Part shown: in pieces, positions 1 through 64,000 of the stretch
Numbering within the stretch: position 1 is the stretch's first letter
Layout: each line of letters starts with the position of its first letter
Source of the DNA: Candidatus Latescibacterota bacterium
Lineage (GTDB): Bacteria; Latescibacterota; UBA2968
Direction of reading: 5' to 3'
Assembly: GCA_965222605.1 (NCBI GenBank)
Contig: OZ244960.1
Location: 224,001-288,000 of the forward strand
DNA: 64,000 nt
Notes under the pieces: model-generated
Database searches by the model: none
What the model saw: the letters and a program-made list of their open reading frames with translations, nothing else
Told to the model about the DNA's origin: nothing
Program-made: the position numbers and the translations under genes

Positions 1-1
1 C

Positions 2-940
2 AAAGCCATTGCCACGCAGACACGTCAACGCATTGACGCCAACCAGGAATTGCTCGCACAGGGCTTGAGCAATATTGCCGGCAGTTTTTTTCAAAGTTTT
101 CCCGTCTCCGGCTCTTTTGTCCGTTCAACCGTCACATTGCGCGCTGGCGGACAAACCGGCTTTGCGTCTATCATTGCCGGGCTGGTCGTGATCCTGCTCC
201 TGCTTTTCTTTACCCAACTCTTATACCACATGCCCCTATCCACCTTAGCGGCAATTGTCATGGTTTCTGTCGCCGCACTGATTCACTTCAAACCCATCGC
301 GAGTGCGTGGAAAGTACACAAACACGACGGCATTGTCGCCATATCGTCATTTGCACTCACCCTCATCTTCGCGCCACACCTCGATCAAGGCATCCTAATC
401 GGTGCGACCTTATCAATCGCCCTCTATCTCTATCGCACAATGAAACCGCGCGTGGCCTTCCTCGCCCGCCATCCCGATGGCGCGTTTCGAGATGCAGTAG
501 AACACGATCTGGAATTGTGCGATGCAATTGCCACTATCCGATTTGATGGCTCATTGTATTTCGGCAGCGCAGGTGCTTTTGAAGACGCCGTATTGGAACG
601 GATTCGCGATCCAAAATTGCGCTATGTGATTGTAGATGCCGAAGGCGTGAATGAAATTGATGCTACGGGAAAAGAAATGCTGGTCGGCGTGGTGCAGCGG
701 CTCCACGAGGCCGGTATTGAGGTACTATTTACAAGTACAAAAAAACAGGTCATGGACGCACTCAACCGCGCGGGCGTACTCGAAGAAATTGGTCGAGACC
801 GATTTTACACCACCCTCGACCGTACATTAGCTCATGTTTGGGGGGCATTAGAAGATCAGTATCCCTGTACCAGATCTTGTCCCGCTGAGTGTCCACTCCA
901 TCGCCCCAGACCAAATGGGGACGTATTTTATCGCGTGTAG
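2..940 (+). CDS. SulP-family inorganic anion permease with C-terminal STAS domain (5' partial)
   Basis: Frame open from window start (KAIATQTRQRIDANQELLAQG); SulP motifs GSFVRS and hydrophobic TMs; STAS RFDGSLYFG...IDATG. Confidence 0.9.
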   Translation, partial: KAIATQTRQRIDANQELLAQGLSNIAGSFFQSFPVSGSFVRSTVTLRAGGQTGFASIIAGLVVILLLLFFTQLLYHMPLSTLAAIVMVSVAALIHFKPIASAWKVHKHDGIVAISSFALTLIFAPHLDQGILIGATLSIALYLYRTMKPRVAFLARHPDGAFRDAVEHDLELCDAIATIRFDGSLYFGSAGAFEDAVLERIRDPKLRYVIVDAEGVNEIDATGKEMLVGVVQRLHEAGIEVLFTSTKKQVMDALNRAGVLEEIGRDRFYTTLDRTLAHVWGALEDQYPCTRSCPAECPLHRPRPNGDVFYRV

Positions 941-1173
941 AAAAATGCCAGTCTTTTTAAGTGTACAAACTATAACAATTTATTACAATTTTCAACGGAC
1001 CGAAGTAGGCCATCGTTTGTCTAAAATATTGTAGTCGCAAATACGGCTGACTAATAAATAATAACTGATAATTGATAACTATTATAATTGAGGGGTGTGT
1101 ATAAAAGATAATTGACATAGTCGGTAAAAGTCGCCACTTGTAGAAGCAACCAAACTTCACAAGGAGGCGACCA

Positions 1174-2280
1174 ATGGCAAAACCAACATTCACCGACTAT
1201 GTCGAACTGATACATACACTCTTTGATCAGTTTACACAAGCCCAAACGACGAAGCCCAAACGCGGATCCCCCTTTGATTTCGCAGAGGTAAAACAAAAGG
1301 CCGTAAGTGTTGCTCAGTGGGAGCAAAAACTTACGACCTTTGAAGAATTATTTAATGAAGCTACACCAGAGGAACGGAAAGACCTCCTACAAATGCATAT
1401 CAACTACCTGATCTATACCCCTGATGGGATTCAACTCACATTGAGGGTGGGTTCATCGGCGATGTTTTACAACCCCGCATCAATGGCGTATGCCACTCGC
1501 AAGTTTCAACTCTCTGCCGGACAAATTAAGTGGATCGCAGATGTGACCTACAATATGGGTAGTGTCGCATTGAATACGGATTGGGGCGTTTTCGGGTTGT
1601 CAATGATTTCCGTCGATTACGGCGATTTTGAACGTACCATTCGCGCGGACAACGAAAAGGGATTCCTCGACGTGGGCACGTATAGCCCATCCGCCTGGGC
1701 AATTGGATTCGGTTATGCCCGCGCAATTACCGACCGCTTTTCAGTGGGCGGCAATATACGCATTGCCAAGCAATCGTTCGGTGATGTTCCCGTGGGTCTT
1801 GAAGGCGCATCGCCTGTAAATAAAACTTTTGACGAACGCTCGACCATTGTCGATTTTGGCGTGCTCTACTGGACGGGCTTTAAGAGCCTGACATTGGCGC
1901 TGAACACGCGAAACTTCTCTCAGGAGAACAAGTACAGCGAAGAGAGCTTTGAATTGCCGCTGACATTCCGCATAGGATTGGCGATGGATCTGATCGATTT
2001 CACGGATATGGATAAGGATGCCCATTCCGTGATCCTATCGCTGGATACCGAGCGTCCGCGTGACTTTTCCGAACAAGTCAAGATCGGGGTGGATTATACG
2101 ATTATGAAAACCCTGTCTTTGCGCGCCGGATATATAACGCCAACCGATGAACAGGGTATCTCTCTGGGCGTCGGCTTTGGCCGCGACCTGGGCAGCGTGG
2201 ATTTGCGCGTGGATTATGCGTACACCGATTTTGGCGTATTTGACAATGTCAATCGCTTGACGCTTCAGGCGGGCTTTTAG
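1174..2280 (+). pseudogene. Chimeric ORF: transposase-like N-terminal stub + recombinase-like C-terminal stub + N-truncated PorV/PorQ-like outer-membrane beta-barrel
   Basis: From ~aa 92 (SAMFYNPASMA...LSLRAGY...VDYAYTDFGVFDNVNRLTLQAGF, terminal Phe) resembles PorV/PorQ barrels but has no signal peptide; first ~90 aa are unrelated. Confidence 0.55.
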
Positions 2281-2305
2281 CCTACCGTGTATCCCCGTTA
2301 TTTTG

Positions 2306-2340
2306 AAAAGGGAGCCTGTTTTTGACCGGCTCCCTTTTTT
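2306..2340 (+). terminator. Intrinsic terminator (possibly bidirectional)
   Basis: AAAAGGGAGCC-N11-GGCTCCCTTTTTT. Confidence 0.8.
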
Positions 2341-2379
2341 ACGTGAAGTGTGAACATAGGCTAACCGCTGGCCCCTACC

Positions 2380-4350
2380 ATGGCAGAATCAGCACAAAAC
2401 ATACAGACACCAAAGCCGATCGGCAGGGGTTTACGCACGTATCGAACCGCTGTTGCGTCGGTCGCCATGATCCTGGTCAGTGTGCTGTGGAATGAATGGA
2501 TGCCGTATTACACATCGGGATCCAATATCAGCCGCAGCCATTTTCCAGTGGCACTCTACTATCCCTTTTTAATTTTGTGTATATGCAACTTGCTGGCAAA
2601 TCATCGGCGGTCGGCCTGGGCATTGACGCGGTCGGAATTGCTGGTGGTCATGGCGTCTGGGCTGGTCGGCATCTCGGTGTCTTACGACGGGATCAGCGGG
2701 CATCTGGTCGGCGTGGTAGCCGCGCCTTATTATTTCGCCTCGACGGAAAATGGCTGGACAGCGTACTTACTCGCACATATCCCGCACTGGCTGGTGCCGA
2801 CCAATGCGGGCGGAGAGATGGCGCGGTTTTACGAGGGCGGAAAGGGAATAGTCCCATGGCGCGTATGGGTTGCACCGATATTCTGGTGGATGTGTTTTTT
2901 GGGCGCAATGGGGTTTGCCGTGTTCAGCGTAGTGGTGATTTTGCGAAAGCAATGGGTAGATTACGAGCGGTTGGCATATCCGCTTGTAGAAGTCGGGAGC
3001 CTGCTGACCGAGACCGAGCCAGGTGGAACGCTGGAAAAAACGCTTCGATCCCCATTGTTCTGGATTGCGTTTGGCCTTGTGATGGCGTTAAAGCTGTGGA
3101 ATATCGGATCTTATTTTTCGCCTGCTTTTCCGCATATCTCTATTGAAGGGATGAACTGGCGGGCTTTTCCCGATTTTCCAGCATTGCCATTTCGCCTCAG
3201 TTTTTACGCCATAGGTTTTGGTTATTTTGCGCGGTTAGATGTGTTGTTCAGCGTGTGGTTTTTTATCGTCTTGACAGCATTTCAGATCTATGCCTCGAAT
3301 ATTTTTGGATATCCCCTGGGGTCATCCAGTCTGCACTGGGAAAATGAGCTATTAAACTGGCAGAGCATGGGGGCACTCATTTTTCTCGCGGTGTGGGGCT
3401 TGTGGATGGCGCGTGCACATTTGAAGGCAGTATGGCGCAAAGCCTGGGACCCGAGTTGTGAGGTAGATGATCGCGGAGAGTTGTTGTCATATCGCACGGC
3501 TGTATTTGGCCTTGTGCTCTCGCTCGTGTTTGCAACGTGCTGGCTGGTCGCAACCGGCATGGCATTGTGGGTTGCGATAGTGTTTTTGGTTCTGGCGATG
3601 TTGTTGTTTTTGGGGCTGGCACGCGCTGTTTCCGAGTTGGGCCTGGTCTATGCCTATTATCGGTTGGAGCCAAATGACGCCGTCGTGCAGGCATTTGGTT
3701 CGGCGTCAATCATGGGGGTTTCGAGCATCACCGCGCTGGCATTTATGCGGGTATTCAATTTTTTTCCCGACATCGGCAAAGGCTTCTTAATGCCGTCGTT
3801 TTCGCAGGCGGTGAAGGCAGTGGATAAGACCGTAACACCCCGGCGAATTACAGGGGTGATCTGGGCGTCGCTCGCCGTGGGCTTTGTGATTTCCATTGTC
3901 AACACACTTTACTTGAGTTATGAATACGGGGCTTATAATCTGGGAAATATGGGCCTCAAACACGTTGGCCCTCGGGCATTTGATTTTGCGATGAACGCGA
4001 TCCACAACCCCCTGGGTCTCGGGGGTGATGGCCGCGTGATGTGGGCGGGAGTTGGCGCCGGTGTGATGGCAATTTTGACCGTGATTCGCTACTGGATCCC
4101 CTCCTGGCCGCTACACCCAATTGGCCTGGCCATGCAGGGAAATTACGGCGTGAGTAAAACGGTATTTTCGGTGTTTATTGTGTGGTCAATTAAAGTTGTT
4201 GTGATGAAAATGGGTGGCGTGCAGGTGTACGAAAAGGGAAAACCGTTTTTCATCGGCCTCCTGGCAGCGCAAGCGTTCAGTACCGGGTTGGTATTTGTCA
4301 TAGATTGTATCTGGTTCCCTCTGCAAGGGCATAATGTACACAATTTCTAA
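2380..4350 (+). CDS. Polytopic membrane protein, DUF6785/DUF6784-like (putative transporter)
   Basis: 656 aa, many TMs; motifs LRKQWVDYERLAYPLV and WPLHPIG. Confidence 0.7.
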   Translation: MAESAQNIQTPKPIGRGLRTYRTAVASVAMILVSVLWNEWMPYYTSGSNISRSHFPVALYYPFLILCICNLLANHRRSAWALTRSELLVVMASGLVGISVSYDGISGHLVGVVAAPYYFASTENGWTAYLLAHIPHWLVPTNAGGEMARFYEGGKGIVPWRVWVAPIFWWMCFLGAMGFAVFSVVVILRKQWVDYERLAYPLVEVGSLLTETEPGGTLEKTLRSPLFWIAFGLVMALKLWNIGSYFSPAFPHISIEGMNWRAFPDFPALPFRLSFYAIGFGYFARLDVLFSVWFFIVLTAFQIYASNIFGYPLGSSSLHWENELLNWQSMGALIFLAVWGLWMARAHLKAVWRKAWDPSCEVDDRGELLSYRTAVFGLVLSLVFATCWLVATGMALWVAIVFLVLAMLLFLGLARAVSELGLVYAYYRLEPNDAVVQAFGSASIMGVSSITALAFMRVFNFFPDIGKGFLMPSFSQAVKAVDKTVTPRRITGVIWASLAVGFVISIVNTLYLSYEYGAYNLGNMGLKHVGPRAFDFAMNAIHNPLGLGGDGRVMWAGVGAGVMAILTVIRYWIPSWPLHPIGLAMQGNYGVSKTVFSVFIVWSIKVVVMKMGGVQVYEKGKPFFIGLLAAQAFSTGLVFVIDCIWFPLQGHNVHNF

Positions 4351-4356
4351 AGTATA

Positions 4357-5409
4357 ATGATTACTCGAAGAACATTTATACAACAAAGTCTCGCTACTGC
4401 TGGCGCGTTGGCAATTGCACCATCGGCTTTTGCGTCAGAAGCCCAGGTGATGACTGTAACGAGACCAATAGCCCCAGAGCTAATGGGGTTCACCCTCCCC
4501 CACGAACACATCATGTCTATTTTTGGTGGGCAGCCAGCCAAAGTGGCGCAATACGACGAAGACAAATTATTCGCCACGGTTATCCCCTATCTCAAAATGT
4601 TAAAAGTATTTGGCGTGCAAACGCTTTGTGAATGCACGGGGGCTTATTTTGGGCGGCGCGTGGATTTGCTTCGGCGCATTTCGCAAGAAACCGGGATGCA
4701 AATTCTGACCAATACCGGGTATTTTGGCGCAGCGCACGATCGCTATGTGCCAGCGCACGCCTTTGAAGAAACGGCTGATCAAATTGCCCAACGCTGGATT
4801 GATGAATGGGAAAACGGGATTGATGGAACAGATATTCGTCCGGGATTTATCAAAATTGGCGTTGACCCCGGCATGCCATCTGACATAGACAAAAAACTCA
4901 TTTTGGCGGCGGGCAAAACCCATCTCAAAACGGGTCTAACAATTGTCTCGCACACAAGTGGCAGCACAGATGCCGCTGTTGAACAAGTTGCGATGCTCGA
5001 ACAAATGGGCGTACATCCAGAAGCATGGACCTGGGCACACGCACAACGAGTCGAAGATCACGCCGACTTGACCCCCATTGCGCAGGCAGGTGCATGGATT
5101 GGACTGGATGGTATCGGCGATAAAACGCTCAATCACCATCTCGATGTGCTGCGCCACATGAGAAGATTTGGCGTTTTGGCCCGGGTTTTGCTTTCTCACG
5201 ATGGCAATTCGTTTGGATATGGCGATCGTCCCTTTAAGCCTTATAATGCCATTTTTGACCAATTTATCCCCCTAATGCAAAAAGCGAATTTTACCGATGA
5301 AGACATTCATCTGATCACAGTAAAAAATCCACAAGAAGCATTTGCCATTCGAGTTCGGAAAAGTCAAGAGCAACCACAGATGGACACAGATGAACGCAGA
5401 TGGAGATAA
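4357..5409 (+). CDS. Tat-exported phosphotriesterase-related amidohydrolase
   Basis: TRRTFI Tat motif; LPHEHI, GFIKIG, SHT, AHA, LLSHD metal-ligand motifs. Confidence 0.88.
   Translation: MITRRTFIQQSLATAGALAIAPSAFASEAQVMTVTRPIAPELMGFTLPHEHIMSIFGGQPAKVAQYDEDKLFATVIPYLKMLKVFGVQTLCECTGAYFGRRVDLLRRISQETGMQILTNTGYFGAAHDRYVPAHAFEETADQIAQRWIDEWENGIDGTDIRPGFIKIGVDPGMPSDIDKKLILAAGKTHLKTGLTIVSHTSGSTDAAVEQVAMLEQMGVHPEAWTWAHAQRVEDHADLTPIAQAGAWIGLDGIGDKTLNHHLDVLRHMRRFGVLARVLLSHDGNSFGYGDRPFKPYNAIFDQFIPLMQKANFTDEDIHLITVKNPQEAFAIRVRKSQEQPQMDTDERRWR
5375..5404. repeat. Three 10-bp tandem units (CACAGATGGA-like)
   Basis: CACAGATGGA CACAGATGAA CGCAGATGGA. Confidence 0.7.
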
Positions 5410-5411
5410 TC

Positions 5412-5585
5412 ATGAACCGACGCGAATTTATCAAACAAACTGCCGTAGCGACTGTCGCAATGCCATCGCTACTTCGGGCGCAGGCAGATGATCGCGGAAT
5501 GGAGACGGAATTGGAAGCGTACGCCCATGTAAATCCAGCATCGGCAAAGAATAAGCTGTATCGGGAATTAGACGCCAGACAATAA
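5412..5585 (+). pseudogene. Truncated Tat-signal ORF
   Basis: MNRREFIKQTAVATVAMPSLLRAQA Tat signal followed by only ~32 aa. Confidence 0.5.
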
Positions 5586-5760
5586 GTGGCAATTATCTGC
5601 TGTCGGTGTAGTTGTCCGTCCGGATAGGATAGATGAGGCAATTATAGAAGTTTTGTATGAATTTCAAGGTTGGGACGAGTATTTTAAGAGTAGAAAGCGG
5701 AAAGAAGCGTTGGGATTTTGATCTTATCTACTGTAACCCACATATTTTGGAGGAAGAATT

Positions 5761-6033
5761 ATGACTGCAATCCCTAAAGAAATTCAACAGATAGTTCGCG
5801 CTTCTAAAGGGCATCCAGTGCGCCTGACCGATCCAAAAACGCACGTAGAATATATTGTGTTGCCAGCAGAGATATTCGACCGGATGCAACTCTACGATGA
5901 TACGCCACTAAGAGAGGATGAAATGCAAAACCTGCTCATCAGAGCGGGACTGCGTGCCGGATGGGACGAGGAGGAAATGGATATCTACAATGAACTCGAT
6001 CCACGGAGAGAACATGAAGGTCCGACGAGGTGA
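5761..6033 (+). CDS. Putative antitoxin upstream of MazF/PemK toxin
   Basis: 90 aa, GGAGG RBS, overlaps toxin start, acidic tail GWDEEEMDIYN. Confidence 0.6.
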   Translation: MTAIPKEIQQIVRASKGHPVRLTDPKTHVEYIVLPAEIFDRMQLYDDTPLREDEMQNLLIRAGLRAGWDEEEMDIYNELDPRREHEGPTR

Positions 6034-6283
6034 AGTTGTCATTGTGGATTTTCCTTACAGTGATCAAACTGGTCGCAAGGTGCGTCCGGCACTTGTTGTG
6101 CAATCAAACGTATGGAACCAGCGGCTTGATGACACGATTCTCGCGCTCATCACCAGTAGTCGTCATCGGAAAGTTGGAGCTACCACGCAGTATTTTGTCG
6201 ATATTTCGACGGATGAAGGTCAACAGACGGGACTTCGCCTCGATTCCGTCGTTCAGTGTGAAAATCTAATTACCTATGATCAA
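6014..6283 (+). pseudogene. PemK/MazF-family toxin, C-terminally truncated
   Basis: RRGEVVIVDFPYSDQTGRKVRPALVVQ...ITS...SVVQCENLITYD; the expected C-terminal helix is replaced by unrelated sequence. Confidence 0.75.
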
Positions 6284-6544
6284 TGTGTATTATCGCATTC
6301 AGCCTCACGATGCTGTGGTGCAGGCATTTGGTTCGGGTATGGTTGGGCTTTCCGGTGTGGTAGTGCTCGGGTTTATGCATGTGTTTAATCAGTGGCCCGA
6401 TATTGGCAAGGGATTTTTGATGCCGCCGTTTACGCAAGCGGTAAAAGCAGTTGATAAGGTCGTCAGTCCGCGGCGAATTACAGCAGTATTATGGCTGGCA
6501 CTGGCACTGGGCTTCACCATTTCAATAATGTGCACAATTTCTAA
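6284..6544 (+). pseudogene. Remnant of a paralogue of the 2380-4350 membrane protein
   Basis: VYYRIQPHDAVVQAFGS...PDIGKGFLMPPFTQAVKAVDK aligns with the intact gene; ends ATAATGTGCACAATTTCTAA, matching that gene's 3' end (NVHNF*). Confidence 0.9.
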
Positions 6545-6566
6545 AGAATGCCCGTACCGATGCGCC

Positions 6567-9089
6567 CTATAGCCACTCATCCATCCCCGCGTCTTGCAGG
6601 GCACCCAACAAGTGGGGCACGCCGAAAAACAGCAGGCTCAAGTACATGGGGCTCATTCCTACTGCGCCGCGCCTTTTGGGATCGTCGCTCCAATCCTGCG
6701 ATTCGGCCAAGCGGCGCAGCAATTGCTGGCCCACCTCCAAATAGCCCCGCTCGCCTGTCAGCTTGTACGCATAGCTCAGGTGGCGGCACAGCACCCCGCC
6801 GTAGTGCTGCTTCCATGCCATTTCGGGATCGAAAACTCCAGGCCCACCGCAAAACCAATCCACGGCCCGCAGATAGCATTTGGCCACATCGGTTCGGCCG
6901 GTCAGTCGGTGCAGCAATTCGAGGCCGATCATTAAATAGTGGGTCTGGTAGCCCTTTTGGTCGGCGTAGGACAGCACGTGTTTGCCCGCGGCAGAAGCCC
7001 CGCCCAGGGCCTTGTGCTCAGCCGGGGTAAAAGGTGTTGCGGTGCCCATTTCCACGGCCAGGGTCGTGCCTTCGGTAGCCATGCCGTAGGGCGCCTGGTC
7101 GGGCAGCCGATCAGGAGTAGAAACCTGAAAGCGCTTGTGCCAACTGCCGTCGTCGTTCTGACCTCGGGCGATGACCTGAAAAATTTCTTCGGCGCGCTGT
7201 TTGAAACGCGCTTTGCCCGTTAGTTCCCACAAGTACAGCAGGCCGCGCAAGGTGTTGGCAATGCTGCGCAAACTAAAGGAGAAACGGGGATCTTCGCTCC
7301 AGCGATAGCGCAGGAAAAATTCGCCGGCTTCCCCGAGCACCTCCAATGTCCGGTGGTCGCCCGTCAAGTAGTAATAGTCGATCCAGTTGTCGATAAAGGT
7401 GTGCGAAGCGCAAGGCTCGTCTCCAAAGTGGTCGATGCTGTGTCGGAAACAGCCGCCGACCCGATACGGCCTGAGCGGGTGGTAGTGGCAGGTGTCCACA
7501 TCCATCGAGTGCCGAGTCATGGCCTCACCGAGACGGAACCAACGCCCTGCCCCGCTGCGCAAATACTGGATCCACACCCCGTGGCGCGGGTCCCACTCGC
7601 TGTTGCACCAGCCCCACCGGCCCCGGAAGCGCCAGTCGCCGGTCGATTCCTCCCATGCCACGAGCACATCGCCCCAGTCAAAAAAGCCGTACCAGCGGTT
7701 GACTTCAATGCTGCGCGCCATCCACTCGAGGAAGCCGTCGAGCATGCGCTCGGAGTGCGGGAAGGCATCTACCGCGCGGACCGCAAAGCCGCCAGTGACC
7801 TGGCAGTGGGCCATCCAGCCGGGATCAACCGCGACGTGTGGCCAATCGAGCAAAGCCGTCAGCCGTTGGGGGGCTTCTTCGCTGGTATTGCGTTGGAAGT
7901 AATCGATGAAAAATTCCGAGGTTTTGGCCGTGCCCAGGCCATCGCTGTACACGCCTTCTCCCTCGTGCCAGGCCACTTCCTCGGCATAGCGCCTGAAATG
8001 CAGTCGCCCGCCGTCCGGATCTTTCCACAAAAACACATCGATTCCCCCTCGATCCACGCCTATGGCTTTGGGGTATTCCTCGGCCATATAGCGCAACGCC
8101 ACCCCGACCCCGGCTTCCTCGCCCTCCAACACGGCCCACCCACCGGCCCGTTCACCTTCTGCCATCCTCTCTGAGCGTCCGCCGCGCCGACGCTCCAGGC
8201 GGAAGTGGCGATCCTGACGCTGGGCCAAAAGCAGGCCTTCGTCCTGATCCAGAACGCCTTCCATCCATCGATTCCCACCCAGCCGGTAGCGCCGTTTTCC
8301 CCCCCACGCCACGGGGATCCGCACGGCCAGTTCCCGCAATTCGGTCTGATTTGGATCGCAGGCTACCACTACGGTGTGCAGGACTCGCAAAAAGGCGTGG
8401 CCGGCAAAGGCGTATATCCGCGTCACGAGACGAAAGGGTTGGTAGCCGACGTAGTGGTGCATGGGCGCCTCTGATTCCAGGGCACCTTCGCAGCGGATCA
8501 CCGCCCGCAGAGGCCCGGATTCTTCCACCTGGACTCGGTACGCGCTTTCCCCCAGCGATGCCCGGCATATCCCGCCCATGCCGTAGATCCGCCGCTGGGT
8601 CTCCCCGATTTCAAAAGCCTCGCAAATATCGGCCCAACTGTCGCCGCCTTGCGAACTCACAGCGACTTCTTCGACAAAGCCATCGGCCTCCTGCCGCCCC
8701 AATGATACCGCGTGTACCAAGCCATAGCGCCGCCGACTCACGGCAAAGCGCAGGGGGCCGGTACACACGACAATGCGCTTGTCGCTCTCGCTTATTTGCA
8801 GTCGATTTGCCGGAGCAGCGCGAGGGGCTTCGCCGGCATAACACAAGTGGTAAACCGCCGATCCGACCACGTCGGCTTGAAAATCGACCAGGACCCACTT
8901 GATACTGCCGTCGGGCCAATGGCTCAGTGGACGACTTTGCAGGGTTACAGCCCGTCCCCGAGCATCCTCCAACCACAAATCGGCGCATTCGGCTACAGCC
9001 CCTTGTGGCAGGGGCACACCCCGGGTCACAGGCCACGCGCGGCGTTCGATCCCGCTCTCTTCCTGGACAATCAATGTTAGACGTTGCAT
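6567..9089 (-). CDS. Exo-rhamnogalacturonan-lyase-like (RIFT barrel/PcRGLX-YetA-like) protein
   Basis: N-terminal PVTRGVPLPQG and WPDGSIKWVLVDF; WYGFFDWGD; YYYLTGD; ATG 9089 with GGAGG RBS. Confidence 0.6.
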   Translation of the reverse strand: MQRLTLIVQEESGIERRAWPVTRGVPLPQGAVAECADLWLEDARGRAVTLQSRPLSHWPDGSIKWVLVDFQADVVGSAVYHLCYAGEAPRAAPANRLQISESDKRIVVCTGPLRFAVSRRRYGLVHAVSLGRQEADGFVEEVAVSSQGGDSWADICEAFEIGETQRRIYGMGGICRASLGESAYRVQVEESGPLRAVIRCEGALESEAPMHHYVGYQPFRLVTRIYAFAGHAFLRVLHTVVVACDPNQTELRELAVRIPVAWGGKRRYRLGGNRWMEGVLDQDEGLLLAQRQDRHFRLERRRGGRSERMAEGERAGGWAVLEGEEAGVGVALRYMAEEYPKAIGVDRGGIDVFLWKDPDGGRLHFRRYAEEVAWHEGEGVYSDGLGTAKTSEFFIDYFQRNTSEEAPQRLTALLDWPHVAVDPGWMAHCQVTGGFAVRAVDAFPHSERMLDGFLEWMARSIEVNRWYGFFDWGDVLVAWEESTGDWRFRGRWGWCNSEWDPRHGVWIQYLRSGAGRWFRLGEAMTRHSMDVDTCHYHPLRPYRVGGCFRHSIDHFGDEPCASHTFIDNWIDYYYLTGDHRTLEVLGEAGEFFLRYRWSEDPRFSFSLRSIANTLRGLLYLWELTGKARFKQRAEEIFQVIARGQNDDGSWHKRFQVSTPDRLPDQAPYGMATEGTTLAVEMGTATPFTPAEHKALGGASAAGKHVLSYADQKGYQTHYLMIGLELLHRLTGRTDVAKCYLRAVDWFCGGPGVFDPEMAWKQHYGGVLCRHLSYAYKLTGERGYLEVGQQLLRRLAESQDWSDDPKRRGAVGMSPMYLSLLFFGVPHLLGALQDAGMDEWL

Positions 9090-9262
9090 ATCTTCCTCCG
9101 CTCGTGAACACACCGGGTATTTTAAAACAGTTTCTAAAAAAAAGCCAACATTTTACGCACTGCATTTGGGCAAGAGGTGATGTACCTGTCTGCCATGGGC
9201 ACAGGCAGGCAACTGCGCCAGCAGTTCATCCCACCCCACCACCCAAAACCACTACGAGCATC

Positions 9263-9294
9263 CATTCGTTGATTCGTCGATTCGTCGATTCTTT
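9263..9294. repeat. 8-bp tandem repeat (GATTCGTC-like x4)
   Basis: CATTCGTT GATTCGTC GATTCGTC GATTCTTT. Confidence 0.6.
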
Positions 9295-9446
9295 TTTTTC
9301 TTATCAGATAGCCCGTAAACCCCATCGAATCCCTGCTTTCGCAGGGACATGCTTATGGGGTGGTGAAAGAGCGTTGGGGCACAATCATCAAGGGATTGTG
9401 GGCGGTGAGTCATTGTGATTCGTCCGCTCATTCCACGAAAAATGGG

Positions 9447-9475
9447 TTGACAAAATATGTGCATAAGTGTATATT
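9447..9475 (+). promoter_or_regulatory. sigma70-type promoter of tnpB (near-leaderless transcript)
   Basis: TTGACA-N17-TATATT, 6 nt upstream of ATG 9482. Confidence 0.65.
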
Positions 9476-9481
9476 TTACTT

Positions 9482-10600
9482 ATGCTTAAGTCCTTCAAAT
9501 ACAGATTGCGCCCGACGAAGAAACAGGAGAAAATCCTGCTGGCGCACATTGAAGAATGTCGCTTGCTGTATAACCAACTTGTCTGTGCAAGAATACAAGC
9601 GTGGCAGCAAAAGCATCAGTCTTTATCCTGCTATGACCAGATAAAAACCATTCCATTGATGAAGAAACAACGACCTGAATTTACGCAAGTGTATAGTCAG
9701 GTGTTGCAACAGGTCGCGGTACGGGTTGATCTTGCATTCAAGGCGTTCTTTCGTCGTGTCAAAGCGCGGGCAAGGACGGGTGAGAAAGCTGGCTTTCCCA
9801 GATACAAGGGTCAGAATCGCTATGATTCGATCACCTATCCTCAGTTTTCCAATGGCTGCCGATTGGAAGATAAGGGCTTGCGATTGGGTAAGATAGGCTG
9901 TATTCGGATTGTGCAGCACCGACCCCTTGAGGGTATGCCCAAGTCTTGCAGTCTCAGTCGCACAGCCACAGGCAAGTGGTTCGCTACTATCTCTTGTGAC
10001 ATAGGCGACGCGCCTGAAAAAACAGACGCTGGCCCCGCTGTTGGCATTGACGTGGGACTTGATAATTTTGCTATGTTTTCTGACAGAGAGAAGATAGCCA
10101 ATCCTCGCTTTTTTCGTAAAGAGGAAAAGGTGCTTGCCAAAGCACAGCGCAAGTGGGATAAAATGAAAAAAGTGTCGCCAAAGAAACGGGAGAAAGCGCG
10201 TAAGGTTGTTGCCAGAGTGCACGAGCGTATCCGGAATAGACGACATAATTTTGTGCATCAAGAGTCTCGAAAGATAATAAATAAATACGGCTTTGTCGTC
10301 GTAGAAAAGTTAAAACCTAAAGAGATGCAAAAGAATCGTCGTTTATCAAAAAGCATCTCAGATGCAGCGTGGTCCCTGTTTCGGCATTGTCTCTCATACA
10401 AAGCGGAAGAAGCTGGTATTGGATTCAAGGCCGTTGATCCTGAATACACCTCACAAGATTGTTCTGCATGTGGACACCGCGAGAAGAAGGAACTCTCTGA
10501 TCGTGTGCATCATTGCAAGAAGTGTGGCTATACAGCAGACAGAGACCTCAATGCTGCGATAAACATATTGACTTTGGGATTACAAAGTCAGGCGGTTTGA
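9482..10600 (+). CDS. tnpB: RNA-guided endonuclease TnpB (IS200/IS605/IS607-type)
   Basis: KYRLRPT HTH; GFPRYK; RuvC motifs GIDVG, VVEKL, DRDLNAAINI intact; zinc finger CSAC...CKKC. Confidence 0.95.
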   Translation: MLKSFKYRLRPTKKQEKILLAHIEECRLLYNQLVCARIQAWQQKHQSLSCYDQIKTIPLMKKQRPEFTQVYSQVLQQVAVRVDLAFKAFFRRVKARARTGEKAGFPRYKGQNRYDSITYPQFSNGCRLEDKGLRLGKIGCIRIVQHRPLEGMPKSCSLSRTATGKWFATISCDIGDAPEKTDAGPAVGIDVGLDNFAMFSDREKIANPRFFRKEEKVLAKAQRKWDKMKKVSPKKREKARKVVARVHERIRNRRHNFVHQESRKIINKYGFVVVEKLKPKEMQKNRRLSKSISDAAWSLFRHCLSYKAEEAGIGFKAVDPEYTSQDCSACGHREKKELSDRVHHCKKCGYTADRDLNAAINILTLGLQSQAV

Positions 10601-10641
10601 CCGCCAAGAAGCCCAACTGTTTTAGCGTTGGGAGTAATCAC
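10569..10641 (+). ncRNA. Putative 3' part of the omega/reRNA scaffold and element right end
   Basis: Hairpins TGACTTTG..CAAAGTCA, GGCGGT..ACCGCC, CCCAAC..GTTGGG, ending GGGAGTAATCAC as in typical tnpB right ends. Confidence 0.65.
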
Positions 10642-10643
10642 AC

Positions 10644-10672
10644 TTGACTCATAGCTCAAAAGCTGGTATTGT
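10644..10672 (+). promoter_or_regulatory. Putative sigma70 promoter of cyoE
   Basis: TTGACT-N17-TATTGT. Confidence 0.5.
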
Positions 10673-10731
10673 TATGACTTCTAAAAATAAGTGGTGCTTT
10701 TGATCAACCTCTTTTTTCAGAATATACTTTT

Positions 10732-11613
10732 ATGAACGCCGAACTGGTACATACAAAAACATTTGTGAATGACTTATTTGTTTTAATTAAATTTCGAATT
10801 GGGTTGATGGTCGTGTTTAGCACTTCTGTGGGGTATGTGCTGGGCATGGGATATAGTCCCGATCCGATTCACATCTTCCATGTGCTATTCGCAACTTTTT
10901 TGACCACATCTGGCACAGGTGTTTTGAACCAGTTTATGGAACGCGAGCGCGATGCGAGAATGGGACGCACGGCTGACCGACCGCTACCCGCGGGACGCAT
11001 TGCGCCAGAATTGGCCTGTTGGTTCGGGCTAATTTTAAGTGGTATGGGCATTGTCTATCTGGGGGTGCTGGTCAACGGTTTGACTGCGCTCGTGGGCGCA
11101 TTAACTGTGGTGGTATATTTGCTTCTCTATACACCCTTAAAGCCCAAAACACCGCACAATACAACTATTGGTGCCATCGCAGGCGCACTGCCGCCAGTGG
11201 GTGGATGGACCGCAGCAACTGGCGTTTTGAGTGGCGAAGCACTGGCCCTGTTTGGCATTTTGTTTTTGTGGCAATTCCCCCATTTTTTATCCATTGCCTG
11301 GCTTTATCGAGAAGATTACGCACGGGGCGGGTTTCGCATGCTCCCCATAGAAGACCCGCAAGGCCATAGAACCGCCCATCAAGTGGTACTTTATACCCTG
11401 GTTTTGTTGTCGTGCAGCCTGATGCCGGCACTATTGGGTATGGCTGGTGTGGCGTATTTTGGCGTTGCCGTATTGCTCGGCCTGGGTCTGTTGTACGCCA
11501 GTTTGACCTTCGCACGATCGCGCACCGATGTGTTAGCACGCCGTCTGATGCGGGCAACGCTCATATATCTGCCCGTGTTGTGGACAGTAATGATGTTAGA
11601 CAAAATTGCGTGA
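10732..11613 (+). CDS. cyoE: Protoheme IX farnesyltransferase (heme O synthase)
   Basis: NQFMERERDARMGRTADRPLPAG; YTPLK; WQFPHF; YREDY. Confidence 0.95.
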   Translation: MNAELVHTKTFVNDLFVLIKFRIGLMVVFSTSVGYVLGMGYSPDPIHIFHVLFATFLTTSGTGVLNQFMERERDARMGRTADRPLPAGRIAPELACWFGLILSGMGIVYLGVLVNGLTALVGALTVVVYLLLYTPLKPKTPHNTTIGAIAGALPPVGGWTAATGVLSGEALALFGILFLWQFPHFLSIAWLYREDYARGGFRMLPIEDPQGHRTAHQVVLYTLVLLSCSLMPALLGMAGVAYFGVAVLLGLGLLYASLTFARSRTDVLARRLMRATLIYLPVLWTVMMLDKIA

Positions 11614-11645
11614 GACAAGTGTGCATCCGATTTGGAAGATACAGG

Positions 11646-11676
11646 AGGTGATAGGCTGACCTATCACCTTTCTTTG
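11646..11676 (+). terminator. Terminator/attenuator-like hairpin between cyoE and the ABC ATPase
   Basis: AGGTGATAGG-CTGA-CCTATCACCT followed by TTCTTT. Confidence 0.45.
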
Positions 11677-11677
11677 T

Positions 11678-12619
11678 ATGTGCGGGAGAAGTCAAGTGCA
11701 AGCAGCAATAGCTGTCGAAAATGTGAGTCACAAATTTGACGAGCGCGTGGCCTTAGACGGCATCACATTACAGATAATGCCCGGGGAAATGTACGGTCTT
11801 TTAGGCCCCAATGGAGGGGGAAAGACCACCCTATTTCGCATGTTGTGTACAATGCTGCCTCCCGATCACGGCACGATCTACCTGCTGGGCAAAAACGCCG
11901 CTGCCAATGCTGTGCGCGCACATATCGGGGTGGTTTTTCAGCATCCCAGCTTAGATGTGCGTTTGACCGTATTGGAAAATTTGCGCCATCAAGGCCATCT
12001 CTACGGTCTGAAAGGCCGCCCGCTCTCCCAGCGCATCGAAGAAGTACTGGACATGATGGCCCTCACAGATCGCGCAAAAGATCGGGTAGAAATACTATCT
12101 GGCGGATTACAGCGGCGCGTTGAACTGTGCAAGAGTTTATTGCACCGCCCCAAAATATTGATTTTTGATGAACCCTGCACTGGGCTTGATCCCGGCGCGC
12201 GGCGAGGGTTTTGGGACGATCTGGATATTTTGCGGCGGACCTATGGCACGACACTCGTACTGACGACCCATTTTATAGAAGAGGCCGAGCGCTGTGATCG
12301 CATTGGCATTTTAGATCGCGGACGGCTAATAGCCGAAGGCACGCCCGAGGCATTAAAGCGTACAGTAGGGTGCGAAGTGATTACCCTTGAGACACGCGAC
12401 CCCAAAAGCCTGCAATTGCAAATCGAAAAAGTTGTGGGACGCGATGTCCAGATAATTGACGGACAGGTGCGTATTGCCTGCGATGAAGGGCAGCGACTGT
12501 TGGCACAATTGTATCCTCTTCTGCGAGAGAATGTTCAGGCTATGACCTTGAGCGTGCCCACACTTGAGGATGTTTTTGTGCAGCGAACAGGACACGGATT
12601 TCACGTGGAGGATCAGTAG
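11678..12619 (+). CDS. ABC exporter ATP-binding subunit (DrrA/YadG-like)
   Basis: GPNGGGKT, LSGG, FDEP, TTH; true start may be GTG 11696. Confidence 0.92.
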   Translation: MCGRSQVQAAIAVENVSHKFDERVALDGITLQIMPGEMYGLLGPNGGGKTTLFRMLCTMLPPDHGTIYLLGKNAAANAVRAHIGVVFQHPSLDVRLTVLENLRHQGHLYGLKGRPLSQRIEEVLDMMALTDRAKDRVEILSGGLQRRVELCKSLLHRPKILIFDEPCTGLDPGARRGFWDDLDILRRTYGTTLVLTTHFIEEAERCDRIGILDRGRLIAEGTPEALKRTVGCEVITLETRDPKSLQLQIEKVVGRDVQIIDGQVRIACDEGQRLLAQLYPLLRENVQAMTLSVPTLEDVFVQRTGHGFHVEDQ

Positions 12620-13389
12620 TGCGAATGGCTTTCTGGTTGCCTGTAGTGTCGCTCTGGCGGCGCGAGTTGGTGCGCTTTGCCCGAGACCGCAATCGATTAT
12701 TCGGTGCAATAGGCCAGCCTCTGGTGTTCTGGTTGCTATTGGGAGCTGGTTTTGAAAAGTCTTTCGCGCCCCTGGGGATTTCCAGTGGATATCTGGAATA
12801 TATTTATCCGGGAATATTGTTGCTGATTTTGTTATTTACAGCGATCTTTTCGACCATTTCGGTAATTGAAGACCGGCGGGAAGGATTTATGCAATCGGTG
12901 CTGGTCGCACCCGTATCGAGGATCGGATTGGTGCTGGGAAAAGTTCTCGGCGGGGGAACCCTGGCCTTTTTGGAAAGCCTGGTATTTTTGGTATTTTTGG
13001 CATTTTTAGATATCCCAATCAGCATCGCGTCTCTGGGCATGACCCTCATTTTTTTAGCTATACTGGGGGTTGGCCTCACAGCTTTGGGCTTTGCGATAGC
13101 CTGGCAGGCTTCATCTACTGCGGGATTTCACGCGGTGATGAATTTGTTTCTATTCCCCCTATGGGTGCTCTCCGGTGCGTTTTTTCCCGCAGAAGGCGCG
13201 TCGCGCTGGCTGGCATACTTGATGGCAATAAATCCATTGACTTATGGTATGGATGGTTTGCGCCAATCTCTTTATCTCACAACATCCGGCGCAGATACCC
13301 ATTTGTGGTTTTGTGTTATAATAAGTGTAGCATTCGCGGCTCTGACCCTCAGCGCAGCCGTATGGCAAGTATGTCGAAAAGAAAAATAA
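12619..13389 (+). CDS. ABC-2 type permease
   Basis: DRREGFMQSVLVAPVSR, SGAFFP, NPLTY; ~6 TMs. Confidence 0.9.
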   Translation: MRMAFWLPVVSLWRRELVRFARDRNRLFGAIGQPLVFWLLLGAGFEKSFAPLGISSGYLEYIYPGILLLILLFTAIFSTISVIEDRREGFMQSVLVAPVSRIGLVLGKVLGGGTLAFLESLVFLVFLAFLDIPISIASLGMTLIFLAILGVGLTALGFAIAWQASSTAGFHAVMNLFLFPLWVLSGAFFPAEGASRWLAYLMAINPLTYGMDGLRQSLYLTTSGADTHLWFCVIISVAFAALTLSAAVWQVCRKEK

Positions 13390-13503
13390 ATAGGGGTTAG
13401 GGAATATCTCATATCTCCCCTCTTATAAAATTCTGGAACAGATATCTTATTTAATTGTTGGATATTATATTGACAGAATGAATCCCTGGCATATGGTCTT
13501 GTC

Positions 13504-14235
13504 ATGCAAAAACTAACACACCTATTATTTTTTACCTGTGTCTGTATGTCCTGCCTTGGTGGCTGTAGCTTGCTCGACCGTCAGCAAGGTCCCAAATTAC
13601 TGGATTTGCATACAGATCGCGGGCCTGACCCATCGGTGGGACGCGGGCAGGAAGTGCAAATTACCATCGTGACGGATGATCCAGATAATGACGAGTTGGA
13701 TTTTCGTTGGATTGCGACCGGAGGCGAATTTGCGGCCAGCCGTGCTGATACGCTGATTGATCTGTTTCAAGATTCGGTGACGGTCGTGTGGAAAGCACCC
13801 ATAGAACCCGGCGTTTATGAGTTGTTTTTAGAATTGGGTGACGGCCAATCTGAGACACTGGTGACCTCAGGGATGCGTATTGCCGTCACACAAGCCCCTC
13901 CCATTGCTGTTGTCGGTCCAGATCGGGAATTGGATTTTCTCGATGAGCTGCGCGTGGTTTTAGATGGCACTGGTAGTTCGGATCCAGATCAAGATGCACT
14001 GATGTATTTTTGGAAACAGACGGCAGGACCGCGCGTGGGATTGCAAAATAGCAGTGGCCCATCACCCGAGTTTTCGGTATCCGCACCGGCGGATTACATT
14101 TTTGAACTGCGCGTGGCGGACTTGATACAAGGGGTGGGCGATACGAGCAATGTGGCGGTTACACGGGTTCGCGTAACAGATCGCAATAGGCGCGTGACCG
14201 AGGCGGGCTTAGCTGAGTTGGGACGCGGGTTATAA
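13504..14235 (+). CDS. Putative lipoprotein with PKD/Ig-like domains
   Basis: LGGC lipobox; DPDNDELDFRW and LDGTGSSDPDQDALMYFWKQTAGP. Confidence 0.7.
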   Translation: MQKLTHLLFFTCVCMSCLGGCSLLDRQQGPKLLDLHTDRGPDPSVGRGQEVQITIVTDDPDNDELDFRWIATGGEFAASRADTLIDLFQDSVTVVWKAPIEPGVYELFLELGDGQSETLVTSGMRIAVTQAPPIAVVGPDRELDFLDELRVVLDGTGSSDPDQDALMYFWKQTAGPRVGLQNSSGPSPEFSVSAPADYIFELRVADLIQGVGDTSNVAVTRVRVTDRNRRVTEAGLAELGRGL

Positions 14236-14273
14236 CGAAAACACGAGCATCTATCTACATGACTTTTGGATTG

Positions 14274-14304
14274 AAGAGCAGGTAATAACCTGCTCTTTTT
14301 TTTT
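14274..14304 (+). terminator. Intrinsic terminator between convergent genes
   Basis: AAGAGCAGGT-AATA-ACCTGCTCTT + T-run. Confidence 0.8.
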
Positions 14305-16429
14305 AGAACAGACAGAGTTGATCGCGTGCGACGGGTTGGAACAGGGGAAACAGGCGGCGAAATTCGCTATCGGAAAATAGAACGCGAAAACGCTCGGCCA
14401 TATCGTGCAATCGGCGCAGCAAATAGCCCCGGTCTTCGTCGTGGGTAAAAAATTCCGCGCGAGAAAGGGTGCCGTCCTGGCACTGGTAAACCGCGATACG
14501 CTCGCCAATGCGACAGCCTTCGGCAGCCCTGGCAAGCCGCCTCAGATTCGAGTTGGAAAAGGTTTTTTTTGTAATGCGCTCAAACCGGCAAAAATCTTCG
14601 GGATCAATCTCGCCGTCTTGCAACTTGCGTCCAAGAGATAGATATGCGCGAGAAGCGGCGTCTGTATCGCCATCGACGAGCAAGGGCGCAATCTCTGCAA
14701 TAAACTGGCGAAAGATGCGCTCATCGCGTCGGCTTCGCAAGCTGCTGCCCACAAGCGATACACTACCATCGTAATCGACGAGAATATAATTTTTTGCTTT
14801 GAGACTGACCATCCCTTTGAAGCGACCATCGTGCGAGAGATGAATACCTGGGGGCAAGGTAGCCGAAATTTCCTCGATGAGTTGTTTTTCATCGGTCTCT
14901 GTTTTGACATGCGGTGGCGCGACAAAATAAGCCCCATCCGTATCCACTTCTATAATTTCCCCACCGGCATCGCGCAAACAGGCGACGAGTTGGCGGGCGA
15001 TTTGCTGGCCGATTTCGGTGATCTTCTGCGCAGCGTGGTAGTCGTTAAAACACGCGCGGCCGTACGCGAGATATCCGTAAAAAGAGTTGATGAGAATTTT
15101 GTAGCTACTCTGCAACCCATTCCAATATGCGCGGTCGGTTTCGTCACTGGCACTTTGAAAATTTGTTTTGGCCTCAAGACGTCGTTGTGTGAGATGTTCG
15201 AGCATGGGCAAAAAAGCATTTTCAGTATCGGTCACCGGACGGATCTGTTGGGTCAACATAATCGATGGATAAAGACTTTCAACATCGGCTTTGACCACGC
15301 GCTTAAAAATACCCGAAGCCACGAGGCGCGTATAGCCACCGCTAAATCCCTTTGAGGGACGCGGTTTGGGAATGGCGAGATTGCGCCGCAGATAAAGCCC
15401 AACCATGAGGGCGTTGATTTTCTCTCCCGGCCCGCTGAGTGCGGCGTCTTGAAAGCCATAGGGCAAAATCTGTGTCTGATAAAATTCGGTGGGAACGACC
15501 ACCTCGCTGAGTGCTTTGACATCGCGCACATCGTCGAGCGCGTAGTCAATGAGACGTTGCGGATTGGTGCGCCATGTGCGGGCAATATCTTCCCCATCGA
15601 CAAACGTGCGCCCTGCCCGCTCGAGACCAAGTGCGTGGATGACCTGCTTGAGGCCATAGCGCTCCAGCTTACCCCCGGTATCATAACGCTGCACTTGTTG
15701 CAGGGTATCGATAATGTGTCGCCCGTGGACATAAGCCGGGCGAAAGCCCGGGATTTGTGCCCCAACTTTGAAGACGCGCTGCCCGTTTCCCGCACGCAAT
15801 GCCGACCCGTCTCGCCCCCACCTGAGGGAAATGCCATAGTGTTGGGCGCGAGCGACGAGATAGGGCAAATCAAATTCAAATATATTATGGCCTTCAATCG
15901 TATCGGGGTTGCGCGCGTCAATTACCTTGTTGAGGTTGCGAAGCAAGTCTGCCTCGCTCATATCCGTAGCACTCAGCACAGTTTCAAAGCCACGCGAATC
16001 GGAAATTGAGATGAGAATGATTTGTGCATCGGGTGCCGAGGGATCAAGCGTGAGGGTCTCGATATCGAGTTGCAATCGGTGGAGGTCGCCGTAGCGCATG
16101 CCGCGAAAGAGGGTTTGTCCCGAAAGTGTCAGATGCTGCCGCACGGGATTATTAAAATTAAAATGCGGTATGCCATCCTGAGCGAGGCGGTCGCGTGCTG
16201 CGAGAAAATGAGACCAGTTGTGAAAGTGTATCCTCGCGCGAAATTCGCCGCCGCCTTTGAGACGCACACAATCCGAAACCCCGACAAAGCCAGACCGAGC
16301 GGACTCTTCGGGTGTCTCAACGAGCAACCACGGGGAAAAGGGTTGCAGGTGACAATTATCGCGCGTGTAGAGCGCCATCTGGTTGCCGCCGACAAGTTCG
16401 GCAGCGAGAACACCGGGGAGATAAGCCAT
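14303..16429 (-). CDS. Family B DNA polymerase with 3'-5' exonuclease
   Basis: Exo DIET, HNIFEFD, YALDD; Pol DVESLYPSIM, KILINSFYGY, VDTDG; ATG 16429 with GGAG RBS. Confidence 0.92.
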   Translation of the reverse strand: MAYLPGVLAAELVGGNQMALYTRDNCHLQPFSPWLLVETPEESARSGFVGVSDCVRLKGGGEFRARIHFHNWSHFLAARDRLAQDGIPHFNFNNPVRQHLTLSGQTLFRGMRYGDLHRLQLDIETLTLDPSAPDAQIILISISDSRGFETVLSATDMSEADLLRNLNKVIDARNPDTIEGHNIFEFDLPYLVARAQHYGISLRWGRDGSALRAGNGQRVFKVGAQIPGFRPAYVHGRHIIDTLQQVQRYDTGGKLERYGLKQVIHALGLERAGRTFVDGEDIARTWRTNPQRLIDYALDDVRDVKALSEVVVPTEFYQTQILPYGFQDAALSGPGEKINALMVGLYLRRNLAIPKPRPSKGFSGGYTRLVASGIFKRVVKADVESLYPSIMLTQQIRPVTDTENAFLPMLEHLTQRRLEAKTNFQSASDETDRAYWNGLQSSYKILINSFYGYLAYGRACFNDYHAAQKITEIGQQIARQLVACLRDAGGEIIEVDTDGAYFVAPPHVKTETDEKQLIEEISATLPPGIHLSHDGRFKGMVSLKAKNYILVDYDGSVSLVGSSLRSRRDERIFRQFIAEIAPLLVDGDTDAASRAYLSLGRKLQDGEIDPEDFCRFERITKKTFSNSNLRRLARAAEGCRIGERIAVYQCQDGTLSRAEFFTHDEDRGYLLRRLHDMAERFRVLFSDSEFRRLFPLFQPVARDQLCLF

Positions 16430-16554
16430 TGTGTTGCTCCAATTTGTTGCGGAAGAAGGGGAAAGCAACTTGTTTAAATATAGCCAATTTTTACCCGCCT
16501 TGCAATGTGGGGAGTTCTAAACCACGCAATCGCATATCCTATCAGGCCTTTTGG

Positions 16555-16583
16555 TTGACGTATAAATCTGTGCGGGCTATGTT
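16555..16583 (+). promoter_or_regulatory. Putative sigma70 promoter with no operator palindromes
   Basis: TTGACG-N17-TATGTT. Confidence 0.5.
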
Positions 16584-16636
16584 ATATGGAACTTGAGGAG
16601 GCGCAATTGCGTAAAAGCCAAGAGAGGAGATTTATC

Positions 16637-19600
16637 ATGAATAACACACGGTTCAATCAGAATAGTCGCGTACCGGCACTGATGATCGCAGTGATGTTTA
16701 TTGCTGGGACAATGATAATTGGCTGTGCTGAGCAAATAAATGTTGATCAATTTGCCTTTGAGGGCGGCATTGCGATAACCGATACCAGTAAAGTATCGCG
16801 CCATACGCTTCCACTGAAAATGCGCGATGGGCGCAGGTGGTGGCACGGCAGCGACGGGCTTTATTTACAAGATGGGGATGCGTGGCAAAAGTTCACATTG
16901 CCAGAGGGTGGTTCATTGGTGAGCATCAGTGCCTTTCTACAGGCTCGCAATGGCTCGGTATGGTTTGCCAGCTTGTATAAGGAACGCCCGGTTATCGCGA
17001 ACTTTATTGGCAAAACATGGCGGATATGGGACAACAAAACGGGTTTGGGAGAACACGGTATTGGATCAAAATTTGCCGAAGATACAGATGGCGGTATATG
17101 GATTCGCACGAGCCATAAAGATATTACAGCACGCGGTGGCTTTGATCGCGTTCAGGGCGGAAACGGAGTTTTGCACTTTGATGGTGAAACATGGCACAAC
17201 TATACCGTGGAAGATGGATTGATTCACAATCGGGTTTACGATGTAGAAGCCGATCCCAAAGGCGGGATGTGGATCGCAACCCTTCGCGGATTGAGCCATT
17301 ACAAAGATGGAAAATGGACATCTTACCTCGTCGATAATATTCCCGTTGAGGAGATACGCAGTGCTCATGTGTACGAGGGTCGCAAGATCTATGAGCTATT
17401 TTATGATCGAAAAGGCACACTTTGGGCTGTACATGGATCGCATCGCGGACGCACCATAACGCGGTGCAGAGGAGGGATTTCCAGCTTTGACGGCACAACA
17501 TGGACATACCAGGATGCTCATGCAGGATTGCCCATTCGCGCTTCTCGAAATATCTGGCAAACAGAAAACGGCGATTTGTGGTTTGGCACGCACTCAGATG
17601 ACCACAAAGTGGTAGAAGCCAGGGGATTGGTGCGTTATAAAGATGGAATGTGGCTGCGATTGACGCGCAGACACGGCATTCCCGGCGATTATGTGCGGAG
17701 TCTGATAGAAAAAGGAGATGGCTCTTTTTATTTAGATATGTACGGTATCGCGTCATACAGGCCACCTGTTGATAGCCTGACAACGATTTCGGGTAAGGTC
17801 ATTGATCAGCGCAACGCCCAGTCTGCAGCAAATATGGGAATATGGGTTGAATACGACGATGGCGAGGTGCATGCGGGGACCGTGACGGATGAAAATGGTT
17901 ACTATCGCGTTGAAGTCACCCCCGGATCGTATCGCGTGCGGATTGCGTCCAAAAATGCGGCGGATCCTGTGACTGTTGACGCCGGATCTGAGCGCGAAAT
18001 CGACAATATTGATCTCCTTTTGCTCAACTCGCGCCGCATCTCTGGCCGCGTACTCGACACATCGGATAATCCGATTGCCAATGCTGTCGTAGTGATTTCA
18101 GATGCTTCTTCAGGAGACCGACAATTATCTCCCCAGGTCGTCACCACAGATGCCAATGGGAAATTTGAAGGCTGGCAGGTCGCGGGACCACGGGCGACTT
18201 TTGAGGTCGCAGCAGCAGGATATGCACAAACCGCGCTAACAGTTGAAAATACAGCCAAAGACCAGATAGCGATTGCCCTGAAAGAAGGAATAACCCTGCA
18301 CGGTCGCGTTGTCGATGAATCCGACCAACCCGTCGCAGGGGCGCGCGTTGCCCAGGGGCGGTCCCCGATTCCTGGTGCGCAAGCCTCCGCATATACAAAT
18401 CCACCTCCCCTACCCTTTCACCACAATACCTATACCGATGCGTCGGGTTTATTTACTTTTGAGAATATAGATGTGTTCAAAGGTCATATCTGGGTAACCC
18501 ATCCCGAGATCGGAATCATGAGCCAAAAAATTGTACCTGCCGATAATACAATAAAACTCAAAATTGACGACGCGGGTCATGCGGTGATGGATATAGATAT
18601 CCCGGTGAGGCGTCTGCGTGTTTATTCTGTTTCAGGCGTGGTATCGCGAAATGAAGGTTCCGTAGAAGGCTTGAAAATCAGGGCCCTTTCATTTGAAAGA
18701 TCAAGTGGCCCTATTCATCCCAAAACGGCCCATACAGATGCTAACGGGGCATATCGTTTGAATGATCTGGAGCCAGGGGAATATTACATTTCCATGAGTG
18801 TACCCGAAGAAACGGAAATAGACGGGAACACGATGACAGTACATCGTCCTGTTCAATCTCGAATGCTGGTAATTGAAGACCGCGATGTAACGTTGAACTT
18901 TATACCCCTGGGTGACGCGCGAATTACAGGTATTGCGACTCACAACGGACAGCCTATTTCAGAAGTTTATGTAAGCACCCGTATTTTAGCAGATGATCCT
19001 GAGAATTTTGTCTCACTAAGTGGGGTTGACACAGACAAAGAGGGACGATTTGAATTGCGCGATATGCCTTCTGGACGGATTGCCATTTCTCTTCACAAAA
19101 TGGACCATCCCGGTTCTGGTGGAAAACAATGGAGCAAAGTCGATACTATCGATCTGACGGATACAAAAGAATTGAGTTACATGGCGTCATTGGATATGGA
19201 GGAACGCCCGCCTTTGAGCGTGGGAGATATCGCCCCTGAATTTGAGGCCAAACAGTTAGATGGTTCAACATTCCGACTCGCAGATTACCGCGGGGAAAAA
19301 GCCGTTTTGATTGATTTTTGGGCAACGTGGTGTGGCCCGTGTATTGATGAAATTCCGATGATCAAAAGAATTGCCGAAACGTATCGAGACCAGGGCTTGG
19401 AAGTTGTGGGTGTGAGTTTGGATCGGGATGAGCAGGCACTGCGAGATTTTGTTAAACAAGAAAATCTGAGTTATGTACAGGTATTTGAAAAAGAAAAAAC
19501 GCAGACGATTTCAAAATCCTATGGTGTATGGGGAATCCCATCGGTATTTCTGGTAGATAAAAACGGCGTCATCAACGCGCTGAATCTACGCGGAGAACGC

Positions 19601-19639
19601 ACAGAAGCGGCTGTGAAGAAGTTATTAGATACCAACTGA
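16637..19639 (+). CDS. Lipoprotein: regulator-type beta-propeller + carboxypeptidase-regulatory-like Ig domains + TlpA thioredoxin domain
   Basis: AGGAGA RBS; IIG-C lipobox; YTVEDGL/FDG.TW repeats; ISGRVLD..P..NA, TDANG.Y repeats; DFWATWCGPC. Confidence 0.85.
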   Translation: MNNTRFNQNSRVPALMIAVMFIAGTMIIGCAEQINVDQFAFEGGIAITDTSKVSRHTLPLKMRDGRRWWHGSDGLYLQDGDAWQKFTLPEGGSLVSISAFLQARNGSVWFASLYKERPVIANFIGKTWRIWDNKTGLGEHGIGSKFAEDTDGGIWIRTSHKDITARGGFDRVQGGNGVLHFDGETWHNYTVEDGLIHNRVYDVEADPKGGMWIATLRGLSHYKDGKWTSYLVDNIPVEEIRSAHVYEGRKIYELFYDRKGTLWAVHGSHRGRTITRCRGGISSFDGTTWTYQDAHAGLPIRASRNIWQTENGDLWFGTHSDDHKVVEARGLVRYKDGMWLRLTRRHGIPGDYVRSLIEKGDGSFYLDMYGIASYRPPVDSLTTISGKVIDQRNAQSAANMGIWVEYDDGEVHAGTVTDENGYYRVEVTPGSYRVRIASKNAADPVTVDAGSEREIDNIDLLLLNSRRISGRVLDTSDNPIANAVVVISDASSGDRQLSPQVVTTDANGKFEGWQVAGPRATFEVAAAGYAQTALTVENTAKDQIAIALKEGITLHGRVVDESDQPVAGARVAQGRSPIPGAQASAYTNPPPLPFHHNTYTDASGLFTFENIDVFKGHIWVTHPEIGIMSQKIVPADNTIKLKIDDAGHAVMDIDIPVRRLRVYSVSGVVSRNEGSVEGLKIRALSFERSSGPIHPKTAHTDANGAYRLNDLEPGEYYISMSVPEETEIDGNTMTVHRPVQSRMLVIEDRDVTLNFIPLGDARITGIATHNGQPISEVYVSTRILADDPENFVSLSGVDTDKEGRFELRDMPSGRIAISLHKMDHPGSGGKQWSKVDTIDLTDTKELSYMASLDMEERPPLSVGDIAPEFEAKQLDGSTFRLADYRGEKAVLIDFWATWCGPCIDEIPMIKRIAETYRDQGLEVVGVSLDRDEQALRDFVKQENLSYVQVFEKEKTQTISKSYGVWGIPSVFLVDKNGVINALNLRGERTEAAVKKLLDTN

Positions 19640-19675
19640 ATCTCAGGCTTCAAATTGAGCTTCTAATACGCATTC

Positions 19676-19706
19676 AACCGCCCGGCAATAACGGGCGGTT
19701 TTTTTT
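19676..19706 (+). terminator. Intrinsic terminator
   Basis: AACCGCCCG-N7-CGGGCGGTT + T-run. Confidence 0.85.
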
Positions 19707-19845
19707 AGCTATCAGCGGTCAGCAAAGCATGTGTACATAAAGGCCGTCATCGCGGCATGTTTTTGAGCCGCGATCCAGAGGTTTGATTGCCATTACTAAC
19801 GTTGTGGTTGTCCTGCTACTCACTACCCACTGACCGCTGATAGCT
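19707..19845. repeat. 139-bp element bounded by perfect 16-bp inverted repeats, with an internal REP-like hairpin
   Basis: AGCTATCAGCGGTCAG ... CTGACCGCTGATAGCT; internal ATCGCGGC-N10-GCCGCGAT. Confidence 0.7.
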
Positions 19846-19868
19846 GATCCCGAAGTTACATATCGCGC

Positions 19869-19951
19869 TACTAATTATTTCGCATTTTAGACTTGACAGT
19901 GGGTTTTTAATCGGCTATTTTCTTGAAAATTTATGTGCTAATTATTTCGCA
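19869..19951 (+). promoter_or_regulatory. Promoter copy 1 with two putative BlaI operators
   Basis: TACTAATTATTTCGCA (19869), TTGACA (19893)-N17-TATTTT, TGCTAATTATTTCGCA (19936). Confidence 0.75.
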
Positions 19952-20002
19952 AAATATCATTCAGGTTGATAAAAAGACCACCCCCTTTTAAAGGAAATAA
20001 CA

Positions 20003-22399
20003 ATGCGATTTAAAACTCATATCGGATTGATCGCGTTAGCTTGCTTTTTGGGTACTGGCTCGTCCAAAGGCGAAACAACCATAGACTCGCTGTTTCAAGC
20101 GGCAGTAGAGCACGGCAAGGTGAGCCGTGCGGAAAGCATTGTGGCTTTCGAGGAGATTATTTCCAAAGATAGAAATTATGCGCCTGTATACAACGAATTG
20201 GCCAAACTGCATCTGTTGGACTACAGCGTAAATGGCCGACAGCGCGCAATGCGGAGGATCCAGCAGGCAATCGAAATTGATCCCGCCAATATTGAGTATC
20301 GGCTGACACGCGGGAAGATTTTGTGGCATCAAGGCTTTCGGTCACGCGCATTGAACCAATTCAAAGACGTGATCGAAAAGCATCCGCAAAATACGGATGT
20401 TCTCAATGGTCTGGGTATGTTCTGGGTGTATGATTTCTTGGCACAGAAAGATAGAAGAACTATACATTATTCAAGAATCACAGGAGCGAGAAAATCCATA
20501 GATTTCAAGATATTTGCCCAGGAACCCAAACAAGAAGCAATTCAGGTCTTGCGAAAAAGTATCCAATTGGATGGGACCAATCAGCAACCCTATTATTTGT
20601 TGGGCATCCTTTACTTTGAAGATAAATACTGGGATGCGTTCCATGCCCTGATGCAAGCCCTGCGCGCGCAATATCCAGATGACAAAAATGCACTGTTGTT
20701 CTGTGGACTTGCCGCCTATCAGATTGGCGAGTTCAATGAATCGCATGAATACTATCAACGCGCTCTTGACTTGATGAGTGTGGAAGAGCGCGAGTTGCTC
20801 GAATCTATCGACCTGCTCGTGCCTCAAGAAGATCATGCATCCCGCGATACGACGCAGACGATTGATGAGCTATTGGAACGCGAGATGTTTTGGAAGAGTC
20901 AGGACCCGCTCTATTTATCTGATTTTAACGAAAGAAAGATGGCACACTTTGGTCGAATGGCTTATGCAAATTTGCGGTTCAGGCGATTTTCAGATAATGT
21001 CGAAGGCTGGCAGACGGATATGGGGAAGACCTATATCAAATTTGGAAGATATAGAGGTCGATTGACAATCTATAAAGCGGCCTGGGATTCTAAAGAGGTC
21101 TTGAATGCTGCAATGATGGAGCTCTGGTATTACGAAAACTTTTATTTCAAATTTTGTGGCACCACGGATGATATCTGGCATTTTTGCGGCGGAACTGTGG
21201 TCGGCGGCGCAAGTCTGGTCCCTAAAGTAGAAACCAGTGCCTTTAATATCAACCCCAACGCTGGTTTGCCACGAAGAGCACCGTCTTCTTATGTACCACC
21301 TGCATTGGAAGAGGCCTCGCATCATACCTTCCGAAAAACAGCCCAACGCTTTGTTGACCCGTATTTAGAGAGAAAATACACCCTCCCCTATCAGATCGCT
21401 GCCTTTGAAGAACAAAACAGGATGCGGATCGAACTCAGCTATATGATTCCCAAAGACCGATTAACAGAAAATCCTGAAACGGGTAAAGTGAGTTTTTGGG
21501 ACGGCGTCTTCTTCTATGATCAGCAGTGGAATGATATGTATAACCATCGCAAATCCAAGACCCTCTCTTTGCTGCAGCCGAAGCCGGCACAAAACGCCGC
21601 TGCACAACATCGCAACGATCACCTGTTGATCTCGCGCACGGTATCTGTACGCCAGGACAGCTATCATTTTTCAGTAGAATTGTTGGATCAAACATCTGGT
21701 CTAATTGGTGTGGCACGCGACGAGAAACCCTTCGTGTATGATCAGGAGACCTTCCATCTGAGTGATCTGTTGGTCGGCAGCGATATTCAAGCGCGCAATG
21801 CATTGATAGAAAACCGTGCCGATCTGCACATCATCCCCAATCCAGTTCGCACATTTGCACCATCTGAACCAGTGTTTATCTATCTGGAACTATATGATCT
21901 CCAACGCGACGACTTTGGCAGCACGCGGTATGAGATTTCCTACACCATCGGCAAGCCAGAGGTGGATACCCTGTCTCCGACCTTGTTCGCATCTCAAAGT
22001 CTGATTGAGACCATGGGTAAAACAGAGATTGATCTGCGGAGAGGACAAACAGATTATATAGCCGCTCAGGGGTTGCAGACAGATCGATCAGAGGATAGCG
22101 AGGAGGACATTAGCGCATTTGTCGATAGCCTTATGTTGGGTGAGACGATGGTTTATACGAGTGGTGGTCAAGTCCATCACATCCCTGCTGAGGGCTTGGA
22201 GATCAAGCGGTCACGACATGGCGATTTGACCCGCACAGTGACAGCCGATTACGAAGGCAATCGAGAAAATGATTTTACGTATTTGCAGATTGATGTGAAT
22301 CAGGTACCTGAAGGGATTTATCAACTGACGGTATTGGCGAAGGACAAGCGGACTGAGCAGACGGATAGGAAATACGTTTATTTCCGAATTGTAGAGTAA
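20003..22399 (+). CDS. GWxTD domain protein, copy 1 (signal peptide, TPRs, GWxTD, Ig-like C-terminus)
   Basis: FWKSQDP...NER..HFGR.AYAN..F...GWQTDMGKTYIKFG; TPR-like repeats; GIYQLTV. Confidence 0.85.
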   Translation: MRFKTHIGLIALACFLGTGSSKGETTIDSLFQAAVEHGKVSRAESIVAFEEIISKDRNYAPVYNELAKLHLLDYSVNGRQRAMRRIQQAIEIDPANIEYRLTRGKILWHQGFRSRALNQFKDVIEKHPQNTDVLNGLGMFWVYDFLAQKDRRTIHYSRITGARKSIDFKIFAQEPKQEAIQVLRKSIQLDGTNQQPYYLLGILYFEDKYWDAFHALMQALRAQYPDDKNALLFCGLAAYQIGEFNESHEYYQRALDLMSVEERELLESIDLLVPQEDHASRDTTQTIDELLEREMFWKSQDPLYLSDFNERKMAHFGRMAYANLRFRRFSDNVEGWQTDMGKTYIKFGRYRGRLTIYKAAWDSKEVLNAAMMELWYYENFYFKFCGTTDDIWHFCGGTVVGGASLVPKVETSAFNINPNAGLPRRAPSSYVPPALEEASHHTFRKTAQRFVDPYLERKYTLPYQIAAFEEQNRMRIELSYMIPKDRLTENPETGKVSFWDGVFFYDQQWNDMYNHRKSKTLSLLQPKPAQNAAAQHRNDHLLISRTVSVRQDSYHFSVELLDQTSGLIGVARDEKPFVYDQETFHLSDLLVGSDIQARNALIENRADLHIIPNPVRTFAPSEPVFIYLELYDLQRDDFGSTRYEISYTIGKPEVDTLSPTLFASQSLIETMGKTEIDLRRGQTDYIAAQGLQTDRSEDSEEDISAFVDSLMLGETMVYTSGGQVHHIPAEGLEIKRSRHGDLTRTVTADYEGNRENDFTYLQIDVNQVPEGIYQLTVLAKDKRTEQTDRKYVYFRIVE

Positions 22400-22409
22400 A
22401 GGAATAACA

Positions 22410-24863
22410 ATGCGATTTACAACTCATATCGGATTGATCGCGTTGGTTTGTCTTTTGGGTTCTGGCTTGACCAGAGGCGAAACCACAATAGACACGCTGT
22501 TTCAGAATGCAATGGAGCAAGTCGGTCAGGTGAGTCGAAAGGAAAGCATCAAAGCTTTCGAGGAGATTATTTCCAAAGATAGAGATTATGCACCTACATA
22601 TAATGAATTGGCCAAACTGCATCTGTTGGACCACAGCGTAAATGGGCGACAGCACGCAATGCAGATGATCCGGCAGGCAATCGCGCTTGACCCTGCCAAT
22701 GTTGAGTATCGGTTGACACGCGGAAAGATTTTGTGGCATCAAGACTTTCGGTCACGCGCCTTGAACCAATTCAAAGACATGACCAAAAAGCATCCGCAAA
22801 ATACGGTTGTCCTCAATAGTATAGGTATGTTCTTGGTGTATGATTTCCTATCACAGAAAGATAGAAGAGCGCCATTGAAAGAGATGGACATGGGGTCCAG
22901 GGTACCACATTACAAGACAATGGCAATGAAGCCCAGGATAAAAGATTTCAAGACCTTTGCCCAGGAATCCAAACAAGAAGCAATCCAGGTCCTGCGAAAA
23001 AGCATCCAATTGGATGCCACTAATCAGCAATCCTATTATTTGCTGGGCATCCTCTACTTTGAAGATGAGAACTGGAATGCGTTTCATGCCTTGATGCAAG
23101 ACTTGTACGCGCACAACCCAGATGACAAAAATGCGCTCTTGTTCTGTGGGCTTGCCGCCTATCAAATTGGCGAATTCAATGACTCACATGAATACTATCA
23201 ACGCGCCCTTGACTTGATGAGTGTTGAAGAACGTGAGTTGCTCGAATCAATTGACCTGCTCGTGTCCGAAGAAGATCATGCATCCCGCGATACGACGCAG
23301 GCAATTGATGAATTATTAGAACGCGAGATGTTTTGGAAGCGCCAGGACCCGCTCTATTTGTCTGATTTTAATGAAAGAAAGATGGCACATTTTGGTCGCA
23401 TGGCTTATGCAAATTTGCGGTTCAGGCGATTTTTGGATGATGTTGAGGGGTGGCAGACAGATATGGGGAAGACCTACATCAAATTTGGAAGATATAGACG
23501 TCGCGTGACAACCTATAAAGGGACATGGGATTCTGAAAAGGTCCTGGATGCCGCAATGATGGAGTTCTGGTATTACGAAAACTTTCAGTTCAAATTTTGT
23601 GGCACTACGGATGATATCTGGCATTTTTGCGGCGGTGCTGTAGGCTACCTCCCAAGCACGGTGCCTGCAGTAGAAACCAGTGGTTTTACGATCACGAAGA
23701 GAGCAGAGGATGATGTTAAGAGGATACGACCGTATTTTATGATGAGAATATCACCGGCTTCCTTTGTTCCACCTATATCTATATTAACAGAAGCCCCGCA
23801 TCATATCTTCCGAAAAATAGCCCAACGCTTTGTCGATCCTTACCTCAATCGAAAATACACTCTTCCCCATCAGATCGCCGCCTTTGAAGAACGAGACAGC
23901 ATGCGGGTCGAACTCAGCTATATGATTCCCAAAGACCGATTAACAGAAAATTCCGAAACGGGCAAGGTGAGTTTTTGGGATGGGGTGTTCTTCTTTGATC
24001 AGCAGTGGAATGAGGTGTATAAATATCGCAAATCCGTGAGCTTTGCATTGCCGCCGCAGAAGCCAGCCTCCAATGCTGCTGCACGACATCGCAACGATCA
24101 CCTGTTGATCTCCCGCACATTGTCTGTACCTCAAGGCAGCTATCATGTTTCTGTAGAATTATTGGATCAGACATCCGGCGCAATTGGTATTGCACGCAAT
24201 GAGGAACAATTTTTGTATGACCAGGAGCCCTTTCATCTGAGCGATCTGCTCGTCGGCAACGATATTCAAACGAAGAAAGCATTGCCAGAAAGCCGCGACG
24301 ACCTGCACATCACACCCAATCCTGTTCGCACATTTTCACAGTCTGAACCGGTCTTTATCTATCTGGAACTGTATGATCTCCAACGCGACGATTTTGGCAG
24401 TACGCAGTATGAGATCTCCTACACCATTGGCAAGCCAGAGGTAGATACGCTATCGCCCACATTGTTCGCGTCTCAAAACGTGATTGACACCTTGGGTACC
24501 ACGACAATTGATCTGCGGGTTGAACAAGCAGAATCCAGTCTCGCAGAAGGCTTGGTGACAGAGGGGTCACAAGATGGTCTGTTTGGTGATAGTGATATAT
24601 GGGGCGAGACGAAGGTTTATACGAGTGGTGGTCAAGTCCATCACATCGCCGCCGAAGGCTTGAAGATCAACCGATCAAAAGATGGCGATTTGACCCGTAC
24701 AGTAACAGCCAACTACGAAGGCAATCGAGAAAATGATTTCACGTATTTGCAGATTGATGTGAATCAGGTGCCTGAAGGGATTTATCAATTAACTGTATTG
24801 GCAAAAGACAAGCAGACTGATCAGACGGATAGGAAATACGTTTATTTTCGGGTTGTAAAGTGA
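22410..24863 (+). CDS. GWxTD domain protein, copy 2
   Basis: Same architecture and motifs as copy 1. Confidence 0.85.
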   Translation: MRFTTHIGLIALVCLLGSGLTRGETTIDTLFQNAMEQVGQVSRKESIKAFEEIISKDRDYAPTYNELAKLHLLDHSVNGRQHAMQMIRQAIALDPANVEYRLTRGKILWHQDFRSRALNQFKDMTKKHPQNTVVLNSIGMFLVYDFLSQKDRRAPLKEMDMGSRVPHYKTMAMKPRIKDFKTFAQESKQEAIQVLRKSIQLDATNQQSYYLLGILYFEDENWNAFHALMQDLYAHNPDDKNALLFCGLAAYQIGEFNDSHEYYQRALDLMSVEERELLESIDLLVSEEDHASRDTTQAIDELLEREMFWKRQDPLYLSDFNERKMAHFGRMAYANLRFRRFLDDVEGWQTDMGKTYIKFGRYRRRVTTYKGTWDSEKVLDAAMMEFWYYENFQFKFCGTTDDIWHFCGGAVGYLPSTVPAVETSGFTITKRAEDDVKRIRPYFMMRISPASFVPPISILTEAPHHIFRKIAQRFVDPYLNRKYTLPHQIAAFEERDSMRVELSYMIPKDRLTENSETGKVSFWDGVFFFDQQWNEVYKYRKSVSFALPPQKPASNAAARHRNDHLLISRTLSVPQGSYHVSVELLDQTSGAIGIARNEEQFLYDQEPFHLSDLLVGNDIQTKKALPESRDDLHITPNPVRTFSQSEPVFIYLELYDLQRDDFGSTQYEISYTIGKPEVDTLSPTLFASQNVIDTLGTTTIDLRVEQAESSLAEGLVTEGSQDGLFGDSDIWGETKVYTSGGQVHHIAAEGLKINRSKDGDLTRTVTANYEGNRENDFTYLQIDVNQVPEGIYQLTVLAKDKQTDQTDRKYVYFRVVK

Positions 24864-24906
24864 AGTACGATACCAATTCGCCGGTTGTGTCTTGATATTC
24901 GTCCTG

Positions 24907-24934
24907 ACCGCCCAGCAGCAACGGGCGGTTTTTT
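24907..24934 (+). terminator. Intrinsic terminator
   Basis: ACCGCCC-N9-GGGCGGT + T-run. Confidence 0.75.
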
Positions 24935-24975
24935 ATTTTTGAGTCAACTGCAATCTTCTGTGCATTTAAAAACAC

Positions 24976-25058
24976 TGCTAATTTTTTCGCTATTTGGGCT
25001 TGACAACGAATTTTTAATCGGCTATGTTTCTGAAAATTGGTATGCTAATTATTTCGCA
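24976..25058 (+). promoter_or_regulatory. Promoter copy 2 with two putative BlaI operators
   Basis: TGCTAATTTTTTCGCT (24976), TTGACA (25000)-N17-TATGTT, TGCTAATTATTTCGCA (25043). Confidence 0.8.
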
Positions 25059-25079
25059 TAGTATCATTCAGGTTAATAA

Positions 25080-25259
25080 CTGATGTTACGCATAGGCACA
25101 ATATAATGCGCCTGTCATTCTGAGCGGAGCGCAGCGGAGTCGAAGAATCTATATACTTCAGAGGTAAAAGATGCTTCGTCAGCCTATCGGGTGTTGGGCG
25201 CAGGAGATTCATTGCGCCCGCCTCAGCATGACAGAAACGCGAGACATGCGTAACATCAG
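25080..25259. mobile_element. 180-bp MITE-like element in the blaI leader
   Basis: 14-bp TIR CTGATGTTACGCAT/ATGCGTAACATCAG; TTAATAA direct repeat at 25073 and 25260; the paralogous leader at ~32535 is the empty site. Confidence 0.88.
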
Positions 25260-25279
25260 TTAATAAAAAGGAGCTAAAA

Positions 25280-25663
25280 ATGGCAAGGCCACGACAAGAG
25301 GGTTTGACTGCCCGAGAGATAGAACTCATACAGGTACTCTGGCAACAGAAACAGGCAACCGTCGAGATGATCCAGGCAAAATTGCCCGACCGATTAGAAG
25401 GATCAACCATTCGCACACTCTTACAGATTATGGAAGACAAAGGCTATGTGGCACACGAAAAACAAGGACGCGCCAATGTGTACCGCCCCGTGATCGAACA
25501 GCAGAGAGTTCAATCATCGGCAATGAAACACATCATTCAAAAACTATTTGGCGGTTCAACCGAACTCTTGCTGGCGCGACTGGTTGAAGACGAAGAGATA
25601 GATCTGGACGACGTCGCGCGATTGCGTGCAAAACTCAAGCAACGCAAAGGAGGCGCATCATGA
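25280..25663 (+). CDS. BlaI/MecI/CopY-family repressor, copy 1
   Basis: LTAREIELIQVLW...STIRTLLQIMEDKGYV...GRANVYRP...LFGGS. Confidence 0.92.
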   Translation: MARPRQEGLTAREIELIQVLWQQKQATVEMIQAKLPDRLEGSTIRTLLQIMEDKGYVAHEKQGRANVYRPVIEQQRVQSSAMKHIIQKLFGGSTELLLARLVEDEEIDLDDVARLRAKLKQRKGGAS

Positions 25664-28600
25664 TCGACACATTGGTCAATGTCCTGGACCCGATTGCCAT
25701 CTTTCTCCTCGATGCGACTATCAAGACCACCCTATTTATGGGTCTTGTTCTACTTGCAGTGTGGCTCCTGGGTACGCGACAGGCAGCAAAGCGCAGTTTG
25801 TTTTTGAACTGGTGTCTTGTTTGCGTGCTGGTCATTCCCATCGCGTCTTTGTGTATGCCTTCCCTGCGATTTCAATTTGATGCGCCATCGCTTCCTTCAG
25901 AACCGGTTCTTCCGACTGCTCGACCTGTAGTTGCCCCCGAGAAACCTCTGGCAAAATCCACATCTGCATTGAAGCAACAAAGAGGATCTGATAGGGCGTT
26001 TTCAGAAAACCCAGAACTATCTCAAAACTTCGTATCTCCCCCGCCTGCACAAATTGTTTTCGCCAAAAATGCCTCGACAAAATCCATTGATTGGACGCCC
26101 TATATTCTATGTGGTGTAATGGCAGTCTATGCTATTGGCGTGTTGGTTTTGTTAATTCGCATAATCTATTGTCTGATAATGGTTTGTAAGTTTCGTCGAT
26201 CTCTATTGTCCTGTGAAGACGAACAGTTCCAAAATGATTTGCAGATGTTAAGAAAGCAACTGGGTATTCGGCGATCTGTTGCACTCGCCATCAGTGACAA
26301 AATCGGCAGCCCAACGCAAGTCGGACTCCTGAAGCCTGTAATCGTATTGCCCACGCTGATGGTCAAATCGCGCGACCAGTTGGAATCGATTTTGATTCAC
26401 GAACTCATTCATGTAAAACGATGGGATTGCTTGTATCGCTTGCTGGCAATGATCAGCATAGCGTTTTACTGGTTCAATCCCCTATTTCACCGCGTCAAAC
26501 ATCTGCTTTTTGAAGTGCAAGAACAAGCCTGTGATGATTGGACAGTGACTGCAACCGGAAATTCTGAAAGCTATGCGGATACGCTCCTGAATGTAGCAAC
26601 CCAACTACAACCTCGTCCTGCGATGGCATTGGGCATGGACATGGCGCGAACAACTCAGGTCATGGATCGGGTCAATCGCATTATCACTCTGGGCGGTCAT
26701 GTAACCCCGCGCGTTGGTCGCGTATCAGCACTTGTAATGGCAGTAGTATTTATCGGCGGGGCGACAGCCATTGGCAGCCTGACCACTGCACAGGTCGATC
26801 ACAATGATCAAAAACTTGTGTTCGAGGGCGGCATTGCCGTAATCGATACCAGTGACGTATCCCAGCGAGCACTTCCAATGAAAATGCGCGATGGCCGCCT
26901 GTGGTGGCGTGGAGAGAACGGCCTTTATTTGCAAGATGGAGATACATGGCAAAAATTCACATTGCCAGAAGATGGTTCATTTGCAAGCATCAGAGCCTTT
27001 ATACAAGCGCGCAATGGCTCGGTATGGTTTGCTGGTTCGTATAAGGGACGCCCGGTTATCGCAAACTTCAACGGCAAGACATGGCAAGTATGGGATTCAA
27101 AAACAACTGGCCTGGGAAAAATCACTGTTGGCTATAAGTTTGCCGAAGATGATGATGGCGGTATCTGGATTGCCCAGGGCCATGAAAAAAGTATCAGAGC
27201 ACGCGGGGGCAATGATCGCGTCAAAGGTGGAAACGGGGTCTTGCACTTTGATGGTAAAATCTGGCACAACTATACTGTAGAAGACGGGTTGATTCACAAC
27301 CGGGTTTACAATGTGGAAGCCGATCCCAAAGGCGGCGTGTGGGTCGCAACCTATCGCGGATTGAGCCATTACAAAGAGGGGAAATGGACCTCCCGCATTG
27401 TCGATAGTGTACCCGTAGAGGGCGTGCGTAATGGCAATATATACGAGGGTCGCAAGACCTATAAGCTATTTTATGACCAGGAAGGCACGCTTTGGACTAT
27501 ACATGGATCGACGGTTGGGTGCACCATAACGAGAAGTCGATCAACCCTATCGAGTTTTGATGGCAGAGCATGGACACACTATGATGCACATGTTGGATTG
27601 CCCATTCGCGCTTCTCGATATATCTGGCAAACAGAAAACGGCGATCTGTGGTTTGGTACAAAGCGAGATGACCAGGGGGATGTAGAGGCAAAAGGTCTGG
27701 TGCGTTATAAAGATGGGATGTGGTTGCGGTTGACACGCAAGCACGGCATTCCCGGCGATTTTGTATGGGGTTTTGTCGAAAAAGGCGATGGGTCTTTTTA
27801 TTTGGGTGTTTCCAGTATTATACCACCCAGAACGAGTCTATCAACGATATGGAAACTTTCTGGTACTGCATCGTATCGTCCCCCCACTGATCATCTGACA
27901 ACGATTTCTGGCAAGGTTACAGACCAGCGCGACAGCCAACCCGTAGTAAATATGGGAATATGGGTTGAATACGACGATGGCGAGGTGCATGCCGGAACCA
28001 GGACAGACGAAAATGGACACTATCGCGTCGAAGTGACCCCCGGAGTATATCGCGTGCGGATTGCGTCCAAGAATGCGGCTGAACCCGTGACTGTTGAGGC
28101 AAAACCCGAGGGTAAAATTGAAGAGGTCAATCTGCTCTTGCTCAACTCGCGCCGCATCTCTGGTCTCGTACGCGACAAGTTCGATAATCCGATTGCCAAC
28201 GCTGTTGTGGTGATTTCGGATGATTCTTCAAAAGATCGACGCCTATCTCCCCAGGTCGTGACCACAGATGCTAATGGGAAATTTGAAGGCTGGCAGGTCG
28301 CGGGACTACAGGCTACTTTTGACGTCGCCGCAGAAGGGTATGCGCCGTACCACTTAGATATGTCCTTTCGTGAGTTCTGGTTAGATGCGCTTGAGCGAGA
28401 AACCGGAGAACGGCCTCAAAACATTGAAAATCTGGACAATTTGCCCAATGTTCAAATCAGAATGTATATGGACAAGGGAATGACCTTACACGGTCGCGTT
28501 ATTGATGAATTGGGCAAACCCATTGCCTGGACACGCGTTGGCCTTGGGCCTCCACCAGATCCTAAAAAGAAAGTATATTCACTGCCCCCGTTGTCCTTTC

Positions 28601-29817
28601 AGCGCAATACTTATACGGATGCGTCGGGTTTGTTCACTCTGAATGATGTAGATGAGAAAAAAAGTCACGTCTGGGTGAATCACCCTGAAATTGGAATTGT
28701 GAGTCAAGAAGTTATGCCTGTCGATGGCGTAGTAGATATCCGGGTAGAGCGTCCGCGTTTGTATTCTGTTTCAGGCGTAGTGTCGCTAACTGGTGTTCCT
28801 GTAGAAAGACTGACAGTCAGTACCTTTGCCCTATTTATTGGAGCAGAATCGAGAATGAAAAGAGTCCTTACAGATGCGAATGGTGCGTATCGTCTGGAGG
28901 GTCTCGAGCCGGGTAAATATCGCATCAGGGTGAACGTACTTGACCGAGTAAAAAAAGATGGGCGGATGATCACATTGAACCGCACTATTCAATCTCGGAC
29001 GCTGGCGATTGAAAACCGCGATGTGACACTAAATTTTGCACCCCTGAGCGATGCGCGAATAACGGGTGTTGCCACTTACAACGGACAGCCTGTTTCAGAT
29101 GTTTATGTAGGTACCTATGTTTTAACCGATGATCTCAGGAACGTCGTCTCACTCAGGAGCACAAAAACAAACCAAAAAGGACAGTTTGAGGTCCGCGATC
29201 TACCTTCTGCACGGATTGCCCTTTCTTTTACCAAATGGGATCGTCCTTTTGGTAGTATGCTCTGGAGCAAGGTTGATACGATTGATCTGACAGGAAAGAA
29301 AGAATTAAATTATGTGGAAAATTTGGCTGTGCTGGCAGAACGGGATATGCAAAAGCACATGAACACGCACGGACTCGGGACGTTGCGCGTGTGGGATACG
29401 GCACCCGATTTTGAGGCAAAGCAGCTAGATGGGTCAACCTTCCGTCTCTCAGATTACCGGGGCAAAAAAGCCGTTTTGATCGATTTTTGGGCAACGTGGT
29501 GTGGTCCCTGTATTAAGGAAATTCCGACAATCAAAAGAATTGCCGAAACCTATCGTGGCCAGGGATTGGAAGTTGTGGGCGTGAGTTTGGATCGGGATGA
29601 GCAAGCACTGCGAGATTTTGTAAAAAAAGAAAAGTTGAGCTATGTGCAGGTATATGGTCAAGAAAAAGCACAGGAAATATCAAAATCCTACGGCGTATGG
29701 GGCATCCCATCGGTATTTCTGGTGGATAAAAATGGCTTCATCAATGCGCTAAATCTGCGAGGAGAACGCACGGAAGAGGCAGTGAAGGCGTTATTCACTG
29801 GTACTACAGATGGCTGA
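25660..29817 (+). CDS. M56 (BlaR1-like) metallopeptidase-propeller-Ig-TlpA fusion, copy 1
   Basis: ATGA overlap with blaI; HELIHVKRWD, WFNPL, EQACDD; extracytoplasmic part homologous to 16637-19639; WCGPC. Confidence 0.9.
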   Translation: MIDTLVNVLDPIAIFLLDATIKTTLFMGLVLLAVWLLGTRQAAKRSLFLNWCLVCVLVIPIASLCMPSLRFQFDAPSLPSEPVLPTARPVVAPEKPLAKSTSALKQQRGSDRAFSENPELSQNFVSPPPAQIVFAKNASTKSIDWTPYILCGVMAVYAIGVLVLLIRIIYCLIMVCKFRRSLLSCEDEQFQNDLQMLRKQLGIRRSVALAISDKIGSPTQVGLLKPVIVLPTLMVKSRDQLESILIHELIHVKRWDCLYRLLAMISIAFYWFNPLFHRVKHLLFEVQEQACDDWTVTATGNSESYADTLLNVATQLQPRPAMALGMDMARTTQVMDRVNRIITLGGHVTPRVGRVSALVMAVVFIGGATAIGSLTTAQVDHNDQKLVFEGGIAVIDTSDVSQRALPMKMRDGRLWWRGENGLYLQDGDTWQKFTLPEDGSFASIRAFIQARNGSVWFAGSYKGRPVIANFNGKTWQVWDSKTTGLGKITVGYKFAEDDDGGIWIAQGHEKSIRARGGNDRVKGGNGVLHFDGKIWHNYTVEDGLIHNRVYNVEADPKGGVWVATYRGLSHYKEGKWTSRIVDSVPVEGVRNGNIYEGRKTYKLFYDQEGTLWTIHGSTVGCTITRSRSTLSSFDGRAWTHYDAHVGLPIRASRYIWQTENGDLWFGTKRDDQGDVEAKGLVRYKDGMWLRLTRKHGIPGDFVWGFVEKGDGSFYLGVSSIIPPRTSLSTIWKLSGTASYRPPTDHLTTISGKVTDQRDSQPVVNMGIWVEYDDGEVHAGTRTDENGHYRVEVTPGVYRVRIASKNAAEPVTVEAKPEGKIEEVNLLLLNSRRISGLVRDKFDNPIANAVVVISDDSSKDRRLSPQVVTTDANGKFEGWQVAGLQATFDVAAEGYAPYHLDMSFREFWLDALERETGERPQNIENLDNLPNVQIRMYMDKGMTLHGRVIDELGKPIAWTRVGLGPPPDPKKKVYSLPPLSFQRNTYTDASGLFTLNDVDEKKSHVWVNHPEIGIVSQEVMPVDGVVDIRVERPRLYSVSGVVSLTGVPVERLTVSTFALFIGAESRMKRVLTDANGAYRLEGLEPGKYRIRVNVLDRVKKDGRMITLNRTIQSRTLAIENRDVTLNFAPLSDARITGVATYNGQPVSDVYVGTYVLTDDLRNVVSLRSTKTNQKGQFEVRDLPSARIALSFTKWDRPFGSMLWSKVDTIDLTGKKELNYVENLAVLAERDMQKHMNTHGLGTLRVWDTAPDFEAKQLDGSTFRLSDYRGKKAVLIDFWATWCGPCIKEIPTIKRIAETYRGQGLEVVGVSLDRDEQALRDFVKKEKLSYVQVYGQEKAQEISKSYGVWGIPSVFLVDKNGFINALNLRGERTEEAVKALFTGTTDG

Positions 29818-29859
29818 TAACCTTTTTTATAGCATTGATGATCATTTGAAAGGAATACA

Positions 29860-32325
29860 ATGCGATTTAAAACTCATATCGGATTGATCGCGTTAGCTTG
29901 CTTTTTGGGTACTGGCTCGTCCAGAGGGGAAACCACAATAGACGCGCTGTTTCAGAATGCAATGGAGCAAGTTGATCAGGTGAGTCGTGCGGAAAGCATT
30001 GTGGCTTTGGAGGAGATTATTTCCAAAGATAGAGATTATGCACCTGCATACAACGAATTGGCCAAACTGCATCTGCTGGACTACAGCGTAAATGGGCGAC
30101 AGCGTGCAATGCGAATGATACAGCGTGCAATCGCAATAGACCCTGACAATATTGAGTATCGGCTGACACGCGGAAAGATTTGGTGGCATCAAGGCTTTCG
30201 GTCACGGGCATTGAACCAATTCAAGGATATGATCAAAAAGGATCCGCAAAATACCGCTGTCCTCAATGGACTGGGTATGTTCTGGGTGTATGATTTCCTG
30301 TCACAGAAGGATAGAAGGGCTGCACATCATTCAATGGACCTGGGGTCCAGTATAATAGATTTCAAGAAAATGGCAATGAGGCCCAAAATAAAAGATTTCA
30401 AAATCTTTGCCGAGGAAGCCAAACAAGAAGCACTCCAGGTCTTGCGAAAAAGCATCGAATTGGATGAGACCAACCAGCAACCCTATTATTTGTTGGGCAT
30501 CCTTTACTTTGAAGATAAATACTGGGATGCGTTCCATGCCTTGATGCAAGCCCTGCGCGCGCAATATCCAGATGACAAAAATGCACTATTATTCTGTGGG
30601 CTTGCTGCCTATCAGATTGGCGAGTTCAATAAATCGCATAACTATTATCAACGCGCTCTTGGCTTGATGAGTGTTGAAGAGCGCGAGTTGCTCGAATCAA
30701 TTGACCTGCTTGTGTCCCAGGAAGATCATGCATCCCGCGATATGACGCAGACGATTGATGCGCTCTTGGAACGCGAGATGTTTTGGAAGCGCCAGGATCC
30801 ACTTTATTTGTCTGATTTTAATGAAAGAAAGATGGCACACTTTGGTCGTATGGCATACTCAAATTTGCGATTCAGGAGATTTTTAGATGATGTTGAGGGC
30901 TGGCAGACGGATATGGGGAAGACTTATATCAAATTTGGAAGATATAGACGTCGTATGACAGCCTATAAAGCGACATGGGATTCTAAAAAAGTCTTCAACT
31001 CCGCAATGATGGAGTTCTGGTATTACGAAAATTTCCAGTTCAAATTTTGTGGTACTACGGATGATATCTGGCATTTTTGCGGCGGTGCTACGGTCAAGAC
31101 CCCAAGCGCGGTCCCTACAGTAGAAATCAGTGCCTTTACGTTTGAGCGGTTAGTATCATATGCTGATACTGCGGGAGTACGACCGTATTTTATGAGGAGA
31201 AAATCACCGTCTTCCTTTGTATCACCTATATTGACAGAAGCCTCGCATCACATATTTAAAAAAATAGCACAGCGATTTGTCGATCCGTATCTCAATCGAA
31301 AATACACCCTCCCCTATCAGATCGCCGCCTTTGAAGAACAAGACAGCATGCGGGTCGAACTCAGCTATATGATTCCAAAAGACCGATTAACAGAAAATCC
31401 TGAAACGAGCAAAGTGAGTTTTTGGGATGGCGTCTTCTTCTTTGATCAGCACTGGAATGATCTGTATAACGATCGCCAATCCAGGACCCTAACTTTGCCG
31501 TCGCAGAAGCCAGCACAAAACGCCGCTGCACGACATCGCAACGATCACCTGTTGATCTCGCGCACAGTATCTGTACGCCAGGGCAGCTATCATTTTTCAG
31601 TAGAATTGTTGGATCAAACATCTGGTCTAATTGGTGTGGCACGCGACGAGAAACCCTTCGTGTATGATCAGGAGACCTTCCATCTGAGTGATCTGTTGGT
31701 CGGCAGCGATATTCAAGCGCGCAATGCATTGATAGAAAGCCGTGACGATCTGCTCATCACACCCAATCCTGTTCGCACATTTTCACCATCTGAACCGGTC
31801 TTTATCTATTTGGAACTATATGATCTCAAGCGCAACGATTTTGGCAGCACACAGTATGAGATTTCCTACACCATCGGCAAGCCCGAAGTAGATACCCTGT
31901 CTCCCACCTTGTTTGCATCTCAAAGTCTGATTGAGACCATGGGAAAAACAGAGATTGATCTGCGGAGTGGACAAACAGATTATACAGACGCTCAGGGGTT
32001 GCAGACCGGACGGCCAGAGGATGGCGAGGAGGGCAGTAGCGCATTTGCCGATAGCGATATATGGGGCGAGACAAAGGTTTATACGAGCAGTGGACAGGTC
32101 CATCACATCGCTGCTGAGGACTTGAAGATCAAGCGGGCAAAAGATGGCGATTTGACCCGTACAGTGACAGCCAATTACGAAGGCAATCGAGAAGATGATT
32201 TCACGTATTTGCAGATTGATGTGAACCAGGTGCCTGAAGGAATTTATCAATTAACGGTATTGGCACAGGACAAGCAAACAGAGCAGACGGATAGGAAATA
32301 CGTTTATTTTCGGGTTGTAAAGTGA
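29860..32325 (+). CDS. GWxTD domain protein, copy 3
   Basis: Same architecture; GWQTDMG. Confidence 0.85.
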   Translation: MRFKTHIGLIALACFLGTGSSRGETTIDALFQNAMEQVDQVSRAESIVALEEIISKDRDYAPAYNELAKLHLLDYSVNGRQRAMRMIQRAIAIDPDNIEYRLTRGKIWWHQGFRSRALNQFKDMIKKDPQNTAVLNGLGMFWVYDFLSQKDRRAAHHSMDLGSSIIDFKKMAMRPKIKDFKIFAEEAKQEALQVLRKSIELDETNQQPYYLLGILYFEDKYWDAFHALMQALRAQYPDDKNALLFCGLAAYQIGEFNKSHNYYQRALGLMSVEERELLESIDLLVSQEDHASRDMTQTIDALLEREMFWKRQDPLYLSDFNERKMAHFGRMAYSNLRFRRFLDDVEGWQTDMGKTYIKFGRYRRRMTAYKATWDSKKVFNSAMMEFWYYENFQFKFCGTTDDIWHFCGGATVKTPSAVPTVEISAFTFERLVSYADTAGVRPYFMRRKSPSSFVSPILTEASHHIFKKIAQRFVDPYLNRKYTLPYQIAAFEEQDSMRVELSYMIPKDRLTENPETSKVSFWDGVFFFDQHWNDLYNDRQSRTLTLPSQKPAQNAAARHRNDHLLISRTVSVRQGSYHFSVELLDQTSGLIGVARDEKPFVYDQETFHLSDLLVGSDIQARNALIESRDDLLITPNPVRTFSPSEPVFIYLELYDLKRNDFGSTQYEISYTIGKPEVDTLSPTLFASQSLIETMGKTEIDLRSGQTDYTDAQGLQTGRPEDGEEGSSAFADSDIWGETKVYTSSGQVHHIAAEDLKIKRAKDGDLTRTVTANYEGNREDDFTYLQIDVNQVPEGIYQLTVLAQDKQTEQTDRKYVYFRVVK

Positions 32326-32368
32326 AGAACGATACCAATTCGCCGGTTGTGTCTTGATATTCGTCCTG

Positions 32369-32397
32369 ACCGCCCAGCAACAACGGGCGGTTTTTTA
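32369..32397 (+). terminator. Intrinsic terminator (duplicate of 24907)
   Basis: ACCGCCC-N9-GGGCGGT + T-run. Confidence 0.75.
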
Positions 32398-32437
32398 TTT
32401 TTTAGTCAACTACAACCTTCTGTGCATTTAAAAACAC

Positions 32438-32520
32438 TGCTAATTTTTTCGCTATTTGGGCTTGACAACGAATTTTTAATAGGATATTTTTCTGAAAACT
32501 GATATGCTAATTTTTTCGCA
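32438..32520 (+). promoter_or_regulatory. Promoter copy 3 with two putative BlaI operators
   Basis: TGCTAATTTTTTCGCT (32438), TTGACA (32462)-N17-TATTTT, TGCTAATTTTTTCGCA (32505). Confidence 0.8.
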
Positions 32521-32554
32521 TGGTATCATTCAGATTAATAAAAAGGAGCTAAAA

Positions 32555-32938
32555 ATGGCAAGACTGCGACAAGAGGGTTTGACTGCCCGAGAGATAGAAC
32601 TCATACAGGTACTCTGGCAACAGAAAGAAGCAACCGTCGAGATGATCCAGGCAAAATTGCCCGACCGATTAGAAGGCTCAACCATTCGCACACTCCTGCA
32701 AATCATGGAAGACAAGGGCTATGTGGCACACGAAAAACAAGGACGCGCCAATGTGTACCGCCCCATAATCGAACAACAGCGGGTCCAATCCTCTGCAATG
32801 AAACACATCATTCAGAAACTATTTGGTGGATCAACCGAACTCTTGCTGGCGCGACTGGTTGAAGACGAAGAGATAGACATGGACGATGTGGCGCGATTGC
32901 GTGAGAAACTCAAGCAACACAAAGGAGGCACATCATGA
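32555..32938 (+). CDS. BlaI/MecI/CopY-family repressor, copy 2
   Basis: Near-identical to copy 1; AAGGAG RBS before ATG 32555. Confidence 0.92.
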   Translation: MARLRQEGLTAREIELIQVLWQQKEATVEMIQAKLPDRLEGSTIRTLLQIMEDKGYVAHEKQGRANVYRPIIEQQRVQSSAMKHIIQKLFGGSTELLLARLVEDEEIDMDDVARLREKLKQHKGGTS

Positions 32939-35900
32939 TCGACACATTGGTCAATGTCCTGGAACCCATTGCCATCTTCCTCCTCGATGCGACTATCAAG
33001 ACCACCTTATTTATGGGTCTTGTTCTACTTGCCGTGTGGCTCCTGGACACACGACAGGCAGCCAAACGCAGTTTGCTTTTGAGTTGGTGTCTTGTCGGCG
33101 TGCTGGTCATTCCCATCGCGTCTTTGTGTATGCCTTCACTGCGATTTCAATTTGATGCACCATCGCCACCTTCGGAATCGGCTATTCCATCTCCCCAACC
33201 TGTAGTTGTCCCTGACACACCTCTGGCAAAATCTACACCTGCATTGAAGCAACAAAGGGTATCTGATAGGGCGTTTTCAGAAAACCCAGAACTATCTCAA
33301 AACTTCGTATCTCCCCCGCCTGCACAAATTGTTTTCGCCAAAAATGCCGGGACAAAATCAGTCATTTGGACAGCCTATATACTGAATGAAATCACTTCAG
33401 TACATGCTTTATATGGTGTGATCGCACTCTATGCTATTGGCGTATTGGTTTTACTAATCCGGACAATCTATTGTCTAATCATGGTTTGCAAGTTTCGTCG
33501 ATCTCTATTGCCCTGTGAAGACGAACAGCTTCAAAATGATTTACAGGTCTTAAAGAATCAATTGGGTATTCGGCGATCCGTCGCACTCGCCATCAGTGAC
33601 CAAATCGGCAGTCCAACTCAAGTCGGACTCCTGAAGCCAGTAGTCGTATTGCCCACGCTTATGGTCAAATCGCGCGACCAGTTGGAATCGATTTTGATTC
33701 ACGAACTCATTCATGTGAAGCGATGGGATTGCCTGTATCGTCTGCTCGCAATGGTCGGCATGGCGTTTTACTGGTTCAATCCCCTATTCCACCGCGCTAA
33801 ACACCTGCTTTTTGAAGTTCAAGAACAAGCCTGCGATGATTGGACAATAACGACAACTGGCAATTCTGAAAGCTATGCGGATACGCTCCTGAATGTAGCA
33901 ACCCAACTACATCCTCGTCCTGCGATGGCTCTGGGCATGGACATGGCGCGAACAACTCAGGTCATGGAACGCGTCAATCGCATTATCACTCTCGGCGGCC
34001 ATGTGACCCCGCGCGTTGGTCGCGTGTCGGCACTGGTGTTGGCAGTGGTATTTATCGGTGGGGCGACAGCCATTGGCAGCCTGACCACTGCAAAGGTCGA
34101 TCAGAATGAAAAAAAAGTTGTGTTTGAGGGCGGCATTGCCGTAACCGATACCAGCGACGTATCGCAGCGAACACTTCCAATGAAAATGCGCGATGGTCGC
34201 CTGTGGTGGCGTGGCGAGAATGGGCTCTATTTGCAGGATGGAGATGCGTGGCAAAAGTTCACATTGCCGGAAGGTGGTTCATTCGACCATATACATGCCT
34301 TTATGCAAGCGCGCAATGGCTCAATGTGGTTTGCCGGTATATATATAAATGGGCCAATTGTCGTGAACTTTAGCGGAAAGACATGGCAGATATGGGATTC
34401 AAAAACAACGGGCTTGGGAAAAATTACCGCTGGATATGACTTTGCCGAAGATGAGGATGGCGGTATCTGGATTTCCCACCACGGTATGGGAAATATCAGA
34501 GCACACGGAGGCTCCGATCGCTTCAAAGGTGGAAACGGTGTCTTGCATTTTGATGGCAAAGTATGGCGCAACTATACCGTGAAAGATGGATTGATTCACA
34601 ATCGGGTTTATAATGTGGAAGCCGATCCCAAAGGCGGCGTGTGGATCGCAACCCTTCGCGGATTGAGCCACTACAAAGATGGAAAATGGACCTCTCATAT
34701 TGTCGATAGCGTGCCCGTAGAGGGCGTGCGTAATGGCAATATATATGATGGCCACAAGGTATATAAACTACTTTATGATCGGGAAGGCACGCTTTGGGCC
34801 GTGCATGGATCGAATATTGGGCGCACTATAACGCAATACAAAGGAGGGATTTCCAGCTTTGACGGCACAGCCTGGACCCATTACAACGCGCAGGCGGGAT
34901 TGCCCATCAATGCTTCTCGAAATATCTGGCAAACAGAAAATGGCGATCTGTGGTTTGGTACGCATCAAGGTGACCAAACGGTGGTAGAAGCCAGAGGCTT
35001 GATGCGGTATAAGGATGGAATGTGGTTGCGATTGACACGCAAGCACGACCTACCCGGCGATTCTGTATGGGGCCTGGTTGAAAAAGGCGATGGGTCTTTT
35101 TATCTGGGTGTTTCTGGTATTGTATCTTATAAGCCTCCTATCGATCACCTATCAACAATATCTGGTAAAGTGATCGATCAGCGCGATGGCCACCCCGTAG
35201 CAAATATGAGAATATGGATCGAATACGACGATGGCGAGGTGCATGCGGGAACCGCAACAGATGAAAATGGTCACTATCGCGTTGAAGTCACCCCCGGATC
35301 GTATCGCGTGCGGATCGCGTCTAAGAATGCTGCTGAACCCGTGACCGTTGAGGCAAAACCCGAGAGTAAAATTGAAAACATCGACCTGCTCTTGCTCAAC
35401 TCGCGCCGCATCTCTGGTCGCGTACTCGACAAATTCGATAATCCGATTGCCAATGCTGTTGTGGTGATTTCCGATGATACTTCGGAAGACCGAAGATTGT
35501 CTCCTCAGATCGTGACCACAGATGCCAATGGAAAATTTGAAGGCTGGCAGGTCTCGGGCCCGAAGGCTACTTTTGAAGTGGCAGCAAAAGGATATGCACA
35601 AATCGCGCGGGAAGTTGAAAATGCTATTGAAAAGCAAGTAGTGATTAGTCTCAAAAAAGGAACGATGTTTCGCGGTCGCGTTGTGGATGAGTTGGGCAAA
35701 CCCATTGCCTGGGCGCGCGTTGGTCCTGGGCCTCCACCGGATCCTGAAAAGAAAGTATATGTATTGCCCGCATTACCCTTTCAGCGCAATACTTATACCG
35801 ATGCGTCAGGTCTGTTCACTCTAAATGACGTAGCGAGAGGCCACATCTGGGTGAATCATCCCGAGACCGGAATTGTGAGTCAAGAGGTTATGCCTGCCGA

Positions 35901-36975
35901 TGATGTGATAGATATCCGCGTAGAACGTTTGCGTTTGTACTCTATTTCAGGTAGGGTATCGCTAACTGGCGTGCCCGTAGAAAGGCTAACGGTCAGAACC
36001 ATTGCCCTTAATGGAGCAGAATCCAGACCCCAAGTAGGCCGCCCTGACGCTAATGGTGCATATCGTCAGGAGGGTCTGGAGCCAGGGAAATATCATATTT
36101 CCGTAACCGTACCCGAAAAAGAGGAAAGGGATGGACGCACAATCGTAATCAATCGCAGAGTTCAATCTCAGGTGCTGGTAATCAAAGACCGCGATGTAAT
36201 ATTGAACTTTGCGCCTCTGGGCGATGCGCGAATTACAGGTGTGGCAACTTACAAGGGACAGCCCGTTTCAGATGTTGCCATAAGCGTCCATACTATAGGC
36301 GATGATCCTGAGAATTTTGTCTCAATAGAAGGCAAAAAAACAAACAAAGAGGGCCGGTTTGAATTACGCGATCTACCTTCTGCACGGATTACCATTTCTT
36401 TTCGTAAAATGGAACGCCTCGGCCCTGGTGGAAAACGCTGGAGCAAAGTCGATAGGATTGATCTGACGAATAAAAAAGAATTGAGTTATATAGCAGAATT
36501 GGAAATGGAGGAACGTCCGACCTTGAGCCTGGGTGATATAGCACCCGAATTTGAAGCCAAACAGTTGGATGGTTCAACATTCCGGCTCTCAGATTACCGG
36601 GGCAAAAAAGCCGTGTTGATCGACTTTTGGGCAACGTGGTGTGGCCCGTGTATCGATGAAATTCCGATGATCAAAAGCATTGCCGAAACATATCGGGATC
36701 AGGGACTGGAAGTTGTGGGCGTGAGTTTGGACCGGGATGAGCAGGCACTACGAGATTTTGTAAAAAAGGAAAAGCTGAGCTATGTGCAGGTATTTGAAAA
36801 AGAAAAAACGCGAGCGATTTCAAAATCCTACGGTGTATGGGGCATCCCATCGGTATTTCTGATAGATAAAAATGGCGTCATCAACGCGATGAAGCTACGC
36901 GGAACTCGCACAGAAGTGGCGGTAAAGGCGTTATTGGCCAATGATCTACAGACGGCTGATGGAAATTCGCGATAA
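32935..36975 (+). CDS. M56 (BlaR1-like) metallopeptidase-propeller-Ig-TlpA fusion, copy 2
   Basis: HELIH, WFNPL, EQACDD, propeller repeats, WCGPC. Confidence 0.9.
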   Translation: MIDTLVNVLEPIAIFLLDATIKTTLFMGLVLLAVWLLDTRQAAKRSLLLSWCLVGVLVIPIASLCMPSLRFQFDAPSPPSESAIPSPQPVVVPDTPLAKSTPALKQQRVSDRAFSENPELSQNFVSPPPAQIVFAKNAGTKSVIWTAYILNEITSVHALYGVIALYAIGVLVLLIRTIYCLIMVCKFRRSLLPCEDEQLQNDLQVLKNQLGIRRSVALAISDQIGSPTQVGLLKPVVVLPTLMVKSRDQLESILIHELIHVKRWDCLYRLLAMVGMAFYWFNPLFHRAKHLLFEVQEQACDDWTITTTGNSESYADTLLNVATQLHPRPAMALGMDMARTTQVMERVNRIITLGGHVTPRVGRVSALVLAVVFIGGATAIGSLTTAKVDQNEKKVVFEGGIAVTDTSDVSQRTLPMKMRDGRLWWRGENGLYLQDGDAWQKFTLPEGGSFDHIHAFMQARNGSMWFAGIYINGPIVVNFSGKTWQIWDSKTTGLGKITAGYDFAEDEDGGIWISHHGMGNIRAHGGSDRFKGGNGVLHFDGKVWRNYTVKDGLIHNRVYNVEADPKGGVWIATLRGLSHYKDGKWTSHIVDSVPVEGVRNGNIYDGHKVYKLLYDREGTLWAVHGSNIGRTITQYKGGISSFDGTAWTHYNAQAGLPINASRNIWQTENGDLWFGTHQGDQTVVEARGLMRYKDGMWLRLTRKHDLPGDSVWGLVEKGDGSFYLGVSGIVSYKPPIDHLSTISGKVIDQRDGHPVANMRIWIEYDDGEVHAGTATDENGHYRVEVTPGSYRVRIASKNAAEPVTVEAKPESKIENIDLLLLNSRRISGRVLDKFDNPIANAVVVISDDTSEDRRLSPQIVTTDANGKFEGWQVSGPKATFEVAAKGYAQIAREVENAIEKQVVISLKKGTMFRGRVVDELGKPIAWARVGPGPPPDPEKKVYVLPALPFQRNTYTDASGLFTLNDVARGHIWVNHPETGIVSQEVMPADDVIDIRVERLRLYSISGRVSLTGVPVERLTVRTIALNGAESRPQVGRPDANGAYRQEGLEPGKYHISVTVPEKEERDGRTIVINRRVQSQVLVIKDRDVILNFAPLGDARITGVATYKGQPVSDVAISVHTIGDDPENFVSIEGKKTNKEGRFELRDLPSARITISFRKMERLGPGGKRWSKVDRIDLTNKKELSYIAELEMEERPTLSLGDIAPEFEAKQLDGSTFRLSDYRGKKAVLIDFWATWCGPCIDEIPMIKSIAETYRDQGLEVVGVSLDRDEQALRDFVKKEKLSYVQVFEKEKTRAISKSYGVWGIPSVFLIDKNGVINAMKLRGTRTEVAVKALLANDLQTADGNSR

Positions 36976-37013
36976 AATTTTATGGCGTTGATGATCATTT
37001 GAAAGGGTGAAGA

Positions 37014-39479
37014 ATGCGATTCACAATTCATATCGGATTGATCGCGTTGGCTTGCCTTTGGGGTTCTGGCTCGTCCAAAGGCGAAACCACAATAGACGCG
37101 CTGTTTCAGAATGCAAGGGAGCAAGTTGATCAGGTGAGTCGTGCGGAAAGCATTGTGGCTTTGGAGGAGATTATTTCCAAAGATAGAGATTATGCACCTG
37201 CATACAACGAATTGGCCAAACTACATCTGTTGGACCACACCGTAAATGGCCGACAGCGCGCAATGCAGATGATACAGCAGGCAATCGAAATTGATCCCGA
37301 CAATATTGAGTATCAGCTAACGCGAGGAAAGATTTTGTGGCATCAAGGCTTTCGGTCACGGGCATTGAACCAATTCAAAGACATGACCCAAAAGCATCCT
37401 GAAAATACGGATGTCCTCAATAGTATAGGTATGTTTTGGGTGTATGACTTCCTGTCACAGAAGGATAGAAGAGCACCATTAAGAGAGATGAACATGAGGT
37501 CCCTTATATTCAAAGATTTCAATAAAATGGCAATGCGATCCAGAATAAAAGATTTCAAAATCTTTGCCCAGGAAGCCAAACAAGAAGCAATTCCGATCTT
37601 GCGAAAAAGCATCGAATTGGATGCCACTGATCAGCAATCCTATTATTTGCTGGGCATCCTCTACTTTGAAGATGAGGACTGGTATGCGTTTCAAACCTTG
37701 ATGCAAGACTTGTACGCGCAATATCCAGATGACAAAAATGCACTGTTGTTCTGTGGCCTTGCCGCTTATCAGATTGGCGAATTTAATGAATCGCATGAAT
37801 ACTATCAACGTGCCCTTGACTTGATGCGTGTTGAAGAACGCGAGTTGCTCGAATCTATTGACCTGCTCGTGCCTGAAGAAGGGCATGCATCCCGCGATAC
37901 GACGCAGGCAATTGATGAGTCATTGGAACGCGAGATCTTTTGGAAGCGCCAGGATCCGCTCTATTTGTCTGATTTTAACGAAAGAAAAATGGAGCACTTT
38001 GGTCGCATAGCGTATTCGAATTTGCGGTTCAGGCGATTTTCAGATGATGTTGAGGGCTGGCAGACGGACATGGGGAAGACCTATATCAAATTTGGAAGAT
38101 ATAGACGTCGCATGACAACCTATAAAGGGACATGGGATTCTGAAGAGGTCCAGGGTGCCGCAATGGTGGAGTTCTGGTATTACGAAAATTTCCAGTTCAA
38201 ATTTTGTGGTACTAGGGATGATATCTGGCATTTCTGCGGCGGTGCTGTAGGCTACCTCCCAAGCACGGTGCCTACAGTAAGAATCAGTACCTTTACTTAT
38301 GAGAAGGTAATATCATATGCTGATACTGCGGGAGTACGACCGTATTTTATGCAAAGAAAATCACGGTCTTCTTTTGTCCCACGTACATTGGAAGGGACCT
38401 CTTACACCTTTCGGAAAACAGCCCAACGCTTTATCGATCCGTATTTAAATCGCAAATACACCTTGCCTTATCAGATCGCCGCCTTTGAAGAACGAGACAG
38501 CATGCGAGTCGAACTCAGCTATATGATTCCCAAGGACCGATTAACAGAAAATCCTGAAATGGGCAAAGTGAGTTTTTGGGATGGGGTATTCTTCTTCGAT
38601 CAGCAGTGGAATGAGGTGTATAAATATCGCAAATCCGTGAGCTTTGTATTGCCGCCGCAGAAGCCAGCCTCCAATGCTGCTGCACGGCATCGCAACGATC
38701 ACCTGTTGATCTCCCGCACATTGTCTGTACCTCAAGGCAGCTATCATGTTTCTGTAGAATTATTGGATCAGACATCCGGCGCAATTGGTATTGCACGCAA
38801 TGAGGAACAATTTTTGTATGACCAGGAGCCCTTTCATCTGAGCGATCTGCTCGTCGGCAACGATATTCAAACGAAGAAAGCATTGCCAGAAAGCCGCGAC
38901 GACCTGCACATCACACCCAATCCCGTCCGTACATTTTCACCATCTGAACCGGTCTTTATCTATCTGGAACTATATGATCTCCAGCGCGACGCTTTCGGCA
39001 GCACGCAATATGAGATCTCCTACACCATCGGCAAGCCAGAGGTGGATACGCTATCGCCCACATTATTCGCCTCTCAAGATCTGATTGAGACGATGGGAAA
39101 AACAGAGATTGATCTGAGGAGTGAACAAGCAGACCAAATTGCTGCCGAGAATTTGCAGACCGGGCAATCACAGGATGACGATGTGCTCGATAGCGTATTT
39201 CCCGATAGCGATATATGGGGCGAGACGAGGGTTTATACGAGTGGTGGTCAAGTCCATCACATCGCCGCCGAGGGCTTGAAGATCAAGCGATCAAAAGATG
39301 GTGATTTGACCCGCACTGTCACAGCGAATTACGAAGGCAATCGAGAAGATGATTTTACATACTTGCAGATTGATGTGAACCAGGTACCCGAGGGGGTTTA
39401 TCAATTGACCGTATTGGCAAAAGACAAGCGGACGGAGCAGACGGATAGGAAATATGTCTATTTCCGTATCATAGAATAA
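37014..39479 (+). CDS. GWxTD domain protein, copy 4
   Basis: Same architecture; GWQTDMG. Confidence 0.85.
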   Translation: MRFTIHIGLIALACLWGSGSSKGETTIDALFQNAREQVDQVSRAESIVALEEIISKDRDYAPAYNELAKLHLLDHTVNGRQRAMQMIQQAIEIDPDNIEYQLTRGKILWHQGFRSRALNQFKDMTQKHPENTDVLNSIGMFWVYDFLSQKDRRAPLREMNMRSLIFKDFNKMAMRSRIKDFKIFAQEAKQEAIPILRKSIELDATDQQSYYLLGILYFEDEDWYAFQTLMQDLYAQYPDDKNALLFCGLAAYQIGEFNESHEYYQRALDLMRVEERELLESIDLLVPEEGHASRDTTQAIDESLEREIFWKRQDPLYLSDFNERKMEHFGRIAYSNLRFRRFSDDVEGWQTDMGKTYIKFGRYRRRMTTYKGTWDSEEVQGAAMVEFWYYENFQFKFCGTRDDIWHFCGGAVGYLPSTVPTVRISTFTYEKVISYADTAGVRPYFMQRKSRSSFVPRTLEGTSYTFRKTAQRFIDPYLNRKYTLPYQIAAFEERDSMRVELSYMIPKDRLTENPEMGKVSFWDGVFFFDQQWNEVYKYRKSVSFVLPPQKPASNAAARHRNDHLLISRTLSVPQGSYHVSVELLDQTSGAIGIARNEEQFLYDQEPFHLSDLLVGNDIQTKKALPESRDDLHITPNPVRTFSPSEPVFIYLELYDLQRDAFGSTQYEISYTIGKPEVDTLSPTLFASQDLIETMGKTEIDLRSEQADQIAAENLQTGQSQDDDVLDSVFPDSDIWGETRVYTSGGQVHHIAAEGLKIKRSKDGDLTRTVTANYEGNREDDFTYLQIDVNQVPEGVYQLTVLAKDKRTEQTDRKYVYFRIIE

Positions 39480-39563
39480 ATATTGGATACCAATGCATGG
39501 TTAGCTATATTTTTTAAAGAGAATATAAACCTTGACTATCACACTCCAAAAAGAGGATACAAA

Positions 39564-39848
39564 ATGGAACCTCTTATTATTCAAATTGGTCGTCAACGGG
39601 ATGGTTGCACTTACCAACTACACCCATCTTCTCGTGTCCAACTTAAAAAAGCGTTCCCGAATGTACGCTCGGTCCCCAGTGTTTTTATAGGTTACGATAC
39701 GCAATCAGACTTTGAGGTATTGCACGGCCCTCTGTGGAAGCAAGTCGCTATAATGCTAACGGGACTGTCATGGAAACGAATTGAAGACTTAGGTGGCATT
39801 AAAATTTACGATCCTGTACAAGAAATAGCAGTTGAACAGGTCTTGTAG
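39564..39848 (+). CDS. Small hypothetical protein (94 aa)
   Basis: GAGGA RBS before ATG 39564; next gene starts 1 nt after the stop. Confidence 0.6.
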   Translation: MEPLIIQIGRQRDGCTYQLHPSSRVQLKKAFPNVRSVPSVFIGYDTQSDFEVLHGPLWKQVAIMLTGLSWKRIEDLGGIKIYDPVQEIAVEQVL

Positions 39849-39849
39849 C

Positions 39850-40323
39850 ATGTCGCGACGCAATCTCTACATCGGCAAGAGCGGACAGATGGCTGTCATG
39901 GCCGAATATCTTGCCCGCGGATACAATGTGGCCATTCCCGAAGTGGATATTGGTGACGACATCTTTGTCGTACGCGATGAAATTGGTGAATTCTCTCGAA
40001 TCCAGGTTAAATCCGCCACAGCCAGAAATAGAACGGGCGGATTTACCGCCCAGTTTAGTGTGCTGTTCAGACAACTGCAAACACCATTGATTCCTGACCT
40101 TTACTATGTGTTCACTACGCGCCGCAAAGAACGATGGGAAGAATTTTTGATCTTTGGACGACGCGAACTCTACGACTGCCACATCAACAACAACGTGGGC
40201 ACGCGCACCAGGCAGAACGTCATATTTCGTTTTTCTTTTTTTAATTCTGATGTGATCTGTCAGAAGCAGAGCTTTCAGGCGTACAGAAACAATTGGTCGA
40301 ACTGGCCGACAGTTGAGCACTGA
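39850..40323 (+). CDS. PD-(D/E)XK superfamily nuclease-like protein
   Basis: G..G...V.AEYLARGYNVAIPEVDIGDD...RIQVKS. Confidence 0.7.
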   Translation: MSRRNLYIGKSGQMAVMAEYLARGYNVAIPEVDIGDDIFVVRDEIGEFSRIQVKSATARNRTGGFTAQFSVLFRQLQTPLIPDLYYVFTTRRKERWEEFLIFGRRELYDCHINNNVGTRTRQNVIFRFSFFNSDVICQKQSFQAYRNNWSNWPTVEH

Positions 40324-40368
40324 CCGGGACCTGCTTGCATCTAATGGTGCAGCGAAAAGGAATGATCA

Positions 40369-42741
40369 ATGAGGAAGCGATTCATAATTCGCCTGGGGCT
40401 GGTCGTGTTGATCAGCTTTTTTGGTCCTGGCTCGCCCAAAGGGGAAACAACAATAGACGCGCTGTTTCAGGCGGCAGAGCAGCAAGTCGGCAAGGTGAGT
40501 CGGAAGGAAAGCATCAAGGCGTTCGAGGAGATTGTTTCTAAAGATAGAGATTATGCCCCTGCATACAACGAATTGGCCAAACTGCATCTATTGGACCACA
40601 GCGTAAATGGCCGACAGCGCGCAATGCGGATGATACAGCAGGCAATCGCAATTGATCCCGACAATATTGAGTATCGGCTGACACGCGGAAAGATTTTGTG
40701 GCATCAAGGCTTTCGGTCACGGGCATTCCACCAATTCAAAGACGCGATCGAAAAGCATCCGGAAAATACAGATATCCTCAATGGGCTGGGTATGTTCTGG
40801 GTGTATGAGTTTCTAAGAATAAAAGATAATTCCCAAACCCGGGATTTTAGGGGATTTGCCCGGGAAGCGAAACAAGAAGCAATTCAGGTCTTGCGAAAAA
40901 GTATCCAATTAGATGGGACCAATCAGCAACCCTATTATTTGCTGGGCATATTTTACTTTGAAGATAAATACTGGGATGCTTTTCATGCCTTGATGCAAGC
41001 CCTGCACGCGCAATATCCAGATGACAAAAATGCGCTGTTATTCTGTGGCCTTGCCGCCTATCAGATTGGCGAATTCAATGACTCGCATGACTATTATCAA
41101 CGCGCTCTTGACTTGATGAGTGTAGAAGAGCGCGAGTTACTGGACTCTATCGACCTGCTTATGCCAGAAAAAGATCATGCATCCCACGATACAACGCAGA
41201 CAATTGATGAATTATTAGAGCGCGAGATGTTTTGGAAGAGCCAGGACCCGCTCTATTTGTCTGATTTTAACGAAAGGAAAATGGAACACTTTGGTCGTAT
41301 GGCATACTCGAATTTGCGGTTCAGGCGATTTTCTGATAATGTCGAGGGTTGGCAGACAGATATGGGAAAGGCTTATATCAAATTCGGAAGATATAGAAGT
41401 AGAAAAACCTTTTATCTTTCAAAAGGTGGATCAGAGTTTCGTGCGTTTTACGAGATGCGGGAGACATGGTTTTACGAAACATTTAAGATCGAATATTGTG
41501 GGAATGGCGGTGATCGGTGGGGGTTCTGTGGTGGTTACGGGGTTGGCGGTGTCAGTTTTATTCCCCCAAATAATAGTCTCTTTGACTACTGGCGCGAAGC
41601 ACCTGATAATGCTTTTAGACGGCGAACATTTTCTTTTCCCAGTACACTTCAAGAAGCCTCGCATCATATATTCAGAAAAACAGCACAGCGTTTTATTGAT
41701 CCCTATCTCAATAGAAAATACACCCTCCCCCATCAAATCGCCGTCTTTGAAGAACGAGACAGCGTACGCGTCGAACTCAGTTATATGATTCCGAAAGACC
41801 GATTAGAAGCAGATACCGAGACTGGCGAAGTGAGTTTTTGGGATGGCGTATTCTTATTTGATGAGCATTGGGATGATGTATATAACTATCGCAAATCTAT
41901 GAGCTTCGCGCTTCCGCCTCCCCTGCCAGCCCAAAACGCCGCTGCACGGCATCGCAACGATCACTTGCTGGTCTCACGCATGTTATCCGTCCCTCAAGGC
42001 AGCTATCATTTTTCAATAGAATTGTTGGATCAAACATCCGGCGCGATTGGCATAGCACGCAATGAGGAGCAGTATGTCTATCACAATGAGATCTTTCATC
42101 TGAGTGATCTATTGGTCGGTAGCGATATTCAAGCGCGCAATGCGTTGCCAGAGAGCCGTAACGACCTGATCATCACGCCCAATCCTGTCCGCACATTTTC
42201 ACGGTCTGAACCGGTCTTTATCTATCTGGAACTGTACGACCTCAAACGCGACGATTTTGGCAGCACACAGTATGAGATCTCCTACACCATCGGCAAGCCA
42301 GAGGTAGATACCCTATCGCCCACATTGTTCGTGTCTCAAAACCTGATTGAAATGATGGGTAAAACAGAAATTGACCTGCGTAGTGGACAAGGATATTACA
42401 TCGCTTCCGAGGGTTTGCAGACAGGGCGACCACAGGAGAGTGATGAGATCGGTAGCATATTTGCCGACAGCGATATATGGGGAGATACAAAGGTTTATAC
42501 GAGCGGTGGGCAGGTTCATCATATCGCAGCAGAAGGCTTGAAGATCAAGCGATCAAAAGATGGCGATTTGGCGCGCACCGTGACAGCCAATTACGAAGGC
42601 AATCGAGAAAATGATTTCACGTATTTGCAGATTGACGTGAACCAGGTGCCATCGGGGATCTATCAATTAACGGTATTGGCAAAGGACAAGCGGACAGAGC
42701 AGACGGATAGGAAATATGTCTATTTTCGCATTATTGAGTAA
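40369..42741 (+). CDS. GWxTD domain protein, copy 5 (most divergent)
   Basis: Same architecture; GWQTDMGKAYIKFG. Confidence 0.85.
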   Translation: MRKRFIIRLGLVVLISFFGPGSPKGETTIDALFQAAEQQVGKVSRKESIKAFEEIVSKDRDYAPAYNELAKLHLLDHSVNGRQRAMRMIQQAIAIDPDNIEYRLTRGKILWHQGFRSRAFHQFKDAIEKHPENTDILNGLGMFWVYEFLRIKDNSQTRDFRGFAREAKQEAIQVLRKSIQLDGTNQQPYYLLGIFYFEDKYWDAFHALMQALHAQYPDDKNALLFCGLAAYQIGEFNDSHDYYQRALDLMSVEERELLDSIDLLMPEKDHASHDTTQTIDELLEREMFWKSQDPLYLSDFNERKMEHFGRMAYSNLRFRRFSDNVEGWQTDMGKAYIKFGRYRSRKTFYLSKGGSEFRAFYEMRETWFYETFKIEYCGNGGDRWGFCGGYGVGGVSFIPPNNSLFDYWREAPDNAFRRRTFSFPSTLQEASHHIFRKTAQRFIDPYLNRKYTLPHQIAVFEERDSVRVELSYMIPKDRLEADTETGEVSFWDGVFLFDEHWDDVYNYRKSMSFALPPPLPAQNAAARHRNDHLLVSRMLSVPQGSYHFSIELLDQTSGAIGIARNEEQYVYHNEIFHLSDLLVGSDIQARNALPESRNDLIITPNPVRTFSRSEPVFIYLELYDLKRDDFGSTQYEISYTIGKPEVDTLSPTLFVSQNLIEMMGKTEIDLRSGQGYYIASEGLQTGRPQESDEIGSIFADSDIWGDTKVYTSGGQVHHIAAEGLKIKRSKDGDLARTVTANYEGNRENDFTYLQIDVNQVPSGIYQLTVLAKDKRTEQTDRKYVYFRIIE

Positions 42742-42785
42742 AGAACAGATACCAACTCGCAGATTGTGCCCGATATTCCTCCTAT

Positions 42786-42815
42786 TCAATCAATATCAAT
42801 CAGAAATTCACTCAT
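42786..42815 (-). pseudogene. Probable 9-codon remnant of a PIN/VapC toxin
   Basis: ATGA overlap with the antitoxin stop; MSEFLIDID* resembles a PIN first strand. Confidence 0.4.
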
Positions 42816-43036
42816 TTCTCATACCTATGCTGATCGCGAAGGTTACGAACATAAGAGATACCATCAGAAATGTCTTCTCGATCTTTCCAGAGACCAAAAA
42901 ATGAAAATGACTTCATCGCTTCCACTTTGTCCGCTTCTTGAATATGAACCTCTCCTGTGACCCCTTCATCAATTCCCCGCAGTGTTTCAAGCGGTATGAA
43001 GACACCATTCTCATATTTTACAGGAATTGATCGCAT
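42812..43036 (-). CDS. AF2212/DUF104-like antitoxin
   Basis: YENGVFIPLE motif; FGLWKDREDI; GAGGAG RBS. Confidence 0.7.
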   Translation of the reverse strand: MRSIPVKYENGVFIPLETLRGIDEGVTGEVHIQEADKVEAMKSFSFFGLWKDREDISDGISYVRNLRDQHRYEK

Positions 43037-43146
43037 AATAAATACTCCTCTTTAAGTAAAAACAAACCCTCACTGCTATCCAATTTATGCTACCCGTGTG
43101 AGAAATTTACTCAGCTTTGGGACATAGGTCAAGGAATCCCCCTCCT

Positions 43147-44313
43147 TCACCCCACCCGCTCTGCGCCATTGACTGCTGAACAAACGTAAATCTCAGGGGT
43201 CAAACCAGTTATCCTGGGATACTGCTCATTTACCGCATCTGTCAGGGCTGGCACAGCGTCCCATTCAACGATATTCACAGTACATCCTCCAAAACCCGCA
43301 CCGGTCATCCGCGCACCGAGCACCCCCGGTACATTTAGAGCGATATCTACCAGCAGATCGAGTTCTTTTCCACTCACATTGTAATCATCTCGCAAACTCT
43401 CGTGGGATGCGACCATCAACGCGCCAAACCTCGACAGATCGCCCTTTCTCAGTAATGCAACCGCCCACTGCGTGCGTTCATTTTCCGTTATAACATGGCG
43501 GCACCGCTTCAGCACGGTTTCCGATAGCGCGCCACCGTAAACATCCAGCATCTCCATCGACACATCGCGCAGTGCCCGTATATCTGCTCCCATCGCCCGT
43601 GCGAGAAGCGAAACCCCACTTTCACAGGCAGACCGCCGATCATTATATGCCGAATCCGTCAGCCCGCGCGTCACGCCCGAGTTACAAATCACAATCTGCA
43701 CACCATCGCCAAAAAGTGGCACAAGCTCAAACGAAAGATCGCGGCAATCGAGAAACAGCGCGTGACCTGCCCTGCCATTTGCCGAGATAAACTGATCCAT
43801 GATCCCGCAATTAACACCCACAAAATGATTCTCTGCGCGCTGTCCCAAAAGCGCCAGATCAGGGCCACTTATCTCAATACAATTTAACGCAACCATCCCC
43901 TTTCCCACAGCCATCTCAACAGCAGCCGAACTGCTCAATCCCGCCCCCATAGGCACATTGCCCACAATCGCAGCATCAAAACCACACAGCGAATGCCCGA
44001 GTTTTTGAAACTCGCGCACCACCCCCTTTGGATAATCTGTCCAATTGCCCTGCGCCTTCAATACATCATCAACCTGGAACTCAGCCACCTCTTCGTGCAT
44101 CGCCGAGTAAATCCGCACCCGCGAATCGACCCTCGACCGCGCAGCGACAACCGCCCAGCGGTCAATCGCCGCGGGAAACACAAAGCCCTCATTGTAATCC
44201 GTGTGTTCTCCAATCAAATTGACGCGCCCCGGTGCCTGTACCGTGATATCCGCCTGTCCCTCAAAAACCAACTCAAAAGCGTCTCGCGCCTGTGCAATAA
44301 TAGAATATAACAT
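43147..44313 (-). CDS. galK: Galactokinase
   Basis: APGRVNLIGEHTDYN, PMGAGLSSSA, CGIMDQ, GARMTGAGFGG. Confidence 0.97.
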   Translation of the reverse strand: MLYSIIAQARDAFELVFEGQADITVQAPGRVNLIGEHTDYNEGFVFPAAIDRWAVVAARSRVDSRVRIYSAMHEEVAEFQVDDVLKAQGNWTDYPKGVVREFQKLGHSLCGFDAAIVGNVPMGAGLSSSAAVEMAVGKGMVALNCIEISGPDLALLGQRAENHFVGVNCGIMDQFISANGRAGHALFLDCRDLSFELVPLFGDGVQIVICNSGVTRGLTDSAYNDRRSACESGVSLLARAMGADIRALRDVSMEMLDVYGGALSETVLKRCRHVITENERTQWAVALLRKGDLSRFGALMVASHESLRDDYNVSGKELDLLVDIALNVPGVLGARMTGAGFGGCTVNIVEWDAVPALTDAVNEQYPRITGLTPEIYVCSAVNGAERVG

Positions 44314-44319
44314 TGGAAA

Positions 44320-46488
44320 CTACTCCTGCCGATCAACCCGTACAACTTTTCGCATTGCCCATCGGATCTCCTCCGCCGTCATATTCGGATCTGAGGGATT
44401 GATGAGATTGCCAAAAATATCTGCCCCCACCACATGTTTTCGCAAACCAGGCCCTCGCAAAAGCGATGTAATGTGGATTTGCATGTGATAACCGCGATCC
44501 ACGCCATCTGTTGGTGTTTGCATCAATGCCAGAGTGTAGTGATACGGCGCGGCAAACAACCCGTCTAAGCCGCAGAGAACATCGCGCAATCCCGCAGCCA
44601 GATCGCACCGTTCTTCCCTTTCCAAATCCAGCAAACTCGCAGCGTGTGCCTTCGGCACAATAATCACATCGTAGGGAAATTGCGCGGCAAACGGAACATA
44701 AACCAGTAAATGAGAACGATCAACGATCACCCGCCGTCCATCCCCGGTTTCCACGCGATTGGCATCGCACACAAAACAGCGCCCTGTTTTCTCGCGATGG
44801 GACTCAAACGCAGCCAATTGCGGTTTCACCATCAAATCGGGAATCTCGCAATACGCATACACCTGCCCGTGTGGATGCGGTTGTGAATTGCCCATCACCG
44901 TGCCCCGGTTCTCAAAAATTAGCGGATACACAATCTCAGGCACCTCCCCCAAGCGCCCGTAAATCTCCGCCCATGCGTCAACCACCTGCACGAACGCGTC
45001 CAAAGACAGCGTCGACAAACGCTGTGCGTGATTCGGCGCATAGACCACAACCTCGCACACACCCCGAGATGTGCGCGAAAGATATGGTCCCAATTGTGCC
45101 TGCGTTTGATAGGCGTCCAATACCAGCGTGGGAAAATCATTCTCAAATGCCCACACATCCTTATAATTGGGATTCACATCGCCCGTCGCGCGCGTATTCC
45201 CGGGACAGAGATAGCATTCGGGATCATAAGCTACATCATCTGAACCCTCCATAAGTTGCGTTTCTCCGCGCCAGGGCCTGTCTGCGCGATGGGCGGCGAT
45301 ATTGACCCACCGATTCCAAAAGGGATTGAATCGCTCCTCCTGCACAACCCGATATCCGTGCGGATGAAGCCGATGCCAGTGCCAGGCGGATTCCAGCGTC
45401 TCGTGTAGCGTTTCCCTCGCAGCCCATCCCATATCGCGCTGAATGCGACTCGCATCGGCGATAAGCGTTGCGGGATCGCCACTTCGCCGCGGCCCAATCG
45501 TTTCGGGAATCGCATGACCGGTCACTGCACGCGCGGCTTCCAAAATCTCCCGTACACTCACGCCCTGTCCCCTGCCGAGATTGTACGTCGCAGACCGCCC
45601 CCCTGCCAACAACATATCCAAACTCTTAATATGTGCATCGACCAATTCCACCACAGAAATATAATCTCGCACAGCCGTGCCATCGTGGGTTGCATAATCA
45701 TCGCCAAATACGGTCATCTTCTCGCGCTGCCCCAAAGCCACTTGCAAAACAATGGGGATCAAATGCGTCTCGGGTTTGTGATCTTCACCGATCAACCGCG
45801 AGGAATCGGCACCTGCGGCATTAAAATAGCGGAGAACAACATATCGCCCACCGGTCTCTTGCTCGGCATATCGCAACATGCATTCATCCATCATTTTCGT
45901 AATGCCATAAACATTCGTGGGAATTTTTAGCAGGGCAATATCTTCTTCGCATAATTTGAAAACGATGTGTTTTTCATACCACCCCAAAAGCATCTCAAAA
46001 TTTACCGCAGCGGGCATCAATTGGCTGTTCTCAAAGCCGCCATCTGCGATCCATTCCCGCTGATAATTTTCCTTTAGCGGAATATGTTCTGCGCGAGGTT
46101 CGCCATACGTCGCCGCCGTAGATGATTTCACAATGGGCAATCCCTTGCCCATATCCAATAAATTCTGAAAAGCAATCACATTATTCTCAAAATACCTGTA
46201 TGGCTCATCTTGGGACTCTCCCACCAGCGTCCGGGCGGCAAAATCGATAATACCGCAAAAATCGTGCCCCTCAAAAACAGAGGCCAGAGCACTGCGATCG
46301 AGCAAATTGACATGCTCGAAACAGAATTGCTCTGGCCCATACACCCGTTCAAACAAGGTGACAACTTCCCGGTGTCCCGTTGACAGGTCATCCAGTACCA
46401 CAACCCGGCGATGGTCTTCCAACAGACGCCGAACCGTGTGACTGCCAACATAGCCCACCCCACCCGTCACCAAAACAGCGTCCATCAT
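44320..46488 (-). CDS. galE-galT: Fused UDP-glucose 4-epimerase (GalE) and galactose-1-phosphate uridylyltransferase (GalT)
   Basis: GGVGYVGS, SSTAATYG, YGITK, LRYFNAAG; then RADRPW, CYLCPGN, FENDFP, GNSQPHPHGQ. Confidence 0.92.
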   Translation of the reverse strand: MMDAVLVTGGVGYVGSHTVRRLLEDHRRVVVLDDLSTGHREVVTLFERVYGPEQFCFEHVNLLDRSALASVFEGHDFCGIIDFAARTLVGESQDEPYRYFENNVIAFQNLLDMGKGLPIVKSSTAATYGEPRAEHIPLKENYQREWIADGGFENSQLMPAAVNFEMLLGWYEKHIVFKLCEEDIALLKIPTNVYGITKMMDECMLRYAEQETGGRYVVLRYFNAAGADSSRLIGEDHKPETHLIPIVLQVALGQREKMTVFGDDYATHDGTAVRDYISVVELVDAHIKSLDMLLAGGRSATYNLGRGQGVSVREILEAARAVTGHAIPETIGPRRSGDPATLIADASRIQRDMGWAARETLHETLESAWHWHRLHPHGYRVVQEERFNPFWNRWVNIAAHRADRPWRGETQLMEGSDDVAYDPECYLCPGNTRATGDVNPNYKDVWAFENDFPTLVLDAYQTQAQLGPYLSRTSRGVCEVVVYAPNHAQRLSTLSLDAFVQVVDAWAEIYGRLGEVPEIVYPLIFENRGTVMGNSQPHPHGQVYAYCEIPDLMVKPQLAAFESHREKTGRCFVCDANRVETGDGRRVIVDRSHLLVYVPFAAQFPYDVIIVPKAHAASLLDLEREERCDLAAGLRDVLCGLDGLFAAPYHYTLALMQTPTDGVDRGYHMQIHITSLLRGPGLRKHVVGADIFGNLINPSDPNMTAEEIRWAMRKVVRVDRQE

Positions 46489-46609
46489 ACCTGCTCCTCT
46501 ACAAAACTGAAAGAAAAATTATCCCTTTGCACAATTAAATATACACATTGTACAAGCAGAGACTGAACTATTTTTAGAACGCGATTATGCCCTTGCATTT
46601 GTTTTCAGC

Positions 46610-46638
46610 TTGACATCTCGCCATAAAGGTCTTATTTT
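46610..46638 (+). promoter_or_regulatory. greA sigma70 promoter
   Basis: TTGACA-N17-TATTTT. Confidence 0.65.
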
Positions 46639-46687
46639 TTGTATATATAGACAACACACAGCTCTTTATCTGTTATGTCGTGTGTAA

Positions 46688-46738
46688 AAAAGTCTATCTC
46701 GAAACCCAATATCGGCTTCCGAGATAGACTTTTCATTT
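46688..46738 (+). promoter_or_regulatory. Leader hairpin upstream of greA (possible attenuator)
   Basis: AAAAGTCTATCTCG/CGAGATAGACTTTT perfect 14-bp stem. Confidence 0.5.
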
Positions 46739-46752
46739 CATGGGATATTATT

Positions 46753-47226
46753 ATGAACCGCGTTTACCTAACCAAAAGCGGGTATGAGAAAATTCGAACC
46801 GAATTGATCCGTCTGCAAACCAAAGAGCGACCAAATGTCATTGCGGCGATCAAAAAGGCGCGCGAGTTCGGCGACCTGAGCGAAAACGCCGAATATCATG
46901 CGTCCAAAGAGCGACAGGCATTTCTCGAAAAGAAAATTGCCGAATTGCAGGAAAAATTCACGAACTCGGAAATTATCGACGAAAGCCAAATCCCCAAAGA
47001 CAAAGCCTATTTGGGTGCGACGGTTAAATTACAAGATAAAAAAAATGGCAGAGAAATGCAGTACACGCTGGTCACTGTAGATGAAGCCGATTTTGACCAG
47101 AAAAAAATATCGACAGCATCTCCCATTGGCAAAGCTCTGTTGGGCAAAGGCGTTGGCGAGGTCGTCGATGTACAAGTGCCCGTCGGCATATTCACTTATG
47201 AGATTCTCGATATATCAAGAGACTGA
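46753..47226 (+). CDS. greA: Transcription elongation factor GreA
   Basis: GDLSENAEY, ISTASPIGKALLG. Confidence 0.97.
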   Translation: MNRVYLTKSGYEKIRTELIRLQTKERPNVIAAIKKAREFGDLSENAEYHASKERQAFLEKKIAELQEKFTNSEIIDESQIPKDKAYLGATVKLQDKKNGREMQYTLVTVDEADFDQKKISTASPIGKALLGKGVGEVVDVQVPVGIFTYEILDISRD

Positions 47227-47245
47227 GTTTTTTATATAAACCAAA

Positions 47246-47276
47246 AGGCGACAATTGATATTGTCGCCTCTTTTTT
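47246..47276 (+). terminator. greA terminator
   Basis: AGGCGACAAT-TGAT-ATTGTCGCCT + T-run. Confidence 0.8.
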
Positions 47277-47286
47277 CGTGAAACCT

Positions 47287-47322
47287 AAAAAAGGGCAAAT
47301 CGACAGATGTCGATTTGCCCTT
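47287..47322 (-). terminator. Terminator of the ribosomal protein operon
   Basis: AAGGGCAAATCGACA/TGTCGATTTGCCCTT stem with minus-strand T-run. Confidence 0.8.
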
Positions 47323-47339
47323 AAAAAATACAGAAAAAG

Positions 47340-47786
47340 TCAAGCGTCTTTTTTGTTTTCTTCTACCACCTCGTCTTCTTCAGCAGAAGTGTCAGACTCA
47401 GTTTCCACATCATCGGTTTCGGATATTGCGCCATCGACCACCAGCTCAATCAAACACAATTCGCTGCTGTCACCTCGTCTGGGACTGAGCTTGAAAATGC
47501 GCGTATATCCGCCACTTCGGTCGGCAAATGAAGGTCCAATTTCTTCAAATAACTTCGTAAGTACCACCTTATTCTGAATGCGCCGCAAAACCTGGCGTCG
47601 CGCATGCAAGTCGCCACGCTTGGCAAAAGAGATCAATCGTTCGGCGACGCCGCGCAATTCTTTTGCCTTTGGCAGTGTAGTACGCACCTTGCCATTGGCA
47701 AACAAAGATGTGGCCATATTGTTGAGCATAGCTTTTTTGTGGCTCGCCGTGCGACCCAGCTTTCTGCCCCTTTTCCCGTGCCTCAT
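47340..47786 (-). CDS. rplQ: 50S ribosomal protein L17
   Basis: MRHGKRGRKLGR, TTLPKAK, GGYTRI. Confidence 0.98.
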   Translation of the reverse strand: MRHGKRGRKLGRTASHKKAMLNNMATSLFANGKVRTTLPKAKELRGVAERLISFAKRGDLHARRQVLRRIQNKVVLTKLFEEIGPSFADRSGGYTRIFKLSPRRGDSSELCLIELVVDGAISETDDVETESDTSAEEDEVVEENKKDA

Positions 47787-47797
47787 TGGTTTCCTCG

Positions 47798-48814
47798 TTA
47801 AAAATCGTCGTCCAAAATCGAGACGTGCTCAAATTTGGAAGCGACTTCTTGATATTTGCTCACATCAATGCCAAATGCGATGCCCAAATTTTCGAGAATA
47901 GCTGTCAATTCATTGAGTGATTTGCGACCAAAATTTCGGAATTTGAGCATTTCATTTTCCGTTTTTTGGACGAGATCTTCAAGTGTTATAATATTGGCTG
48001 CTTTTAGGCAATTGGCCGACCGCACCGACAGTTCCAACTCATCTACAGGCATCTTGAGCAGTCCTGCAATGCGGCGCGTTTCTTCATCGACAACTTCCTC
48101 TAATTCTTCTTCTGGCTCTTCTTCAAAGTTGATAAACAATTCGAGATGATCTTTCAATGTTCTCGCAGCATGAGCCACCGCATCTTCGGGGCGCACAACG
48201 CTGTTTGTCCAAACAGCTAATGAAAGTTTATCATAGTCGGTCTGCTGTCCCACTCGCGCATTATCGACTTCATAATGCACTTTGCGGATTGGCGAAAAAG
48301 CAGCATCCATCACAATAGTCCCCATGGGCTGCTCTACCTGCTTGTTTGCTTCTGCCAGCACATAACCCCGGCCTTTTCCAACGGTGATTTCCATGTCGAT
48401 CACACCGTCTTTGTCGAGTGTTGCAATATGCAAATCGGGATTCATCACTTCGACATCAGCATCGACTTGCAAATCGCCGGCCTTGAGTTCACCCGGCCCT
48501 TCTTTTTTTACATATAGCAGTTTGTCTGCATCTGTATGCACGCGCAGACAAATTTCCTTGAGATTTAGAACGATTTCCGTCACATCTTCCTCGACGCCCT
48601 CAACCACGGTAAACTCGTGCTGAATTCCTTCAATTTTCACGGCCTTAATAGCCGCCCCCTCAATGGAGGAAAGCAAGACACGGCGCAAAGCATTTCCAAT
48701 CGTAGCACCAAACCCACGCTCGAGAGGCTGAACACTAAACAGGCCGTAATTGTCACTCAGGCTTTTTTCATCGATCTGTACAAATCGAGGCATTTGAAAA
48801 TTTTTTGCGTCCAT
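47798..48814 (-). CDS. rpoA: RNA polymerase subunit alpha
   Basis: PLERGFG.TIGNALRRVLLSS; LELSVRSANCL. Confidence 0.98.
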   Translation of the reverse strand: MDAKNFQMPRFVQIDEKSLSDNYGLFSVQPLERGFGATIGNALRRVLLSSIEGAAIKAVKIEGIQHEFTVVEGVEEDVTEIVLNLKEICLRVHTDADKLLYVKKEGPGELKAGDLQVDADVEVMNPDLHIATLDKDGVIDMEITVGKGRGYVLAEANKQVEQPMGTIVMDAAFSPIRKVHYEVDNARVGQQTDYDKLSLAVWTNSVVRPEDAVAHAARTLKDHLELFINFEEEPEEELEEVVDEETRRIAGLLKMPVDELELSVRSANCLKAANIITLEDLVQKTENEMLKFRNFGRKSLNELTAILENLGIAFGIDVSKYQEVASKFEHVSILDDDF

Positions 48815-48840
48815 AAACAAAAGCTCCTGATGCGCGTCTA

Positions 48841-49470
48841 TTACTTAGAGTAAAGCTCAACAATGAGTTGCTCTTCAACAGGCGTCGGTATATCATCTCG
48901 CTTGGGATATTCTACAAGCGTACCACTCAAGTTCACTTTATCTACCGAAAACCAGGACGATTGACCTGCATCACCTGTGCGCTTGAGTGCATCGTGAATA
49001 AGTTGCAATTGGCGACTTTTTTCTCGCACCTGCACAGTATCTCCCGGCGAAACCTGGAATGAAGGAATATCCACGGTTCGCCCATTGACAGCAATGTGGC
49101 GATGCCTCACGAGTTGCCGCGCTGATTTTCGAGATGGCGCAAAACCCAAACGATATATCATGTTGTCCAGACGACATTCGAGCATCTGCAAAAGCAATTC
49201 ACCCGTCACGCCCTTTCTGCGAGCGGCTTTTGAATAATACGTGCGAAACTGATTTTCCAGCACGCCGTAGATACGCTTTGTTTTTTGTTTTTCGCGGAGC
49301 TGAAGTGCGTATTCCGATGGCTTTCGACGCATGTTTTGTCCATGCATGCCGGGCGCATAACTGCGTCGGTCAAATGAACATTTGTCCATTTGACACCGCG
49401 CACCTTTGAGAAACAATTTCATGCCTTCTCGGCGACACAATTTACAATTTGGGCCAGTGTATCTCGCCAT
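48841..49470 (-). CDS. rpsD: 30S ribosomal protein S4
   Basis: MARYTGP.CK.CRREG; LIVELYSK. Confidence 0.98.
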   Translation of the reverse strand: MARYTGPNCKLCRREGMKLFLKGARCQMDKCSFDRRSYAPGMHGQNMRRKPSEYALQLREKQKTKRIYGVLENQFRTYYSKAARRKGVTGELLLQMLECRLDNMIYRLGFAPSRKSARQLVRHRHIAVNGRTVDIPSFQVSPGDTVQVREKSRQLQLIHDALKRTGDAGQSSWFSVDKVNLSGTLVEYPKRDDIPTPVEEQLIVELYSK

Positions 49471-49493
49471 TCAATATCTCCCTGTTTTCTGTG

Positions 49494-49877
49494 TTAAACG
49501 CGACGGCGCTTAGGAGGGCGGCAACCATTGTGCGGAATTGGGGTAACATCTTTGATCGCTGAAATTTCCAATCCAGCCGCCTGCAGCGATCGCACAGCGG
49601 CTTCTCGTCCCACGCCAGGTCCTTTGACCCAGACTTCCACCCGGCGCAAACCCATTGCCATCGCTTCTCTCGCCGCATCCGTAGCGGCCAACTGAGCAGC
49701 ATAGGGCGTGCTTTTTCTCGATCCTTGAAACCCGACTTTCCCCGTTGATGACCAGGAAATAACTCTGCCTTCACGGTCACTCAGGGTGACAATAGTATTG
49801 TTAAAACTGGCATTGACATGTGCGACGCCATGGGCATCGACGCGTCTATTCCGTCGTCTCCCTCTTCTCTCTGCCAA
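49494..49877 (-). CDS. rpsK: 30S ribosomal protein S11
   Basis: [19 protein letters not shown]. Confidence 0.98.
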
Positions 49878-49911
49878 ACGACTCCTCCTTTGATTGTCGT
49901 GCCGCGTTTAG

Positions 49912-50286
49912 TTATGCGCTTCGTCTTCGACTGCCAATACCGGGTTTCTTTCCCTTGCGCGTCCTGGCATTGGTACGCGTCCGCTGACCTCTCACCGGCA
50001 AACCGCGACGCCATCGCAAACCGCGATAGCATCCAATATCCATCAATCGCTTGATGTTCATTGCAACTTCGCTTCGCAGGTTTCCTTCAACCTTGTATTC
50101 GCCTTCAACAACTGAGCGCAATTTGGTGACTTCCTCATCAGTCAAAGCATCTACGCGCGTATCAGGCGAAATTTGCGTCTGTGTCAAAATTTTTTGTGAC
50201 GTGCTCAAACCAATGCCCAAAATATATGTCAACGCAACTTCCACGCGCTTTTCTCTAGGAATATCTACACCTGCAATTCGGGCCAT
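49912..50286 (-). CDS. rpsM: 30S ribosomal protein S13
   Basis: [20 protein letters not shown]. Confidence 0.98.
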
Positions 50287-50307
50287 GTGATTGCGTCTCC
50301 TATGAGG

Positions 50308-50424
50308 TTATCCCTGTCGCTGTTTGTGTCGCGGGTTGACTTTGCAAATCACGCGCACGACACCGCGTCGGCGAATGATCTTGCAGTGATTGCAACGACG
50401 GCGAACAGATGATTGGACTTTCAT
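50308..50424 (-). CDS. rpmJ: 50S ribosomal protein L36 (absent from the ORF track)
   Basis: Hand translation [38 protein letters not shown]. Confidence 0.96.
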
Positions 50425-50451
50425 AAATAAATCTCCAGCATTTTGAGTAAA

Positions 50452-51795
50452 TCAGGCTCGGCGCCCTCGAATGCGACCTTTTTTCATAAACCCATCGTAG
50501 TGACGCATCAGCAAATGCGATTCAACCTGCTGTAAAGTGTCGAGTGCCACACCGACCATAATCAACAAACCCGTGCCGCCAAATACTTGTTCGAGGCCAG
50601 GATGCACCCCCATAGAATTAATAATAAAGTATGGGCCAACGGCTATTGCTGCTAAGAAAATCGCACCTGGCATGTTGATTCGCGTAAGTACCCGATCAAT
50701 AAAATCTGACGTGCGTTTGCCCGGTCTGACGCCGGGAATAAATCCACCTTGCCGTTTCATATTATCAGCCAGATCAATCGGATTAAACACAATGGCGGTA
50801 TAAAAATAAGCAAAGAAAATAACCAGCAAGGAGTAAATAGACCAGTAGGGCAATGACACCCAGGACATGCTCGGCGTAAACGCAGCCGCGAGATTTTGCA
50901 TAAATACATTATTAGGGGCAAATCCGGCCATTGTCGCAGGTAAAAACATAATGGCTTGAGCAAAAATAATAGGCATCACGCCAGACGTATTGACTTTGAG
51001 CGGTATATGCGTGCTTTGCCCACCATATACCCGTCGTCCAACAACGCGTTTGGCGTATTGTACTGGAATTTTACGCGTGCCCTGTGTGATGAGCACCACC
51101 AGGGCGGTCAATGCAACAACGATAACTAAAACAGCTATTTCGATCAAAATAGGCTTGTCATTGGTCACAAAATCCCGATACTCCTGCCGCACGACAAAGG
51201 GCAATGCCGCAATAATGCCAATAAAAATGAGCAGCGACATCCCGTTGCCAATACCGTGTGCATCAATCTGCTCGCCCAACCACATAATAAACACGGTTCC
51301 GGCAGTAATTGTCAATACCGTCAACAACCGGAAGCCCCACCCGGGATAGAGTACGACCGAAAGTCCGGTATCTGGCGACTGAAGGCTTTCCAGGAAAAAA
51401 CTCACCCCCAAAGACTGCGCTGCAGCCAGTGCAACTGTGCCATACCGCGTATATTGAATGATTTTTTTTCGGCCTGCTTCCCCTTCTTTTTGAAGCTTTT
51501 GCAGGGATGGCACCACAGCACCCATCAATTGAAAAATAATGGACGCACTGATATAAGGCATAATACCCAGTGCAAATACCGTCGCACGGGTAAATGCCCC
51601 ACCTACAAACATGTCGTAGAGACCAAAGATCGTTTGGCTGGTGCCTGCAAAGAATTCACCCAGGGCAACCCGATCTATTCCGGGTATGGGGATCTGCCCA
51701 CCCAGGCGATAAATCGCCAGAATACCCAGCGTAAATAATACCTTATTTCGCAGCTCCGGAATCTTAAAAACGCTCTTGACGCTCTCGAGCAACAC
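50452..51795 (-). CDS. secY: Preprotein translocase SecY
   Basis: FALGIMPYISASII, WLGEQI...GIGNG, GGFIPGVRPG. Confidence 0.98.
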   Translation of the reverse strand: MLLESVKSVFKIPELRNKVLFTLGILAIYRLGGQIPIPGIDRVALGEFFAGTSQTIFGLYDMFVGGAFTRATVFALGIMPYISASIIFQLMGAVVPSLQKLQKEGEAGRKKIIQYTRYGTVALAAAQSLGVSFFLESLQSPDTGLSVVLYPGWGFRLLTVLTITAGTVFIMWLGEQIDAHGIGNGMSLLIFIGIIAALPFVVRQEYRDFVTNDKPILIEIAVLVIVVALTALVVLITQGTRKIPVQYAKRVVGRRVYGGQSTHIPLKVNTSGVMPIIFAQAIMFLPATMAGFAPNNVFMQNLAAAFTPSMSWVSLPYWSIYSLLVIFFAYFYTAIVFNPIDLADNMKRQGGFIPGVRPGKRTSDFIDRVLTRINMPGAIFLAAIAVGPYFIINSMGVHPGLEQVFGGTGLLIMVGVALDTLQQVESHLLMRHYDGFMKKGRIRGRRA

Positions 51796-51814
51796 CGCCT
51801 CCTCTCAGCCGTGC

Positions 51815-52279
51815 TCAGTCGGTTTTGGCCGCACCACCGATGTTGGCCTCAACATGTCCGCCAGCTGCAAGAATTTTTTTTGCTGCCGCAGCTGATATCG
51901 CCTGAACCCGAATCTGCAATGGTACTGAAATTTCGCCTCGCCCCAAAATTTTCACAGGGCGTTTTGTAGAGGCAATCAAACCCGTGGCTTTGAGCACTTC
52001 GGGCGTAATCTCGCCCGATAGTTCCCTGCTCGCCAAATCATCGAGGTTTACAATCTGATAGGTCACCCGAAAAGGATTATTAAACCCAACTTTCGGCAAG
52101 CGCTGTTGCAGGGGCGTTTGCCCCCCTTCAAACCAAGCTTTGCGCTTGGATCCCGAGCGCGCCCGCTGCCCTTTGTGCCCTTTGCCCGCAGTTTTGCCTG
52201 TCCCAGAGCCAGGACCAATACCCAAACGTTTCTTTTTAGAAGTTGCCCCTTGGGGCGGAGAGAGATTTCCAAGTTTCAT
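51815..52279 (-). CDS. rplO: 50S ribosomal protein L15
   Basis: GKTAGKGHKGQRARSG, FEGGQTPL. Confidence 0.97.
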   Translation of the reverse strand: MKLGNLSPPQGATSKKKRLGIGPGSGTGKTAGKGHKGQRARSGSKRKAWFEGGQTPLQQRLPKVGFNNPFRVTYQIVNLDDLASRELSGEITPEVLKATGLIASTKRPVKILGRGEISVPLQIRVQAISAAAAKKILAAGGHVEANIGGAAKTD

Positions 52280-52295
52280 TCTCATATCCCGCGTT

Positions 52296-52487
52296 TTAAT
52301 TTTCTTCAACTTGGACCAGATGTGCAACAATCGCCAGCATGCCGCGCAATTGAGGAGAATCAGCGTGTTCCACAGTATGCCGAATGCGGCGAATTCCCAA
52401 TGCATCCAGTGTTCGTTGTTGTTTTTTTTGCCGCCTAATTGAACTGCGAACTTGTGTAATCCGCAGTGTTTTTTGCTCGCCCATCAC
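52296..52487 (-). CDS. rpmD: 50S ribosomal protein L30
   Basis: [10 protein letters not shown]...LGIRR; operon position. Confidence 0.95.
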
Positions 52488-53002
52488 TGCCCCCGTACAG
52501 AAACCAATTCGGATTCTTCTACACCGCGCAATAGTGCAAACATTCTCGCATCTTTCAACCGCGTTAATCCTTCCATCGCGGCTTTAACAGCATTCTGAGG
52601 GTTTTGAGAACCCAATGACTTTGTCAACACATTTTGAACACCAGCCAGTTCCAAAACCGCACGCACACCGCCTCCTGCAATAATTCCCGTGCCAGGCGCG
52701 GCGGGTTTGAGCAAAACGCGAGAAGCGCCAAACCGTCCAATAACCTCGTGAGGCAATGTGCCATCAACAACTGGCACGCGCACCAGATTCTTTTTTGCAT
52801 CGTCAGCAGCTTTGCGAATGGCTTCGGAGACTTCGCCCGCTTTCCCCATCCCAATACCCACAATGCTTTTTTTATCACCAATTACACAAAGCGCATTAAA
52901 AGCAAAACGTCGTCCACCTTTGCGAACGTGAGATACCCGTTTGATGCTGTTGTTGATGACGATTTCCGTCAGATCTAAACCCGTGGCTTCAATTCTGCTC
53001 AA
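52484..53002 (-). CDS. rpsE: 30S ribosomal protein S5
   Basis: [18 protein letters not shown]. Confidence 0.97.
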
Positions 53003-53018
53003 AATCGACTCCTTAACA

Positions 53019-53393
53019 TTAAAATTTCAACCCGCCTTCGCGTGCACCTTCTGCCAATGCTTTGACACGACCGTGATAGAGATAACCAGCGCGGTCGAAA
53101 ACAACCTGCGAAATTCCGGCTTCCTGCGCTCTCACGGCCAAAGCTTTGCCCACTTCGCGGCTCTTATTGCATTTGCCTTCAATAGTTTGCAACTGATCTT
53201 TGAGCTGCGGAGCATTTGAGGATATACCCATTAGAGAACATCCATTCACATCATCAATCAATTGCGCCTGAATATGTTTTAGGCTCCTAAAAATCGTCAG
53301 ACGCGGGCGATCGGCCGTTCCCAAAAGTCTCTTCCTAATACGCATTTGACGACGTCTGTGCATCTTTGTCTTTTTAATTTGCTTATCTGCCAT
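53019..53393 (-). CDS. rplR: 50S ribosomal protein L18
   Basis: [21 protein letters not shown]. Confidence 0.97.
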
Positions 53394-53409
53394 TGAACAA
53401 CCTCAAAAT

Positions 53410-53976
53410 TTAAGCTACTGATGCCTTGCCGGCCTTGCGCCGCACGTATTCGTTACTGTAGCGGATACCTTTCCCCTTATAGGGTTCGGGAGGCCGAATA
53501 CTTCGGATATTCGCCGCTGTGCGTCCTACGAGTTCTTTGTCGGCTCCACTGATCTTAACCAGTGCCTGGGAATTTTCGATCTCAGAGGGAGGGGCATCAA
53601 CACTAAATTCAATTCCCTGAGGAGCTTCAACCGTCACTGGATGGCTGAACCCCACGTTGATGTCCAAATTTTTTCCTTTCATATCTGCGCGATATCCCAC
53701 CCCAACAACCACCAGTTGCTTTTCAAAGCCAGCCGAAACGCCCTGAACAGCATTTGCCAATAAAGCACGCGTAAGACCCCAAATAGATTTGTGATGCCGG
53801 TCTTCGGGATCTTGCACCGTGACAGAAAGGGATTCACCTTCTTGATTGGCCTGCGTGAGCGGATGTAAAGGCACCTGCAAAGTCCCTTTAGGACCTTTTA
53901 TTTTCGCCTGTGTGGTCCCTATTTGCACATTGACGTCCCCTGGAACGACAATCGGCTGCTTACCAATTCTCGACAC
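53410..53976 (-). CDS. rplF: 50S ribosomal protein L6
   Basis: MSRIGKQPI, PEPYKGKGIRY. Confidence 0.97.
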   Translation of the reverse strand: MSRIGKQPIVVPGDVNVQIGTTQAKIKGPKGTLQVPLHPLTQANQEGESLSVTVQDPEDRHHKSIWGLTRALLANAVQGVSAGFEKQLVVVGVGYRADMKGKNLDINVGFSHPVTVEAPQGIEFSVDAPPSEIENSQALVKISGADKELVGRTAANIRSIRPPEPYKGKGIRYSNEYVRRKAGKASVA

Positions 53977-53996
53977 GATGCACTCCTTCCAGACTT

Positions 53997-54392
53997 CTAC
54001 CAGACGCTACAAAGAACTTCGCCGCCAACACCTTCTCGACGCGCAGTTCGATCTGTCAAAATACCTTTTGATGTCGATAAAATAGCGACACCCAATCCAT
54101 TGAGTATTCGAGGAATTTCGTCTTTACCCACATATTTTCTCAAACCAGGGCGACTTTCGCGCTTCAATCCTAGAATCGCGCTTTCCTCATCGGGACTGTA
54201 TTTGAGATAAAGGCGCAAATAACCCTGTCGGTTGTCATCAATATACGCATAATTGTGAACAAAACCGCTTTCTTTTAAAATGCGGGCAATCTCGCGCTTC
54301 ATCCTGGAACTCGGAATATCCACCTTGCGATGTCCGGCGCGACATGCATTTCGCACACGCGTCAACATATCGGCAATCGGATCCGTCATCAT
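53997..54392 (-). CDS. rpsH: 30S ribosomal protein S8
   Basis: [20 protein letters not shown]. Confidence 0.97.
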
Positions 54393-54409
54393 GTGTGCTT
54401 CCCCCTCAG

Positions 54410-54595
54410 TTACCAACTGGCCTTTGTCACGCCGGGAATCTCACCAGCGAGGGCCAACTCGCGAAAACATATACGGCAAATACCAAATTTGCGCAAATAA
54501 CCGCGTGGCCTGCCGCATCTGTGACACCGATTATAGCGGCGGACTGCAAATTTCTGTTTGCGCTTTGCTTTGGCAATCATAGATTTTTTAGCCAT
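54410..54595 (-). CDS. rpsN: 30S ribosomal protein S14 (zinc-binding type Z)
   Basis: RCHRCGRP...CRICFR...IPGVTKASW. Confidence 0.97.
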
Positions 54596-54621
54596 ATCAG
54601 ATCTAACTCCGTATTGATTCG

Positions 54622-55170
54622 TCAATCTTGTTTTTGAAACGGCATGCCCATTTCATTGAGCAGTTCAAAAGCCTCTTCATCGGTAGAGGCCGTAGTGACC
54701 AGGGTCACATCAAGGCCGCGAATTTTGTCGATTTGATCGTAGTCGATTTCGGGAAAAATAATTTGTTCCTGAATACCGACCGTATAGTTGCCACGGCCAT
54801 CAAATGAGCGCAGTGAAAGGCCGCGAAAGTCGCGAACACGCGGTACAGAAAAATTAAAAAACCGATCGAGAAATTCGTACATTCGAGATCTGCGAAGAGT
54901 GACAGCACAGCCAATGGGTACACCCTGTCGCAGCTTAAAATTTGAAACGGCTTTTCGCGCCCTGCGAATTGAGGGCCGCTGTCCTGCAATGCGGGTCAAA
55001 TCTTCAACAGCATTTTCAATAACTTTGGCATTGAGGACGGCTTCACCAACGCCCATGTTTAAGACAACCTTTTCCAATTTGGGCACCTGCATGCGATTTT
55101 TATACCCAAACCGCTGGATGAGCGCAGGTACGACTTCATTCTCGTAGTATTCTTGTAATCGCGTTGCCAT
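54622..55170 (-). CDS. rplE: 50S ribosomal protein L5
   Basis: [20 protein letters not shown]. Confidence 0.97.
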
Positions 55171-55180
55171 GTCGTCCTCG

Positions 55181-55501
55181 TTATTCAACTTCGGGAATTT
55201 GCTCACCACTTTTTTGAGCAATGCGCACACGCGTCCCGTCTTCAAAGCGCTGAATGCGAATCCGGGTCCGCTCATCGGTTTGTGAATCGACAACCATGAG
55301 ATTCGACACATGCAAGGGAGCTTCCTTTTCCACGATGCCACCTTGCTGGTTATTGGGATTGGGGCGCGTATGACGCTTGATGTTATTGATCCCTTCTACC
55401 AACACGCGTTCCTTTTTGGGCCACACATGCAAAACACGCCCTCGTTGACCGGTATAAACACCGCTTATCACCTCAACTTGATCACCCTTGCGAATCCTCA
55501 T
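55181..55501 (-). CDS. rplX: 50S ribosomal protein L24
   Basis: [18 protein letters not shown]. Confidence 0.97.
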
Positions 55502-55524
55502 CTCAACACACTTACCTTTCTTTT

Positions 55525-55893
55525 TTATATCACTTCGGGTGCCAAAGAAACAATGCGCATAAATCGTCTCTCTCGCAACTCGCGGGCGACAGGTCCAAAT
55601 ATGCGGGTCCCTCGAGGTTCGCCCTCTGCACTGATCAAAACCGCGGCGTTGTCATCAAATCGAATATAGGACCCATCTGCCCTTCGCGTCTCTTTCTTTG
55701 TACGGACGATCACGGCACGCGCAACATCACCGCGCTTCACTCCGCTGTTTGGCTGTGCATCTTTAATGGAAACCACGATGGTATCACCGAGTTTGCCATA
55801 CTTGCGTTTGGTGCCCCCTAAAATGCGGAAGCACATCACCTTTCGGGCACCCGTGTTATCCGCACAATTCAATACCGAATATTCCTGGACCAT
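55525..55893 (-). CDS. rplN: 50S ribosomal protein L14
   Basis: [18 protein letters not shown]. Confidence 0.98.
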
Positions 55894-55904
55894 GTTCTCT
55901 CCAC

Positions 55905-56165
55905 CTATTGCGCCTTTTTTATAATTTCCACCAACCGCCAGCGTTTGGTCTTGCTCAAAGGCCGCGTTTCAACAACCATCACCTCATCGCCAGCTCTGGC
56001 CTCATTGTTCTCATCGTGTGCCGCCAATTTTGAACGCCTTTGCATAACTTTTCCATAAAGAGGGTGTGGCACCTGCCGCCTCACCTCAACGACAATTGTT
56101 TTATTAGATTTATCGCTGACCACCAGCCCTACACGTGTTTTCCGATGCCTGCGAGTTTGCACCAT
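55905..56165 (-). CDS. rpsQ: 30S ribosomal protein S17
   Basis: [22 protein letters not shown]. Confidence 0.97.
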
Positions 56166-56185
56166 ACAGCGATTCTCCTTAAAAA

Positions 56186-56398
56186 TTACGCATTGGGAAG
56201 TTCGCGAATGCCCAGTTCGTGTTCGCGCAACACGGTCTTTAGCCGGGCGAGATCCTTGCATGCATCTCGAAACGCAATTGGATTATCGAGCTGGCGCGTA
56301 GCCAACTGAATGCGAAGATTCACGAGTTCATCTTCTTGTTCGGCAATTCTTTCCCTTACATCATTTGCAGTTAGATCTCGGATTTCACTCGGTTTCAT
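56186..56398 (-). CDS. rpmC: 50S ribosomal protein L29
   Basis: MKPSEIR...QLDNP...ARLKT; position. Confidence 0.93.
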
Positions 56399-56814
56399 TC
56401 GTCGTGTCTCCCGCGTTCTACAAAACGGCCTTTAATGGGCAATTTTTGGCTGGCCAATTTGATTGCGCGTTGCGCGCTTTCGCGTGGCACTCCCTCAATT
56501 TCAAACATGATCCGCCCGGGTTTGATGACTGCTACCCAGTATTCGGGATTGCCTTTGCCTTTTCCCATACGGGTCTCTGCAGGCTTAACTGTAAGAGGTT
56601 TATCTGGAAAAACGCGAATCCAAACTTTTCCACTACGCCCCAAAGCCCTGGAAATCGCTACGCGGGCTGCTTCAATCTGCCTGTTGGTAATCCATCCCGG
56701 TTCGAGAGCCTGCAAACCGTATTCGCCAAAAGAAATATTGGCCCCTCGAGAGGCCATACCTTTGCGACGCCCCCTCTGCTGCTTTCTCCATTTGACCCGT
56801 TTTGGCATTAACAT
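56395..56814 (-). CDS. rplP: 50S ribosomal protein L16
   Basis: RMGKGKG, QIEAAR. Confidence 0.98.
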
Positions 56815-56835
56815 AATAGCCGCTCCTGTCCCAAC

Positions 56836-57486
56836 TTAAGTTGCCAGATGGGCGTCGTGACCCACTTTTTCTCCATGACAGATCCAAACTTTTACCCCTA
56901 CTGTACCCGAGGTTGTATAAGCAGTAGATCTGGCATAGTCTATATCAGCGCGAAGCGTGTGGAGTGGAACGCGTCCTGCAGGCTCTGATTTTTCAACGCG
57001 AGACATTTCTGCTCCACCAAGACGGCCCCCACACACCACTTTAATCCCTTCAGCCCCCATGCGCACCGCTGAAGCAACGGCTTTTTTCATTGCACGGCGA
57101 AACGAGACGCGTTGCTCGAGTTGTCGGGAGATATTATCGGCGACGAGTTGGGCGTTGAGTTCCGGTCGCTTAATTTCGTTAATGTTGATATAAATTTCTT
57201 TCCCTGTCAGATGCTTTAACTCATCTCGCAATTTATCGACCTCTGCGCCTTTCCGCCCAATTACAATACCAGGACGAGCGGTGTAAATCGAAATTGTCAC
57301 CCGCTTGGGCGCACGCTCAATGTCTATTTGTGCGACGCTTGCCCGCTGCAGACGGCTGGTAATATATCGCCTGAGCATGAGATCTTCTTGAAGCAGGCTG
57401 GCAAAATCGCGATTGGCAAACCAGCGGGAATGCCAGTCTTTGACAATTCCCAACCTCACTCCGATTGGATGCGTTTTCTGGCCCAA
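56836..57486 (-). CDS. rpsC: 30S ribosomal protein S3
   Basis: [24 protein letters not shown]; TTG start. Confidence 0.97.
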
Positions 57487-57496
57487 AGTGATTCTC

Positions 57497-57838
57497 CTAT
57501 TCCTCGTCTGAAACAACCAGCGTGATGTGGCTATATCGCTTGAGAATCATGCCGGCAGCACCGCGTGGCTGAGGACGCAACCGCTTTAACGCGATACCAC
57601 CATCGACAAATGCTTCTTTCACAAAGAGCACTTCTTCAACCGCGGATTCTTCTTCGCGGTTGACCGCATTTGCAACCGCGGATTGCAAGGTGCGCGCTAC
57701 AATACGCGCGGCCTTTTTAGGTGTAAATTGCAGGATGTGGAAAGCTTCCTCCACATCTTTACCCCGCACGAGATCAACCACCTGTCGCACTTTGCGCGGT
57801 GAAATTCTTGAATAGCGCAATATCGCCCGAGCTTCCAT
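57497..57838 (-). CDS. rplV: 50S ribosomal protein L22
   Basis: [20 protein letters not shown]. Confidence 0.97.
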
Positions 57839-57860
57839 TTAAAATTCCCATCTCAAAATA

Positions 57861-58148
57861 TCACTGCAAAGAAGTGGCGCGTTCAGTAGATCGACCTCGC
57901 CCCCCCCGATGCGTACGCGTGGGAGCAAATTCCCCGAGTTTGTGTCCAACCATGTTTTCCGTAATATAAACGGGGATAAATTTATTTCCATTGTGTACAG
58001 CCAGCGTATGTCCCACAAACTCTGGCGCAATTGTCGATCGTCGCGCCCACGTCTGAATAACCCGCTTATTACCAGCCTTATTCATCTGCTCGATCTTTTT
58101 TGAGAGACTCGGCTCAATAAAAGGCCCTTTTTTGATTGACCGTGCCAT
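57861..58148 (-). CDS. rpsS: 30S ribosomal protein S19
   Basis: [21 protein letters not shown]. Confidence 0.98.
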
Positions 58149-58164
58149 AAAATAATGCTCCTGA

Positions 58165-58989
58165 TTACTTGCGCCGCTGAATGATCATTTGATCAGATTT
58201 ATTTTTCTTTTTTCGCGTTTTATATCCCTTTGTGGGTTGCCCCCAGGGCGTCACTGGATGCCTGCCGCCTGTTGCTCGCCCCTCTCCTCCACCATGTGGA
58301 TGATCGATTGGGTTCATTGCAACACCACGCACTTTCGGACGTCTGCCCAACCAGCGACCCCGTCCTGCTTTTCCGACAACGACATTTTCATGCTCTAAAT
58401 TACCAACCTGCCCAATGGTCGCATAACACGATACCGAGACCAACCGCCGCTCGCCAGAAGGCAAACGCAGGGTTGCAAAATTGCCTTCTTTGGCCATCAC
58501 CTGAATTTCAGCACCCGCCGAGCGACCAATTTGTCCACCTTTTCCTGGTTTGAGTTCAACATTGTGTACATTGCTACCCAAAGGAATACTCGCCAAAGGA
58601 AGCGCGTTGCCGGGACGGATATCTGCATCTGCACCAGACGCGACTTTATCGCCAACACTTAGACCAATTGGTGCCAGAATATAGCGTTTTTCACCATCGA
58701 CATAATGCAAGAGTGCAATGCGGGCTGATCGATTTGGATCGTACTCAATGCTATGCACAATTGCAGGCACACCCACTTTATCGCGCTTGAAATCAATTCG
58801 ACGATACTGGCGCCGATGCCCGCCACCGCGACGACGGCTCGTGATACGCCCCCGATTATTGCGTCCCCCAGATTTTTTATTGGGTTCAACAAGTGATTTC
58901 TCTGGCGTATTTTTAGTAATCTCTTCAAAAGAAGAGACTGTCTTAAATCGCAACGAAGGCGTTAATGGGCGAAACTTCTTGACCGGCAT
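58165..58989 (-). CDS. rplB: 50S ribosomal protein L2
   Basis: [21 protein letters not shown]. Confidence 0.98.
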
Positions 58990-58994
58990 GAGAT

Positions 58995-59282
58995 TTATCC
59001 TTCAAAGAAGTCGATGCTGTGTCCATCGGCAAGGGTGACAACAGCCTTTTTCCAGTTGGAACGGCGTCCCTGAAACCGTCCAAGTCGCTTGATCTTGCCG
59101 TGCATTGTGCTCGTATTGACCTTTACGACCTCGACATCAAACATGGCTCCAACCGCACGCTGAATATCGACTTTGTTTGCACCGCGGAGAACTTCAAATA
59201 CATATTTATTCTGGCTTTCCTGCAAATTAGAAGCCCGCTCTGTAATAACGGGACGCCGAATAATCTGCATAGAATTTTTCAC
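58995..59282 (-). CDS. rplW: 50S ribosomal protein L23
   Basis: [14 protein letters not shown]; start uncertain. Confidence 0.95.
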
Positions 59283-59911
59283 GAGGCCCCCCACAGAGCA
59301 CGAATGCGAGAAACTGCACTGCACGTGAGAACCAGAACATCTGCATTGACCACGTCATAAGTTGAAACTTGCGAAACGGGTAATACGGAAAGTCTGGGGA
59401 TATTTCGACAGGATTTGACGGTATTTTCAGCGATACCATCCGTCAAGAGCAATACCTTTTGCCCTTGAATTTCAAGCATTTGTGTCATTTGTGCCATTCG
59501 CTTTGTTTTGGGCACCTCAAGCTCAAAATCGTCCAGGATAGATATGGCTTTACCGAGTGCTTTTTGTGAAAATGCCGAGCGTATGGCCAGCTTTTTGACT
59601 TTCTTGGGCACGCGTTCCCGAAAATATCTCGGCCTGGGACCGTGGGCTACCCCACCGCCGATCAGAATAGGCGATCCAGCAGTGCCCTTACGGGCACGAC
59701 CAGTACCTTTTTGTCGGTACATCTTCCGTTTTGACCGATTGACTTCTGCGCGGGTTTTTGTCGAGGCATTGCCTTGCCGCTGATTAGTCAAATACGCTTT
59801 AACGACATAATAGATCGCGTCAGCCGATGGTTCAATTCCAAAAACTGTTTCGGGTAGCTCCATCGAGCCAACTTCTTCACCTTCAAGATTGCAAACCTCA
59901 ACAGATGCCAT
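59279..59911 (-). CDS. rplD: 50S ribosomal protein L4
   Basis: RQKGTGRAR, GGGVAHGP. Confidence 0.97.
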   Translation of the reverse strand: MASVEVCNLEGEEVGSMELPETVFGIEPSADAIYYVVKAYLTNQRQGNASTKTRAEVNRSKRKMYRQKGTGRARKGTAGSPILIGGGVAHGPRPRYFRERVPKKVKKLAIRSAFSQKALGKAISILDDFELEVPKTKRMAQMTQMLEIQGQKVLLLTDGIAENTVKSCRNIPRLSVLPVSQVSTYDVVNADVLVLTCSAVSRIRALWGAS

Positions 59912-59928
59912 AATCGCCTTACCTCAAA

Positions 59929-60552
59929 TCAGTTGCGTTTCTCAATAACAACCGTAGCTCCCTTACCGCCTGGCACGGCACCTTTTAGGAGGAGCAAATT
60001 TTGATCGGTATCTACACCCACGACCTTTAAGCCCCGAACAGTTACCCGCTCGTCACCCATATGGCCTGCCATGCGCATACCCTTAAACACCCGTGAAGGA
60101 GTCGAGCTTTGACCTATTGAACCGGGCGCGCGATGTCGATCTGATTGTCCATGGGTTTTGGGGCCACCTCTGAATCCGTGACGCTTGACACTGCCCTGGA
60201 ATCCACGACCTTTTGATCGGGCAGTAACATCGACAACCTCGCCTGCCTCAAACATGCTGACATTGAGCATCTCGCCTATAGCATATTCGGAGACATCATC
60301 AACTCGAAATTCTGCAAGACCTCGATGGGGATTAACACCTGCCTTCTTGAAAATCCCCTGATCCGCACGATTTAGCCGATTGACCCGAGTCTCATCATAC
60401 CCAACTCTCAAAGCCAAATACCCATCCGAATTCCTATCTTTAATCTGAACAATGGGACACGGAACAACTTCGAGGACTGTGACAGGCGCCAGCATTTCTG
60501 CATCATCAAATGCCTGAGTCATACCGATTTTTTTTCCAATCAATCCCAGCAC
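59929..60552 (-). CDS. rplC: 50S ribosomal protein L3
   Basis: GKKIGMTQ, SKGRGFQG, RAPGSIG. Confidence 0.98.
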   Translation of the reverse strand: MLGLIGKKIGMTQAFDDAEMLAPVTVLEVVPCPIVQIKDRNSDGYLALRVGYDETRVNRLNRADQGIFKKAGVNPHRGLAEFRVDDVSEYAIGEMLNVSMFEAGEVVDVTARSKGRGFQGSVKRHGFRGGPKTHGQSDRHRAPGSIGQSSTPSRVFKGMRMAGHMGDERVTVRGLKVVGVDTDQNLLLLKGAVPGGKGATVVIEKRN

Positions 60553-60554
60553 GA

Positions 60555-60863
60555 TTACACCTTGATTTCAATATCGATACCCGCAGGCAGATCCAGTTTC
60601 ATCAGGGCATCTACCGTTTGGGGTGTTGAGTTGTGAATGTCGATAAGGCGCTTGTGTACGCGCATTTCAAACTGCTCGCGCGATTTTTTATCGACATGTG
60701 GAGATCGCAATACCGTGTAGAGCGAGCGCTTCGTCGGCAGAGGAATGGGGCCTGAAATAAGCGCCCCAGTCCGTTTTGCCGTCCGAACGATTTCTTCAGC
60801 AGAGCGATCCAGCGCATTGTGGTTGTATGCTTTCAGTCTAATTCTAATTTTCTGTGCAGCCAC
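60555..60863 (-). CDS. rpsJ: 30S ribosomal protein S10
   Basis: [28 protein letters not shown]. Confidence 0.98.
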
Positions 60864-60883
60864 GAGGTACCCCTTCGCAGTTC

Positions 60884-62077
60884 TTATTCAACAATTTCAG
60901 TAATCACACCCGAGCCAATGGTTCGACCACCTTCCCGCACGGCAAATCGCAGTTCGATTTCTATAGCGATTGGCGTAAACAGTTCTACAGACATGGTCAC
61001 ATTATCGCCAGGCATCACCATTTCTACGCCATCGGGCAACTCTACCTTGCCAGTCACATCCGTTGTGCGAAAATAGAACTGGGGTTGATAACCCGTAAAG
61101 AAAGGTTTGCTGCGTCCACCTTCTTTGTCTGTCAGCACATAAACTTCGCCTTTAAACTTTTTGTGAGGTGTCACTGAGCCTGGCTTGGCAACCACCATGC
61201 CGCGTTCAATTTCATTTTTGTCAACACCGCGAAGCAACAAACCGACATTGTCACCAGCCCTGCCCTCATCGAGCAATTTGCGGAACATTTCCACACCAGT
61301 AACTGTTGTCTTGCGACTCTCGCGAATGCCCACAATCTCAACTTCCTCATTGATATTGATCACACCGCGTTCAATACGCCCAGTACCGACTGTACCGCGC
61401 CCCGTAATCGTAAATACATCCTCAACCGGCATCAAAAAATCTTTGTCAATCTCGCGCACAGGCTCTGGGATATTTTCATCTACGGCTTCCATCAACTCCC
61501 AGATACAGGCGCAATCTTCGGAATCGGGATCGTCAGACTCTAAAGCTTTGAGAGCAGACCCCTGAATCACTGGCACATCATCGCCGGGAAAATCGTATTG
61601 ATCCAACAACTCGCGGACTTCCATATCGACCAGTTCGAGCAATTCCTCATCATCGACCATATCGACCTTATTCATAAATACCACGATAGAAGGCACATTG
61701 ACCTGGCGTGAAAGCAGAATATGCTCGCGGGTCTGAATCATGGGACCATCTGCGGCACTAACGACCAAAATCGCGCCATCCATCTGCGCGGCACCCGTGA
61801 TCATGTTTTTCACATAGTCAGCATGTCCGGGACAATCTACATGAGCGTAGTGCCGATTTTCCGTCTGATACTCCACATGAGCCGTATTAATGGTGATTCC
61901 ACGCTCTTTTTCTTCGGGTGCTTTATCAATGTCGTCAAAGGGCATATAATCGGCAAGCCCCTTGGCTGCCAGCGTCTTGGTAATAGCGGCTGTCAGCGTG
62001 GTTTTACCGTGATCAACATGCCCGATTGTCCCGATATTGACATGGGGTTTGTCCCGTTCAAATTTTTCCTTCGCCAT
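60884..62077 (-). CDS. tuf: Elongation factor Tu
   Basis: [20 protein letters not shown]. Confidence 0.99.
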
Positions 62078-62122
62078 ATTTTCCTCCTAAAAAGATCGAA
62101 CGAAAATAGAAGCCGCGTTCGC

Positions 62123-64000
62123 TTAAGTTGCAAATACATTAACTGAAGAGAGAATGTCTTCAGCTATGCTCTGCGGCATTTCCTCAAATTTGGAAAATTC
62201 CATCGAATAAATCGCGCGGCCCTGTGTAATAGACCGCAACCTTGTTGCATAACCAAACATCTCACTTAGCGGCACAGTGGCCGAGATAACTTGTGTATCG
62301 GGGCGGTTGACTATGCCTACAATATGCCCTCGACGCGCATTTAAGTCACCCATAACATCACCCATATAATCTTCGGGCACAACGACTTCCACATCAAAAA
62401 CAGGTTCCATAAGATAAGTTTTAGCCCTTCTGGCAGCCTCTTGAAAAGCTATTGAACCTGCAATTTTGAAGGCTATTTCAGACGAATCAACATCGTGGTA
62501 AGAACCGTTAAACAGTTCAACTTTGACGTCATCTATTGGATATCCCGCCAGGACGCCACCCGTCATCGCTTCCCGAATTCCCGCACGCACGGCAGGAATA
62601 TATTCAGACGGAATTGCACCGCCTGTAATTTTGTTTTCGAAAACAAGTCCCGTACCTGGCTTACCTGGTTCCAGGTTGATAACCACATGACCGTATTGAC
62701 CGCGACCACCACTTTGTCGAACAAAGCGCCCGTGAATATTTTGAACGGCCTTGCGGATGGCCTCTTTGTAAGTGACCTGTGGTTTGCCGACATTGGCCTC
62801 AACCCTGAATTCGCGTTTGAGACGATCCACAATAATCTCCAGGTGCAATTCACCCATTCCCGAAATAATGGTCTGTCCGGTGTCTGGATCAACAGCTACG
62901 TGAAAAGTCGGGTCTTCTTCGGTCAGCTTGCTCAACGCGACGCCAAGTTGATCCTGATCAGCCTTGGTTTTTGGCTCAATTGCCACAGAAATTACGGGCT
63001 TGGCAAATTCCATTGATTCCAATATTACAGGCTCTTTTTCATCGCACAGCGTCTCTCCTGTTGCCGTGTCTTTTAGTCCAACAACCGCTGCGATATCACC
63101 CGCGGACACCGCATCGATCTCTTCCCGCTTATTTGCGTGCATTTGCAACATACGTCCGATGCGTTCGCGCTTCCCCTTGTTGGCATTGAGAACATAAGAA
63201 CCTTTATTTAACTGACCGGAATATACGCGGAAGTAAGTCAACCGCCCGACATAGGGATCTGTCATCACTTTAAAAGCCAAAGCAGCAAAAGGCACTTCGT
63301 CGGAAACTGGACGAGAAACCCCGATGTCGAAATTTTTGAGATCGTGTCCCACAATTTCAGGGACATCGTGAGGCGAGGGCAAATATGCGATAATAGCATC
63401 TAACAAGCGCTGCACGCCTTTGTTCTTAAATGCCGACCCACAAAGCACGGGCACGGCAGCACTGTTGATTACAGCTTGGCGCAAAGCAGCTTTAATCTCT
63501 TCTTCACTGATATCTTCGCCTTCGAGAAATTTTTCCATCAAAGTGTCGTCAAAATCAGAGACAGCTTCCAGCAATTGTTCGCGGCCTTCATAGGCGCGTT
63601 CTGCCAGATCGTTTGGAATACTATCTTCCGTAAACATGGTGCCTAAAGAATCATCTTCGTAGGTCACGAGTTTCATCTTGATCAAGTCAATCAAACCCGT
63701 AAACATCTCGCCAGACCCCACAGGCAACTGAACGGGAACAAAATTGGATACCAATCTTTCACGCATCATTTCTAATACGCGGTCAAAATCGGCACCTGTG
63801 CGATCCATTTTGTTGATAAATGCAATCCGAGGTACGGAATATTTGTCTGCCTGACGCCAGACAGTTTCAGATTGGGGTTCAACGCCTCCAACTGCACAAA
63901 ACAGCCCTACAGCACCATCTAAAACGCGCAACGACCGCTCGACTTCGGCGGTAAAATCAACGTGTCCCGGCGTATCGATAATATTGATGCGATGGTCATC
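62123..64000 (-). CDS. fusA: Elongation factor G (5' partial)
   Basis: INIIDTPGH at the window edge, [20 protein letters not shown]. Confidence 0.98.

Follow-up and report, generated by a model that had tools for sequence, protein, structure and literature searches.

Gene content and integrity of the array

Within the window (the whole 64,000-nucleotide stretch of DNA analyzed), positions 16637–42741 carry, all on the plus strand, two blaI genes, two genes for sensors that join an M56 protease to a propeller, Ig-like domains and a TlpA-like domain, one protease-less sensor paralog and five TPR-GWxTD genes, each recognized from its open reading frame, Pfam and NCBIfam. All ten main genes are open, and the repeat spacings are 7450 and 7157 nt. 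A preliminary description of this DNA had proposed just such a tandem unit, present twice with three extra GWxTD genes and a protease-less sensor and repeating every ~7.2–7.5 kb; the gene inventory and the measured spacing agree with it.

The array opens with the protease-less paralog S0 (16637(16586)–19639), which has a Reg_prop propeller, four CarboxypepD_reg domains and a TlpA-like Redoxin/AhpC-TSA domain with WCGPC, and no M56 domain, by Pfam and NCBIfam; an intrinsic terminator follows it (19676–19700; 9 pairs, 7 of them GC, with a T-run). Next come two exported TPR-GWxTD proteins, G1 (20003–22399; 798 aa) and G2 (22410–24863; 817 aa), the latter starting 10 nt past the former. The first unit consists of the 127-aa BlaI-family repressor I1 (25280–25663; PF03965, 103 bits; MecI 1sd6, E 1.3e-10), the 1385-aa sensor S1 (25660–29817; HELIH at 247–251, CGPC at 1281–1284, about four hydrophobic segments), whose start overlaps the blaI-1 stop (ATGA), and the 821-aa TPR-GWxTD protein G3 (29860–32325), the only one of the five whose structure was modeled. 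The second unit repeats this order with I2 (32555–32938; 127 aa), S2 (32935–36975; 1346 aa; HELIH at 256, CGPC at 1236) and G4 (37014–39479; 821 aa). Both repressors match Penicillinase_R at E 1e-29; a longer I2 frame from 32504 is an over-call, ruled out by alignment of the leaders. Two small ORFs (121 and 163 aa; 39483–40323), the longer with a weak PD-(D/E)XK match below cut-off, are doubtful members of the system, and G5 (40369–42741; 790 aa), the most divergent TPR-GWxTD paralog, ends the array. A 180-bp MITE-like insertion with 14-nt inverted ends and a duplicated TTAATAA lies in the blaI-1 leader (25080–25259); runs X3 and X5 contain contigs that lack it.

This insertion, together with fragments in relatives (a 149-aa M56 stub in G019, broken pieces in G017 and S0 remnants of 182–323 aa in G004, G014 and G007), might suggest an assembly artifact or a set of decaying, functionless duplicates. 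The array is almost certainly neither: the main frames are open with low dN/dS, and contigs from three other runs (three studies) cover 25–30 of 30 bins of the stretch, in short pieces only. Assembly error, which the preliminary description had named as a way in which it could fail, is unlikely because the genome is a single 6.34-Mb contig, the repeat copies differ by 10–55% at the DNA level, are 45–97% identical along their length and have not collapsed, and the same site is occupied in seven other genomes of the genus, where the number of copies differs.

A promoter–operator cassette shared by five operons

An 80-bp promoter cassette, in which two GCTAATWWTTTCGC dyads stand on either side of TTGACA-17-TATTTT, recurs in the array. 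With at most one mismatch the box has six matches in the window against 0.16 expected, a count reached in 0 of 100 shuffles. The six fall into three pairs with 67-nt spacing, each enclosing TTGACA-17-TATTTT/TATGTT; the dyads are imperfect, GC(T/G)AA-N4-TT(C/A)GC, one just 5′ of the −35 element and the other just 3′ of the −10 element. Cassette P1 (19870–19950; boxes 19870–19883 and 19937–19950, −35 at 19893, −10 ending at 19921) lies directly ahead of G1-G2, P2 (24977–25057; boxes 24977–24990 and 25044–25057, −35 at 25000, −10 ending at 25028) ahead of blaI-1, and P3 (32439–32519; boxes 32439–32452 and 32506–32519, −35 at 32462, −10 ending at 32490) ahead of blaI-2, whereas S0 has no operator cassette upstream. 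The promoter and operators postulated earlier are therefore real, and the pair before G1-G2 adds a third that had been overlooked. The two units have 97% identity in their regulatory DNA. Across the genome there are 20 single boxes but just five pairs at 66–67 nt spacing; all five pairs lie inside the same ~110-bp conserved module 5′ of a gene start and carry the same boxes.

Position, dyad symmetry and conservation lead us to infer that BlaI binds these boxes. The staphylococcal BlaI operator motif is TACA/TGTA, and the dissimilarity of the cassette boxes to it counts against reading them as BlaI operators.

Since the cassette stands ahead of five operons, the array can be viewed as the core of a five-operon regulon. 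Three operons belong to the array, namely G1-G2, blaI-1/S1/G3 and blaI-2/S2/G4 (perhaps with G5). Of the two distant ones, one encodes a MacB-like permease, an LRR-dockerin protein, a dockerin-TlpA protein and a 1039-aa GWxTD protein, and the other a dockerin-TlpA protein and an LRR protein; every protein from these two operons has a signal-like sequence at its N-terminus, and WCGPC or WCPPC is found in the redoxins. The switch apparently governs a limited group of exported proteins, with the GWxTD family among them.

Transcription units within the array can be traced from the spacers. Spacers of 42 and 38 nt separate G3 and G4 from S1 and S2; each contains a ribosome-binding site and lacks a terminator. 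Hairpin terminators lie 3′ of S0, G2 and G3. Those after G2 (24907–24935; ACCGCCC...GGGCGGT, as in the S0 terminator) and G3 (32369–32397) are terminator-like hairpins with T-runs read from the sequence, the former missed by the terminator scan because its loop is 9 nt. No terminator was found 3′ of G4, nor a clear one between G4 and G5; G5 has no cassette of its own, which weighs against our preferred explanation of the array. The designation of GWxTD as the output, made in the preliminary description, gains from the cassette directly before G1-G2, from the short sensor-to-G3 and sensor-to-G4 distances and from conservation of the gene order in relatives (see below). The sole RNA match, in library X22, consists of ~90% identical contigs from a relative, with DNA carry-over possible.

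To our knowledge the GWxTD family has never been studied, and the value of the array lies in offering a first regulatory handle on it. G1–G5 score 49–52 bits against TIGR04514 (cut-off 28) and only ~16 bits against Pfam PF20094 (cut-off 26.9), share 71–83% identity and consist of TPR repeats, the GWxTD core and a beta-sandwich. This genome has 44 GWxTD paralogs, mostly unlinked to blaI or M56 genes; those in the window belong to a distinct clade marked by a Cys pair, which holds 7 of the 44. A cassette-less GWxTD gene of this clade at 4.00 Mb, and 66–68% identical copies in three genomes that lack the canonical locus (G010, G016 and G018), also weigh against the preferred explanation.

Sensor architecture and candidate signals

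S1 and S2, inner-membrane zinc proteases with an intact HExxH, match Peptidase_M56 at 120–122 bits and carry the HELIH and WCGPC motifs. Their periplasmic part of ~1000 aa has a beta-propeller next to the membrane, then four to five Ig-like domains of the CarboxypepD_reg type and, at the far end, a TlpA-like domain with WCGPC, which matches Redoxin and AhpC-TSA above the Pfam cut-offs and gives 104–107 bits for ResA (cut-off 170) and 64–68 bits for TlpA (cut-off 230) in NCBIfam. S1 and S2 are 75% identical to one another and 63–69% identical to S0, whose N-terminus aligns to TM4 of S1/S2 and bears a lipobox-like IIGC, read by eye; S0 shows that the ectodomain functions without the protease. 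The stalk is the most variable part of the sensor and the tip domain the most conserved, and an alignment of 10 sequences, among them M56-Ig-thioredoxin proteins with no more than 21–24% overall identity, shows no variation in HExxH or WCxPC.

As in BlaI/BlaR1 and MecI/MecR1 of S. aureus, a winged-helix Penicillinase_R repressor is encoded just before an HExxH M56 zinc protease with a C-terminal extracytoplasmic sensor related to a working enzyme class, and two operator dyads, here the putative binding sites, lie at an autoregulated promoter. Domains and motifs thus bear out the earlier view of a BlaI/M56 sense-and-respond module in which propeller, Ig-like and thioredoxin-like domains replace the penicillin-binding domain. 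Unlike BlaR1 and MecR1, the sensors have no transpeptidase/beta-lactam-binding domain; the operator sequence differs from that of BlaI/MecI; the output is exported GWxTD, TlpA and LRR proteins rather than a beta-lactamase or PBP2a; and, the organism being Gram-negative, the sensor is periplasmic, unlike in S. aureus.

We consider the array, with a probability of roughly 0.6, to be the core of a BlaI/BlaR-family regulated-proteolysis switch that occurs in this form in one genus only. On the model of BlaR1/MecR1, dimers of BlaI bound to the paired dyads would hold all five promoters repressed; the M56 domain, activated by a signal that reaches the ectodomain, would then cleave BlaI (R100-L101 aligns with the site at which MecI is cleaved); and loss of the repressor would set off a burst of exported proteins.

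Published work already covers BlaR-like proteins whose sensor domains are of other kinds: 254 domain architectures have been reported, with a transpeptidase domain in only ~6% and a blaI-like neighbor in ~96%, and the same paper, on CenIR of C. difficile, includes CarbopepD_reg_2 and TonB_C among M56 architectures (PMC13492132). PetRP of Synechocystis responds to copper (PMC7896320), and PvmSR of P. aeruginosa is described as a non-canonical BlaIR-family system (preprint 10.64898/2026.08.03.742534). The array resembles these three as far as their accounts go, in pairing a BlaI-like protein with an M56 protein that has no beta-lactam domain and in having a small regulon that includes exported proteins of unknown function. 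A thioredoxin-type sensor, GWxTD output, tandem array and multi-operon cassette do not figure in the portions of the CenIR, PetRP and PvmSR accounts available to us, and the supplementary tables of the CenIR paper may list M56-thioredoxin proteins.

For the signal, we tentatively propose, at somewhat less than even odds, that the distal thioredoxin domain reads the periplasmic thiol-redox state or traps an oxidized (disulfide-bearing) client via its invariant CxxC. Such sensing can be likened to that of the BlaR1 sensor, a slow-turnover relative of a beta-lactamase that is similar to the class D enzymes and deacylates slowly (PMC7593790). If so, the regulon would be an envelope stress response in which TlpA redoxins repair thiols and the TPR-GWxTD and LRR proteins serve in binding or assembly at the outer membrane. 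The domain shares the exported thioredoxin fold and W-C-x-x-C of TlpA/ResA/DsbE; unlike these it is fused to the end of a signaling protease, and no cytochrome or copper-center maturation genes are linked to it in the window.

Sigma-E/DegS-RseA and Cpx are envelope stress pathways that rely on proteolysis or regulate folding factors. The analogy to them is functional, running from an envelope sensor through proteolytic loss of a transcription inhibitor to periplasmic folding and redox factors; the proteins are unrelated, repressor cleavage would take one step rather than an anti-sigma cascade, and stress here is hypothetical.

Instead, the Reg_prop-type propeller could bind a ligand, with the TlpA domain merely a tethered enzyme. 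On this account the propeller or the Ig stalk would recognize a glycan or protein indicative of nutrient status or of transport across the outer membrane, the GWxTD outputs would be accessory factors of TonB-dependent receptor and PorV-like modules, and the regulon would tune uptake or surface display. The Reg_prop repeats, a partial, below-cut-off PorZ-like match in the ectodomain and the ectodomain's own function in S0 favor it, as does the recurrence of this genome's GWxTD genes beside CarboxypepD_reg/Plug receptors (family c1, 11 members near GWxTD genes), a 705–850-aa unknown (c0), PorV-like barrels (c2) and DUF6785 proteins (c3). We nevertheless regard it as unlikely: the window genes share the GWxTD domain family of those modules but adjoin blaI and M56 sensors, none of the five lying next to a receptor or PorV-like gene; a TlpA-like domain, not a transporter, is common to four of the five operons; and even very distant M56-Ig-thioredoxin proteins without a propeller all retain the CxxC.

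Divergence, selection and distribution

I1 and I2 share 120 of their 127 residues (94.5%). Given near-identical repressors and the same boxes in all five cassettes, the units are not insulated, and S1 and S2 are best seen as parallel inputs to one regulon rather than separate circuits. S1-type sensors are 82–87% identical, yet the G proteins behind them only 68–70%, and adjacent sensor and GWxTD genes show no co-divergence (n = 10 pairs, Spearman −0.10, Mantel p ~0.70). dN/dS is 0.08 for blaI, 0.18–0.30 for sensor domains, 0.04–0.33 for folded G domains and 0.18–0.38 for S0 against S1, or 0.04–0.38 for folded domains overall; judging by these ratios, the folded domains are under purifying selection, and selection maintains every copy. 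This combination fits parallel inputs to one regulon but not a repertoire of cognate pairs.

Such a repertoire, in which each unit would be a separate recognition channel with its own sensor and GWxTD effector for host, kin or phage, was the interpretation first put forward for the array. It could draw on the 1–3 units found among genus members, indels in the Ig stalk, two predicted disordered, fast-changing G loops (loop 421–460, dN/dS 0.5–1.1 over 29–39 codons), the LRR and TPR repeat proteins of the regulon and related contigs in a coral metatranscriptome. We judge it very unlikely, since units with common operators and near-identical BlaI cannot report separately, and since selection is purifying, neighbors do not co-diverge and variability peaks in the stalk while conservation peaks in the tip domain. 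The TlpA-like redoxins, LRR proteins and MacB-like permease encoded elsewhere in the regulon, and the many unlinked GWxTD paralogs, also speak against it.

Among 41 genomes searched, the cassette occurs in 16, all within the genus (16 of 21; 0 of 20 outside), and a reversed-pattern control gave 0. Three of the cassette-less genus genomes have no sensor (G001, G008 and G018), G010 has a degenerate sensor and no blaI, and G016 has a divergent pair with a perfect-palindrome variant, GCTAA-N4-TTAGC. The locus occupies one chromosomal site with 1–3 units per genome; the array is recently duplicated, and duplication and recombination may have produced its tandem copies at a hot spot flanked by galK and a family-B polymerase-like gene. 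At this polB/galK site the order blaI, sensor, GWxTD is kept in 7/7 loci of the genus, which hold 0–2 full sensors and 1–3 GWxTD genes each. The synteny that the preliminary description suggested searching for is thus present in the genus; outside it none was found, 0 of 11 blaI-M56 loci of other phyla having a GWxTD core within 10 kb. More distant blaI-sensor pairs in G016 (63% identity) and G036 (40%) are followed by unrelated genes, which counts against our preferred explanation.

These searches bear also on a feedback or co-sensor role, in which an induced GWxTD protein would attach to the sensor's CarboxypepD_reg stalk, much as it may attach to the extension of this domain type on TonB-dependent receptors, and so switch off or tune the system, the sensor measuring free GWxTD. 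GWxTD genes do adjoin CarboxypepD_reg proteins in two contexts in this genome, receptors and sensors, and 11% of a 54-member Atlas GWxTD cluster also have Peptidase_M56, which is a lead only. The idea seems most improbable given the missing co-divergence and the 11 loci above; moreover, 0 of 9 M56 genes in five Acidobacteria genomes share a contig with a GWxTD gene, and PF05569 occurs in 0 of 120 homologs of an acidobacterial GWxTD protein, among the matches listed, so that M56-GWxTD fusion or adjacency was not confirmed.

Of five second-site cassettes fetched from relatives, four precede dockerin-TlpA and LRR genes and two also precede an ortholog of the 1039-aa GWxTD protein. Close homologs are labeled Gemmatimonadota in public records.

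Repressors and sensors of the array

The array (window 16637-42741) comprises 12 open reading frames (ORFs) on the plus strand at 16.6-42.7 kb, identified by ORF calling and then annotated with Pfam and NCBIfam. It begins with S0 (16637/16586-19639), which carries Reg_prop propeller repeats, four CarboxypepD_reg domains and a Redoxin/AhpC-TSA thioredoxin fold but no M56 protease, and further contains two Penicillinase_R repressors (I1 and I2, encoded by blaI-1 and blaI-2), two sensors (S1 and S2) in which Peptidase_M56 is followed by an ectodomain like that of S0, and five proteins with TPR repeats and a GWxTD domain (G1 to G5). The repeating unit, blaI > sensor > GWxTD, has a spacing of 7450 and 7157 nt. 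The true start of I2 is at 32555 rather than 32504, because the leaders of 12 blaI genes align in this way. The array is preceded, at a distance of 6 kb, by an IS605-type OrfB/TnpB gene (9467-10600) with domains Cas12f1-like TNB, OrfB_IS605 and HTH_OrfB.

The two repressors share 120 of 127 residues, score 103.4 (I1) and 102.7 bits (I2) against the Pfam Penicillinase_R model (cut-off 22.6) and match the structures of MecI and BlaI at E values of 1e-10 to 1e-6. The N-F cleavage position of MecI aligns with R100-L101, the same residues in I1 and I2. The blaI stop overlaps the start of the sensor gene, whose product matches PF05569 at 122 bits in S1 and 120 bits in S2 (cut-off 31), with HELIH at residue 247 and 256, respectively; the hydrophobic segments of S1 (approximately 12-44, 43-73, 145-181 and 352-378) form a pattern that fits a BlaR1-like membrane protease. 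Neither PF00905 nor the beta-lactamase families occur among the 20 Pfam matches per sensor, and the NCBIfam model blaR1_generic is matched at 81-85 bits, far under its cut-off of 400; the array thus belongs to the BlaIR family without being a beta-lactam sensor. It shares with the BlaI/BlaR1 family the Penicillinase_R repressor, the adjoining HExxH M56 protease and operator dyads at its own promoter, whereas the penicillin-binding sensor domain of BlaR1 is absent.

A TlpA-like domain instead sits beyond the last membrane segment of the sensor. It is matched above the Pfam cut-offs by AhpC-TSA (91-95 bits) and Redoxin (81-84 bits), and WCGPC is present in the ectodomains of S0, S1 and S2. The exported thioredoxin fold with CxxC is thus common to these proteins and the TlpA/ResA-like oxidoreductases, but the equivalog-level scores remain under their cut-offs (ResA subfamily 104-107 against 170, TlpA 64-68 against 230 and DsbE 54-57 against 123). 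In alignment, the N-terminal part of S0 corresponds to the final membrane segment of S1/S2 and has a lipobox-like IIGC there, read by eye, so that S0 looks like a former sensor that lost its protease half and was kept as an anchored ectodomain.

Identity is 75% between S1 and S2, 63-69% between S0 and S1/S2 and 71-83% among the G proteins. From unit to unit it is 97% in the regulatory DNA, 88-95% in blaI/M56, 73-87% in the propeller, 45-79% in the Ig stalk and 81-88% in the thioredoxin tip; since identity falls toward the stalk and recovers in the tip, the pattern is that of a spacer in the stalk and of a conserved working part in the tip.

The promoter cassette and its regulon

I1 and I2 have leaders of 97% identity, each of which contains TTGACA-17-TAT(G/T)TT between two copies of GCTAATWWTTTCGC spaced 67 nt apart. 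This box, an imperfect dyad of the form GC(T/G)AA-N4-TT(C/A)GC, occurs six times in the window against 0.16 expected, a count reached in 0 of 100 shuffles. A third pair lies at 19870-19950, past the terminator of S0 and 53 nt ahead of G1, and the same 80-bp cassette therefore drives G1-G2 directly. At all three window promoters the two boxes flank the -35 and -10 elements. Across the genome (6.34 Mb in one contig) there are 20 single boxes at ≤1 mismatch and only five pairs, every one of which lies in a shared conserved module about 110 bp long. Two of the pairs are outside the window, each ahead of a distant operon: one at 704.9 kb on the minus strand, encoding a MacB_PCD/FtsX permease (808 aa), an LRR-dockerin protein (822 aa), a dockerin-redoxin protein (230 aa, WCGPC) and a GWxTD protein (1039 aa), and one at 3390.7 kb on the plus strand, encoding a dockerin-redoxin protein (239 aa, WCPPC) and an LRR protein (824 aa). 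All products of both operons have signal-like N-termini. The array of the preliminary description is thus real and belongs to something somewhat larger, as the cassette that precedes its blaI genes also drives G1-G2 and the two distant operons, a genus-specific regulon of exported proteins.

Terminator hairpins with one common motif follow S0, where the hairpin was found by scanning, and G2 and G3, where it was read from the sequence (their 9-nt loops are beyond the limit of the scan). The gap between sensor and GWxTD gene is 42 nt before G3 and 38 nt before G4, with a ribosome-binding site and no terminator. G5 has no cassette of its own; it is parted from G4 by two small ORFs (39483-40323), with no clear terminator between G4 and G5. 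No paralogue of either inserted ORF occurs in the genome; the second gives a weak, below-cut-off PD-(D/E)XK match (E 5.8e-5) and is overlapped by a 173-aa ORF on the opposite strand.

A 180-bp MITE-like element (25080-25259) separates operator 2 from the ribosome-binding site in the leader of blaI-1. It has 14-nt inverted ends (CTGATGTTACGCAT), TTAATAA is duplicated at its flanks, and as RNA it has a folding energy of -81 kcal/mol (z -5.8). At least 10 complete copies are present in the genome, and a longer copy occupies the same site in a relative (G014). Contigs that lack the element occur in two sequencing runs (X3 and X5), and depth over the element is 20-100x that of its flanks.

A second, unrelated BlaI-M56 pair is found on the minus strand at 707080-712070 of the contig (13080-18070 of locus L039), and the cassette-driven MacB/LRR/TlpA/GWxTD operon lies 2 kb downstream of it. 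The 902-aa sensor of the pair carries five TonB_C domains and is followed by a 618-aa protein with a C-terminal TlpA-like domain, making this another neighbourhood that combines M56 with TlpA.

Conservation in the genus and divergence between units

Full-length relatives of S1 came, in a search of 40 relatives, from its own genus only, bar one 38-40%-identical protein from another family. We fetched 40 kb around ten of them. Seven (in genomes G019, G007, G004, G014, G020, G015 and G017) have the locus at the same site, with a family-B polymerase-like gene on one side and galK, then galT-galE, greA and rpoA, on the other. Adjoining galK in the window is a single 722-aa ORF on the minus strand (44320-46488) that joins NAD-dependent epimerase (GalE-like) and galactose-1-phosphate uridylyltransferase domains. 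Each same-site locus has one blaI, zero to two full sensors and one to three GWxTD genes, always ordered blaI > sensor > GWxTD; fragments include an M56 stub (G019), broken sensor pieces (G017) and S0 remnants (G004, G007 and G014). In G016 and G036 a blaI-sensor pair stands at another site and is followed by unrelated genes (carbonic anhydrase, MOSC, methyltransferases and others), which give no hint of an ancestral output. G010 lacks blaI, and the M56 part of its sensor is degenerate.

The boxes are kept in 11 of the 12 blaI leaders compared, the exception being an orphan blaI at 2.10 Mb. G016, which belongs to the genus and has a sensor of 63% identity, carries the perfect palindrome GCTAA-N4-TTAGC, and G036, from another family, has related dyads placed likewise around the promoter. 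The cassette pattern is present in 16 of 41 genomes (16/21 within the genus and 0/20 outside), while the reversed pattern, as a control, gave 0; the present genome has five cassettes and every other cassette-bearing genome one or two. Four of the five second-site cassettes fetched drive dockerin-redoxin and LRR genes, and two of these four also drive an orthologue of the 1039-aa GWxTD gene, broken in G017. In a large protein collection the M56-propeller-Ig-thioredoxin architecture is nearly restricted to this clade, the close homologues being labelled Gemmatimonadetes, Gemmatimonadota or Latescibacteria. Distant M56-Ig-thioredoxin proteins are few (P0195, P0202, P0205 and P0207, plus one Planctomycetota locus), and with these in the alignment, HExxH and WCxPC do not vary. 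In its present form the system is limited to one uncultured genus.

The array had been interpreted as an inducible envelope recognition system with a repertoire of receptor and effector variants, for example for host, kin or phage. The evidence speaks against reading its units as cognate recognition pairs: the BlaI proteins and operators are common to the units, and sensor and GWxTD identities are uncorrelated. Over ten adjacent pairs from seven genomes, no co-divergence of ectodomain and GWxTD identity was seen (Spearman -0.10, Mantel p ~0.70). Purifying selection acts on the array copies, with dN/dS of 0.08 in blaI, 0.18-0.30 in the S1/S2 domains and 0.04-0.33 in the folded G domains. No diversifying selection was seen in dN/dS at the level of domains; values of 0.5-1.1 are confined to a predicted disordered loop of the G proteins (residues 421-460, 29-39 codons).

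GWxTD proteins and the possible signal

All five G proteins match the NCBIfam model TIGR04514 at 49-52 bits (cut-off 28) and contain EGWQTD; three of the five match PF20094 of Pfam, though their scores of about 16 bits are below its cut-off of 26.9. The family is abundant, with 4539 cluster representatives (E ≤ 0.001), and the genome has 44 TIGR04514 matches against only 4 of M56 and 5 firm BlaI genes. Its GWxTD genes are mostly solitary or in modules, of which a recurring one consists of a CarboxypepD_reg/Plug receptor (1017-1147 aa), a 705-850-aa protein with no Pfam match, a PorV-like barrel (312-360 aa), the GWxTD gene and a DUF6785/DUF6784 membrane protein of 648-728 aa (e.g., L033 924-8845 and L036 around 6639-8054). 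A 232-251-aa protein also recurs beside such receptors. Unlike these paralogues, none of the five window GWxTD genes has a CarboxypepD_reg-Plug receptor or PorV-like barrel within three genes.

The window genes fall within a clade of seven marked by a Cys pair (FKFCG...FCGG) just ahead of the variable loop. The sixth member (833 aa) is followed after about 55 nt by the orphan blaI, which is 87% identical to I1 and lacks a cassette, its own promoter and a sensor; the region (contig positions 2101214-2104132, L035 5214-8132, minus strand) resembles a G-to-blaI junction translocated from the array and could be a source of non-autoregulated repressor. The seventh is solitary at 4.00 Mb. Copies of 66-68% identity occur in G010, G016 and G018, all without the canonical locus, and none above 35% was found in G001 and G008. 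Because copies of the clade occur away from the switch, the link between the two is real yet not obligatory.

The AlphaFold model of G3 (pLDDT 83.1, pTM 0.82) predicts an N-terminal signal peptide, a TPR solenoid (27-280), an alpha/beta GWxTD core (287-411), a disordered loop (421-459) and thereafter two beta-sandwiches, the second split by a further disordered segment (696-754). In fold searches the full-length model matched TPR proteins only, and a 280-821 model (pLDDT 81.6) only generic Ig/FnIII-like sandwiches that barely cover the core; the best VIA match of the latter, RbmA (Z 8.7, rmsd 9.8), is within the range that the tool calls common. No relative of the core was found among PDB sequences (best E 1.9). 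An uncontrolled complex prediction that paired G3 (821 aa) with residues 1236-1385 of S1, its TlpA domain, gave no answer in either direction (score 0.00, mark 0.32).

According to published reports, BlaR1/MecR1 cleave BlaI/MecI once the sensor domain, which resembles a slow class D beta-lactamase, is acylated (PMC7593790), and BlaR-like proteins have 254 architectures, of which about 6% have a transpeptidase domain and non-beta-lactam types are the majority (PMC13492132). Cases studied that have no beta-lactam domain are CenIR (PMC13492132), PetRP (PMC7896320) and PvmSR (preprint 10.64898/2026.08.03.742534), and in the passages of these reports that were consulted no thioredoxin-type BlaR sensor is described. 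By analogy with BlaR1/MecR1, BlaI would repress via the dyads, and a periplasmic event would switch on M56, which would cleave BlaI. As either sensor should deplete the common pool of BlaI, S1 and S2 would act as alternative inputs.

Our guess is that the signal is thiol-redox state or else a client carrying a disulfide, which the distal CxxC would read. We favour it because the TlpA-like domain is common to four of the five operons, is the best-kept part of the ectodomain and is invariant in distant relatives; the leading alternative is that the propeller binds a ligand. To judge from the sequences, a redox-sensing BlaR is plausible. A more specific version, which we consider unlikely, is that S1 and S2 are the first thiol-trapping BlaR-type sensors, in which an outer-end thioredoxin on a periplasm-spanning Ig stalk would react with damaged clients of the envelope to give an oxidised or mixed-disulfide state of long lifetime and so activate M56, a covalent event akin to the beta-lactam acylation of BlaR1. 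The Cys-pair GWxTD proteins may themselves be such clients. If true, thiol trapping would constitute a new envelope thiol-stress pathway in Gemmatimonadota-like bacteria and assign GWxTD proteins their first role, that of factors induced by stress for assembly or binding at the outer membrane.

The array encodes a switch of the BlaIR family in which the sensor architecture is new and the regulon, made up of exported proteins, is defined and specific to the genus; it has no bearing on antibiotic resistance. It adds a concrete case to the view that most BlaR-like proteins sense non-beta-lactam signals, here with a sensor domain of redox enzyme fold that is invariant across large distances. Among open papers, we found none naming GWxTD, TIGR04514, PF20094 or IPR030959, and the cassette supplies the first regulatory context for part of the family; since this subset lies behind a compact repressor-operator cassette, it can be approached experimentally through a reporter, the protease switch and the defined regulon.

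The proposed blaI-M56-GWxTD synteny was borne out by the seven same-site loci of the genus; M56-GWxTD fusion or adjacency was not found outside it in 5 Acidobacteria genomes, 80 loci from other phyla and the 120 homologues listed, small samples chosen independently of an Atlas cluster that we note here. Reached via the stored homologue P0108, this acidobacterial GWxTD cluster has 54 members, 11% of which also have Peptidase_M56; if that co-occurrence is real, GWxTD itself can be the sensor domain of a BlaR-like protein.
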